In this document: positions 1 to 64,000 of the stretch, in pieces
Numbering within the stretch: the first letter of the stretch is position 1
How the letters are laid out: every line of letters starts with the position of its first letter
Assembly (NCBI GenBank): GCA_964036045.1
Contig: OZ038378.1
Location: 55,056,001-55,120,000, forward strand
Direction: 5' to 3'
DNA: 64,000 bases
Origin: Eutreptiella sp. 'Long Island Sound 2002'
Taxonomy: Eukaryota > Protista > Euglenida
Program-made: the position numbers and the translations under genes
The notes under the pieces: generated by a model
The model's database searches: none
Told to the model about the DNA's origin: nothing
What the model saw: the letters and a program-made list of their open reading frames with translations, nothing else

Positions 1-330
1 CCACCCCTCCAAAAAAAATCGCACCAAGTTTACAGTGACAGTGTACAGCAACAGTGTACAATGACAGTGTACAGTGAGAGCATACAGTAAGTGTAGACTG
101 ACAATGTAGCGTGCTACTGTAGAGTCTTGGCCGTTGTGGCGGACATACTTTGTGTGGGGATACATTCTATGACACCTTGGGGAGTATAGTGTACAAAGTA
201 CAGTGTACAGAGTACAAAGTACAGTGTACAGTGTACAGTGACAATGTACAGTGACAATGTATAGTGACAGTGTGCATTGTGCAGTGTGCAGTGTGCAGTG
301 TGCAGTGCAGACTATATGTTAGTGTGCATC
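1..330. repeat. Low-complexity GTGACA/GTGTACA/GTGCA satellite
   Basis: Degenerate tandem units such as acagtgtacaatgacagtgtac and cagtgtg; same family as 5430-8030. Confidence 0.85.
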
Positions 331-420
331 CCAAATTTTTTTTGTGTATCCTGTGTATTCCAAAAAAGAATGTTGTGTATCTGGTGTGTATCCCAAAATT
401 TTTTTTTGTGTATCCGCAAC
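331..420. repeat. TGTGTATCC-motif repeat, left part (resumes at ~5300-5400)
   Basis: Repeated tgtgtatcc..aaaatttttttgtgtatcc units; the same motif resumes in direct orientation after the hAT region. Confidence 0.65.
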
Positions 421-548
421 AGGGGGTCCCATATGGAGAGTCACAGCCTCTGTCGTACTTCTGTCATGGGTCGTTACGCGTTCATTTTTGAAAAAAATTT
501 TCATGCCCCAGTCTATAGACCCCCCTTGCGCGCTACCTGGATCAAAAA

Positions 549-621
549 GCGGTCGCATCTGAGTTGGTGCATGCAATTGCTTTAAGTCTTGAGGTCCCGG
601 GTTCAATACCCGGTTGAGGCA
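549..621 (+). other. Degenerate tRNA-like sequence (intact T-arm/B-box)
   Basis: gaggtc-ccggg-ttcaata-cccgg-ttgaggc-a gives a perfect 5-bp T-stem with 7-nt loop; acceptor and D stems pair poorly. Confidence 0.35.
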
Positions 622-826
622 TACTACTGCTAAACCTCCCAGGGATGCATTGTCTTTTTTGTGATACCTGTTTGTGGCCTGTTTGTCGTGTTGATTGTGG
701 ACAGTGTAGAGATGAGATGCAGTGACAATTGACACTGTGTTCTCTATAGGAATCACAACAGCAGCTCAACGTGACTAAGTCCGTGGCAGACAACAACCCT
801 CTCCGCCTCGCTGCACAACAACTCTC

Positions 827-1769
827 ATGAAGCAAACTGCATTAACCCTGGTGCCAAGGCAACCCTCTGCAATAGATCCTGCTGCATTTGCTGCTGCTTC
901 CATTGGCGACCCCCCTATGCCTCCCATGAAGAAGCGACGCATTGCAGCAGGTCAGCCGGAGCACATGCGGAAGAAGGAGCGCCAGAGGTTATTTCAGCAC
1001 AGTTGGAAACAGGGCAGGCCATGGCTGATGTATGATGAGCAGCACGGCATGTGGTGGGCGTAATGTCATGCACGCCGCAATGCTGGAGCTGTGGCTGGAC
1101 CTGCACAACGCCGCAATGCCCTCATGGAGCCAACAAAGGTGTATCGTTTTCGGAACGTCAAGGATCATGGTGATCACAACTATCATTTAGCTGCTGAGGC
1201 ATTGGCAGCTCGCGTGGTGACCACCGCCGCTAATCTACCAATCCAATTGCCTGCCAGTGTACTCCACTTTCCGAGCAATCGCCACAGACAAGGTTAAAGT
1301 GGGCAATTCACAGTGGCTGGGGACTGCATGGCGCCTTTGGATAGGAACTGAGTTCATTGACATCATTGGGGAGAGTGGGGCCATGCCCGACGAGGACAGG
1401 GATACCACTGCTGTTGAGACCACCATTGAGAAGTTGTTCAACCATCATGGGATTACAACCTGGCTTGATGCTGCTGTGGTGGCCATAACTGTTGATGGGG
1501 CTTCAGTGCTCCTATCTGTGTTGTGTGACAAGTTTAAAAAGAAAGCGCCCACTGCAATGCCAGTGTACTGTGCACCGCACCGAACACAACGAGTGGATGC
1601 AGATGTAACTCAAGTCCAAAAGGCCGACCACAGTGACACCAATGCCATGACTGTACGCAAGGGAGCAATGCGATTGGACAACATGCTATCATGCACAGCA
1701 AAGTTCTTCAATGTCAGCACGAAGCGCTGGGCAGGGTTGCGCCGTACTGCCAATACCATGGGGTACCAC
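827..1769 (+). pseudogene. hAT-superfamily transposase, N-terminal part (ZnF-TTF-like region plus first catalytic motifs), disrupted
   Basis: RLFQHSWKQGRPWLMYD..YRFRNVKDHGDHNYH resembles ZnF_TTF; TVDGASV and YCAPHRTQ match hAT DGA and CxxH motifs. Stop at 1061-1063 and a frameshift near 1260. Confidence 0.7.
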
Positions 1770-1946
1770 ATTGGGGTGCGCCGCTGGAAGCGCTCCGCCG
1801 GAAACCCCCCCCATTTTGGCACACATGGTGGGTGGAGGTTACCATTAGACATTCACTCGGGGTGCAAATATGTTGTGTATGGTGTTTGTTTGTGGTGGAA
1901 ACAAGGTGTACTGTTGCCCGGGTGCTTAATTTAAGATAGGTTCAAA

Positions 1947-2115
1947 ACCGCTGGAACCCCCGCTGGAACCCCTTCCAGCACTCCGCTCGAAGGGGGGTTC
2001 CAGCGCTAGAAGGGGGGGGTTCCAGCGCTGGAAGGGGGGGTTCCAGCGCTGGAAGGGGGGGGGTTCCAGCGCTGGAAGGGGTTCCAGCGGGGGTTCCAGC
2101 GGGGGTTCCAGCACC
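1947..2115. repeat. Subterminal palindromic repeats (ccagcgctggaagggggggtt) of the TIR element
   Basis: Tandem ~20-22-bp units built from GGAACC/GGTTCC and CCAGCGCTGG; similar copies at ~4045-4120. Confidence 0.8.
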
Positions 2116-2210
2116 GATTCTAGGCACACTACATCCCCTAGGCACAGTACATCCACTGCCCTCATGCGTGCACCACATTTCTCACATTGTTGTGTTAGCA
2201 TAGCTTCATC

Positions 2211-3956
2211 ATGAAGTGGTCGGACTTTCCGGTCCTTGCATCATGGCTTGACAAGGCCAAGGGCTTCGTGGGGACGCGTGGATATGCAGCCCCTGTTGGT
2301 TGTGAACTAGAATCCCTCACAGCCGCAACCACAGGTGCCGCCGTTTTTTTCAAGCCCACCACCACCGTTGGTCGTGTTCAAGTCAAGGGGTCCATCATGC
2401 ATGACCGGCAGCCGCGCGTGGTGAGCGATTACATCGCCGAGGTCATGGGCAAGAACCCCCACGTCCCCATCTCCCAGTTCACCCTTTCCCCCAAGGACCA
2501 AGAGGATTTGGACCTCATCATCACCTGCAGGCTCCCCACCGACTCCAACGGCACTTTGAAGCTCCATGTGGGGGACGACCAGTCCGGTGACGTCCTCTTT
2601 GCTAGGAGGCGCCCCACGAGCAAGAAGCTGGGCAAGGACAATTATTTACTCCCCCAACCGACCACCCACACGCTCCGCTCCCTCTCCCTCAAAGACGCAC
2701 ACAGGCAGATCCCAATCTACTCTTTGCCCACGTCCAAGCAATTGCAATGGAAACCCGACGACCGCTTTGGCCTTACCACTCCCACCATGATGTCCACTAC
2801 CGACGCGGAGCCCTTCTTACCCTTTCCTATGTGGCACCCCCTTCCATTGATTGGCAGTAACGAGAAGGTTGTTCGTGGCCCTGCAACTGGTACCGCCACG
2901 AACGAGAACCCCAATGCCATCTCGGACTTTGGGCTTTGCCGCTACCGTGGTATTTTTGCCGACTCCCCGGTCCACAGTGCCACCAAGGACGAGTGCCTCA
3001 CCATTCCGGGCCAGAAGTGGGGATCACTTTTCAACGACAATGCGCCGGCTCCAGGCCGTGCACAAGACAGCCCCGGTAGAAGTGCCTGCTACAGTCGTTT
3101 GGGATTGCCACTACCAGATGGAGAGGGAGATGGAGAGATTCTAGTTCCATTGGATCATGTCCTTGCGAATGTTCGCTGGGGCTCATTCTTGCGCACTATC
3201 AAGACGGATCGTCGGGTAGGAGATGTGGTCCATGGTGCTTGCCGAGTGACCAACGCTTTCAAAAAACGGTTGTGTGATGATATTGCACGGTGGTTGGTTG
3301 GTGTAGTTGGCCAGCGTGCCATGGCTCGCGAATTTCATGAAATTTGGGCCGAGTTGCTGCATGAGGCCCGCTCTATTCCTGCCGCGGAGCGCAAGGAGCT
3401 TCTCCCTCGAAAGGCAAAGGAGGGAACGTTTGACATCAGCACTGCTCGACTTCTTTGGGACCGACCCACATTTCACCAACGGCTTATCTCAGCCCTCCAA
3501 ACCCACTTTCCAACTGCTTGCAACGGTGTATGTATGTATGTTCTAGTTGTTGTTTTTTTGCGCGATTTTTGTGCACTTCAAAAGCTATGGCGTAAGAAGG
3601 AACCCGTAACAGATGTTGAGGTGGCGTCTGCCAAAACTTTGTGCCAAAGCATTGGCACATGTTGGCAAGCGTTGGGTTGGAAGCCCACACCATGGGTCCA
3701 TTGGACTGTGGCCCATTCCCACTACTTCCTTGCCAAATATCGCACGTTATATTTGTTTTCAAGTGTGCCGGCCGAACACCGGCACCGCCGATTCAAGGTA
3801 CAGGTGAAAAACTCCATGCGTGGATGGTCGCTGCAAAAGCCCCGTGTGTCAAAACGGGGCTTGCGCCATGTCCTCAACATGGAGACCATGCAAATTGGCT
3901 TGCGTCACTATGTTGCACGCAAGGGTCATGCATTTTTGAAACGACAACGCCGTTGA
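2211..3956 (+). CDS. Putative RAG1/Transib/Chapaev-like DDE transposase, 581 aa, uninterrupted ORF
   Basis: DVVHGACRV (aa 338-346) resembles RAG1 DALH. HWTVAH (aa 497-502) followed by E522 gives HxxxxH-x19-E, the same spacing as RAG1 H937/H942/E962. The ORF lies between TIRs. The first two catalytic aspartates and the CxxC were not identified. Confidence 0.65.
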   Translation: MKWSDFPVLASWLDKAKGFVGTRGYAAPVGCELESLTAATTGAAVFFKPTTTVGRVQVKGSIMHDRQPRVVSDYIAEVMGKNPHVPISQFTLSPKDQEDLDLIITCRLPTDSNGTLKLHVGDDQSGDVLFARRRPTSKKLGKDNYLLPQPTTHTLRSLSLKDAHRQIPIYSLPTSKQLQWKPDDRFGLTTPTMMSTTDAEPFLPFPMWHPLPLIGSNEKVVRGPATGTATNENPNAISDFGLCRYRGIFADSPVHSATKDECLTIPGQKWGSLFNDNAPAPGRAQDSPGRSACYSRLGLPLPDGEGDGEILVPLDHVLANVRWGSFLRTIKTDRRVGDVVHGACRVTNAFKKRLCDDIARWLVGVVGQRAMAREFHEIWAELLHEARSIPAAERKELLPRKAKEGTFDISTARLLWDRPTFHQRLISALQTHFPTACNGVCMYVLVVVFLRDFCALQKLWRKKEPVTDVEVASAKTLCQSIGTCWQALGWKPTPWVHWTVAHSHYFLAKYRTLYLFSSVPAEHRHRRFKVQVKNSMRGWSLQKPRVSKRGLRHVLNMETMQIGLRHYVARKGHAFLKRQRR

Positions 3957-4331
3957 TCGGCAAGGATGTTGTGCTGAGCAAGTCAATCCACATTGAATGT
4001 GTTTGTGCCCCCAATCCGTGTTGTTGTGAAGTTGGGGTATGTGCCGGAAGGGGGGGTTCCAGCGCTGGAAGGGGGCCTAAAAAGTCGCTGGAAGCCCGCT
4101 AGAAGGGGGTTCTAGCAGGGGTTCCAGCTTTTTTTGTGCCCCCCAGTGCTCCAAAAGGGCGGGGTGACCGGGAACGGCCAAGATTTGTACTTGCAAGGGG
4201 GTCATAGTGTAAGACATTTGGGGGTGCATTAGGTCAAGTCAACAGGTTTTGTGTAGGAAACCAAGATGTGATCAAAATTTCTGCTAGAAGGGGGGGGTTC
4301 CAGCGGAGCGCTTCCAGCGGCGCACCCCAAT

Positions 4332-4641
4332 CAATCATGGGTGTGTAAGCATGGTAGACCAGGGGAAGCGTCGACTGAAGAAGTACCGACGATTGCAGAA
4401 GACACGTTTCATGAAACGGAAACGATGGGCAGCCCAAATCTGGCTCAACAATGCACCAGCATTACAGGCATATCTCTCCGAGACCAAGTTCAATGCCAAG
4501 GCGTCGAAACAAGCAGCCGCACTGCTCAAGCGGCCGAGAGATGTGTTTATTGTTGCCGGTATGGTCGTGTATGCACGCCGGGCAACAATACTCACCACAT
4601 TGTCACTATGCACACAGGCCAGCGTGGGCAGCGGCGGATAG
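4332..4641 (+). pseudogene. hAT transposase, continuation after the insertion
   Basis: RLQKTRFMKRKRWAAQIWLNNAPALQAYL and ILTTLSLCTQ fit the post-CxxH region of ZNF862-like hAT transposases; truncated. Confidence 0.55.
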
Positions 4642-4940
4642 CATGTCGCAATTTACGGCCGTCAATACCAGATGCTGCCGAAACCTCCTCTAAGGGATAT
4701 TCGAAATCAACCAGCTCAAACATGTCCACAGAGTCTTCAAGCAGTGGTGATAGTACCAGCCAGGGTAGTGGCTCTAGTGCATCCAAATCCAACACAGACT
4801 CCTCTGAAGGGAGTTCGTTGGATGCCTTGGTGAGTGCCATGCCGTGTCAGCGCGCCAGGTCAAGCAATCCTGTCCCACAGGCTGTGCCAGCACAATTGGA
4901 ACAACATGCAACGCAAACTGCTGCCCCAACAAAATGTGCA

Positions 4941-5105
4941 AAGTTTGAAGACTTATTGGCCAAAAATCTGGTGCTTCAAGGCTATGGAACGCAGCTGAAG
5001 GCCATGGGGTACGATCGTATTGACACATTGAAGTTCATTACAGTGGACGACATGGCTGAGATGGGCATGCTAGTTGGGCATCGCCGACTTCTACTAAATG
5101 CTGTT
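4941..5105 (+). CDS. SAM (sterile alpha motif) domain at the end of ORF 4341-5153
   Basis: FEDLLAKNLVLQGYGTQLKAMGYDRIDTLKFITVDDMAEMGMLVGHRRLLLNAV matches the SAM pattern; preceded by a Ser-rich linker. Confidence 0.7.
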
Positions 5106-5429
5106 GCAGGGGTTGCTGAAGGTCCACACGGGGCAGTACACACTTCTTCATAGTGTGGCACTGTGGCATGTGGCCCAGATGTCACACAATGTCGCGGTCA
5201 CGGGGACAGAGCCATGCTCCCTATAGTATGGTCCTGTTGGGGGATTGACCAAGATGTCCGTACATGTTACGTTTCTCTCAGGTAAGTGCATGCGTACTGT
5301 AGGTGTGTTGTGATCCCGCTGTGTATCCCTAACAATCTTTTTGTGTATCCAGTGTGTATCACAAAATGTTTTTTGTGTATCCCGCCTGGCCCGGATACAC
5401 ACTATCATATAGTCTGGTGCAGTGGCAAC

Positions 5430-8030
5430 GTACAGTGCCAGAATACAGTGTACCATGTAAAGTGACAGTAGACAGTGAAAGCATTGACAGTGTACATGGA
5501 CAATATACAGTGACAGTGTACAATGACAGTGTACAGTGACAGTGTACCATGAGTGAGCGCTCAGTAAGGGCTCACTCATGGTTCACTGTCGCTGTACAGG
5601 GTCACTGCACGCTGTGTATTGCACACTGCACACTGCGCAGTGTGTATTGCACACTGCACACTGCATATTGTGTATTGCACATTGCACACTGCAGATTGTG
5701 TGTTACAAATTGCACACTGCACACTCTAATGCACATTGCACACTGTAATGCACACCGCACACCCTGTAAGGCACACGGCACACTGTGTATTGCACACTGC
5801 ACACTGCACAGTGCACCTGCAGTGTGCAATACCCAGTGTGCAGTGGCACACTGCACAGTGCAGAGTGCACCGTGTGCAGTGTGCAACACCCAGTGTGCTG
5901 TGTGCAGTGTGCAATACACAGCCCGCAGTGTGCGTTACACAACGTGTAGTGTGCAGTGTATAATGTGCACTGCACACTGTGTGCTGCACGGTGCACACTT
6001 TGTATTGCACACTGCACATTGTGTATTGCACACTGCACACTGTAATGCACACTGCACAGTGTGTCATGCACACTGCACACTGTGCATTACAAATTGCACA
6101 CTGCAAGCCGTAATGCACACTGCACGTTGTGTATTGCACACTGCACAGTGCACACGGTGTGTTACAAATTGCACACTGCACATTGCAATGCACACTGCAC
6201 ACGGTGTATTGCACACTGCACACGGCACGTTGTGTATTGCACAGTGCCCACTGCATACTGTGTATTGCACACTGCACACTGCACACTGTGTGTTACAAAT
6301 TGCACACTGCACAGTGTAATGCACACTGCACACTGCATAATACACTCTGCACACTGTGTATTGCACACTGCACACTGCACGTTGTATATTGCACACTGCA
6401 CACTGCACACTGTGTGTAGTGTGCACTACACAGGGTGTGGTATGCCGTGTGTGATGTAATCCACACTGCACACTGTAATGCACACCGCACACTGTGTCAT
6501 TTGTAATGCACACTGTGCATTACAAATTGCACAGTGGCAGCTGTAATGCACACTGCACATGGTGTATTGCACACTGCACACTGCACAGGGTGTGTTACAA
6601 ATTGCACACTGCACATTGTAATGCACACTGCACTCTGTGTATTGCACACTGCACACTGCACACTGTGTATTGCACATGCACATTGCATACTGTGTATTGC
6701 ACACTGCACACTGCACACTATGTGTCACAAATTGCACATTGCACACTGTAATGCACACTCCACACTGTGTAATACACTCTGCACACTGTGTATTGCACAC
6801 TGCACACTGCACGTTGTATATTGCACACTGCACACTGCACACTGTGTGTAGTGTGCACTACACATGGTGTAGTATGCCGTGTGTGATGTAATCCACACTG
6901 CACACTGTGTAATGCACACTGCACACTTTGTCATGCACACTACACGCTGCAGCCTGTGTATTGCACGTTGGGTATTGCACAGTGCACCGTGTACAGTGTG
7001 CAATACCCAGTGTGCATTACACAGGGTGCGGTGTGTAGTGTGCAATGTGCGGTGTGCATTACAATGTGCAGTGTGCAATTTGTAATGCACAGTGTGCAAT
7101 GTGCAGCGTGCAATAGACAGTGTGCAGTGTGCATCACAGTGTGCAGTGTGCAATACACAATGTGCAGTGTGCAATACACAGTGTGCAATGCGCAATGTGC
7201 AGCACGCAGTGTGCAGTGCGCAGTGTACACTGCGCACTACACACTGTGTAATGCACACTGCGCACTCTGTCATGCACACTGCAGACCGTACATTGCAATC
7301 GTTCGGGCGCTCAGTGTGCAGTGTGCATTACAATGTGCAGTGTGCATTACAGTGTGCAGTGTGCAATTTGTAACACACAGTGTGCCGTGTGCAGTGTGCA
7401 ATACACAGTATGCAGTGTGCAGTGTGCAATACACAGTGTGCAGTGGGCAGTGTGCAATACACAGCGTGCAGTGATAGTGTACAGTGACAATGAACCATGA
7501 GTGAGCCCTCACTGAGCGCTCACTGAGCCATTTGGCGCGCTCACAGCGCGGTTTCGCGCGCTCACTGAGCGTGCCAAATGGCGCAGCGAGCGCTCACTGA
7601 GCGCGCCAAATGCCTTAGTGAGCACTCAGTGAGGGCTCACTCATGGTACATTGTCACTGTACACTGTCCATGTCCACTGTCACTGTACACTTTCCATCTA
7701 CACTGTCAATGCTGTTACCGTCTACTGTCACTGTACATGGTACACTGTATTCTGGCACTGTGCGCTGTCACTGCACACTGCACACTGCCACTACACATTA
7801 TTAGTATACACTGTCACTGCACATTGTCATTGTACACTCTACACTGTACACTCTACACCGTACTTTGTACACTGTACTCCCCAAGGTGTCATAGAATGTA
7901 TCCGCACACACAGTACGTCCGTCACAACGGCCAAGACTCCACACTAGCACTCTACACTGTCCCTCTACACTCACTGTATGCTCTCACTGTACACTGTCAT
8001 TGTACACTGTCACTGTACACTGTCACTATA
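5430..8030. repeat. CACACTG/CAGTGTG satellite arranged as a foldback with GAGTGAGCGCTCAGT junction modules
   Basis: Orientation flips at ~5810-5960 and ~6960. The module at 5549-5590 is the inverse of that at 7487-7530; another copy lies at 7610-7650. Confidence 0.85.
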
Positions 8031-8149
8031 AACTTGGTGCGATTTTTTTTGGAGGGGGTGGTTGGTATTTTGAGCCACCCTCTTTGCAGTCCTTTAACCC
8101 GCCCCCCCCCCCCACCCCACCCCCCGCAGCTAGAGCCAGAACCCAAAGA

Positions 8150-9420
8150 ACAACTATAGCCACAATGAAAGCTGCAACTGCAGCCTTCGCCACAACCAGG
8201 GCCACACACACTGACACAACCACAACCAAATCCACACACAACACAGCTTGCAGAAACACACCCACACCCACAACCACAACCAAAGCCGCAACCACAGCCA
8301 CTACCATAACCAGACCCACAACGAGAGCTACCACAACGGCCATAGCAGCAACTGCACGCAAGCCTAGAACCACAACCACAACCACAAACACAACCATACC
8401 TGCGTCTGCAGCCGCAAACACAATGTTATGCACACAGAATCAACGCCTATGCCACACAACACCAAAACCAACAACAACATCCAAAACAACAGGTGCAACA
8501 CACACACACACACACACACACGTGCGCGTACACACATTCACGAATGCACATACACACATGAACCTAGGCAACCAGAAACCAAAGAATGCAGTCACACATT
8601 CACAAACACTCGCGCACAAAGACACCTTCACCCACGCATCGATCCATGCAACCCCCCCCCCCCACACACACAAGCAGACATACAAACACACTAAATGAGA
8701 GAAACCAAGAACGAATAAACCATTGACATTTGCGCACCTGCGCATGGGCACAACTACACACGCACGCAAGCACGCACACACACACCCACACACATAATAG
8801 CACAACATACCTGCAAAGGTCATCGTCCTGCCGCCACCATCATGCATGTGATGCCACGGCCAAAAAATAGGAAAGGCAGGACGAGGGGACGGGATAAGCA
8901 AGAGAACAAAAGGGCTACACACGAGGGAAGCAGGGGAACACAACATAGCAAAAGGGGATGGGAGGGGATAAGGAGGGAGGGGGATCAATGTGTCATGGTG
9001 TAGGTCGAGCGAGCAATGTCCTTTGTGCCCTACTTGTGCTCATTGTGTGTGTGTGTGTGTGCGTGTGTATGGGGTGGGTGGGTGCCATTGTCATGAGGCA
9101 ACAAGGAACACCCTCGCAAATGGCTAGGTTCATATCCCCGAACCCCAACCCCGTAACCATCTCTCCCTAGCCCTTCACTTCACATGGTTCAATGTGGCCA
9201 TGTGTTTATGTACACGCAAGATAATTGCACACCAGAATGAATGTAGTTGCCCATTTGTGCATGTGCATGTGTGTGTGGATGTGTGTATGGGTGTATGTGT
9301 GTGTATGTGTTTGGATATTGGTGTCCCTCACCAAATGTGTGTGTTTGGATGTTTGTGTGTTTGTCGCCACGGGTGCATGTATGCAAGTATGTATGTGTGC
9401 ATGCACGCTCAAGTTTTTGG
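8150..9420. repeat. ACAACC/ACAC and TGTG low-complexity and microsatellite tract
   Basis: Runs of acaaccac, (ca)n and (tg)n. Confidence 0.75.
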
Positions 9421-9519
9421 AGAAAAGACATGGTGAGAACTGCGGACCGATGTTGGTGGGAAAAGGGTGAAGTGTGGGCCGGCAAGGGTGGGAAGAGAGG
9501 TCGGAAAGGGGGAGAAGGT

Positions 9520-9685
9520 CCTGAGTGAGCCCTGAGTGAGTCCCACATTAGCTCTTAGTGAGCCCTCAGTGAGCGCTCAGTGAGCCATTTGGCGCGCTCA
9601 GTGAGAGCTAAGTGAGAGCTAAGTGAGAGCTAAGTGAGCCGGCTCACTGACGGCTCAGTGACGGCTCCGTCGGGCACTCAATCAA
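9520..9685. repeat. GTGAGCCCTCAGTGAGCGCTCAGT module cluster
   Basis: Same module family as 5549-5590 and 7487-7650, including (agagctaagtg)x3. Confidence 0.75.
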
Positions 9686-10129
9686 CTGAGCCGTCGCCCA
9701 AAAAAATACCCCCCCCCTTTTGAACCTTGACCAAGTGAGTATCTAAAACTTCTAAAAACAGTAAATGCACATTACCCAACATGCAAAAAGCACAACCAAC
9801 AAGCACAAAGACATTGCAATGCACAACTGAGCCCCAAATGAGCCCCAACTTCACATTTCCACTTAGCCAGTAGTGAGCCGCAGGTATAATGGATATATGT
9901 CATCCCGGCAGGGCCGCGGCTATGACCACCCCCCCATGGATAAGGCCATGTGGCTGTACAATATACCTGTTGGACATACACTGGCCCCACGCGGCCGTGC
10001 ACCCCACGGCGTCCCCACAGCGTGACGCCCATGCGCTGCCCCAACCGGAACCACAACGTGCAAGGCGAACATTATGGAGGCACGCCGCGGCGGACATGTT
10101 CCATGGCCCTCATACCAATCAAGCAACGA

Positions 10130-11460
10130 GCCGAGCAGTAGATTTGACGCGCCCCGCTTTGTGCCCATGCAGGGAGGACAAAGGTTTGACCGAGCCCCCC
10201 CCCCCCCCCCCACAAGGTGCACGAGGCCCCCCTAGGCCAGCCGGCACGGCGCCGACGCAAGCCAACCCCCCCCCCCCGCCGCACCCCAGGCAAAGGGAGC
10301 AACGCCCCCCCCCCCCGGCCCCCGAGCACCCCGCCGCAGGGTCCGCTGGGGCAAGACCCTGGTACCCCCCCGCGCCCTCGCCCGCCCCCCCCCTCCCCTG
10401 GGGCGGAAACCGGACCGCAAGCTGCAGCGGGGCCACCAACGCACGGCCCAGTTGCGTGCGGGACCTCCCCCCCGGCCCGCCCCGGCCCACGACTAGCACC
10501 CGCCTGGTGAAGGGGCACCCTCCCCAACAGGGGGCTAGCCCGGAGTTGCTGCCCCGCCCCCACAAAGGGTAACCGGCCGCCAGCGAAAGCCGAACGGGGG
10601 ACACCAACAAGAAGCAGGAAGGGAAACATCGAGCACGGACGGCCCCCCCGCCCCCCTTCCCGCGCATGAAGAACAGAGCAGCGGACTCTAGCAAGAAACA
10701 CGGAGTGGCAGGAACCACATGGAACGGCCCCACCAGCGCCTCGCGAGGGGACCTCACGAGATGCACGCGTAGAAGGACAGGTGGGAGGGGGCCTGAGCGG
10801 CTCGGGAGCGAGGGCCCACGAACACACCAACGACACGCGGCATGCACTTAAAGGGCAAACGGACCGAGACTGCGGAATGCGCAAAGCACATGGAATGGCG
10901 TACCAGCGGGCGAGGGCACGTGACACCCTGACGGGGCAAATCGCCACACACACCGCGAGGCCCATGAGGGAGGGGAGTCAACAAGGGGGGGGGGAGAACA
11001 GCTCGGCCTCGCCCCTGCCACGAGCGCCGCGCAAACACAAGCGGGGCACTGCCCGCCAAGACAGTAGTGGAGCACAACACCACGCACGAGCCCCGCGGCT
11101 AGGCAACCTCCGCGCCAGGCCCCAGGCTCCCACTGGCGACAAGCGAGTAGTTCGGACCCGGCAGCGCCAACACCCTGGGCGACCACGCATTACAGGGGCG
11201 CCGCAGCGGGCAAGCGCCTAACATTAAGTTGCTAGAGGAATGCCGACCGGGGAGCGGCGAAACGGGGAAGCTGAAGAGGTGTAGGGCTCCGAGCCCCGTG
11301 AACCCGGCTGACCCGCCACCAGGTAGGAGGCGTGTTTCAAAGGGCCTCCCACTGGGCCCCGGGGGACACATATTACCTGGCCCGACCATGTAGCCCCCCC
11401 GGTGGCCGAGAGGCGTCTAGTAACCGAAACCTCAAACCTCAAATCTCAAACCTCAAACCC
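10130..11460 (+). mobile_element. GC-rich non-coding element ending in an (AAACCTC)n tail
   Basis: aaacctcaaacctcaaatctcaaacctcaaaccc at 11427-11460 directly precedes truncated Gypsy gag; left boundary uncertain. Confidence 0.35.
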
Positions 11461-11539
11461 CATCTGGTCTGAGCGTAACCGGAAGACTAAAAATGGTCAG
11501 AAGGTGAAACACCAAGACCAATTCCGCTTAACGATTACG

Positions 11540-11581
11540 TGCGCATAGTGTGGCAAGCGGGGGCATTATAATGATGAAAGC
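11540..11581 (+). pseudogene. Gag CCHC zinc knuckle remnant
   Basis: Translates C-A-*-C-G-K-R-G-H-Y-N-D-E-S, a decayed Cx2Cx4Hx4C. Confidence 0.6.
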
Positions 11582-12001
11582 CTAAAAAACGCCGTGAGTC
11601 CGAAAAGCACAAGAAAGCGGAAGAAGAAAAGAGGAAGCAGGGTGGTAAGGGTAGCCCTGAATGGGGAGGGTGTAACCCGGGGAAATCTCCTGGTAAGGGT
11701 ACCCCAGGTGGAGGACGAAGGTCCTCAACGCCTCCCGCAGGCGGAAGAGGACAACCCAACCCCATCCCTACAAAGAACAGCACAGTGCGCAGCAAGGTAA
11801 GAAGCGAGCTTTACGCCCCACCACCGCCGCTGCTAGCGGCCCTGAGATGGGCGAAAACGCCAAGAAGAGGAAGCTAAACTGGCAGTCTAAGTGCCTGATG
11901 AAGGGGGGCGTGGGGGTGAAGTTGCCTAAAGAGGGATAGGGGGGCGGCTCTGAGGAAGAAGATTTGTTTTTTTGGATCACTTTTAAATTGGTGATTAGGT
12001 T

Positions 12002-12240
12002 TTCAAGGCGGTCTTGGACACTTGCGCTGCGCTGTCAATCGTGGCCAGCAGGCTGCTAAAACCTGCCAACATCTGGAAATCCAAAACCGTGGCCATAAGG
12101 GCCGGCGATGGTAGGACCATCCACTCCTTGGGGGGGGTCGACGTGACCGTATGTCTTGGCGATGAATAGGTAATGCAACACTGCAGGGTGTGGACACCGA
12201 TGCCTTTGACGTTTTCATTGACACAGATTTTCTGTGCCGT
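12002..12240 (+). pseudogene. Retroviral-type aspartic protease remnant
   Basis: FKAVLDTCAALSIVA (DTG-like active site) and later DAFDVFIDTDFL. Confidence 0.65.
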
Positions 12241-12249
12241 AACCCCTAG

Positions 12250-12783
12250 GTGAAACTGCTTTCTTTACAAGGTCCCTATGCCCTGCACCGTGACTTCGGC
12301 AGTGGCCTTTTCTCTGTCCCTACGGAGTTGGCAGGACGAAAGGAATCCAGCTTACGCTACGTGAACTGGTCTTATCAAACCCAGAACTACCAACTTGTGC
12401 GAGCGGTCCCAAAGAACAGATTGGGTGCCGTGCAGATGGACCTGAATGAAGTTGAAGTAGAGTTGTTCGTGAGTAAGGAGCAGCATCGGATGCAACCCTA
12501 TTGTTCGCGATACCTCAACAACGCGTATCGCGTCTCTTGGATATCGATGGGGTTGTGCTATGCAAACCCCCCATTCTCCCAACTTGCTAACGTCTTAACC
12601 AAGATCGCCCTTGAAGGAGCGACAGTGGTACTATGTAACCCTGATCGGGTTTCTACAGGGGAACACGCCTATTGCAGGCGGTTGTTGGACCGTATGAACG
12701 TGCCAAGAGCTGAACTACGCGACGGCCCTATCTTTGTTCCTGAAGACTCTCTAGAGACCATGCCTGTCCCTGAATGGGGGTAG
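12250..12783 (+). CDS. Dam-like N6-adenine methyltransferase domain (DIRS-type) inside Gypsy pol
   Basis: VELFVSKEQH..YCSRYLNNAYRVSW..LCYANPPFSQLANVLTKIALEGATVVLCNP; NPPF at 12565-12576. Confidence 0.7.
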   Translation: MKLLSLQGPYALHRDFGSGLFSVPTELAGRKESSLRYVNWSYQTQNYQLVRAVPKNRLGAVQMDLNEVEVELFVSKEQHRMQPYCSRYLNNAYRVSWISMGLCYANPPFSQLANVLTKIALEGATVVLCNPDRVSTGEHAYCRRLLDRMNVPRAELRDGPIFVPEDSLETMPVPEWG

Positions 12784-13610
12784 TTTTTTGTCCATCGTTG
12801 ATGGCTCTCTGAACCCCGTACCTGTGTGTGACTTTGACCAGCAAGTGGTCAAGAAGTTGATGGCTGAAAACCATGGCCTTACCCTCCTAGATCTCAACAA
12901 GCGATCCGAGTATTCTTCGGTCACCACTATGAGTGCCGAAAGCTACGATGAGCTTGAGACTCCAGCTGTCTCCCCTCCTATGGCTGACTTTTACGACCGC
13001 CTAGGCAAGATCACCAGCGCAATACCACCGGTAGACCCGGAGGTGTTGACACTGAAACACGGTGCTTTCCTAATACGGCTGCTTATGGAAGAGGTGGACC
13101 TTGAGTCCGCCAGTGTTGAGTCTCATGACCACTCTGTACTTTCAATACGGGCCCCTGATGGCCCCATAGGTAAGGTCCCTGGCGCTAAATCCTTACCCAA
13201 CAATATGCCCGTCTCTGAACACGACGTCCACTGGCTGCAACAGGTATTGTGGGCAAAAGCTGAGGGCATTCAGCGACGGACCCGCGTGCACCTCCTCAAA
13301 GGGAGCTGGAAACCCTCCATCTGGTCAGAGGAGTATGATGAAGAGATGACCGTCCCCGATCCTGAGACACCCCTGGTGTACTCACTCAACTATGCCCAGC
13401 AGGGTCACCAGGAATGGGATGAGGATGAACTGCCCCCTAAAACAGCGGGGCGAATGAAACAGCATGAAAAGGGGAAGAGCAACCTCCATGCGGAGGAAGA
13501 CTTCTCTGAAAATCTTGGGAGCTTGTATGTCGACGCTCGTCTGACTAAGCTCATCAAGAACTATCAAGATGTTCGGGGCGCTGCCCCCACCCCTCTCTTG
13601 TAAGAAACTG

Positions 13611-14300
13611 GTCCACATGGACGTCAAGCTCAAACCTGAGTTTGAGGGGTCAGTAGTGACACGTCGTCCCTCCCTTGCCCCACAAGACCAAATCGACGAG
13701 ATGGAACGGCACATCCAAGAATGTATAGATGCTAGCCTCGTGGAGGAGTCCACACACGGGGACTATCCCCGCCATTGTAGCCCTTGTTTCCTAGTTGCTA
13801 AACCTGGCTCCACTGCAATGCGCTTAGTTGTTGACTATGGTGGGGTCAATAAAAAGACCCGGAACCATGCAGGGATTATCCCCAACATGGAAAACACCCT
13901 GGCACGAATCGCTAAGTGTCGATTCAAGACTAAGATGGATAAGCGCAGTGGTTTTTGGCAGGTTGACCTTACCCGAGTAGCCCAGGAAATTCTCGCCTTG
14001 TCACGCCTAAGGGCCGTGTCTTCCGCTGGAAGGTCATGCCCTTCAATGTCGCGAATGCTCCTGCTCTCTTTGAGGAGCTAATGAATAAAATCCTATATAT
14101 CCTGAGACACAGGCCCCTTGTGCAGGAACTCGTTTCCTGCCGGGCCCAAATGGAGGCACACATCGACGATGTGAGCCTACGTACTATATAATATTATAAT
14201 ACCCACGAGGATCATATCCTCCTCCTACAAGAGGTTGTCACTGTCTGTCAGGAAACCCATCTGTGCATCAAACTTGAGAAGTGTGAGTTCATGCGTGAAG
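13611..14300 (+). pseudogene. Gypsy reverse transcriptase, frameshifted
   Basis: SPCFLVAKPGSTAMRLVVDY, KMDKRSGFWQV, WKVMPF..NAPALF and HIDD at 14159-14170. Confidence 0.85.
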
Positions 14301-14549
14301 AGATGGAGTATTTATTTTAGGTTTTGATGTAGGATACGGCTGGTGGAAACTAGCCGCATCGAAGATGTAGCCCCCACAAGACATGCAGATACGTGATGAC
14401 TCTAAGAAGGGTTTACACCTGTGTTGTGTGGGGGGGGGGTGTTTACCCTACACCAATGGCTCGAGCTTAAGCCCGCTAAGCTGTCTCATTGCCAATACCT
14501 GACTTCAGGTCCGAGCCGTGATGGAACCTTGAACCATGACTACCCTACC

Positions 14550-14830
14550 AAAGAATGGCGTTTGGTGCCCCTTGGGCACTGGAACTGGAAGTGGAATCAA
14601 GTACGATCCAACCATAGCACCCACGACCAGGAACTCCTAGCTGGAATGCTCGTGCTCTCTTCCCAGACACCCATCCTTGGAACTAACTCTATCGTGCGGC
14701 TCTGTGACCAAGAGCCGGTGAAAACCTTCCAGAAGGGTCGCCCTGCTAAAAAAGCCAAACTGAAACGATGGTGGACCCATCTCAGTCAGGTCAGGTTGAG
14801 TGTCCTTCATATACAGGGTGTAAAAGAACG
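14550..14830 (+). pseudogene. Gypsy RNase H remnant
   Basis: NHSTHDQELLAGM..IVRLCDQEPV..KLKRWWTHLSQVRLSVLHIQG. Confidence 0.75.
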
Positions 14831-14940
14831 ACTTGGACGACTACATATCGCGGCACAACTTCGATGCCCTCCTAGGTGAGAGCTCGGAGTCGTTGGCCAA
14901 AGAGGGGTCCCGGCGTATGGATGTCTAGCTGGACCTGTCC

Positions 14941-15930
14941 ATGCGCATTGCGGAATTCTTGGAGGGTTGGAGTTCGAATGACCACCGAGAGGAGTACCAA
15001 TGTGTACTCCAAACCCTGAGTGATGGTCTAGAAACCCATTTGATAGACAGTGACCGTTTGTGTAAGAAGAACCAGTACCTCTGTTACAAGGACCGTATAG
15101 TGGTGCCGGAGGCACGGGTAGAGGGCTGCCTGCAATGGGCCCATCTTTGTTCAGGGCACACGGGCCATCACCGTTCACTTGACTTCTTTAGGGACGGTTT
15201 CCACCCCTCACTAACCCTCTCTAAACTACGGTCGTGGATGCAGTCCATAGTGGACTCCTGTGGCTGTCATGCCAGCAAGCAAAGCGACTCTAGGGACCGG
15301 GGATTGATGTCCAGTTTACCTATCTTGTACTGTGCTAAGTTTCTGTTGTACGTGGATTTCATCCATGGTCTGCCTAGGATTGGTGGCTGCGACAGCTGTC
15401 TAGTGGTCATTTGTGGCTTCAGTCGTTTCACCCGTGCAATCCCCTTCAATAAAAAGATCACCGGGTAACGTACCGTGAAAATTTTAGTGGAAGAACGGTT
15501 CGAACCGTATGGGGCACCCAAAGAGATGCACTTTGACGAAGATGTACGCATTCGGAGTGATACCGGGTGGTACAAGCGAGTATTGGACGCTCTGAACGTC
15601 CAAGTAACCACAGGTGTTCCCTACACTCACACTTCTAACCCTCTGTGCGCGAGACAGAGCCGTGTGGTGGAGCAAAACCTGAGTGGCCTCATGAAGCAGG
15701 AACGTACCAAAGACCGGGTACATCTGTTACCGTGGGCTGTCCTAACCATGAACTCTCAGAGGAGTTCCTCAACTGGTTTCACCCTCCACGAGCTGTTCCA
15801 TCTGGGGCGTCCTACGTGGTTTTTCCAAACCCCCTTCCCTGAAGACTACAAGAGGTCTTTAGGGGATTGGCTGGAACACAAGCAGGATCTGGCCCATTCA
15901 GCCAGCGCTAACCTGAAACACGTTCGCTGA
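14941..15930 (+). pseudogene. Gypsy integrase (HHCC + DDE) with one in-frame stop at 15466-15468
   Basis: AHLCSGH..SCGC zinc finger; LYVDFIHGLP; MHFDED; LLPWAVLTMNSQRSSSTGFT. Confidence 0.85.
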
Positions 15931-16283
15931 CCGGGTGTAATAGCCTGATACGTCCTGCCAATTTTATGGTAGGCGACCAGGTGCTTGTGCACCATTCGCG
16001 AATGCCCTCATGGCCCCACAACTGTATGCAGGACCCATTCTTTTGGCCCTATTGTATTACAATGATAAATGGATCTAGGATCCATGTGGGATGCAGTCCG
16101 CGCTTAGGTGGTGAACTCCTGTGTGCCCCTAAACAACTGAGGCACTACCACTCTCCCGATGACCTGTCATTAGACGAGTGGCGTCTCACTGCCAAAGAAG
16201 TCGAACGGATCAACCTAGAGAATGCTGCGACCCCTGCGGAGGCGGACGAAATCAAAGAGATGACTGCCGATGACACGGCGGTG

Positions 16284-16400
16284 GACGGCTACTATATGGT
16301 TGCAAGTATTGCACGCCACGAGTATTTACAGGGTTGGAACGTTTTGACGCGTGGGACGGCTATGGGCTATCTAAGGCGACTTGGGAACCCATGTCTGCCT
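16284..16400 (+). pseudogene. Chromodomain at the integrase C-terminus, frameshifted
   Basis: DGYYMVASIARHEY.. then, in a shifted frame, WDGYGLSKATWEPMSAF. Confidence 0.75.
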
Positions 16401-17573
16401 TTATACAGCCTGATGGGACTATTAATCCCATCTTTTGTTTCTATCTCGTTGAGAACAACGAGCGTCAACTGCTAACCCGCGTTGTGACCCTGTCCTGAGA
16501 AGAAGAAAAATTCATCTCCTTGTGCCTACCTACTTGAGTCTGCTAACCGAACTGAGGAGGTTACAAGCTTCAGGAGGTGGTGGTATTACGTGGACATCCC
16601 CTCCTCTTGCTGGGAGACTCCTTCGGGCCACAGCTGCAGGCGTATTGGCTCCTCCCGGAGGTACACTCCCCCCCCACCGAGGGAAGGAACACTGCGGGTC
16701 ATCGGAATACCAAGCGGCTCCTTATGTGGATTGCAACCAAATGGTCGGTGAGTCCTGTTACCTTTCTCCCACCGTGCCATCGGCATGCACGGTGCAGTAC
16801 CAAGAACGCGCCCACGCGCTGGATTAGGTACCCGTGGGGTCGGTTCAGTCCTGGATTGCCACCTCCATACAACCACCCCAGCGGGTCACCTCAACACGCA
16901 GGCCTGCGTGAACAGGTTCCGTCCCTTCGGAACTCAAAAGTGAGGAACTTTCCTCGCAACCCGCTCTGTTTGACTAACCTCCCACGGGCGGTGTGCACTC
17001 ATAGTGCTGCTAGCTAGACCTAATCAATGTGTACCATCACAGGTTCAGGGCTTTCGGTAGAGCTCCGGGTTCGGTGTTCAACCTTCGCTTACCAACACCC
17101 ATCCCCATTTGGGTGCCGTTTTCGCCGCACGCATACTAACACCAAACTCCGCTGCTTGTGAAAACCTGCCACTGCCGTGGTGGTGCCCTGCACTACTCAT
17201 GCTTGTTGTTACCAGCGTGTACCAGATGGCCGCTCATCACGTTTGCAACCACCTGGCGAGTGAGTGCCTTGTTGACTACGTGTTGCAGGAGTATATGCCC
17301 TACTGTGATAAACTTAGGGGACGCAACGATTACCGGTGGCTTCCGATACTAGGGGGGAAAGGCAAGCAAGGTGATATAAGACATGGTGTGTTAACCCTCC
17401 TTGGGGACAAGCGTGCCCACAGTTAGGACCCCTAACTGGTCCATACCCGTGGGGTTCTACCGTGCTATACTTGTGCCACGGGAGCAGGGCTCCCAAGTAG
17501 CCGGGGTTTCCGTGACCTTCGGTGACTGGTGGTTGGGGACTTTTTTTACACTCGATGACTGCGGTGACCATCA

Positions 17574-18154
17574 ATGTACAATAAGAAAAGTGAAACAACA
17601 AGGGGCATGCAGGGGAGGCCAAAGCCGCACATGCACCGCATTTACAACCGCATGCTTGGTGTGTTTACCACGCTTCGGACTGTATGTGATACGAAAAAAT
17701 TAAGGATTGGAACGGACATTTTGTTGCATAGAAAAACAGCTGCACGCACCAATGTGTATAGCATAGGCAACACACCGACCCAATTCTTGAAAGTTGTGCA
17801 GGCTGCCATGGAGAAGCTGAAGAAATATTTGTTGAAACACATGGATGTTGCCAGACAGGCGCGTGTGTTGGACCCCACACAGATCAGGAGCATTTCTCAT
17901 GACATCTCACAATATCCCCATGTCATCCCTTCAGAGTTGTGCCCTAGAATTGAGCAGAGTGGCGAGTGGAAGTTATATCTAGATGGTGTGCAACCAACAC
18001 ACAGAAATTGGACATTTTGGGATGGTGCGAGGGCATGCGGGAACACCTGCCTCTGTTGTACCGCTGTGTAAGGCGTACGTTGGCCATCCCTCACGCGTCA
18101 TGCGATTTTGAAAGGTCGTTTTCAATGTGTAAGAGGGTACTCTCTGAGAAGTAG
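17574..18154 (+). pseudogene. hAT transposase C-terminal fragment with hATC dimerisation domain
   Basis: ARVLDP and, after a frameshift, LPLLYRCVRRTLAIPHASCDFERSFS. Confidence 0.75.
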
Positions 18155-19090
18155 CACAACATGCAAGATGGCACACAAAAAGCATATGCGTCATTTTGCT
18201 TCAATGGAGCAGTGCCTCCGGCAAAAGCATATGTGTCATTTTGCTTCAACGGAGCAGTGCCTCCGGCATAACATAGCTCATTGGATCGGAGGGCTGCCTG
18301 AATGAATTTCCTGTGTTTGTGCATCGTATTGCTGTGCTGACGTGTGGTTTGTTATGTACAGGGTGTAAAGCCATTGCAAGGCCCGAAAAAAGTTGACAAA
18401 AGTCGGGAGGAAATATCACAAACCATTTAACAACGATCAAGCAATGACGGGATGCATCCCACAACCCCTTGTGCAGGTGCTTAAAAGTTGTTTTTTTTTA
18501 CATTTTTTACAACTTTTTTACAATTTTTTTACAGCTTTTTTTACAGGTTTTTTACAACTTTTTACAGCTTTTTGCGGCTTATTTTACCTTTCTTATAGTT
18601 TTTGACAAGGTCGTGGAATGCGCCGGTGACTTCGGTGCCGGAGACTTAGGAGGTGTGACGGTCTTACCCCCAAGTGCTACGTTTGTGGTGTATGTGTCTC
18701 TCTTCTCTCCCCGAGCGTGGCTGCACACCGCCTTCACTTATGTTGGACCGAAGGTCCTAGTCAGCTACTATGGCCACTCGTATGGCACCCAATTTGTGTG
18801 CTGGGGCCTGTCCAAAGGAAGGACGGCAAAAGCCGTACCTACTAAGAGGGGGGGGGGGGGGGGGGCAAGTGTGCACTTTCTGAGTGTCTACTTTTTTTCG
18901 ATTGACCCACAGGTTGTTACCTGCGATGTCCAGGCTGGCCCAGTGACTGTCGTGGAAAGACTGGCCGTAAGACCTGGTTGTGCATGGCCGCGTTAAGAGC
19001 GGCAACGCTCGTGTTTGACTATCTACCGCTGCAGCATTGGAGCGACGAACTCTACTGCCACTTGCGCCGTCTGTTGGTCGGCACTAAGTA

Positions 19091-20151
19091 TTGGGCAATC
19101 CATTACTCACCCAGGAGTCATTGTTCCCAAACCAGATGAGCGTCAAGGACTTCGTCTCCAAACATTCTACCCCCGACAAGGCGATCCTGTCGGACAATGA
19201 CACCCTACAGCTTGCTTGCTTCTTTGATCTTAGTGAGCAAGAATTTATCGTGCAGGAGTATCAACATTTGTCTGCTGGGTTTGATTTGAAGGATGGTTTC
19301 TCCATTCGTCCATTTTCCATTGATGTTGCCAAAAGCTCTGAGCAAGCTCGTGCCTTATTTCCTGGTGAGAAAACAGAGGCTCTGTGGGTTTGTTTGTATG
19401 GTGACATTGAGAAGTCCACAAAAGGCATTACCAGGCTCAGCGAATTTTGGGGCAAATCGTGGACAGTGCATGTGCTCGTGCTGGATGCTGAGAAACGACA
19501 GCTGCTGGAACAAAGAAGGGAATTGGCCAAGCAATTTCGTTTGAACCCATCGCCGGTGATGGTTACGGACAGGGTTGTGGTTACCATTGGCATGCAGACT
19601 CCGTGGTTTGCTTGGTATTTGCGATTTACGCCACAGAGCATTTGGTCAGTAAAGCCACCCGTCATGCGCACGAAGAAGCTTTTCCAATGCGGGGTGAAGC
19701 CGTCAGCAGAACTGTTTACCGAGCCAGGCTTGCTTGATAACATCTTTTCCTACAGGCCAACACGTCTTGGCTTCAGGAGCTTTATCAATGTCTCTCGCTT
19801 GACAACACCAACGGTGACGAAGTCCCTAGGAGTGACGCACAGAACACGAAGTATGTGTTCGCACAATTGTCTCAAGACAAAATACAGCCAATCGTCGACA
19901 AGTTTGGAGGAAAGGAGCGATTCGCCATACAAACGATTCCATGGTACGAAGGGGACTTTGACTATTTTCTTGAGATCGTGGAGCTTTGGGTGAACAAGGA
20001 GCGACGAGCTGAGGTAGCCCCCTATCTCTTTGGCCACATCATGAGTCAATGTTGGGACGGTGGCTCTGTCCTCATCTCGGATGTTATGGCTGTCCAGTTG
20101 GTGTCTTATAACAAGGTCCGCATTGGTCTCAGCCATACGGGCAAGAAATAG
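19091..20151 (+). pseudogene. Unidentified protein-like ORF(s) upstream of an RNase H domain
   Basis: Long, complex-composition ORFs 19091-19993 and 19855-20151 joined by an apparent frameshift; no motif recognised. Confidence 0.35.
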
Positions 20152-20189
20152 TTCGTGGAGGCTCTGCCGAAGTTGCTGGCTCTGGGTGT

Positions 20190-20430
20190 TGCGACCCGCG
20201 TCCATCATGTGCGATTCAAAATACATAGTGGATGGTTGCAATGGGCAGGCCATCAAATGGAAGCGACACGAATGGCGAACTACCTCCGGCCCCGTCAAAC
20301 CATACGGATTTGTGGAAGCAAATTTTGATCCTCTCGGAGGTGTATGCCACACATGTCACAGTTCATCATGTGCCTTCACACGCAGGGCTGGCAGAAAACG
20401 AGGTAGTGGATAGATTGGCAACGGAGGGTG
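20190..20430 (+). pseudogene. RNase HI-like domain, frameshifted
   Basis: CDSKYIVDG..WKRHEWRT, then NHTDLWKQIL..HHVPSHAGLAENEVVDRLA. Confidence 0.7.
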
Positions 20431-22774
20431 GCATGAGGAGCCCACTCTGGACAGTGACGGTAGTATTGTTGAATTTTACATCGTCAACGCCAGAAGAAGA
20501 GTCAGATGTGCAAATCTTGAGTGCACGGGCCGTTCCCCCACCTCCACGATCTCGTGAGCACAATGATTTTGTGCCTTGGGGTCCGGATTCTGTGACACTT
20601 ATGTCAGACAGGGGTTCACCACAGGGCACACCAGAGTCAGCTACCACGACACCAGTGAGACAGATCATCCCACCAGTATACCAAGTGGACACACCGTCCC
20701 CACGGATGTTACTGGATTTTGCGGATTTGATGTGGACGTTTGATGTACCGCCGCGGGGGACTATATAGGTAACAGTCTTCAGGGCTCAACCGTAGTGCGC
20801 TACACCCAAGGGCTCGGGGGCGCTGGTTTGAGACCCGGACCGGCCTATCGGAAGGCGGCTCGGCATATGTTGTGGCCTGACTTGAGGCGGATCGACAGGT
20901 GTTGTATAGATGTTGCGATGATAGAAATACTTGGGTATCTTCCAGTAAGGTATATTTTTTTGCGGTGCTGCTTGAATGTCGTACAGTAAATGACCATCAG
21001 CCCTTGTGGCCAGAGCCCAGCCATAGAGCCAATAAATGACCAGAAGGCATTGAGGCGCATTGTACTTATTGGACACGGAAACACTCTGCAGCTGTGGACT
21101 GAATTGAAGAGGAGGACCACATTGGTGGGTGTGGTACCTGATTGAAAGAAAACCACCGGATACCAAGTGTGCTGAGGGCATACAAAACGCCTGTTTTTAC
21201 TAAGAGGCCAAAACGAACCCACGCTCCTGCCCGCACGGAAAAGCATGCGGACTAGGAGACAGCACTACACTAGACACACTAATGGCAGCACCGGCCTTCG
21301 CAGGCAGGGTGAGCACAACCGTGCTCAGCCACTACCAGGCTTGCTACCCCTAACACCTACACACACTACTGGGTGTTGCCGGGGCCATTTTCTGTGAGGC
21401 CCTAGTGGCCTTCCTGTGAAACGGCAAGAGAACACGGCGCTACTAAGCGGCCGTGGCCTAGCAAGGACGCCACTATGCGTTTTCCTGCTCGGGCTTGGAG
21501 GGAAGGAGTGCTCCAAACGCGTGCACAACGCTTGTCATATTCAGTGGGGGTATGAAAAGGTCCCCCCACAGGACCTTGTTGGCATTTGAGTGTGATCAGC
21601 GCCCCTTTTGCTGGGGACTTCTGCACCAATGCACCGCCTATTTTCCTTTAATGCATCGTGCACATGCCAACACAAAGTAAGCCTACAATTAACCAACAAG
21701 TAACCTAGTGCACAACCGTGCACGTATCCAAACCAAACAAACTCTACCACGAGGCGGCCCTCGTGGCCTTACCTACCTTACTCACCATGCATGTCGTGTG
21801 AATGCCGAACACAGCGAGTGCAAGGACTACCCTAAGCGTTTAAACAACCGTACGGCGATTTGTAACAACCGTAAACAATTAATGCATTGTGTGTATGTTT
21901 GCTCTTGCTTACTCTCACCAAGAGAAGAAGGGGACGTGAATGGTGGCGGAACACAACGTAAGCGAAACCTAAAGTGTTAAGGAACCCTATTTTTGCGAGC
22001 AACGAGCAACAACACGGCGCAAGCAGCCTCACTGTGACCTGTGGAGAAAGGAAAAGTGGTGAAAACAGGCGCAGAGACAAACACAACAACGAGTGACCTA
22101 GCGACTTAGGCACATGCCTGGCTAGCACAGCACCTCACTTAACCCTATTTGCCCACTGCGTGCTCCATTCGTCTTTCATATCTTCCATTTGTCTGCTAAC
22201 CTGCGCAGAAAGGAAGAAGAGGAGAACCCAAGCCCCACACGGCACAACGAGAACAACCTTATCGTTTTAATGAAACAAAGAACACGGGCACAATGCACGT
22301 GTGTGTAATGATAGGAACACACCTGAGCAGCGGGTTGTTTGTTTGACCCGCGCTGTTCTGTATTTTCTCATCTTGGACTCTGTGGTGCATAAAAATTTTG
22401 ATGCAGCTGACTAAAGATTTTGGTTAAACACTGACTTAAACACGGTTCACACCTTTGTCTTGGTGTGCCGTTATGCTGCCGACTCCTTTTTGATGAGCCG
22501 CGGCTCGGCTGCGCTTAGGTGCGACTATAACTTTTGGAAAAGATTTGACGATTTCCAATGTTTTTACTTCACACTTTAGCGATTTGACTCTCGAAATCGC
22601 TAGACCTTTCGCTAAGCTGCGGGATTCACACCCTGTTAGTTCCATTTCCTATTTTTTTCAGGGCCTAAAGATTTGTGCCCTTCATTGGGAGTATTGCTCC
22701 GCCCTGACCTTTCGTCAGGACGTTTAGTACAACGTTGTTTATACCGCGATGGTCCTTCACGTTAGAGCCATCGA

Positions 22775-22850
22775 CCAACCCTAGTGGCTAACCATGTGTG
22801 GTCTAGGGAGGAGGTCCTGGGTTCCGTCCCCACTACCCGATAATTTTTAC
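22775..22850 (+). other. Possible tRNA-derived SINE head
   Basis: A-box-like ctagtggctaa and B-box-like gaggtcctgggttccgtccc at tRNA-like spacing. Confidence 0.25.
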
Positions 22851-23599
22851 CAAATGTTTTCGCCAGATTTTTGAAACATTTGAGGCATGCCCCTCAATTG
22901 GGACATCATACACGGTACATTACACCGTTTTCCAAGGTACCGGCAGTGTAAAATGTTTCTATGGGCTGATGATAGTGTCATTTGCTGGTTTGAGGTATTT
23001 TCTAAGGCAATTTCTTGGGATTTGGGGCCTTTTTCCTTGGTCCTACTAGCTTGATCAACTAGTACTCTAGGGGGGAGTAAGAAAAAGTCACTTCCGCGTC
23101 TTTTGTTGGGGACTTGATCCAGGCCAAGCCCCCCCTATTCTTTGGGAAGTCTTGAAGACTAACACTTAATCATTTTCACCATTGTTGTGAAGCATAAAAG
23201 TACATTTTTCAAAGTAACTAGGGTAGTAACCCTCGCCCTCCATGAAGTTCACCCCTACCACTCAAGGGAGCGGAGGTATCTTCTAGATTCTGGGCACCCA
23301 CAATAATCAACACGGGGGGGCCACGAGAACAAGACTCGAAAAGTGCAATGTGCCATGTGCAAAAAGTAATAGTTGTGGAAAAGGACGTCGGGGGGTCGGA
23401 GGTTGCCCATCACCCCATGGGGGGGGGGGGGGTTCGGGAAGGGGTTCGGAGGGGGGTTCACTTGAAATGAAGGGGGGGGGGGCAGATGAGGACCCCCGGA
23501 ACCATGGCACAGAAGTGGTGCTGTAGAAAGTGGGGTGGGTGATCTCTGGGATATGAACCTTTGGTTGGATGGTGGGATGGAAAGGGGCCACGCCCAAAT

Positions 23600-24150
23600 C
23601 TTCCCATCACCAGGGGTTGGCAAGATGCCAGGTGAAGGGAAAAAAAGAATGGTAAGGTGGTGCCCCTGCAGCAAGATCCTGAAGGCAAAACCGGTCGCAA
23701 CGGGGGGGGGGGGGGGTATACACCAGGTTAGTGGTGGGGTACACGTGGACGTGGGCGTCCTTGGGCTTTCCCACCGGGTTAGTACGCATGGCACTCAACA
23801 ATTGGTCCATGGTGGCGGGTAGGGGGAGAAGGTGCAAAAAACGAAGGGAGGGAACCCAGGAACCCGCAAGCGGAGTTCCCTCCACAAATTTGTGGACCAA
23901 GCCTTTCCCCCAAGATAAGAGTTGCGCGAGGGGCTGCGCGGGTCAATGTGAATTACCTCGGGGGAGGGGTCGAGGGATGTTGCCCAGGCCACTACATCGT
24001 CCACTGCAAGGGCCCCTGACTGGTAGGTCGCCTCTTCCATTTGGTGATGGGCGACCGGTAGGGCTTGGTACTGCGTCAGGGTGTCGGCAGCAGCATCGGG
24101 GCGGGACTGCAGGGACGCAAGCTGAGAGAGAGTTTGCTGGGACATGGTCA
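23600..24150 (-). pseudogene. Gag/ORF1-like retroelement remnant
   Basis: MSQQTLSQLASLQSRPDAAADTL..WSTNLWRELRLRVPGF, continuing by frameshift into MDQLLSAMRTNPVGKP..RCDRFC; assignment tentative. Confidence 0.3.
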
Positions 24151-26879
24151 AAGAAAGTGTTAACGAAAGGCTTTGAGAGCCGTACGAGAGGGGAACAGTG
24201 GAAAGTGGGGCAAATTTGTACGAAATTCGTAGGAAATTCATAGCCTTGTGAATCTGTGAATCTTGCGTGAATCTAGGTGTGAATTTCGCTGCGTGAATTT
24301 AAGATTTGACTGAACACCACCGAATATATCAAACCTGGTGGCTAGTTAAAACCTCTATCTTGCACACATTTATTGTACCGCGTTTCTGGCGAAGATAGCA
24401 CGAGAAACGCACACAATGGCACCAAGTTACGCGCAAAACACAGCTAAAAGTTGTCAAATTTGCACTACCGTGAATCTCCCATTCAAACGGCCGCTTCACG
24501 CAGCGTACATGTGCGAAGGTATGAGAGCGGTGACATGTCTAGTGATCCAACATGTAGACCTGGGCCACTAGTGTCGAATGAACCGATGGTATCATTGCAA
24601 TTGCCAGTAGGATTGTGTGGTCGGAGGGGGGTACACAAACTATGGGCACTATAGTGCCAAAAAGCAATGCGCCTCATGCAAGGGACTATGTTGCACACTT
24701 GTATGTTGTTGGAAGTAGCGTCATCTAGGCGCACACATGGTTCACGAACATGGAGTAGCAACAGGCGGCAGATGTGCCTGGCAAGCTCTCAATGTGGTTC
24801 TTGCAATGGAGGTAGTTGTTGTGAGAGGACCAATTGTTGGACCAAGCAAGGTTGTATGGTGAAAGGCACCAGCGGTTTGGCAATGGGCCGTGAAGAGGGT
24901 CAACAATGTAGATCAAAGTAACAACGAAAACAACGAGCAAAAGAGCGTGAATAGACGGGACAACAAGTACAAAAAGATGGCATCGGGAAGTCCAAACAAC
25001 TAGGTGCAGGGGCTAACCATGCTAGCAGCAAATGTGCCGGAGGTAGAGCAGCCTGAGTCACCTGAGCAAGACTCGCGTAATGAGGCACTCATGATGCAAG
25101 ACGACAATGTGGTAGAATCGGTTAGCGCAGAAGAGACATGGTCACCAAGGAGCACACGCATGGAATGCGCATCACAAAGTTCTAGTGTGCAGCAAATGGA
25201 CGGTTTCATTGAGGATGACTACTGTCTGTTGGACGGTATGGAGTTGTTAAGTACCAATAGAGACTACTTGCGCGCATGCTTGCAGGTAGGGGGATGGGAA
25301 GCCAAAATGCATTTAAAACAGAACACAGCGAGGACACCACGGAGGGCACTGGATAGTGCAAGCCAATCAAGCTACTGGTCGTTGCAAAGTGATGAATAAA
25401 GCCTAACTAAATAATGTTGTGTGTGCATGTGTGAGTGGACACGTCCACGGAGGACCGGAGGATGTGCAGCTTGTATTCAGAGACCACTAGAAGAACAGCA
25501 TGAGTGGCTGCCCTACCCGTTAGTGTGTACCCCGATGCTGAGTGAGAACCTCAAGCAGGAGGTTACATCCTGTGACTTCGCTCGCACGCCCATGGCCCTG
25601 GAAAAAGGACTCGTGGCAGGGCCTCCCGGTTGTCTGTCAGCATATCTAAAGGGGGGGATAGCATACCTTGTAAATCAAACAGAGCACACACACAGAGAGA
25701 CACAGCCACACAGCCCGCACACTGACCTGTCCCTGATGTTGTTTGTTCGTTGCGGCGTTTCGGCGGTGCTCAATGTTCCTCTTGTTTTCCTCCCCCAATG
25801 GTTGGATAGAGCCAGCAGGGTAGATGTGAATGTTTGCTCATGTCTGCCCTACACAATCAGCGAGGAAAAGGAAGAACGACTCTAGATTAGCACCCTGCCC
25901 CCCCCCCCCCGCCCCGGCCCCTGGTGCTGCCCCCCCCCCCCCCCAGTTTTTTTAGGGATGCATGGGGATGGTCTGTGGGGGGCGGTAGGGCGCACACACT
26001 GTGTGTCTTGTTGCTTTGTGGTGAGGTTCACGGGGCCACGAGCCGTGGTCTGTTGGCGGCACTTGTACACATGGAGCCTCATGCCCAATAGGGTAGCCCC
26101 CTTGCAGGGCAGAACACCAAACTCTTGGTTTATAGTAGTGGTAGGAGAGTAGGAATGTTAGACCTAACAGCTTGAGCATGATTGGAATTGATATCCTGGC
26201 GCGCGCGCGCACACACACACACACACACACGCACACGGGCACACACTCATGCACATGCATGCACGCACACATTTGTGTGAGTGCCTGACACACACACACA
26301 CACACCGCACAATCCAAAGGAAGGAAACATAGGAGGTGCTACAAAAGGCGCTACCAAGGCCCAACCCTCCACGGGAAAGCCTAGATGAAAGGATACACAG
26401 ATCCAAGCAAGTATTATAGTGATAGAATAAGCACAAACTGTTGGTCTTTCAGGGGAGCGATGGCTCCATCGTCACGGACAAAGGCCTCCAGTGAGCCACT
26501 GACCTCTGCCACTAGTGGGGGGGCATTTATGCGGCCCACCCTAGCAACGTATAGGCAATGACGGGAATCTTTGTAGCCCCCCCCCCCCCCCCTTGGTTGT
26601 TGTGCAAGATGTGGCGCTAACCCAACATTGATATGTTGCTTCAAGCTTTGTGGGCAACTATTCCAAATCCAGCTTTGGGCAATTGTTAGCTCATAGGGGC
26701 TTTTTACAAAGCAATGCATTGCCCTGGCTCTACTGCAAGTGGTTCTCTCCGTGGCACAGGCAGGCAGGCTACCAAACGAGTGGTGTGCAACCGATGCATA
26801 CCAATGGATTATGAGCGCCCAACCACGCTGTTGAGCGCAAGGTTAAATGGTTAACGGGAGTATTGAAGCGAGTCTTTTG

Positions 26880-28360
26880 TGATACCAGGCCACCAGGCAT
26901 GGTTTTTGGAAAGTAGGCAAATGGAAGAACATTTGTTTTCCGTGCAACACCTATGGAACTCAGAGAGGGAGAAGCATTGATTTTGCATTTGACTCTAGGA
27001 GTCACTCGCTACCACAGTTGTGTCTAATACAGCTTGGTGTCCCGAACCAGTGGTGTTGAGCAATGATTCAATTTCATGGGGGCCCCTTGAGGTTTCTTCT
27101 AGCCCATCACTGTATCCAAGATCAAGGATGAAATAGCGAGGCACCCTCTCCCCAACTCTCTTGTCACTCCTCAAAATGCTACTCATGCATTAATTGGGTC
27201 TGCTGTGATTGCCACATGTACAATTCCGTCTCTTCACTGACAACACCCTGTTTTTGACTCCAGGGATGGTGACACAGGTGGCTTACACCCTCAAATCTGT
27301 CCTTGAACGGTTGCAAGAATACAAGGAGGTGTTGGGGTATAGGTTTAACATGCCCATGTGGGATTGTATTCCAAGGATCGAACCCACTCTTAGCAAGCAC
27401 CGAGTTGTTTGGCGTGCAGGTGAGGGAAAAGGTGAACTACTTGGGCACTGGCTAGGCCATGTTGCTATCATGGAGCAATACAGTGCCCCTCCATTTCCCA
27501 ATTGATGGTAAAAGCCCAATTCGTGGTGTCTATGCCCCTGAAAACGGAGGGGAAAATCAAGGCCCCGTACACATGGGGAATGCCGTGCACGTAGTGCGCA
27601 TGCACTGCAAAGTTTTGTGTGTCAGTAACTACCCGAGCCTAGTTTCGGCCCTTTGGCGGATATTTTGTTATTCCATAATAGTGCATACCGGATATGACAT
27701 ATTTGAATAATTCTCTATCCTCAACTGTGATGTGTGCCAAGCTGCCAAGTGGAGGAACACATCAACGTCGAGACAGCTAGCTGCAGCCTCTCCTACTGCC
27801 CGGCACGAAGTGGCACAGCGCATTGATTGGGTCTTGGGACGACCGCCCACCACAAGAGGACATGGCGCCATTATGACTTGCTGTCGATCGATATCCGAAA
27901 AGAGGAATGGTTATTCCTCGTAGGAAGGATATGACTGCGGAGACCTCATCTTCACAACATTGAGTACGTGGTCAATGTGTGTTGTGTTGGCTTTGTTGCT
28001 TTGCTGTGTGGGGTTTCACTGCAATGTGCACACAGTGCAAAAACTTGGCCATGGACATTGCCCATCCTAAGGCAGTGCTCTTTTTCACAAAGCAGGTGAC
28101 ACACAGATCTAGCATGGCAATGCGGATAGCTCTAGGCATCAGGAGTTGGGCGCTGCACTATGCACTGGCATTGCCAACACAGCAAGGGGGTTGGTTATGC
28201 ATTGGGCACAGCAAGGGATTTCCTGCTTTGGTGTTACACCTGCATCATACTGCTGAAAGTGGTACAATCAAGAGGGGATTTGGTGGATCTTACGGAGTTC
28301 AACCAATGGGTGTGCCGTAAAGCACCGAGAGTTGTCATGACCACCCCTGATGACTAAAGT
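26880..28360 (+). pseudogene. Decayed non-LTR (LINE) reverse transcriptase region
   Basis: DFAFDS-like, RGTLSPTLL (QG.PLSP-like), QFRLFTDNTL (xADD-like), YKEVLGYRFN and downstream LALPTQQGG motifs in the expected order. Confidence 0.55.
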
Positions 28361-29359
28361 TTTTCTTGGTTCAAGCATCAGCATCCCCGGCCAAATTTCA
28401 ATTTGGTCTTCCATGCATTTTCAGCATATGTAATGATATGCCCCGGGAAGCATTACGGGGAGTGGATCTGAGGTCAAGCCCCCTGTGGAGTTCAGCATGA
28501 AAATGCTGAATTCCACAATTCATGCTGACTTTGCTGATCAAAAACATTGACTCAGCAGCGGGCAGAGACCCATGCAAAGTTTTCCAACACTCCAACGGTG
28601 CTATGGATTCGTTTTCAGCACTCGTTTCTGCCTTGCTTCAGCTTGATCAAGATGTTGTCCTTGTATAACTGTATGGCATCTGGGATCATTTTTGCATTGA
28701 CATCTTGCGTTGTCCCAGAAAGCCTACATTTCGTGAAAAGGTTCCTGAACAGCATAGACGGTGTAAAATCCTGCAGAACTGCAAAACGTACCGACACAGT
28801 AGAAACACAGCAGATAAATCAGTATCCAAGAGGTCAGTGTGCACGTGAGGCTGCGGATCCCACTGCTCAAGGGATCCACCATTCTACTTCCTCTAACAGG
28901 TTGTAATACCCCACATGAGGCTAAAAAATAGAAATCAAGAAAATTGTTTCAGAGGTCACAGGAACAGTCACACAACAAGTAAGGCCGCAAAAAAGCCCGT
29001 GTGAAAATTACAGAAAATGCAACAGCGATTACGTGAATTGCTCTGTACATCTGTATATCGCTGTGCACATGGGGCAGTTGCGCCTCCCCATGGGGCAGGG
29101 GCAGGGGTCGGGGCATGTGGCTAGCATGCAGGGCTGGAGCCGGGGGCAAGGGCAAGGGCAGAGGATCTGTTGATTATGATCTTCTTTTTGTGTCAGTCCA
29201 ATGTTGGTTTACCGAATTCCTTTGACAAATGCTGCAGTCCAGTGGAAGAATCCGATTTGGTTTGGGCATGCTACCATCCTTTCACTTTGTTTGTCTGCAG
29301 GACTGGTGTTATGGTACCTGCCACCCTGTGAGAAACTCCGGCTTGGGGGTGGCTGCACA

Positions 29360-29548
29360 ATGTTCTTCACAAAATGCGCGTACCATGGGGAGAAGACCAA
29401 TGGCCGCATGGAGGGCAAGGGGAAGTTCACCTTCGCCAACGGCAACCACTATGTGGGTGACTTCATGGATGGCATGTTCCATGGTGAGGGCACTGTCTAC
29501 TTCACACCAGAGAATGGGGGTGGCAAATACAAGGCCCAGTGGCATGAG
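29360..29548 (+). CDS. MORN5: MORN5-like/Ig-repeat protein, coding exon 1 (MORN repeats)
   Basis: MFFTKCAYHGEKTNGRMEGKGKFTFANGNHYVGDFMDGMFHGEGTVYF..KYKAQWHE closely parallels MORN5; phase-0 GT donor at 29549. The symbol applies to the N-terminal domain only. Confidence 0.85.
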
Positions 29549-31504
29549 GTCCGTGCAAACCCTTTCCTCTGTGCCGGCTGCAATGTGATCCGCCCACCCC
29601 ATCCCCTCTGCTTGGCTGGCACTTGAAGGAAAGGGAGGCCACAGGGTAGTTTGACCGCTCGTTTCAGAGTTGCAGAGCACCTCCATGGGAACATATTTCA
29701 CCCTGCTATAATCATGAGAAAGGGAGGCACAAATTCTATGTAGAGATGGGAAGTGGTGCACAAGGGAAAGGCATGGACTTACAACCGCATATTTCTCCAT
29801 TTCCCTCTAACCCCCCCCCCCCTGCCCCCCAATGTTCCTGCATTTCCCCCCATTCTGCCTGGGGAACCCTTACCAGTGCAACCCCCCCCCCCCCATTGCG
29901 CTATTACCAACAAAAACATTGTTTTTTTGACATCTCAGCTTATAATTTGCCCATTTTTCCATGAAGCCTCCAGTTGCCCTTTATTGCACAGAGGACCAGA
30001 GGACCAGGGGGGCTATGGACTAGTTATGCCCCATACATACTTGTACTGGCAAAACGCACTGGCGTTTGTGTCCTATGTTACAGGTCACTCACTGTTGCTG
30101 GCCGTCGTCGCGCGCCCATTTGAGCGCTGGTGTGTGGCAGTTGGGTTTGTCCCGCAGGCTCAATATCTCTTTCTCTTGCAGTTGGGTAGAGTGCGATGGG
30201 CACACATGCCCTATTTGGCTTTAAAGGCTAAATCCTTTTCCAAGGCACGACAGGGGTTGCCAGTGATAATGCCGGAGGATTTTAGTGTAGACTCCATGCC
30301 AGCATGACATAATGCATTGTTCGTTGATGACCATGGTTACAGTTACTTCTCGCCCTCACTGGTTCGCCGGGGAATCTCACGGTTCTCACAGATTTTCCAG
30401 CATGGCTCTTTGTCCGATGGTATCATTCTGCCACCTTTCTTTCGCACTGTATATGAGCGTGCGCAGGGGCTTATTACTGATGGGCGCCAGAGGAAGAAAG
30501 TGCAGAGGCAGAAGTTCCTCTGGAGGTTTCAGATTTGTGGGTTGTCCCCAAGAGGGCAACCGGTGATGCCGACATCGGGGATGTGTATGGTGTTGCCTAG
30601 GATGAGGGCGAGGCCACTGATGAGGAGGACTTGGATAGGGAGGGCGAAGTTGCTAGTAGCTCTTCTTCTGACCTTCCTAACTTGCCAGCCCTGTCCTCTA
30701 CCTCCGCTCCCTCCGCTAACCATTCCGCACAGTTGGTTTTCAAGTATGATGTGGATGAGGCGTCGTTGAGGGCCATGGAGAGGGGTAAGTTGCATGAGTG
30801 GACGCATGGTTTGAGCGTGAGAGGGGCAAAGGGTGACCTTATGGGGCGGGTTACGGCGCATTTCAAGCAGGTGTACTAGGTGTAGGGATTGTCAGCCGCG
30901 CCATTGGCGATGGAACATTCGGGGGGTCGAACGCTGTGGCACTTCATTTGATGCGAAAAAAGTGTGATCTTCTTCATTTTGAATTGTGCAGGGTGTCATG
31001 TAGGGTTCGGATGCCTTCTTCAAACACATTTGGGGGCAGGAACAAATGCTTCAAAAATTGCACCCATGAGGGGATGGGAACCAATGGTTGAGCAACTGGG
31101 AACCCATGGTTAAAGACATACAAGGCTAGTAACAAATGGTGAAATGGAGTGCCCGCGGGCGTTTTTGGGAAACCTGTGTACAGGAACACCTTTTTTTTTG
31201 TGTTAAGGACCACCCTGCCTTCTGCATTGCACGGCCATCAACATCATCTGGCTCACAGCACCAGGGTGGTCGGGCTGCCTGAGGGTTGCCCTGCGGTGGT
31301 TGTGATGCGGACGGACTGCTCCCTGACAGGAGTGACCTAGTTGTGCATGGATACTTGTCCTGCCCCTGCCCCATCCGCATAACATGATCCTCACAGGGGG
31401 GTTCTGCGAATGCAGCCTGCCTGCCCTTCCCCTCTCCTGTGCCTCAGGGCGCCCGCTATTTCTTTGCAGGGCCACTGCTCCCTCACCCCACAAATCTCTC
31501 ACAG

Positions 31505-31764
31505 GGCGTTGCGCTGGAGGGCACGTACTACTTCTCGGACACGCTGGAGTTCGATCCCGACGACTGGCAGTACTTGACCGCAAAGGACCGCCAGTTCTGG
31601 CGCGAGCACAACGCATTCATCGTGCCCCCCATCGCAGCCCCCATGATCTCCTGCATCATTCCGGACTATTCGGGTGGGAAGGTGCTGGATGTTGTGGCAG
31701 ATCCGGAGTCCAATCCGGCCTGGACCATTGATGGGCCCAAGCCCGATGACCCCCATCACCTCCG
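31505..31764 (+). CDS. MORN5: Coding exon 2 (MORN5-like C-terminal part)
   Basis: AG acceptor 31503-31504; GVALEGTYYFSDTLEFDPDDWQYLTAKDRQFWRE parallels the MORN5 GTYTFSDG..W.YC..DRRFY segment; phase-2 donor at 31765. Confidence 0.85.
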
Positions 31765-32279
31765 GTTTGTGTGTGTGCATGGGCCCATGGCAGGTAGAGG
31801 TAGAATAGCTGAGTGGCATCCATGCACCAGGGCACAATTTTTATAACTTCTGGCTCATGGGGTCACTGAGACGGCTGAGGTTATTCCTTCTGCCCCATCT
31901 CAGAACCCCTGGGTCAAGGATCTTTTGCTGTGGCAGCTGGGCCACATGACCTCCACTACCTAAAGCTCGTGGCAGGTACGAAATAGGACACAAATCCATC
32001 ATGCCTGCATAATAGCAAAGACAGTTTAGACATTCAGTTCTTTAGCTTTGCTGCTTTTTGGACCAGCCCATTAGTAACTCCCTCTGACCACACTGGACAT
32101 TGTACCAGGAATTCCCGACCTGCAACGTGAGTATTATACCATTGGATGGGTCGCAGGCGCAGCCCCGCCCTCCTCTAGGGGAAAGTGGGTGATAAGCTCA
32201 AAGGCTTACTGGGGTTCTCAGATACGTATGGGTGGAGGACAGTACAATCACCTAGTGCGGCCTTGCAGAGCTGTGCATA

Positions 32280-33086
32280 CAGGGGGGGGGGGGATTTCGC
32301 GGCGGGATTATTTCGCCGTGGGATATTTCGCATTTCAAATTCGTGCGAAATTTCCCACGTAATTTTCAGGCCGCTGTGCGAAATAAACCGCTGCGAAATT
32401 TAGCAAAATGTCTTGTCCAACAGTTGCCTGAGCATAAGTCTGTTGTGCCCTTCCACAAGAGCTGAAACAGAGAAATGTTGCCGTCAGAATCTGTAATGGG
32501 GGATCTTGTGATCGTACGTTTCTCATCGCTGTACGCAAGGTACACTTGCGAACTTTGCCTGCAGCTTGCTTACATTCTTTGCAGGGATGGAGAATAATAG
32601 ACAGCAGTCTCGTCCATAGCCAACTGCCATTAATGGCGTGCTGAACTGAGTTTGCCTCAACTGTTTTTGTGCACCCCAGCCAGTTTTTTCTCAGCTGCAA
32701 TTGTCAATTGCAGCCATCTAAAACAGTTCTTCAACTGTTCATTGCAGCCTTTGTTCAATGGTCTGAGTGCAGAGTATTGTGCCTTGCAGGGATGGAATGG
32801 CAACAGCAATGCATCAGAAAACACCAGCAACCACCAGGAAATAACAACAACCACCATTGAAGTAACAACAACCAGCAACCAGCAACTCATCAGGAAGGAA
32901 CAGCAACCCTCTAGGACTCACCCGCAAAGCATCAGTGAGTAACAGCAACCACCACCAGCCAAAGGTTGGCTCACAGCATGTGGGTGCGAAATTTCCCACA
33001 GCAAATTCAGGTTTGCATTCGAAATAAACCCGCTGCGAAATATCCCATGGCGAAATAATCCCGCCGCGAAGTCCCCCCCCCCCCTG
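32280..33086. mobile_element. 807-bp Tc1/mariner-type MITE in intron 2
   Basis: TA|CAGGGGG..atttcgcggcgggattatttcgcc on the left and ggcgaaataatcccgccgcgaagtccccc..CTG|TA on the right: ~55-bp TIRs with TA duplication. Confidence 0.8.
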
Positions 33087-35838
33087 TACTTGCCATTGGC
33101 AACATGTCACCAGTAACTAGTACTATGCACAAATGGCGCCGTCTTCGTCGCTCCATCCCATCTCTATCCCAGCTTTGTCTCTTACAACCAACCCATGCTC
33201 TGGGTTGGCTGGGTTGATTGGGGCCCTACCATACCCATGGCCGTTCATGCAGGAAGGGTGGATTGATTTTGGTGGGCCCAACAGGTTCCTAGACCACCAT
33301 GGTGTAAGCAGGGCTATTCACTGAAAAGTGGTGCGTTAAAATCACGTTAAATCACGTTTTACTACGTTTTGAGCTGTTTTGCCAAGTCACGTTGAGCCAT
33401 GGTAAGTCGCGTATCATTGGGTTTTGTAGTTGCTTAATTTTTGTATCGGACGCGTTTGTCTGTGCTCCTTTTTGTTATGGCGGATGACCAAGAGACCGAA
33501 CACAGTGCAACAGGACCTCAGAAAAATAAAGCATGGAAGCGGGTAGCATTTTCAATGCTGTAAAATGTGCCCAGCAATTTCTTGACGAGTTCATTGCCAG
33601 GGCAAGGACATTATGCGGTGTATGCCATGCTAATGCTCTGTGTCCTGGCTTGAGAAGAGCCATGCAAACAACCATCTCGCGTCCGCTAGCCACAAATGTG
33701 CCAAGTTGAATGCGGGGAAGCTAAATCCCCGAAATATGAGAGACATGGATGCACGTTGGGACTGTACTCAGATTTTTTGCTCTGCCACTTTCAGACGATG
33801 ACAATGATGACTTACGGGACTCCAAAATGAAACACGACAGGCAACTACAAGAGGAATGGGGCAGGTACACCTGAATTGAGAAGGTTGATGTGCAGTGTTG
33901 TGTCCAGAAATCACTTTAAAAAGCACATTAAATCACATTAAATCACATCAAATCACATTATATCATGGTTCATCCGGGTCAGCCCCATCGCATGTTTATG
34001 AAAAACTGTGGTGTGAGTAGTTTCTGCCTGCATAGGTCTCACTGGATAAAAACACACCAACCAAACCAAACCAGACCCTCCCTTCCTCCCTCCCTCCTGT
34101 CATCCAGCAGCTGAAGTCAGACAAGCTGAAGTCTCACAGGCAGGAAGTGGTGGGAGAGAACTTGGAGGTGGTCACCCAAGCCTGAAGAAGCGAGATTCCA
34201 TGTTGTTCTGGTCGGACCAGCCAAAATGGCAGCCCCCAATTCAATGGCATCCTTCTCTTCCTCCTTCCCCTTCCCCTCCCTTTCTCCCTTCCCATGGGGG
34301 TGTTATGTCTAAGGCTGAACCCCCAGCCCAGGGCTTCTTTAGAATAATTAAATTCCAAGGGGAGGGGGGGGAGGGGGTGCACCCCCCCCCCCCCATTCCC
34401 ATTCCAATTCCACAAATGTTCATGTTGGTGGTTCATGATAGTGCATGACAGTGCATACTTAATGGGGGTCCCCTCCTTCATTGTGGGGGACCCAATCTAC
34501 TATCTACCCCCTTCTCCTTGCTCTCAACTCTTCCCACCCTCTGTAAAAACAAAGCATTGGGGGCCTAGGATTGCGTCACTTCCGGAAACTTTTGTTTTTC
34601 TTTCTTTATCTTTTTTTCAGGTCGGTTCAGGTCGCTTTGTGCAGGTCTGTTGCCAAGGTAGGCCAAGGGGTTCTTTGGCTGTTTGTGGCGGGCCGAGAGG
34701 ACGCCTTGGCACCACAGAGTCTAGGAGAGCAAAGTAGAGGGTTACCATGATACTGTTAATATCTACACTCATCGATGGCCAAACGCTTTTTTACTCCACC
34801 TGCTCCTCGGGCAATGGAAAGCAAGGAATTTGTTCTAGCTGTTCTGTTTTTCCGCTACCATGATTGTCAGAAGGGTGCCAATAAGAAGGATGTATGGAAT
34901 GTAACACAGAAGACAACCTCCCACCGCATGACCCACCCTCTGCCTCTTCGCAAGCAACTCATCAAGGAGGCAAGAAGCCAAGCATATTCAGAATTCCGGC
35001 TATTGGCCTTCGGCTTGAAGACCTTGTACTTGTAGCCCATGGTTGATGCTTGTTTTGCCTGCCACAAGCCACGCATTGGGTTCTCATCGCTCCAACAGGC
35101 CTACCGCTGCGCTCATCTGTGTAGTCTTGATGCCTGAACCCCCCGTTGCGCTATGTCAACCCTTCGTGCCAGCCTTGTTGCAATCTTTGGCCTCTTGAAC
35201 AAGGGGGTATCTATTTTTGAGTTTTGGAGGCTCGTCATTCAACAGCTTAATTTTTTCACCCCTTTGCATGTAATTTTGCAATGTACCCTTGCCCTGACAC
35301 CCACCAGCTGTGAAGCCATCCGACGGTTGCGTTTTTTTCACAGATGTTGCCAAGAGACGGACAGCGGGCAGGTACAGTATTGGGATTGTGAGGGAGGGGG
35401 GCCGTTGGCGTAGCTACAAGGCCCCAAGTCGTCGAGACGCTCCAACAAGCGGAGCTTTATGCTGCACTGTTTGCTCTCTCCTTGGGTTGCTACATGCGCT
35501 ATGTCGTGGTGGGCACTGGCAGTGATGTCAGTAGGTCACAAATTTTAAGCATGAAAGGAGGGATTTTTTCCTGTGCTCGCAGTAGCGTATGCTTCGTGAG
35601 TTGTTTTGGTTACGAAGTTGGAGTGACTGCCCCGTGGGCGTTTTTCGAGTCTGCACTGATGTGAACCCTACCGACGCTCCAAGTAAGCTGCGAACCTTTC
35701 ACACGCACGGTGATGTCACTGAGTGTGTTAAGCTCCGACAGGCAGCTTGGAAAGGGGAGCTGAACCCGTTTATGTGTCTCGATTTCCTCCCGAGGTTTGC
35801 TTGGCGAATGGCTTGATCTCTCGCATTCGCTCGTATAA

Positions 35839-35922
35839 GGGTTGGCAGCTTGGTCTGCATGTGGAATAGTGAGTTTTTCTGGGTTGGCAGCTTGATCTGC
35901 ATGTGGAATAGCGAGTTTTTTG
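35839..35922. repeat. 42-bp tandem duplication
   Basis: gggttggcagcttggtctgcatgtggaatagtgagtttttct repeated with few changes. Confidence 0.8.
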
Positions 35923-38900
35923 CTTGTTTTGGCTGCCCTCGTTTGCACTAAGGAACGACAGCATGCCTGGAACGACAGCATGCCTGAACATGCAACAGGG
36001 CGTGCCCCACGGTTTCCAATGTGCTACACAGCATGCATTTCGGCCTACCATACACTTTCGGCTGTGTGTGCCCCAACCGGTCGTTTCCCCCCACAACGAA
36101 TCGCGCATGATGCCCACTTTAACTTTGCAACATGTTCCCCAACCAGCACCCTCTGATGCTCCACTTCTTGCCCCAACATCTCAAAAGACCTAAGCAGTCC
36201 ATAAGACATGGTGGAACCACCCACAATCTCGGGAAACGCACTGGCACCACCCCCCACACGTCCACATCCGCACCCATAACTTCCACGTGAGGGGTAGCTT
36301 CTTTCCCATATCCTCCAGGGGCTCTCTTGTGGGGATGGCGATGTATCCAGACCAAATGAGACCGCACATCTTAGGGAAGTGTTGTGTCTGACTGTGTTTG
36401 TTGCTTTCAAAACAAACAAGGTCACTACACCCAAGATGTCACTTGCCGTGACACATGTGAAACACAAAAGGGCTAGGGAGGGGAAATCAATTCGGAGGCC
36501 GTCGGGCTGTTTCCTCCGACTGGGGAGCTATGTGGCTTGGTACCCCACCATAGCACCCACCACAGCCCACACGCAGTTGAGGGTTGCCCCCAACGACAGG
36601 AGGTAGTGCCACAGTACCACCAACATGGCTCTGAACCCCCGAATAAGCTTAACTAAAATCTGTGTGTCCCTTTCCGCAGTGGTCTGTACCTTCCCTAGGA
36701 CCAGGGTCTCCTCTATTTGCTCGAGCCATGTCATTCCTTGGCCCCAATCATGGCCATGCTCCCCGTCCCTTTGAGCCGTAGAACCACAGTCTTGTCCATG
36801 CTTGGGAACAATTTTGTTGTCCCTTCCATATGATTGCATGAGGTCGCTAGACACCGCCATAGAAACCGAGACAATTACCACAGCAACAACCACGATAAGG
36901 ACATGCGCCGGACACGAAGATAGGAGCCACCACACCAACTACCCATTACACTAAAATTCAAGAGCCGCGGACAGTGTCACACCACACCACACGACCACCG
37001 CACCTTGAACAGCTACCACCAAAAGGCAACGGACACCATCAAACAAACACAGCACCCAACACCGCACAGCATGCAGGCAAAGCATGACAAATGGGTAGGA
37101 GGAGTTGTTGGACTAAAGTGCAGCGAAAATTTTGGCTGTGTTGTTGGTTTGCTGGAGGTGTACCAGGACAAAGGCTGAACTTGATAGAAGGTTGGTGGCA
37201 TGGATGCCTTGTCCCCTCCCAATGCTCGCTATGTCCTTTGAAGAGCCATCGGTAAAACCAGGTGATTACCTTGTTCACTCAGTTGTAGAAGCAGTTGTTT
37301 GAGTTCAAATTCCCTCTCCTTTTTCCGTTGTTGTTTGCGCTCCACTTTTGCCCGGTCCTTGTTTTTGCTTTGAGGGGATAGCCAAGCCCCCCGGTTTGCC
37401 CTGCCCGGCTGCCAAGCTACTAGCTCTAGTGCCCCCCCCCTTCCCCCCCCACTGGGCCATGGTGCGCGCTGTGCACATTGTGCGCGCAAAAATTGCTGTT
37501 CTATTTTGTTGTTATGGCAACGTTCCGGGAAGTTGTTCTGGCGATGTTCTAGCGGCATTCCAGCGGCCACTAGCACACCACTAGAACGTCGTCGGAACAA
37601 CTGACCAAAACGCCGCCGGAACAATTTTTTTTTTGCCAAAGCTGACACCACCCTCCTTCTTGTATGTGCAGGAGGGGATGTCGGAGGGGGATGCCTTGCA
37701 GCAGGCTCTAGCAGTGCCACCTCCAGGCCCCAACTCCGCAGCTAGGCTCTCATGGCCACCCACTAGCTCTGTGTGGGCTTCAACAACCCCACCTCCATCC
37801 CCCGGATCAACCTGCTCGGCACGCATCGGCCGCCCTAGCTCAACGGGCACCGTTGGACGCCCAATACCGGTCTCGCACGACAACAACAACGTGAAGGCCG
37901 GACTTTTTATGGGGGATCGCCTCCCTGTTGCTTGTGCCTTGGAATGGGAGGACAGGGAGTGAAGGGGGGAAGCTAGATCGGGGTGCAGTTTTGGCGAAGG
38001 TAAAGGAGGCGAGGGGGAACGTGCAGAGCATCCGAGGGAAGGTTCAGAGGTTGGAGGCCAAGTTGGCTTGTGGGCGGGAGCTTGGGGACGTTTTGGGTGG
38101 GGGGGGGGGGCGCAAGAGAAAAGTTTTTGGAGGGGAGGTGGCGGTTAAGGGAGGCGCAGAGGGTGGTTGAGGGGTTGGAAAAAGAGTCAGCGGGTATGAC
38201 GATGGTGTGAAACCAAAAGGGGGGGAACAGGGGGCGAAAGTGGAAGTGGGGGACGACATCATTGAGGAGGGGGTGGGAGTGGAGGGGCACCTTGAGGGGA
38301 ACCTTGGGGTTCCCGGGGTAGCAGGGGGGATGAGTCTGAGGGGGGGGGGATGAACCCACCCTCTTGCACGTTACTGAGTGCATGCGCAAGAGGCTTGGTT
38401 CAAGCATTACCACCAAAGTTGCCAACTTCCCTTGGACAAAGGAGATGGTAGGCCCCAACCCTCACCCCCTAGGGCAAGGGTTGTGCACTGCTCCAGGGAT
38501 GCAAATGTCCAAGAATTAACAGCAACCCTCCAGGAATGAACCATCCACCTTTACAACAAAAACCCCATGCCAAAAGCAAAATACCTGCTGCAATACATTT
38601 AGGTGCGCAAAGACAAGTGGGGGGGAGAAAGGCTGGCCAAACCCGCCCCCCCTCCCCCCTCAAAACCCCCTCCCCCCCTGCCCCCCCCCCCCCGCTCAAA
38701 AGGAGCCCTGCTCCAGCCCACCCTCCAGACGCCCAACGTACACCAAGGGAAACTGGAAGTCACCATCATTGCCCTGTGTCTTACACTGCTTGTGGGTGCC
38801 TTTGCTGGTTGATTTGTGCATCTGCTAGAATGCCATGTCATTTTCACTCCATCTCAGCCAGCCGCCGCCCCCCAGGTACAGGACAGGGCGTAACCACAGG

Positions 38901-38953
38901 CGTAGCTCCTAGGTAGGCCTCACCGAAGGCAGATCTGTGCCTAGGCGGCTGGT

Positions 38954-39665
38954 CACTGACACAGCCGGGGGTATGGCTCAGCGAACAGCAAGCAAACACG
39001 ACAACAACGCTCATGGAGAGCTGCGGGGCACTCCGCCTGGCAGAGTGCTTGCACCCTGTGTTGAAAATTATTGCCGTTTGGATTTTTTAATGTGTTGGTG
39101 CCAAGACCCGCCACCAAGGAAAACTGAAACACTGGGTCAACACAGTAGCTTGGTGGATCTTCGTGAGTGGTAAGTCGATTGACGCTGCCAACTGCTAGGA
39201 GAGCAGAAAGATTGTAGGGCGTCCCAAACCCCCCTTGCACTACGCTTGGCGTAGTTTTTCCACACATAGGGGCTTTTGACAGCGTGTCCCCATAGGTGTA
39301 GGTGGTCCCAGGTAAGCCTTGGCGAAGGAAGGGCTGGTCATGCACAAGTGCTCCAATGCGGCTTGCCACTGACATAGCCTGAGGTATGGCTACAGTGAAC
39401 AACAAGCAAGCATGACAACAAAGCTCGTGGAGAGCTGCGGGGTGCTCCGCCATGTCAAAGTGCTTACGGTCCGCATTGAAGATTGTTGCCGTGCGGATCT
39501 TTAATTTGTTGGTGCCCCGATCCCCCATGATAGAGAAACAGAAATGGTGGACCAACACAGCAGCTTGGTGGATCTTTGTGAGTGGCAAGGAGTCGATTGA
39601 TGCCGCCGCTTGCTAAGAGAGCAGCAACATCTGAGGCTTGTCTCCAAACCCCCCCTCCCTTGCCC
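38954..39665. repeat. Diverged ~413-bp tandem duplication
   Basis: cactgacacagcc..ggagagctgcgggg..gcttggtggatct at 38954 recurs at 39367. Confidence 0.75.
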
Positions 39666-40420
39666 TCTGGGCTCGATGCAGTTTGGTCAAGGGCTTGAGC
39701 CAACATTGAATGTTGGCACCAAAAGGCACCGGACGATTTTTTTTTGCATATGCATGGTTTTTTTTTTTGTCACAGTTGAATTACATGGCTGCAGATTTGA
39801 GGCAGTTGACTTGGTCTGCATAGTTGCCTCCAGGCACAGGGCACCAGGTTGCACAGGTACAGACCAACATCACTGTTGCGGGGCAAATGAGCCATACCCG
39901 AGCACCTACAGGGTGGTGTACAAAAGTGTGTTGTTCTCCATTGTGAATCACTGTGCACATCACTTGATGACATTTTTGGAGCAAAAGGAAACCAGGAAAG
40001 TATCCTGCCATGGAATACAATGGGAATCATATAGCCAGTTTGGTGGCTATCAGCCATCCCCCCCCCCCTGCCCCAACCTTGCACCTCCTCCAGCTCCCCT
40101 CCTGCGGCTCTCCAGGCCCCCAGGCAGTGCGGAAGGGTCCAGTATAGACCTACTGAGCAGGATTCGTGTGGGGAAAACGAGTTTTTGCCCCAATTGTGCA
40201 CACTCAAAGTGCTCAGAACAAAACAGGCAATTTGAGAATGACGTGAAATCCGAAAGACCTTTTTTTTTTAATCCTCCTCCCCAACCACTGAACTGGGCCC
40301 CCAGTTCCTCCCTCCACCCCCTCTCTTGGCCTCATTCTCCTGAGACTCTCCTCCCCCCCAACCCCCCTCCCCCCGCCCCCGCCGCTCCATCCCCATCTCC
40401 CGCCTCCATTGACACTCCAG

Positions 40421-40850
40421 CTTCGAGAAGATCCCCCCGAGGGTCCAGTCAGGCATACCATTTGAAGTTGTGGTGGGGGTCAAGAGCATGCTCTTCGAGG
40501 CCTGCCCCAAGGCCACAAACCCGGTCACGCTGACCATCGCCACCCCTGGCGGGCGCCCCATTGTGCTCACTGGGGAACCTGTCAACGGGCTCGTGACCTT
40601 CACGAACTGCCTGGTCAACAAGCCAGGCGAGGTCACCATCCACGCCGACTCTGCTGGCACCGGCATCACCGCCGTCCAGCAAAAGGTCAAGGTGCGGGAC
40701 CCGTCGGCGCTCCCGAGTGTGCGCTTCAAGGGCACGCCACTCGCGGTGTCAAAAGGGGAGTCGTTCATGCTGGTGCTGTGCGCTGTCGACGAGGACGGGA
40801 ATCCCATGGAGCTGGATGAGCCGCTGCCGCTGGAGCTTATGCTCGTCCAG
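40421..40850 (+). CDS. Coding exon 3 (first Ig-like repeats)
   Basis: Polypyrimidine tract and ctccag acceptor; phase-2 join gives PHHLR-FEKIPPRVQSGIPFEVVV; GC3-rich codons; phase-0 donor cag|gtcagc. Confidence 0.8.
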
Positions 40851-41780
40851 GTCAGCACTGGTCTTAGGGAACCGGCTGCAGGCCACAGGGATGCGCTGTT
40901 GCTAGTGGCCAGCCCTTCCCTCACCCCCCTGCACCTCCCCTTCACCTGCTGCCACGTGGGTTGACTGCAATGTAAATCAGTCGTGGTCAGATGAAGGTGT
41001 TGAGCACAAAGCAATGTGCGCAGCACAAAATTTGGATTCCTGTGGCATTAATATGCAGCATCCATATGGTGGACACGGCATCCTCTCCATAGGCCCCGAG
41101 TGTGCAGTTTCGCTGAGCACCGCCCCTGAGTCCCTGCTTCCCTGATATCACATCCCCTGGAGACGGTCATTTCATGCCAATGTGCTGCAAAATGTGCGTT
41201 TTCTTGCAGTGCGCAACAGTGTGAGGGCTGCTTGTGACACGGGTGCTTTCTGGGGGTTGGTGGGGTGGGATTGGGGGCATGTGGTGTTTGGGGCCTGTTG
41301 TGGGGGCCAGGGTGGGATTGGGTGTGAATACACGAAATATGCAATGGCTTGTGTGCCCAATTTGTTGCTTCAAGTGAAGGGATCGGGGGTTTGGAGTGGG
41401 TGGGGGGTGGAGACGGGGTTGATATTTTGTTGAAATCGGCACAGAAAAAGGCTTTTAAATGATCCTTCGCGGAAGGGGGCCGAGTGCTGTCTCTTCACGT
41501 CTACAAGTGGGAAAAAATGAAATTTACTAAAGGAAAAATTTCTTTGTGCCGTATTTGGTGCACAAAGTTTCGGGTCCCAGCCCCCAACCCCCCCACACAA
41601 CATGCCCTTCGAGCGCAGGTTGGTTCATGCCCCGTCCCCCCCCCCCTTGCGAGAAAAGCGGTAGAAGTACTGAAAATGACAGAAAGCCTCCTGTTGTACC
41701 GACAGGGGCGTTGTTATGTGCACCTGGGAAGATACAAGCAGTTGTGGCCCCAGATTAGCAACGCGTGTGTGCTCATGTAG

Positions 41781-42416
41781 GGCAAAGGCACCCTCGGAGG
41801 CACTGCATCCATGGAGATGCCCACGAGCGGTGAGGTGACATTCAGGGGCATGCACTACGACGGCGAGGACTCCTTTGCGCTGATGGTCAAGGCCGCCGAC
41901 GATGGCTGCCACACCGCATTCTCCGAGCCGATCCGGGTCCAGTCCAGCATCCTCAAACAGTCGGGCCCAGGCTCTGGGCGCTTCGGCACGCCGGCATTGC
42001 CAGGGTCCCCCGGATACGGGGCGCCAGGCACTGGTCGGCCGGGGTTTGCCCCAGCGGACGTGCTGCAGATGCTCAAACCGACAGGCCCAGCTGCCAGCGC
42101 GGCAATGAAGCTGGAGGCCACTCCCCCGGCGTCTGGCATCGAGGCCGGCAAGCCCTTCACGATCAAGGTGGCGTACAAGGACAAGGACGGCGGGCTGGCC
42201 CCAGGGGCCGACCAGAAGGTCAGCGCCAAATTCGTTGCGGCGGACGGCACCGAAGTGCCGCTTTCAGGGCGCACCACCGTGTCTCCGTTGGACGGGGTCG
42301 CCACGTTCAAGGACCTGCAGCTCCCAAAGGGCGTGTCGCTGGTGGGTGGCAAGCTGCTGCTCACGGCGCCTGGGCTCGTGGGCTCTGCTATTAATGTCAC
42401 TGAAGACGGATGTGAG
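41781..42416 (+). CDS. Coding exon 4 (Ig-like repeats)
   Basis: tgtag acceptor; join gives LVQ-GKGTLGGTASME, as in the LASGKGKLGGTL repeat; phase-0 donor gag|gtggtt. Confidence 0.85.
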
Positions 42417-42889
42417 GTGGTTGCCACCATCCTGCTTATTTTCGCCCATGTCCGCATCATAGCCCCCCCTCAGCATCACCCTGACTGCCAGCCGCCACCG
42501 TGCTTGCCCTCGCTTTTATTCACCTCATTGACTTTCCTCACGTCCTCCACTTCGTCACGTTCACGTTGTGTTTTCATTATGCCCCTGACACCACCGCCCA
42601 TAAGCAATGTGTGTGTGCGCCGTAAGGGTGTTCCTGACACCCATGGAAGTTGAGGCATGGGTTGTGTTGCAACAGACCTCAAAGAACGTCTTCAAAGCCG
42701 ACGTGAGCAACAAAATACAAGATACTAGCTCGTCTTCTACTGGAGACTTTGGCCAACTCACACTCAAATTGCAATGCACCTTGTCAAGCGGCATCACACG
42801 CGCAAAACACCAGAGCCCCAGTGAGGGTGGTATTAGTATGTAAACATGAACCATCCATTCTGATCCAAGAATGAGAATCACCTCGAAGA

Positions 42890-44750
42890 GGGGTTGTTAG
42901 ATCAAGCGCAGGTGCAGGCGTTGTATACCCCCCTTTTTTGGGTTGTTCGCGTAGCATACCCCACCGTATGGTTTCTTACGTCTAACCCCTTGTAAAATCA
43001 TCATTTTAGGACCAAAAATGATCACCCAATGATTTTTTGGATTTTGACCCGGTACCCCCCCCGTACCTTGGTTCCCCTTTTGGGGGGGGGGGGGGGGTAA
43101 GGGGGGGTCAAAACTTCTTGCGTATTGTGGCTGCTGTGTGTGTATTTGGACCTGCGTCTTGAAGAATCACCTCGATTTTTCTTGTATATGGACCCCCTAA
43201 CGCATGGCGGGGTCCTGGAGTCTTGAAGAGTCACCTTGCAGAGGTTGCTAGATCAAAGCGAGGCAGGCGTTTTTGGGGGAAAACACCACATACCCCCCCA
43301 TTGTGGCCTTTTTGGGGCCATTCGCGTACCCTACCTCAAGGGGTTGAATTGTTAGTTTAACCCTTTGTAAAATCATTATTTTGTCCAAGAAACACATCCC
43401 CCAATGAGTTTTTGGTCCGGACCCCCCAGCCCCCCCCCCCCCCACTTGAAACCCACTTTTTTGAGGTTTCGAGGGAGGTGGGGGGGTGGGGGAGGGGGTC
43501 AAAAATGTCAAAAAAATGACCCCCCCATTTTTTGGGTCGAAAATCATAAATGTTTTGGTTTTTTTATTTTGAGCCGAAAAAGTGTTTCCTGGTCGCGACT
43601 CCATGGGGTTTGTATGGGGCGGAATGGGGCGAGCGCTAGTGCAGTTTATGCACTTTTTTGCTGTTTTTGCTATGTTGGCGGTTTTGGCTACCTCGGTGAC
43701 CCTGTGCTACCCATTCTGCGGCGTGTGAGTGGGGATGGTGTGACAGTATATGCCTACTAGGATACGAAAGGACGTTTTTTGCAGTCTGTAGCCTTGCCGA
43801 CGGCCGGTCAAAGCCCGTGGCAAAGACGCGAAATGACTGCTTCCACCAATAATGGCCTAGTGAATGCGCCGGTACACAACCTGCTTTTTTCACCCTAGAC
43901 AGCTCAAAAATCGAAGTTTGCGAAACCTATTTTTTTTGATATTGTGATCACCTAAAATGAATATCCAAGGTAGGTAAAGCATTTTTTAGGCCGTATTTAG
44001 ATAGTTTTCACCTTATTTGGGTATTGGTGCGGTTTGGGGGGGGGGGGCTCCCGAGGGATTGGTACACAACCTGCTTCTGCAGTTTTTCACCCTCGACAGC
44101 TCAAAAATTGAAGTTTTTGAAACTTTTTTTTTTTGACATTGTGATCACTCAAAATGACCATCCAAGGTATGTAACGCATGTTTTAGCCCGTATTTATGTA
44201 GTTTTACCCAATTTTGGGTTTGGGTTGTTTGGGGTAGATTCTATGCGAGGTGGACTTGCCGAAGGCAATAGACTTTTTCTTGTATATGGACCCCCTAACC
44301 CATGGCAGGGGTCCCGGATCCAAACTTTGGGTACCCGTAGTCCCCCCCCCCCCCATGGCCTCTTGCGAGTGAGGACTTGGCCTTTTTAACGTTGGGTGGG
44401 CTGTTTGGTGGCACCGAAAATTTTTTCAGCATTCAATTTTTTCCGAAACCGTGACGTTGCCCCTAGGATGGGTTTGGGCGATCATGTAGTGACAATACGA
44501 GTATTTGAGCACCTATGGGGACACACGTTGTGGCCGCTAGGGCTATGTGCCCCAAAAGCCCCAAAATCACCTTCCAGGGGTTGTGAGATCAAAGGCAGGT
44601 AGGCTGGTACATCTAGGAAAACGTCACATACCCCCCATTTTGAGTTTACTGGGCATATTCGCATACCCTACCACAAGGGGTTGAATTGTTGGTTATAAAA
44701 TCAATAAAAAAACGTCAAACCTTGTAAAATCATTATTTTGTCCAACAAAC
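42890..44750. repeat. Cluster of a dispersed MITE/foldback family (ggttgttagatcaa-ended)
   Basis: Shared blocks (caaggggttgaattgtt, aatcattattttgtccaa, catccccaatgagtttttggtccggacc) recur at 52050-54050 and 55480-56830 in both orientations. Confidence 0.75.
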
Positions 44751-44869
44751 CATCCCCCAATTCAGTGGGGCGAACACCATTGTTTGTGGGGGAGCGTGTC
44801 GAGAACGGCCCGCTTGCCACAACACCGTGATTACTAGTGCCACATGCCCTGTCGTTTCATCCTCCGTTG

Positions 44870-45900
44870 GTTCCACTACCTCGCTATCAATTTGTGTTGT
44901 CTTGTCCCCTTGTGCTCCTGTGCCCCCCCCCCCCCCCTACCCCTTCCCACCCCAGCCTCGGAGCGTAGCCAAGCTTCCGCCATGAGTGGGGCGTCGCCCG
45001 CCAGGAGCGGCTCACATGTGAGGAGGGCAGCGGCGTGCGTGTGTGCCCCGAGGCACATTGATCCCGAGACCCAGGAATCAGGACCACGCGGGAGATTGCG
45101 GTATCCAGGCCCCTCATGGGATTGCCCCCCCCACCCTCTCTCTTTGTGCGGAAGCGGGTACTCTTGGATATGCCGGTAATGGGCAGACTGTGCACCTCCC
45201 GCTCCCGCTCTCATCCCTCCCACCATGTCCCCGTGCTAGAGGTGGAGCGGGCCACAGGGGTGTCACTGCCAGGGCCTTGGGGTGGCCACGGGGCGGACTG
45301 CACCACATTAAGCAACCCGGCAGCTCCCGAAAGGGTGAACCTTTGCTAGGCTGTGTGGAACATGGTGGGGGAGATGGTGATGCGGGTGGAGAGGTCGGTG
45401 TGGCCGATGAGAAGCAGCACGTACTAGCGGCAGCGGATGTGAGCCCCTGTCTTGTCACGGGCATGCTCGATCTTGGCAGTCAGCCACACGGGGTGGAGAA
45501 CGCGGAGGAGATGGGCGTGGAACTGGTGGTTGGCCTAAAGGATGTGCTCCTCCATGACGGTGGGCGACACTGGCACGCCCCACCACGCCGCCGTTCTCCC
45601 GTAGACTTCGTACCGCCGGGCCAAGGGGGGGAGAGCGGCGGCCTTGTGCTCCCGGTACTTCACCGCGTTGTTCACGGCGCGCATGTACCATGCGGCCGGT
45701 GAACGCTTGCGGAAGCCGGACGCGCCGCACCTTGCGGGGCTTGGGGCGCATGTTCCGAGTACGGCGCCCAAGCATCCATGGAGAAGGGCACAGAACGGGG
45801 CAGCTTCCTGAGGCGGAATAGGCGCTGAAGCAGGACGGGGCATGGCACCACCCCACAGATCGACATCATGGGCTTGTGACACAAGCAAAACTCTCTGCTC
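44870..45900 (-). pseudogene. Decayed coding remnant, possibly a LINE C-terminal (zf-RVT-like) region
   Basis: GC3-biased frame with stops: WWGVPVSPTVMEEHIL*ANHQFHAHLLRVLHPVWLTA..HIRCR*..TMFH. Confidence 0.3.
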
Positions 45901-46129
45901 ACACATGCCCCCTCGGGCCCCGCGGGCAGCATGATTGTGCACTGGTCTAGCCCCTACCTTGACCGAGTCGCCGGGCATTTGTCTGCAGTCTCGCCCCTGC
46001 ACTGACCCGTAGATGTGTGGGTGCGGGCAGCAGTTAATTACCGGCCTCCCGCTAGCCTGCCTCGCCCCCCACCCTAATGCCCACGGTGTCTCTGTATGTA
46101 TGAGTCCTCTTTGCCCTCAAAGACTATGG

Positions 46130-47460
46130 CTGCTCATTGTCCTCGGCACCCTGCTGTATTTTCGCCCATGCGATGCCGGATTTCAAATCTAAGAGCCGTG
46201 AGCGCTGGCGCCAGCAGATCACGTCAGCGTGCCTTTGGGTCATCAACAAGATTATGAGCCGTCCCCCAAAGCTCCTCCGCAATTGTAACCATGGCGGGTC
46301 CAGTACGGAGGTGGCGCGGGTGGAGCTAGTGGATGGCCTCGCTCTCTCACTCCGGCTCTGCCTTTCGGTGTTCCAAGGGTGAGTGTCCTCAATGGACGTC
46401 GCTCTCCTCCGGACCCATCAGCTGGGGCACCCGTGGACGTCGTGGCGTACGCTGCGCCAAGAGATATTGGACTTTTTGGAGATCGCCTCGCCTGACAAGG
46501 AACTGCTGTTCGCCGCCTACGTGTTGGGCGACCTCCATTGGGATTAGGCGGAGGCCAAATTCAGAGCAGCCATTGACACCGAGCCTAAAGCGCTACGTTT
46601 GATGCTTTCCCACGTGTGATCGGTTTTGCCGTCGCTCCGGTTGAAGGTCTGGCTTGGCTGGCTGTGGCTGTGGCGCGGAGTATACACTGTGTGGGCTACC
46701 CGGCAGTCCAAGCTGATGCCCTAGCTCGATCACCCTGATGAGGATGCCCAGCCGTCGCCCATGCTCGTCTGGGAGTCGGTCCTCCAGTCAACGGTTATGG
46801 TGTTCGTGACCACTGCCAAGGCTCTTCCCCCCATGTCTTTGCGGGCATCCCCGGTGGGCGAGCAAGGCATGGTTGGTCCGGTTGGTGCCAGCCGCTCACG
46901 CCCTGAAGGGAGATCCGCAACATCGCCCACAGCCGGAGGAGACACTAAGGCGGCCCTCGTCTTGTGTTGCTCGTTGTCGGAGGAGCACCTGCTTAAGGCT
47001 GTGGCCAACATGGGCTTGCACCTCTCCGTGGTGGCCTCGGCGGCAGCCCTCCTCCGCATGATCGTCAAGGCCAAATCGGGGCCACAACTCGCGGCCATGC
47101 TCTGGGGCCACCCTTCCTCTTCCGTGCTGAGCCCTGAAGGCGGCCGCTCGGCTAGTCAAATGGCGTTACTATGTGAAGGCCAAAGTCGTGCATGCCGGGG
47201 AAGCTCGTACTTGTGTCCGTCTGTTTGAGGGCTTGAAGCGCCTATTTGCTCGCCTCCCCAAAGACACGGACTGGGGGCTGCATGGTCCGTTACAGCGTTA
47301 GTGTGTGCACCCGTCAGGCGATGCTGGAGGGTGCCACCAAGAAGCAAGTCTTCATGTCCATCGTCTCCGCGATAGTGGAAATCAGTGCCCCATAAGCTAA
47401 CACGGCCCATGTGAAGGCAGTGCTCAAGCCCGTGCTCTTAGGGTGCATTGTGGTCACGCG
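46130..47460 (+). pseudogene. Decayed coding remnant, possibly gag-like ORF of the downstream DIRS element
   Basis: Protein-like stretches (IASPDKELLFAAYVLGDLH; SEEHLLKAVANMGLH..) broken by stops. Confidence 0.25.
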
Positions 47461-47744
47461 TAGCGCCGTAATCGTGAGGTTCGCAAGTGCAAAAAGTGCC
47501 TTAAACACCACAGAGGTTTCCATCACGTGCAGGGATTGCCAAAGGGGGGTTAGTAGGCAGTTTGGTACGTTTATAACGTAAGCGTTTACGGTGCCATCGC
47601 CGTAAACATTTGCGGCGGTGGCGCCGTAAATACTTCACAATATCAGAGGGCAAGCAATTAGGAAGCAGGGATATCCTACACATTTACAGTGCCGGCACCG
47701 TAAGTGTTTTTGGCCATGGCGCCGTAAAACGAGGGGTTAATTTT

Positions 47745-48757
47745 GGATGATTATCGCAATAATGGGGGTTTTGTGGCGGTGCCCTTCACCAGCACCAGCC
47801 CGAAAATTTCCGGGTGCATCTAAGCACGGCGACAAATGTCAAAACGGCAAACTACACAAACTACCATATGCAGCAGGGGTCATGAAAGTATGGGGGTGAT
47901 CTAAAAAGGTTTCCGCACAAGCCGTAGAGAATGCAACAGTTGAAACTGTTAGGTTTTCTTTTTTGGGGTGGTTTGAAATAGGCTGTAAGAGCCAAAAATC
48001 CTTCCAAGTGGGGAGCCCCAAAGTCTCAGTGCGGTGCACCACCTTCCTGAATCTCTTGGTTCCGACGATTGCTGTGACAATGGGGTTTTTGTGGCAGTGC
48101 CTATCATCAGCACCAATGACAAATGTGACATGTGACAAATGCTTGGCCCATGTGTGTTGCAATCGTGTGTGTGCATTCCCGCTGAACCCGGGGGAGCTGG
48201 CACACGAAATCCAGAAAGACCATAAAAACGTTGCAAAAAGTGCAATACTTGCAGCAAAAAATGTGATTGCACGGGGGTGCAACCGAAATTTTAAACTGCC
48301 AGCCCCCGCGAGTTTAGCCAGTCCGCATGCACACGATTGCAACACACATGGGCCAGGGTGCACCCAAGGACATGCCCCTCACATTTGTCATTGGTGCTGA
48401 TGGTGGGCAATGCCGCAAAAACCCCATTGTTACAACAATCTTCGGAACCAACATATTCAGGAAGGTGGTGCACTGCAGTGAGACAAGGGGGCTCCTCACT
48501 TGGAAGAAAATCTGTCTCTTATGGCTTGTTTCAAAGCACCGCAACAAAGACAACCTAACAGGTTCAATTGTTGGATCCTATTAGGCTGGTGTGGAAACCT
48601 TTTTGATCGCCCTCACATTTTCATGACTGTGGCATATGGCAATTTTTGCAGTTTAAAATTTGAACACTTGTCACTGTATTTCGGTCCACCCGGAAAATAT
48701 CTGGCTGGTGGTAGTGAAGCGCGCCACCACAAAAACCCCATTATCGGGATAATCATC
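47745..48757. repeat. ~1-kb foldback: ~455-bp inverted arms around a ~95-bp spacer
   Basis: 47745-48201 is a diverged reverse complement of 48298-48757; flanked by ggcgccgtaaa motifs (47460-47730, ~49030). Confidence 0.8.
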
Positions 48758-49279
48758 ACCACCTATGCCCTCTCATTTTACAACGGCAATGTTTACGGCG
48801 TTGGCGCTTTAAATGTGCACCCACCACAGAATAATCGCCCCCTGCCCATTGGTGGTGTTCACTGGTGTGTCCAGCTTCCATAGGTTATGACGGGGACGAC
48901 ACGGCACATATGGGAAGCACCAATGGACTATGTAGCTTTCTTCCCATCTAGGCATCTCAGCTCGACCCCTATAGTTAATAACAATGTTTGCACCACATTT
49001 GGCTCTTTTCCAAGCTCTTGACAGGTGTCATTTTTTACGGCGCTGGCGCCGTAAACATTTTCGCTGAGAGACTTCAATGGAAGCAGAATTTCTACACCGA
49101 AAATTACAAAGAGGTGATATTTTGACAGGCTATTTCAACTGTAGCTTTCCAAATAGACAAAAGCAGAGACTTCAATGGAAGCGTTGTTGCAGTTGGGGGC
49201 CCACGTCCATGTGCCCAGGGCCGAAGCGAGGTGTTCCTACAGGCATCCCCCCTACCAGCCAAGGGGGGGGGGCAGGATA

Positions 49280-52050
49280 GCTCGGCAGTGGGAGTGGCGA
49301 GTATGGCCGCTGTGCCAGCCCCCACACGGCAACGCTGCGTTGTGCGCCCACCTCCCATCTGTATGCTTCCGGTGAGTGCAGACCGGCTTCGGCAAGAACC
49401 CCCCCTCCCCCCCAGGTGGTCAGCTGGAATCCCCCGTGGTAACTAATCGGGGCGGGACCTAGTGGGCTGCTCGGTGACTTCGGCATTCCAGTGGGGAGCG
49501 TCTTCACGCTCTTTGCCCTCAACGGCGCCCGCGCACGTAGGGCTTGCTAAGCGTTGCTGGGGACCCGGCCACTGAGGTTCCCATCCCCCTGGAACCCCCG
49601 CCCCTTTTTGGCGCAGTTGATGTTGGCGCTAGCGCCTCATGTCGAGTGTTTGGCGAGGCCGTTAGCTTGTTCCGAGCAGCTCCTCCTTCCGCGCCTCAAT
49701 TTGTTGATTTCACGCCTTTTTTTCCACAGCAGAGGATTTAGCGGTTGCGGTCTGCGATGGGAGTGTAGCTGTCCGTGTTGGGCGAGTTGAGTGAGGAGGT
49801 TTGGGACTCCGTGCTACGGCTGACCTCCCCCGGGTCACGGTGCTGATGTGTATGGACCCGGACCGCGCGGCCCGGGGGTTGGACCCTCTTGGCGCGTACG
49901 AGATCCCGGAGGGGCCTTGGGATCGCGTTGTGCCTCCCAATTTCTCTATGTGCCGGGCGATGATGCTATTTCACAGAATTTGCGCAAGGCGGGCCTCTTG
50001 AGCCCCACCGTGTCCCCGCCAGCGGTTTGCCCATGTATTATACCCAAGAGTAGTGTCAAAGTTAGCCTCATCCTGTCGTGCATGGGAATGACTGACTTGA
50101 ACCGTAGCCACCGAGTTTTAAGTTACCTTCGCGCGAACAGATAGCCCGTTTTCTGGCTCAGGCAGAGCGCAGTACTCAGTATTACGCCACAAATGTCGAT
50201 TTGTCAAAATGCATTTTGGTCTTTTGTGCTCCTGACCAAAGCCAAAGAGCCCTTCCACTTTACGACCCAACGGGGCGGATGTGTTTACTCTTTGGACCGT
50301 TTGCCTTTTGGCTGGAAGTACTCTCCGATACTTTGTCGGTTTGCGATGTGGGCCCGCTGCCAGCTTTGACCGGGCGCGTGGCGGAGGAGTTGACGGGTTG
50401 CGGTTTCATGGCCAGCCTCAAGTCCACCTTCAGCCCACTGACTCGCATTTTCTTTTTGCGTAAGTTGCTCAAGTTGGCGGGATGCACCATCACGTCGCAT
50501 CCCACGGCTCTTCTCCCAATATTGGCGGTTTTGTGGCGGATTGTGATGCGTATGGCCAAGCATAGTCGTCTCACAGCCAAGCTCATGGGTTTCTTGGAGT
50601 GGCATGATCGGCCAAAGCTGGGTATAGGTCCGTTCTTTGCCGGGGCATATTGCTAGGCTGTGGGGTGTGCATGACGAGGCTTTCCAATTGCGTGTCCTGC
50701 ACGCGTTGGCCACAACGATGGCCTTGTCGGCAGAACCGTGGAAACTGCGTGCGGCGCCCATTTGCCGTATTGTTGACAGCATGTGTAGCCCGAGCGCAGT
50801 TTTTTGGATTTCTATGGGCCGGTTATATGTGTTTGTGCACCATGGGACGTACATGGCTATCGGGGGGGCTAGGTTGATGCCTGGCCGCGGGGAGAGGTTA
50901 TGGCGTGGAGTGGCACGGGTCCAAAACTAGCAAGAGCAGGCGAAAGTACAAGGCACGGCATGGGCACTACGGTTCGCGTCAGGTCTACGATGGAAAGCAA
51001 TCACGGTCTTCACGAAGAGTACCGCTGTGTGGCGTTTGAGGATCTTGGGTCTTTTAATTAAGGTCATCCAGTTTCCAACAGCGTTACGGCTGAGTGATCC
51101 ATTGAGTTGGTTCGAATCGGACTTCCATGGAGCAATGGCGAGGGCAAAGTAGGTAGCACGGTGCAAGTGGGGTGGGTTAAAGCATTTTCAGAGGCATGCT
51201 CCTTTATCGGGACGATCATTCTTGCGCAAGTCTGTTTGGGGGCGCGGGGCGAAGTGAGATTGTCGCGTTTTTCTTGCCGCACGGTCCCTGTCGAGGCTCC
51301 TAAGTTTGTTGCACCCATGCCTGAGCTAGACCATAAACGGCGTCGCCGCGTCCCCAAGCCGGCAGCGGCCCCATCAGCAGCGGCGTTTGTCGACCCCTTG
51401 CCCACAGCCGCGTATTGGCGCTTCATCGACTTGCTTTTGCGAAGGTGGTGGGTTCTCCGGTGCGCCGCGTATCTGGATGCGAAGCACCGCGCGCTGTGGG
51501 CGCATGCCATTTGCTTGCAATCTTGCTTGCTGGCGCTCTTGGAGGCGATCGCCACCGGTGCAGTTCGCATGCAAAATATCTTTGCTGGTGCGTGGGATGG
51601 GTTGTGGCACACACCGGGGCGGCAGCTTTCCTTTGCCAACGCCCCATTGTGGATCATGTCCGTCCTGACCTCTGCAGCCCCGCTGGATTTTGGAGTGAAG
51701 AAGGCGACAGTGCAGAGCGCCGTGAAGTGGCTTAATCCGCTGACGGAGACGCTCTATGCCAGAGCCCAGCACCCCACGGAGCATCAGTCGACCCGCCCCC
51801 AATTGGGCATCACGTGGATCCAGCCCCTGTGCGGCTTGGTGCCGATCCGGCGGTACCGTCATGGGGGTGTATGGTTTCCCCTCCCCCCAATTTGGGAGGC
51901 TAACCCTCACTGGCGGCTGGTGATCCTTGAAGCCTTGGTGGCAGAGGTAGGTCACGCCGTGGGTGTGGCATATATGGGAGGTTTATGATAATGACCCACA
52001 GCACCACAATCCTATGTTCCACCGCATTGTGCCGAGTCTGTTGCCGAAAC
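49280..52050 (+). mobile_element. Decayed DIRS-like tyrosine-recombinase retrotransposon (RT, RNase H, YR)
   Basis: IPKSSVKVSLIL, DLSNAFWS (frameshifted), LPFGWKYSP at 50301-50327, GFMASLKSTFSP..FFL, RNase H end QFPTALRLSDPLS, then a YR-like ORF 51107-51988. Boundaries approximate. Confidence 0.6.
51107..51988 (+). pseudogene. Tyrosine recombinase-like ORF, degenerate
   Basis: ALWAHAICLQSCLLALLEA resembles the LLRxxEA box but lacks the Arg; position after RNase H fits DIRS. Confidence 0.4.
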
Positions 52051-54050
52051 TTAAGTACTTGCTGCCTTTTTCGGCTCAAAACGGAAAGAAATCAAAAGAT
52101 TCATGATTTTCGACCTAGAAAAGGGGGGGGGGGGCTTTTGTTTCAACATGTTTGACCCCACCCCTAAAAAAAGTGGGTTTCAAGTGGGGGGCGGTTCGGG
52201 GGGGTCCGGACCAAAAACTCATTGGGGCTGCGTTTATTGGACAAACCAATGTTGTTACAAGGGGTTAAACTAAGAATTCAACACCTGGGGTTGGGTACGA
52301 GAGTAGGCCCAAAAAGGCCCAACATGGGGGCGTATGTGGCATTTTCGCAAATGTACCGGTCTGTCTTGTTTTGATCTAACAACCTGTGCGAGCTGATGAT
52401 ATTGCCCTCGCCAAGTTCAGCTGGCAGAGAATCTACCCCGAGCAACACACACCCAAAATAGGGTAAAAACTACATAAATATTGCCTACAATACGTTTACA
52501 TATGTTGCATGCTCATTTTACGTGGTCACAAGATCAAAGAGGAAACTTTCAAAATCTTCGTTTTTTTGAGTTGCCCAAGGTGACAAACTGCATAAGCACG
52601 TTGTGTTCCAATCCCCAGGGAGACCCCAGCACCCCGGCACCCAATGCCCAAATAAGGTGTAGAACACATAACAACGGCCCGAAACATGCTTTGCATATTT
52701 GGATGTTCAATTTACGTGGTCCCAATATCAAAGAGATAAGGGCGACCTGAAAATTGCTCCGCGGGGTGGGGGGGGGGTGACATGGACGCCCGCCGAAAGA
52801 GGCGGGGGGGGGTGTTGCAGAAATGTGGTTCCATGTCGGGCCCTTTGTTTTGTAAGAACGGATGTTGGCGCCGAAGGTACATGAACACAAATTTTGGCCC
52901 GAAAAATGTTTTCCACCAATAATTCCCCCCCACCACCACGTTTGAGTAGTCAAAATGATCGGTGCGACGTGGGTATCATTTTGAGTCATAGATGTTGGGT
53001 TGACCCCCCACCCCCTCGGCACAGCAGGTCGGGCACTTCCGCCCTGAACCCCCCCTCCCGTCACGGCGGCCAAGGAGGGGGGGGGGTTGGGAAAATGGGC
53101 CTCCGTGCCCCCCCCCCCCCCCCTGCAAGGCAAATTTCTTCCCGCCAAGTTTCGGAATCTTCGGTTTTTTGAGTTGCCTAAGGTGAAAAGTTGCATAAGT
53201 GCATTGTGTACCCATCCCTTGGGAACCCCCCCCCCACCCGGCACCCAATACCCAGATAAGGTGAAGAACACATAAATACGACCTAAATCATGCTTTACAC
53301 ATCTTGGGTGGTCATTTTGTGTGGTCACAATCTCAAAAAATTAAGTTTCGGACTCTTTGATTTTTGAGCTGCCCGTGGTGAAAAACTGCATGCGCAGGTT
53401 GTGTACCCATCCATTGGGAGACCCCCTCCCCTTTGCCCCCGGCACTCAATACCAAACTAATGTGAAACCTCCACAAATACAGGCTAAAACGTGCTTCTCC
53501 TACCTTGGATGGTCATTTTGTGTGGTCACCATATCGAAAAACAAGTTTCGAATGATTTGATTTTTCAGCTGCCCAAGGTGAAAACCTGCATAAGTAGGTT
53601 GTGTACCGTGTCATCCATTCATATAAGGCATTATTGGTGTAAACTGTCATTTTGCGTCTTTGGCACGGGTTTTGGCTAGCCATTATCATACTACAGACTA
53701 TAGACTGCAAAACAAAGACGGCCCTTTGTATCGCAAAAGGTATATACTGTGACAACATCCCCACTTGCACCCCTTAGAGTGGGTACCACGGGGTCACAGT
53801 GTTGGTCAAAACCGCCAAGCTAGCAAAAATGGTTGAAAACTGCATAAGCTACAATAATAAGCGCTCATCCCACTCCACCCCATACAAAATCCACAGAGTC
53901 GAGACCCGGAAACACTTTTTCGGCTAAAAAAAGGGAAAAAACCAAAAGAGTCATGATTTTCGGCCCAAGAAAAAGCGGGGGGGTTTTCCACATGTTGGAC
54001 ATCACCCCCCCCCCCCCCCCAAAGCCCCTAAAAAAAATGGGTTTCAAGTG
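52050..54050. repeat. Cluster of the same MITE/foldback family, mostly inverted relative to 42890-44750
   Basis: ggtccggaccaaaaactcattgggg..ttttgatctaacaacct (52200-52385) is the reverse complement of 43245-43430. Confidence 0.75.
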
Positions 54051-54199
54051 GCGGGTGTGTGGGCTTTGGGCTTTGGGCTTGTCTTCCCGATCCGAAGAGG
54101 GCCTTAGGGGCCCACGGAGTGCCTCGCTTTGGGGAAGTTAGGCTCAGGCGCACCGCACTCACTCTCGAACCATGCAGTGCAAGAGCGGGGTATACACCT

Positions 54200-55450
54200 G
54201 CTAGTGCGGACGTGCTTGTGCTGGCATGGGGCATGGGGCATGGTGCACGGCACATGCTAGGTACAGAACCGTTACAGGTACCGTTGCAGGGGTAGGGGGG
54301 AGGGGCAGTGCCAAAGGGGGCAGGGGGGAGGGAGGACCACCTGTGCGGGGCACCGTCGGGGCTCCCGCTCCCCTGCTTCCATGCAGCGATGCATCTGTAC
54401 CCTGTAGCAGTGGGCGGGTAGGGGGGAGTCACGGAGATTCGGTACCGGTAATACAATACACCCTATGGCACAAGCAAGGGCAACACAATGCATACGTGAG
54501 TGCTATTATGCAGGTAGGTAGTACCAGTGGGCAAATGCCGTAAAGTGTACCCAAGGTAATACAGTTATCTAATTTAGGATTACTGTGTTGAGGGAGGGGA
54601 GGAGAGGAGTGCAGCCGTGGGAACGCCCTCCGGCGATGCACGGACAAAGAGTACTGGCAATGATACAATATACCCTATTGCACTGTTACGTAGGTAGGTA
54701 ATACTAGCAGGCACAATACAGATACGTGTAGTACAGCTACCTATACTGTATTTCCCGTGTTGTGTGTTGGGGGTACAAGGGGAAGGAAGGGGAAGGAAGG
54801 GAATCGAACCCGTGACTGCCACTCAGCAGTTCATGGGGTTGACCGCTGGGCCACTCGGCCGGCGGTATAATGGGGCGGGTTGTGAGGGGGAGTGGGGGAG
54901 AGCAGCCGTGGGATCGCCCACAGGCGCCGCTGGAGAGGGGGGAAGGTGGAGCGCAGCTGTGGGATCGCCCACAGGTGCTCCCGGGGGAGGGTGGAGGGTA
55001 GGTGGGCAGCCGTGGGACAGCCCACTGCTGCAGTCGAGGCAAGGAGGGGCGAGAGGGGCAGGGGACGGGGCAGGGGGGAGGGAGGTCCACCTGTGTGGGG
55101 CACCGCCGAAGCTCCCGCTCCTCGGGTTCTGTGAGTGGAGGTACCTGCAGATGTGCTGTGGGGGGCGGTAGGCGAGGGGTCATGGAGATACAGCACTGGC
55201 AATAATACAATATACCCTATTGCACTGGTAGGTAGGTAGGTAATACTAGCAGTGGGCGGGAGGGGGGGGGGGGGCACGGAGATCCGGTACCGCAACTGGA
55301 GGGTGTGCAGTGGTGTGTTCGCCTACTGGCGCTCCAGGGGGAGGGTGGAGGGTAGGTGGGCAGCCGTGGTACAGTCCACTGCTGTAGTCGAGGCAGGGAG
55401 GGGCGAGAGGGGCATGTGTGTGGGGGGGGGGGGGGGTAATCTGCCCAAAG
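54200..55450. repeat. GC-rich composite repeat
   Basis: Recurring caatacaatataccctattgcactg and gcagccgtgggatcgcccacagg units. Confidence 0.65.
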
Positions 55451-55959
55451 ACTGTGGTTATTTAGCCACTGTGGCTATTATAGCTGTTCTGGCAACCTCA
55501 GTGTCGCCATGGTACCCACGCTGAGGGGTGCAAGTTGGGATGTTGTGACGGTGTGTACGTACTAGGATACGAAAGGCCTTTTTTTTTTGCAGTCTGTACC
55601 CTTGCCAAGGGCCGGTCCAAACCCGTTCTAAAGACGCGAATGGAGTATTCCACCAGTAATGGCTTACGTGAAGGAATGGGACGATACACATCCTGCTAAT
55701 GCTGGTTTTCAATAGTGGCACGCGAAAGATCGAAGTTTCCGAAACTTGTTTTTTGATATCATGACCCCACGAAATGACCATCCAAGGGATGTAAAGCATG
55801 TTTTAGACCGTATTTAGGTTTTTTTCACTTTATTTGGGTATGGGGTGCCGGGGTGGGGGGGGGTCTCACAACGGATTGGTACACAACCTGCTTATGCAGC
55901 TTCTCACCCTGAGCAACTTGAAAAATTGAAGATTCCGAAACCTATTTTTTTTTATATTG

Positions 55960-56832
55960 TGACCACATAAATTGAACATCCAAGATATGTGAAGCATGCT
56001 TAAGGAAGTATTTATGTAGTTTGTAGCCTATTTTGGGTGCATGTTGCTCGGGGTAGATCCTCTGCGAGGTGGACTTGCCGAAGACAATAGAATTTTCAAA
56101 TCACCCCGTAGAGGTTGTTAGATCAAAGCCAGGCATGCCGGAATGGATGGGAAAATGCCGCGTTGCCCCCTCATGTTGGGCCTTTTTGGGCTGATTTGCG
56201 TACCCTACCCCCAAAGTTGAATTGTTACTTTAACATCTTGTAAATTCGTTGTCCTTTTAAAACCTGTATAAGCTGCAATAATACGCGCTCATCCCACTCC
56301 ACCCCATACAAAATCCATAGAGTCGAGACCCGGAAACACTTTTGTGGCTAAAAAATTACAAAACCAAAAGAGTCCTGATTTTCAACCAAAGCAAAAGCGG
56401 GGGAGGGCTTTTTTTCGACATGTTTGAGCCCCCCCCCCCCCCCCCATCGCTCCCAAGCCCCTGCGAAAAATGGGTTTCAAGTGGCAGGGTTGTGGGGGGT
56501 TCAGACCAAAAACTCATTGGGGAATGCGGTTATTGGACAAAACAATGCGGTTAGACGGGGTTAAATTAACAATTCAACCCCTTGGGGTACGGTACGCGAA
56601 TAGGCCCCAAAAGCCCCAACATGGGGGGGTATGCAACATTTTCCCATCTATACGGGCCAACCTACTTTTAATCCAACAACCTCTACGAGGTGATTTGAAA
56701 ATTCTATTGTCTTCGGCAAGTCCACCTCGGAAAGGATCTACCCTGAGCAACATGCACCCAAAATAGGCTACAAACTACATAGATACTTCCTAAAACATGC
56801 TTTACATATCTTGGATGTTCAATTTGCGTGGT
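55960..56832. mobile_element. Foldback/MITE with ~170-bp TIRs
   Basis: 55960-56128 is the reverse complement of 56666-56832 (..gacaatagaattttcaaatcacc..tagaggttgttagatc). Confidence 0.75.
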
Positions 56833-57659
56833 CGCCACGATTATGTATAGCGACTTAGTCGGCCATCCAACATCCAACATCAAACTTTTATGGACCACCA
56901 TTACCCAACCATGAACCCCCCTTCCCCCAAACCCCTTGGTTGTGCACTGGATCAGACCCCCCCCTGTCTATGACCCACATCAAACATCTTCATTGGAAAA
57001 AAGCCCCCTCCCCCAATGGTGAACCCCTCCCCCGTGACCCACCCATCCATCCCTTCACTCCTGGGTGCTTTCAAGCAGTCCCCCCCCCCCCCAAGGAAAA
57101 AGCTGCCATGGAAAACATGCAACCCCCCCTCCCCCCGGAAAACAATTGACATGGAAAATATGAACCCCCCCCTTTTCTCCACGTGGGAAATTTACTTAGC
57201 ACATGTTTATTCTCTGTCTATTGCGTCTGGAGTGCGTGTGCGACATGAATCGCATGCGTACTATCTGTGCAAACTGCACAGTACTTTAAGTTCACCTATA
57301 TTATACTAAGTTGCCCCCCCTTACCTAGGGGTTAAAGGGGGGGGTTAAAGGGGGGGGGATTGGAATGGATTGGTTTGGATTGGAGCTTCGCTCTTTTTGG
57401 GAGGGCCATCCCGGGGTCACAGGCCACGCAGCCAACTAGGCTCATGACTCTAACATGCGAACGGCCCCAACACGCCCGGGGACCCAAACTCGCTGCCCCA
57501 CGCCCACATCCATCACTGCCGCAGGGGCCCTGAGTCGGTGCCCCACACATGCACCACGTGCTCGTGGACTTCCGTAGGGGCCCAAAGCCGGTATCCCACT
57601 CAAACTGCAGCAATCACTGTCAGCACCAGGGCCTAAAGCCGGTGCCCCACTCCCACTAG

Positions 57660-58640
57660 ACGCATTCCTACCTTGTTCTCAACGTAAATGAAGGGAGGAT
57701 TCTCGCTTGGGACATGTTCTCACCTTGTTGTCTACGTAAATGGAGGGGGTGAATGGAGGAGGAAAAGTTGATTGGGACACGTGCTCTCCGGGAATGGAGG
57801 GAGAAATTTCGACTGGGACACGTGCTCACCGTGGATTGAGGGTAGATTTTCGATTGGGACGCGGTCTCACCTTGTTCTCACCGTAAGAAGGGGGAGAAAT
57901 GCCGATTGGGACACGTGCTCTGCGTAAATGGGGAGTGGGTTTTCGATTGGCACGCATTCTCACCTTGTTCTCAGCGTGAGTGGAGGGAGGAATTTTGATT
58001 AGGACACGTGCTCACCGTGAATGGAGGGTGGATTTCTGATTGGGACGCGTTCTCACCTTGTTCTCGCCGTGAATGGAGGGAGGAACTTCGGTTGGTACAC
58101 GTGCGCACCGTAAATAGACGGTGGATTTTTCTTTTCCGATCGGGGCGTGTTCTCACCTAGTTGGCACCGTAAATGCACGGAGAAATTTCGATTGAGACAT
58201 GTGCTCACCGTAAATGGAGGGCGGATTTTCGATTGGCGCACGTCCTCACCCTGCTCTCACCGTGGATGAAGGGAGGATTGTCGATTGGGACACGTTCTCA
58301 CCTTGTGATCACCGTACATAGAGGGAGGAAATACGATTGGGATACATTCTCACCGTAAATGGATGGAGGAATTTTGATTGGGACACGTGCTCACCGTATA
58401 TGGAGGGTAGATTTTCAATTGAGACGCATTCTCACCTTGTTCTCACCGTATATGCGGGGTAGATTTTCGATGGGGACACATTCTCACATTGTTCACACCT
58501 TGTTCGCACCGTGAAGGGAGAGAGGATTTTCGATTGGGACATCTTCTCACCGTGTTTGCACCAAGTTCTTACCTTGTTCTCACTGTGTTCCCACCGTGAA
58601 GGGAGAGGCATTGTCGATTTGAGCGTGTGCTCACCGGGTT
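57660..58640. repeat. Minisatellite, ~43-55-bp degenerate unit
   Basis: Repeating ctcaccgtaaatggagggaggattttcgattgggacacgtg(tt)ctcaccttgtt. Confidence 0.85.
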
Positions 58641-59619
58641 CTCACCTTTGTGTGCAGCTTGTTCCCATCGTGTATCCCCGGTCACCGCTCAAAGCGGCAA
58701 GTGCCCCGCTCGGCGACGGAGCAAGGAAGCCACGACAACCCATGCACCCCGAGCCAGGAGGAGAGGAGAGGGGGAGGAGGAGAGGCGGACACAAGCACAG
58801 CTACGTTGAGACAGCGCACAAAACACTGGATGACAAAAGAGAGGCAAAGGAACCAATGGAGGACGGAACGGCAGGATGTGGTTCACTTGGTGAGCATAGT
58901 GTTGTGGCAAGTGAGCTGTTCTACACACGCTCCCCCACAAACAGTGGAGTTCGCCCCACCGCCTCCACTTGCCACTGTGAGCCCGGCTGACGGTGTATCG
59001 CAGCCAACGAACCAAGCGAGACACAGACCCACAACGAGCCATTCACCTCACCCGCTGCGACCACTAGTGGGGGGGGGGGGGGTTAGGGAGGGGGCAGACT
59101 TCGGGGGGGGGGGGGAAGGGGGGGGCAACTTCATGCATACTATCTAAGTTATATTACAAGTAAAGGGAAGCCCCCGTCAAATTCGAACAGGCGCGTATAT
59201 CACAAAGTTTTGGAGATTTCTCAAAGTTTTGAAAGATTGAAGTTTGTTCCTGGCAACGTAATATTCAATTGCTTGTTCACGCAATGCAATATTTAGATTT
59301 TCTTCATATGATCTGTATTTAATGACACTGAGCCCACCTTTGGGCTGCTTTTGAGGTGCTGTTTTGGACCCACCTCATCCATAGAAATGGGTCACAAGGC
59401 CTTTGAAAGACACATCTTCACACCACTGTTTTGTTTGGGCGCAGTGTGTTTTTAGTTGCACATTTTAGTTCCCTATGCACAATTCTACATGGTAACACTC
59501 TGTATTTTCACATGTGCTAGTTGCAAGTTGGAGGGTGTTTTTGAAAAGGTGTCATTTGGCAATTTGTCCATGGTGTCTTGGCTCAGGATTGGGTGCAGAT
59601 GTGCCATGCATCTGAGCTT

Positions 59620-59880
59620 GACCACATCCTGCCACCCTCAACCTCACCCTCAAGCTAACCCTCACAACCTGCCACCCTAACTCTCACCCTCGCCCTTGTC
59701 CTCAGCCTCATCCTCACCCCACTCATCCTCATTTTCGTCCTCTCAATTTTGCCCATACCTACCCTTAAGCACCTGAACTCGCTCTCGCCCCCTCTCAACG
59801 TTACTGTCACCATCACCCTCGCCTTCACCTCCGCTCTCACCCTTGCCCTCTTGCCTTTGCCCTCACCCCCATCCCATGCT
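59620..59880. repeat. (CCTCAC)n-like low-complexity tract
   Basis: Repeated cctcaccct / ctcatcct. Confidence 0.7.
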
Positions 59881-60467
59881 ACTCCTCACGTTCATTGTGG
59901 GGGGGGTTTTGGGGAGGGGGAGAAGTTCGCGGGGAAAATTTCGCCGTTAAGAAGAGTGGCGAACTCCCCCCCCAGCGTGTGGCCAACAACTTCACTGTGA
60001 ATTCAGATGCAAGTGAGTACTGTGAATTCAGACATGTGCAGCAGTGTACCAGGCGGAGGGAAAGGACAAAGATGTGTTTGTTTGCAAAATGCAGTGGTTG
60101 TGTGACTGGAATGCATGAAAAACAAGCGGAACCGTCCAGAGCCCACCAGGAGGTAACACCAAGCTTCAGGATGCGTGCAGGTGACGGAATTTTCCCTTCG
60201 GAGAACTTCCCCGTCGAAATTGCCACCTGGCTACCCCCCCCCCCCCACCTGTAACCCTGACGCTTTCCCTCACTATGTCTTGCTCCTGCTCACTGGAGCT
60301 TCATGATCCTCACCATCATCCTGACGTCTATGCTGGTTAGCAACCGTAGCTCGTTCAATCATTTCTAGAGTTCCTGCTATTATGCACCGTATCATGCAGT
60401 TGCACACTGTCACCATCCTCACTTCCCCTACCCATCGCCTCCTCCCACCCCCCCACCCTGCCCGCAG

Positions 60468-61211
60468 ACCGAGGAGGTGAAGGCGGGCCCGCCTGCGCAG
60501 TTGGATTTCTCTGACATGCCCAAGGCTGTTCTGGAGGGCGAACCACAGCCGTTTGAGGTCCGTGTGTTGGACGACGCCGGGAATCTGGTGACCGATGGTT
60601 CGCCGAAGGTGACGCTGCAACTGGCATCCGGCAAAGGGAAGCTCGGAGGCACTCTGGAGGCCATTGCCGAGAACGGCGTGGCACGGTTCCCGGAGGTCAC
60701 ATACAACGGGGTGGACCCATTCACGGTGAAGGCAGTGTCCAAGGGTCTGCCGTCCAATACCGTGGCAGACCCGATTCCTGTGGTCACCCCTCAAGGCCAG
60801 CCTGCGAGCGTCGAGTCAGCACAAGCACTCGACACAATGGCGCGTGCACGCGACACAATGGCGCTGCTCAAACCGACAGGCCCAGCTGCCAGCGCGGCAA
60901 TGAAGCTGGAGGCCACTCCCCCGGCGTCTGGCATCGAGGCCGGCAAGCCCTTCACGATCAAGGTGGTGTACAAGGACAAGGACGGCGGGCTGGCCCCAGG
61001 GGCCGACCAGAAGGTCAGCGCCAAATTCGTTGCAGCGGACGGCACCGAAGTGCCGCTTTCAGGGCGCACCACCGTGTCTCCGTTGGACGGGGTCGCCACG
61101 TTCAAGGACCTGCAGCTCCCAAAGGGCGTGTCGCTGGTGGGTGGCAAGCTGCTGCTCACGGCGCCTGGGCTCGTGGGCTCTGCTATTAATGTCACTGAAG
61201 ACGGATGTGAG
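60468..61211 (+). CDS. Coding exon 5 (two Ig-like repeats, 248 codons)
   Basis: cccgcag acceptor, phase 0 at both ends, gag|gtagat donor; TEEVKAGPPAQLDF..NGVARF..DGVATF. Confidence 0.85.
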
Positions 61212-62388
61212 GTAGATTCCACTGCCCTTTGTATTCATCGGCACACACCACTGCCTGCATACCCTCCCTGCCGCCCTCGGTCCAGTGTTAGCCATTTTCA
61301 TCATCAGCCAGCAGTAGCCTCAGCCTTGGCGTGGGGAGAGGTCTCCCTTCTGCCGCGCCAGTGTGAACTGGAGGGATGGGGGACCTGGAAAACAGGCTTG
61401 AAAGGCCAGCCAAACATTATTTTCTCTGTTGACATTGTTTCACAGGAGATTTTTTTTGGAAGAAAATGGGCCCGAACCAGATTTGCCTCAACATTGTGTC
61501 AAATCGCTTTTTTGAATATTTTTTAGAAATCCTGCTTTTGGTGGGCCCAGCCTGTGCTATTCCAGGGGACGAGGTCCGGGAAACAGGTGCAAGGGCCCTC
61601 GTTCCGCGGAGTGACAAGGGACCGTGGGCCCTTACCGTCACCTTTACCCTCAGCCTCACCCACCCTGACAATGCCCATTGTATGCAGCTGCCCTTCAGCT
61701 GGGAAGCGACGCTGCTGGTGGACATTTTGAGAGGGATTCTGTTGGAAGGGCGACGGTTCATTGAGGGGCGCACGCCATCTGTGCGGTGGCCAGAGCTGCA
61801 GCAGGAGTGGTTTTCCCAAGAGCTTCTGGAGCAGGGCCAGGAGTTCTGGCAGTGCCATCTCTCAGCTGCTGCCAGGGGCAGAGAGGCTCACAGCGGCGTA
61901 CCCTGACCTGCAACTGGGCAGTCACTGTGGGCCAGTTCACAGACAGTGCAAGTTGGGCAGCGCTGCCCTTACCTTCTTCACAGTCATGGGCACTGGTGCC
62001 CTGTCATTTGACAGCCCCCCCCAACAACAACTACAACCCTCCCCTTTAACCCAGAGGCCAAACGCCTGAAAGGGTGCATACCGCTGATGTTTATCACATG
62101 GCGATCCGGAAACCCATGGCCCTGTGTTCTGTTTCCCAAGTCTGTGGTGGTGACCACCCTTCAAAACTGGTGGAAACTTCGTGTGAAGCATGTTGGCACC
62201 TCATGGAAGATGCCAAGTTGCAGCAGCAGCTGTGAGCAGACCGGCAGCTGCCCCATTCTCTCCTATCAAAAATCTGTTTCCCACCGTCCGTGGACAAGGA
62301 ATGTAGGCATTTTCCTCCTGAAACCCCAAACAGCTGCGTACACCCGGCAGTACGAGCACACTAACTGAGCCTTGCACGCCTTCCCCAG

Positions 62389-63132
62389 ACCGAGGAGGTG
62401 AAGGCGGGCCCGCCTGCACAGTTGGATTTCTCCGACGTACCCAAGGCTGTTGTGGAGGGCGAACCACAGCCGTTTGAGGTCCGTGTGTTGGACGACGCCG
62501 GGAATCTGGTGACCGATGGTTTGCCGAAGGTGACGCTGCAACTGGCATCCGGCAAAGGGAAGCTCGGAGGCACTCTGGAGGCCATTGCCGAGAACGGCGT
62601 GGCACGGTTCCCGGAGGTCACATACAACGGGGTGGACCCATTCACGGTGAAGGCAGTGTCCAAGGGTCTTCCGTCCAATACCGTGGCAGACCCGATTCCT
62701 GTGGTCACCCCTCAAGGCCAGCCTGCGAGCGTCGAGTCAGCACAAGCGCTCGACACAATGGCGCGTGCACGCGACACAATGGCGCTGCTCAAACCGACAG
62801 GCCCAGCTGCCAGCGCGGCAATGAAGCTGGAGGCCACTCCCCCGGCGTCTGGCATCGAGGCCGGCAAGCCCTTCACGGTCAAGGTGGCGTACAAGGACAA
62901 GGACGGCGGGCTGGCCCCAGGGGCCGACCAGAAGGTCAGCGCCAAATTCGTTGCAGCGGACGGCACCGAAGTGCCGCTTTCAGGGCGCACCACCGTGTCT
63001 CCGTTGGACGGGGTCGCCACGTTCAAGGACCTGCAGCTCCCAAAGGGCGTGTCGCTGGTGGGTGGCAAGCTGCTGCTCACGGCGCCTGGGCTCGTGGGCT
63101 CTGCTATTAATGTCACTGAAGACGGATGTGAG
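62389..63132 (+). CDS. Coding exon 6 (near-identical duplicate of exon 5)
   Basis: ctaac branch-like motif at 62361, ccccag acceptor, 744 nt, same donor as exon 5. Confidence 0.85.
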
Positions 63133-64000
63133 GTAGATTCCACTGCCCTTTGTATTCATCGGCACACACCACTGCCTGCATACCCTCCCTGCCGCCCTCG
63201 GTCCAGTGTTAGCCATTTTCATCATCAGCCAGCAGTAGCCTCAGCCTTGGCGTGGGGAGAGGTCTCCCTTCTGCCGCGCCAGTGTGAACTGGAGGGATGG
63301 GGGACCTGGAAAACAGGCTTGAAAGGCCAGCCAAACATTATTTTCTCTGTTGACATTGTTTCACAGGAGATTTTTTTTGGAAGAAAATGGGCCCGAACCA
63401 GATTTGCCTCAACATTGTGTCAAATCGCTTTTTTGAATATTTTTTAGAAATCCTGCTTTTGGTGGGCCCAGCCTGTGCTATTCCAGGGGACGAGGTCCGG
63501 GAAACAGGTGCAAGGGCCCTCGTTCCGCGGAGTGACAAGGGACCGTGGGCCCTTACCGTCACCTTTACCCTCAGCCTCACCCACCCTGACAATGCCCATT
63601 GTATGCAGCTGCCCTTCAGCTGGGAAGCGACGCTGCTGGTGGACATTTTGAGAGGGATTCTGTTGGAAGGGCGACGGTTCATTGAGGGGCGCACGCCATC
63701 TGTGCGGTGGCCAGAGCTGCAGCAGGAGTGGTTTTCCCAAGAGCTTCTGGAGCAGGGCCAGGAGTTCTGGCAGTGCCATCTCTCAGCTGCTGCCAGGGGC
63801 AGAGAGGCTCACAGCGGCGTACCCTGACCTGCAACTGGGCAGTCACTGTGGGCCAGTTCACAGACAGTGCAAGTTGGGCAGCGCTGCCCTTACCTTCTTC
63901 ACAGTCATGGGCACTGGTGCCCTGTCATTTGACAGCCCCCCCCAACAACAACTACAACCCTCCCCTTTAACCCAGAGGCCAAACGCCTGAAAGGGTGCAT

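What the first reader, a model, noticed from the sequence alone, without database searches (positions are those of the whole stretch)
29360..63132. MORN5-like domain fused to an expanding array of bacterial-type Ig-like repeats
Seen: six exons join in phase with sensible junction peptides (WHE|GVAL, HLR|FEKI, LVQ|GKGT, GCE|TEEV), giving MORN repeats followed by at least seven ~100-aa beta-rich repeats (L.F...P..V..G.PF.V.V.D..GN....V.L....G.L.G......NGVA.F). Established: MORN5 is a small (~160 aa) protein associated with cilia, and this repeat pattern is typical of invasin/Big-like domains in bacterial surface proteins. No signal peptide precedes the MORN domain. Inference: a previously undescribed giant cytoskeletal or flagellar scaffold (MORN anchor plus Ig rod), possibly using a horizontally acquired repeat.
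Basis: partly seen in the sequence, partly recalled or inferred. Interest (0 to 1): 0.8.

Follow-up and report, generated by a model that had tools for sequence, protein, structure and literature searches.

The report
Euglenid MORN5 fused to Ig-domain rod
In this Euglena-type genome the counterpart of MORN5, a small radial-spoke protein of cilia, is one long gene joined to about twenty immunoglobulin-like domains; the same unnamed fusion occurs in transcripts of two other euglenids, so it is a real, lineage-wide variant that has not been described.

Summary
Six GT-AG exons on the + strand join in frame. Exons 1-2 encode a MORN5-like module and exons 3-6 encode seven Ig-like domains. The gene continues about 57 kb past the window, to roughly 20 Ig-like domains and then an EF-hand loop.

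The doubtful 8.7-kb splice (31764 to 40421) is supported in three ways:
- Exon 3 has no start codon that would keep its first domain whole.
- Paralogues on C7 and C25 read straight across the junction peptide.
- Transcript-derived proteins of Euglena longa (1137 aa) and Rhabdomonas costata (784 aa) are collinear across it, with 7 and 5 of the same domains.

The genome is a euglenid. Its only two loci with the MORN5-specific segment are both fused to Ig arrays.

The "expanding array" is real: three 1921-bp exon-plus-intron units are 98.7-99.9% identical. The A-type Ig exon is under purifying selection (dN/dS about 0.15-0.18).

The "bacterial-type, horizontally acquired" reading is not supported. 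The domains stay below every Pfam cut-off, resemble filamin, macroglobulin and GH2 Ig domains about equally, and have no close bacterial relative.

The likely role, inferred only, is docking on radial spoke 3 through the MORN5 module, with the rod as a spacer or tether.

Three other first-reader notes of this scan (s1-203006, s1-206750, s1-203229) describe parts of this same locus; none concerns other DNA.

The parts
29360..29548 (+). Exon 1: start codon and two MORN repeats (63 codons)
   Evidence: Pfam MORN E 7e-10. Aligns with solved MORN5 residues 2-59. 71% identical to residues 1-63 of R. costata P0008 and 80% to E. longa P0007. It is the best match in the whole genome to the MORN5-like protein P0016. 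Donor GAG|GTCCGT.
29549..31504 (+). Intron 1 (1956 bp, GT-AG, phase 0)
   Evidence: Splice sites read. The junction WHE|GVAL is collinear with P0008 residues 63|64.
31505..31764 (+). Exon 2: MORN5-specific segment, conserved 'IIPDYS' stretch and a linker ending PHHL(R)
   Evidence: Residues 1-35 match only MORN5 among solved structures (E 3.7e-5). Residues 1-81 match E. longa P0007 residues 48-126 (E 2e-25; E 9e-18 against 1.84 billion proteins). In the C7 paralogue the tail lies on a separate exon.
31765..40420 (+). Intron 2 (8656 bp, GT-AG, phase 2)
   Evidence: Donor CG|GTTTGT and acceptor CCAG|C. Its long ORFs have no Pfam domain. Paralogues on C7 and C25 read straight across the junction peptide. 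If the intron is retained, the frame stops at 31844-31846.
40421..40850 (+). Exon 3: Ig-like domain 1 and the first half of domain 2
   Evidence: Domain profile E 2.5e-41. Residues 1-45 match P0007 residues 136-180, directly after the stretch that e2 matches. The frame opens at 40413 with no Met before residue 23, so the exon cannot start a protein with an intact domain.
41781..42416 (+). Exon 4: second half of domain 2, a Gly/Pro-rich linker and domain 3 (B type)
   Evidence: Its last 347 nt are 99% identical to the B half of the 1921-bp units.
42417..60467 (+). Intron 4 (18051 bp), rich in repeats
   Evidence: No Ig-like hit on either strand. No Pfam domain in its ORFs. Direct repeats lie 11.6-11.8 kb apart (43656/55461, 43886/55703) and a tandem array lies at 57678-58509. 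The junction GCE|TEEV is the same as between the tandem units.
60468..61211 (+). Exon 5: Ig-like domains 4 (A type) and 5 (B type); first 1921-bp tandem unit
   Evidence: Domain profile E 1.6e-48 and 5.3e-44. The B domain folds as an Ig-like beta sandwich in AF2, pLDDT 86. dN/dS of the A half against the C7 paralogues is 0.15-0.18.
62389..63132 (+). Exon 6: Ig-like domains 6 and 7; second tandem unit
   Evidence: 734/744 nt identical to exon 5, while the intron behind it is 1176/1177 identical. A third unit starts at 64310 and a chimeric fourth at 66378, both beyond the window.
60468..64000 (+). Tandem array of 1921-bp exon-plus-intron units, running off the window
   Evidence: There are three full units, flanked by exons that share only one half with them: e4 shares the B half and the exon at 66378 shares the A half.

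Best explanation
This is one cis-spliced gene of a euglenid (Euglena-type) genome, and a member of a gene family conserved across euglenids.

Shown:
- Its N-terminal 149 residues are the organism's counterpart of MORN5, a small subunit of the radial spoke 3 (RS3) stalk of motile cilia.
- Where MORN5 of other organisms ends, this protein continues into a rod of about 20 Ig-like beta-sandwich domains. Seven lie in the window and the rest in the next 57 kb. The rod is followed by at least one EF-hand loop.
- The rod grew recently by tandem duplication of a 1921-bp unit, made of one exon for two domains plus its intron. By comparison, R. costata has 5 domains and E. longa has 7.

Inferred mechanism:
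- The MORN5 module docks the protein once per axonemal repeat on the CFAP91/CFAP61 base of RS3.
- The Ig rod, at roughly 4 nm per domain and so up to about 80 nm, acts as a filamin- or titin-like spacer or tether inside the flagellum.
- The C-terminal end may respond to calcium.

I put about 0.85 on the gene model and family membership, and about 0.3 on the RS3-anchored role.
For: Gene model:
- Open exons with GT-AG sites.
- Exon 3 has no usable start codon.
- The C25 paralogue reads '...PHHLNFRAFPEVVQPGTPFSVVV' and the C7 paralogue '...PHHLAFSSLPDVIG' without a break across the e2|e3 junction peptide.
- e2 residues 1-81 align with E. longa P0007 48-126, and e3 residues 1-45 with P0007 136-180.
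- P0007 (EukProt EP00668, a transcript ORF) and P0008 (R. costata EP00906) begin with the MORN5-like module. A profile built from this gene's own repeats finds 7 and 5 domains in them.

MORN5 identity:
-.
- With the MORN5-like protein P0016 as query, the best hit in the 2.28-Gb genome is exon 1. The MORN5-specific part matches only this locus and C7:93.72 Mb.
- The C7 locus also carries Ig exons and is collinear with P0007.

Constraint and fold:
- dN/dS 0.15-0.18 at dS 0.34-0.37.
- Ig-like fold with pLDDT 86.

Expansion.

RS3 role of MORN5: bioRxiv 10.1101/2025.05.19.654877 and PMC12399478. A CFAP91 domain is encoded in this genome (E 1e-44).

EF-hand loop: DIDGDGFIMRHE lies in the same exon as the last Ig domain.
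Against: - No transcript of this species was available, so splicing across the 8.7-kb and 18-kb introns rests on comparison, not on cDNA.
- The C7 locus, not this one, is the closer counterpart of the E. longa transcript. This copy could therefore be a fast-evolving or poorly expressed paralogue.
- The exon chain between 67 and 121 kb was mapped only by domain hits, not junction by junction, and the 3' end was not reached.
- The RS3 location is carried over from mammals and Tetrahymena. A rod of up to 80 nm has no obvious place in known RS3 maps.
- The EF-hand hit is below the Pfam cut-off (E 0.008).
Confidence: 0.72

Rival explanations
1. Two separate genes. A short stand-alone MORN5 gene (exons 1-2, reading through the proposed donor to the stop at 31844-31846, giving about 176 aa) sits upstream of an independent Ig-repeat gene whose first exon receives the spliced leader at 40420.
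For: - Read-through of the donor gives a protein of typical MORN5 size (solved MORN5 chains are 170-172 aa).
- Euglenids trans-splice most mRNAs (own knowledge), and the leader sequence is abundant in this genome.
- The C25 paralogue shows no MORN exon within 30 kb upstream.
Against: - Exon 3 has no Met before the middle of its first domain.
- The last 40 residues of e2 are not MORN5-like. They are homologous to the linker that leads into the Ig array in E. longa, in the C7 paralogue and in the C25 ORF.
- Both euglenid transcripts are continuous.
- A short isoform made by intron retention remains possible alongside the long one.
Confidence: 0.08
2. The window copy is a decaying or non-functional paralogue. 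The C7:93.7 Mb gene is the working MORN5-Ig gene, and this locus is a repeat-bloated duplicate that is no longer expressed as one protein.
For: - C7 is collinear with the E. longa transcript at higher identity.
- Several introns here are 15-18 kb and one holds a retrotransposon noted by another reader (s1-203230).
- Fragmentary or frameshifted copies exist on C21 and C25.
- No protein of this species spanning the junctions was found in the databases.
Against: - All six window exons are open with intact splice sites.
- Three near-identical units keep the frame.
- dN/dS is 0.15-0.18 against paralogues.
- The databases appear to hold only prokaryote-style ORF calls for this genome, so the lack of a spliced protein says little.
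Confidence: 0.12
3. The Ig-like repeat was acquired from bacteria (invasin/Big_1 type) and then fused to MORN5.
For: - Weak Pfam signals to Big_1, Invasin_D3 and Glyco_hydro2_C5. In R. costata the GH2_C5 hit passes its cut-off (53 bits).
- The nearest named clusters in the ESM Atlas are mostly bacterial.
- The best TM-scores are to bacterial GH2 C-terminal Ig domains (0.66-0.70).
Against: - No window domain reaches a Pfam cut-off.
- Equally good matches go to eukaryotic filamin (TRIM3, Lin41) and complement C5 MG4.
- No bacterial relative by tblastn in 185,579 genomes, though that scan finds close relatives only.
- The family is at least as old as the Rhabdomonas-Euglena split and carries spliceosomal introns inside its domains.
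Confidence: 0.1
4. The protein is a cytoskeletal scaffold outside the axoneme, for example in the pellicle, the flagellar pocket or the paraflagellar rod. The MORN repeats would act as a membrane-binding or dimerising module, as in MORN1.
For: - By raw score exon 1 matches MORN1 best, owing to its many repeats.
- The fold matches point to filamin-type rods.
- MORN1 proteins form cytoskeletal assemblies in trypanosomes and apicomplexans (own knowledge).
Against: - The MORN5-specific segment after the repeats is conserved.
- No other MORN5 candidate was found in the genome, so this family would have to supply the conserved RS3 function, if that function is kept.
Confidence: 0.2

Closest known systems
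MORN5 (MORN repeat-containing protein 5), subunit of the radial spoke 3 stalk (solved in 9fqr and 9d2f; mouse RS3 preprint 10.1101/2025.05.19.654877; Tetrahymena Mrnn04, PMC12399478)
   Same: N-terminal MORN repeats followed by the MORN5-specific segment (GTYxFSDxLxxxxxxWxYxxxxDRxFW), collinear with MORN5 residues 2-95. It is the best MORN5 match in this genome. It has no signal peptide.
   Different: MORN5 is a stand-alone protein of 160-175 aa. Here the part after residue 95 is diverged and continues into about 20 Ig-like domains and an EF-hand loop, roughly 2,300-2,500 aa in all. Location at RS3 has not been tested.
Unnamed transcript-derived proteins EP00668_Euglena_longa_P044263 (P0007) and EP00906_Rhabdomonas_costata_P032593 (P0008)
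   Same: Same architecture and order: MORN5-like module, a conserved '(I/L)(I/V)PDY' stretch, a linker, then repeats of the same Ig-like family. They are collinear across the e2|e3 junction.
   Different: They have 7 and 5 Ig-like domains and acidic low-complexity tails, with no EF-hand seen. The window gene has about 20 domains with very recent tandem units. The closer counterpart of the E. longa protein is the paralogue at C7:93.72 Mb.
Filamin / ABP280 rod repeats, and the macroglobulin (MG4) and GH2 C-terminal Ig-like domains (E-set superfamily)
   Same: Seven-stranded Ig-like beta sandwich of about 100 aa, strung in tandem as a cytoplasmic rod. These are the top Foldseek and profile matches: TRIM3 filamin, C5 MG4, and GH2 at TM 0.66-0.70.
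   Different: All matches lie below family thresholds (E 0.007 or worse by profile, under 25% identity). There is no actin-binding domain and no hydrolase or thioester context.
Bacterial Big_1 / invasin-intimin Ig-like domains
   Same: A similar motif (G.PF.V.V.D..GN.V...V.L....G.L......T...G.A.F) and tandem arrangement.
   Different: Below the Pfam cut-offs, with no signal peptide or outer-membrane anchor. The gene is intron-containing and eukaryotic, and no close bacterial relative was found.

Membership tests
MORN5 | MORN repeats at the N-terminus (residues about 5-60) | tested here: met
   Pfam PF02493 E 7e-10, 38.6 bits against a cut-off of 22.5. Aligns with solved MORN5 residues 2-59.
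MORN5 | MORN5-specific segment directly after the repeats (residues 61-95 of mammalian MORN5) | tested here: met
   Only MORN5 chains match e2 residues 1-35 among 177,635 solved sequences (E 3.7e-5 and 0.009). In the genome this segment occurs only at this locus and at C7:93.72 Mb.
MORN5 | Small stand-alone protein of about 160-175 aa | tested here: not met
   The reading frame continues by splicing into Ig-like domains, and the same is seen in euglenid transcripts of 784 and 1137 aa.
MORN5 | Sits on the RS3 stalk bound to CFAP91, STYXL1 and CFAP61 | not testable with these tools
   Known for mouse and proposed for Tetrahymena. This genome encodes a CFAP91 domain (E 1e-44). No localisation data are available.
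Euglenid MORN5-Ig family (unnamed) | MORN5-like module, then '(I/L)(I/V)PDY' linker, then an array of the same Ig-like repeat, in one reading frame | tested here: met
   e2 against P0007 E 2e-25, and e3 against P0007 residues 136-180. A profile of the window repeats scores P0008 at E 7e-83 with 5 domains and P0007 at E 5e-61 with 7 domains.
Big_1 / Invasin_D3 (bacterial Ig-like, group 1) | Score above the Pfam gathering cut-off | tested here: not met
   Best E values are 0.055 for Big_1 and 0.041 for Invasin_D3 among 12 domains. In P0008 the scores are 17.9 bits against 34.9 and 23.7 against 33.
Big_1 / Invasin_D3 (bacterial Ig-like, group 1) | Secreted or surface-anchored context (signal peptide, outer-membrane anchor) | tested here: not met
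   The N-terminus is the MORN module and has no hydrophobic leader. This is by inspection; no predictor was run.
Glyco_hydro2_C5 (PF18565) | Score above the Pfam gathering cut-off of 32 bits | tested here: inconclusive
   Window exons score 21-22 bits, and 7 of 12 domains hit weakly. The R. costata homologue scores 53.4 bits. The best TM-scores are to GH2 C-terminal domains.
Filamin repeat | Sequence match to the family, with an Ig-like fold | tested here: inconclusive
   The TRIM3 filamin domain is the top hit by profile (E 0.007) and by Foldseek (E 2e-4, TM 0.52). There is no Pfam Filamin hit.
EF-hand | Canonical 12-residue calcium loop flanked by helices, usually in pairs | tested here: inconclusive
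   The loop DIDGDGFIMRHE lies at L017:7559-7594. Pfam EF-hand_5/6/1 give E 0.008-0.019, below their cut-offs, and the exon ends at the last loop residue. No second loop was found up to 144 kb.

The most novel reading that the evidence does not exclude
Euglenids have replaced stand-alone MORN5 with a giant MORN5-Ig-EF-hand protein. It is anchored at the base of radial spoke 3, and its rod (about 20, 28 and 80 nm in Rhabdomonas, E. longa and this gene) runs along or out of the 96-nm axonemal repeat. It would act as a calcium-responsive tether or ruler, for instance linking spokes to one another or the axoneme to the paraflagellar rod. That would be a lineage-specific axonemal structure whose length is being changed by exon duplication.
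Probability: 0.2. Interest if true: 0.8.

Novelty: new variant of a known kind. Interest (0 to 1): 0.55.

Why it matters
MORN5 was only recently placed in the stalk of radial spoke 3, the least understood spoke. A lineage in which the only MORN5 candidates carry a rod of 5 to about 20 Ig-like domains gives a natural handle on that site. The rod should be visible in tomograms of euglenid flagella, and it can be tested by tagging or knock-down.

The locus is also a clean example of a protein growing domain by domain. Very recent tandem duplication of an exon-plus-intron unit is seen here inside a gene that is otherwise conserved across euglenids.

It also shows that gene models for this 2.3-Gb genome miss such genes: the public protein sets searched here hold only prokaryote-style ORF fragments of it.

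Tried and rejected
- Word-index protein searches with exon 5 and with the exon 2 frame returned only ORF fragments of this same genome. This says little, because the length limits exclude long proteins.
- Pfam on ten long ORFs inside introns 2 and 4 found nothing, so there is no sign of a gene nested between the exons.
- The single-sequence AF2 model of exon 5 was poor (pLDDT 59), and its Foldseek list only shows 'two Ig-like domains'. The alignment-based model of one domain was good.
- The scan of bacterial genomes with the domain alignment failed for lack of a conserved stretch. With exon 5 alone it gave no relative.
The 3' end of the gene is therefore not defined.
- A regular-expression search for a second EF-hand loop up to 144 kb found none.
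- Literature searches for MORN5 or MORN repeats with Euglena, and for euglenid axoneme structures, found no description.
- The joined spliced protein was deliberately not built or searched; all searches were exon by exon.

Full report
**What genome this is.** The window is C1:55,056,001-55,120,000 of a 2.28-Gb assembly whose largest contig is 200 Mb. A 24-nt stretch of the Euglena spliced leader, recalled from memory and used only as a probe, occurs 5,458 times with at most one mismatch, against 0 for the reversed control. The nearest relatives of the proteins below are from Euglena longa and Rhabdomonas costata, and unnamed Atlas look-alike clusters are eukaryotic, one of them mainly Euglenozoa. 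I take it for a euglenid, probably Euglena gracilis or a close relative. It is not human.

**The observation.** Translation and splice-site reading confirm six open exons on the + strand:
- e1 29360-29548
- e2 31505-31764
- e3 40421-40850
- e4 41781-42416
- e5 60468-61211
- e6 62389-63132

All introns are GT-AG. All junctions are phase 0 except e2|e3, where a codon is split (CG|C, Arg). The introns measure 1956, 8656, 930, 18051 and 1177 bp. Together the six exons hold 1001 codons.

**The MORN5-like module.**
- e1 carries two MORN repeats (Pfam E 7e-10) and aligns with residues 2-59 of solved MORN5 chains.
- The first 35 residues of e2 match MORN5, and nothing else, among solved structures, at residues 61-95 (E 3.7e-5).

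**The Ig-like domains.**
- A profile of the repeats finds seven domains in the window, with E between 1e-41 and 1e-48, all on the + strand and none before 40419.
- The e3|e4 junction (LVQ|GKGT) falls inside a domain that is uninterrupted in e5 (…LQLASGKGKLGG…), which validates that splice.
- The e4|e5 junction peptide (GCE|TEEV) is the same as the one between the tandem units.

1. The frame of e3 opens three codons before the acceptor and has no Met until residue 23, in the middle of the first domain. It cannot begin a sensible protein.
2. A paralogous ORF on C25 reads straight through the junction peptide: '…AIEAVPAGPHHLNFRAFPEVVQPGTPFSVVV', against the window's '…WTIDGPKPDDPHHLR|FEKIPPRVQSGIPFEVVV'.
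3. A second MORN5-like locus lies at C7:93.72 Mb. Its counterpart of the e2 tail sits on an exon of its own, which reads '…IVPDYANGQVL…MPHHLAFSSLPDVIG' before a GT donor. It crosses the same point with the intron in a different place. Ig-like exons follow for 35 kb.
4. The exhaustive search with e2 against 1.84 billion representatives returned two long proteins. P0007 is 1137 aa, from EukProt Euglena longa, a transcript ORF. P0008 is 784 aa, from Rhabdomonas costata. Both start with the MORN5-like module and continue without a break into repeats of the same family. A profile built only from the window gene's repeats finds 7 domains in P0007 (E 5e-61) and 5 in P0008 (E 7e-83). e2 residues 1-81 align with P0007 48-126 (E 2e-25) and e3 residues 1-45 with P0007 136-180 (E 7e-5). 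The transcript is therefore collinear across the junction.

I did not build or search the joined spliced protein; every search was exon by exon.

**Extent of the gene.**
- Using 80 kb fetched downstream, Ig-like exons continue on the + strand only, to 121,375 in window-based coordinates. That makes about 20 domains in an alternating A/B pattern.
- There are further long gaps at 68-82 kb and 97-115 kb. Another reader noted a retrotransposon about 37 kb beyond the window's end, at about 101-110 kb in window-based coordinates, inside the second gap.
- The exon holding the last domain runs through a linker into an EF-hand loop (DIDGDGFIMRHE) and ends at a GT donor. The Pfam EF-hand hits are below their cut-offs (E 0.008).

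**Expansion.**
- Three 1921-bp units, each an exon for two domains plus its intron, start at 60468, 62389 and 64310.
- Units 1 and 2 are identical at 734/744 exon positions and at 1176/1177 intron positions.
- The flanking exons are half-matches. The last 347 nt of e4 equal the B half of a unit, and the first 360 nt of the exon at 66378 equal the A half.
- This, together with the 5, 7 and about 20 domains in Rhabdomonas, E. longa and this gene, supports an 'expanding array'.
- The domains are constrained. Against paralogous copies at C7:6.47 and 6.37 Mb, the A-type exon has dN/dS 0.18 and 0.15 at dS 0.34-0.37.

**What the repeat is.**
- The alignment-based AlphaFold model of one domain is confident (pLDDT 86) and is an Ig-like beta sandwich.
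- Foldseek gives the TRIM3 and Lin41 filamin domains, complement C5 MG4 and Runt domains. The best TM-scores (0.66-0.70) are to the C-terminal Ig-like domains of bacterial GH2 enzymes.
- By sequence, every hit to a window domain is weak. Pfam Glyco_hydro2_C5, MG4, Big_1 and Invasin_D3 all stay below their cut-offs, and the profile against solved structures does no better than E 0.007. Only the R. costata protein passes the GH2_C5 cut-off.
- A scan of 185,579 bacterial and archaeal genomes with exon 5 found no relative.
- The domain is therefore an E-set Ig-like module of no named family.

**What it probably does.**
- MORN5 is a 20-kDa subunit lining the proximal stalk of RS3. With STYXL1 it clamps a CFAP91 helix and it touches CFAP61. 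Its Tetrahymena orthologue falls in RS3 mutants.
- In this genome the best match to a MORN5-like query is exon 1. The MORN5-specific segment exists only at this locus and at C7:93.72 Mb, and both are fused to Ig arrays. A CFAP91 domain is encoded.
- The most economical reading is that the MORN5 module still docks at RS3 and that the appended rod is a spacer or tether, possibly calcium-responsive. This step is inferred, and I put it at about 0.3.
- The rivals are a scaffold outside the axoneme, a non-functional paralogue, and two separate genes. They are listed with their tests in the rival explanations.
- Related MORN5-like proteins with other C-terminal additions appeared in the same search. 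One, from the kinetoplastid Papus ankaliazontas, carries IQ motifs. This suggests the C-terminus of MORN5 tolerates extensions in Euglenozoa.

**Novelty.** The architecture is not unique to this genome and is already present, unnamed, in public transcriptome proteomes. No paper in the searchable library links MORN5 or MORN repeats to such a protein in euglenids. I rate it a new variant of a known kind and of moderate interest.

**Other notes of this scan.** Other first-reader notes cover the tandem units and the downstream giant gene with its EF-hand at this same locus. My results agree with them.

Noticed in passing
L017:7130-7639 (C1:55,177,130-55,177,639; 57 kb beyond the window's end): The exon with the last detected Ig-like domain continues through a linker into an EF-hand loop (DIDGDGFIMRHE) and ends at a GT donor. 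The rest of the EF-hand and the stop codon were not found up to 144 kb.
   Followed up: partly
C7:93,719,494-93,764,210 (L028, L029, L032-L034): A second MORN5-Ig gene. Its MORN5-like part is split over four exons, against two in the window, so introns were gained or lost. It is followed by Ig-like exons collinear with the E. longa protein P0007, and it is probably that protein's closer counterpart.
   Followed up: partly
L024:1060-1833 (C25:17.694 Mb) and L023 (C21:11.030 Mb): C25 has a 258-aa ORF holding the linker, PHHL and the first Ig domain. No MORN exon lies within 30 kb upstream, and no further Ig-like domain lies within the 50 kb scanned (30 kb upstream, about 20 kb downstream). C21 has an exon-3-like copy (62% identical) broken by a frameshift. 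Both look like gene fragments or pseudogenes.
   Followed up: partly
L006 (C7:6.467 Mb, +) and L007 (C7:6.371 Mb, -): Two further copies of the A-type Ig exon lie in opposite orientation 96 kb apart. They are 88-89% identical to exon 5 with an open frame and dN/dS 0.15-0.18, so at least one more Ig-array gene of this family exists.
   Followed up: partly
window 60468-64309: Between tandem units 1 and 2 the exon differs at 10 of 744 positions (5 amino-acid changes, most in the first 120 nt), while the intron differs at 1 of 1177. This could be patchy gene conversion from a paralogue or selection on the exon.
   Followed up: partly
window 43656-44225 and 55461-56043; 57678-58509: Inside the 18-kb intron there are pairs of direct repeats 11.6-11.8 kb apart (64-74% identical), possibly the ends of an old inserted element, and a tandem array with 41/52/93-nt periods. 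The ORFs between them have no Pfam domain.
   Followed up: partly
window 31765-31846: If intron 2 is retained, the frame runs 27 more codons to a stop, giving a 176-aa protein of normal MORN5 size. A short isoform by intron retention is conceivable.
   Followed up: no
whole genome (G000): A 24-nt stretch of the Euglena spliced leader occurs 5,458 times on both strands, scattered along C1 at least.
   Followed up: no
proteins P0012-P0014: MORN5-like proteins with other C-terminal additions: Papus ankaliazontas with IQ motifs (363 aa), and unnamed proteins of 187 and 435 aa with low-complexity tails. All share a 'TPDY' stretch with the euglenid '(I/L)(I/V)PDY'.
   Followed up: partly
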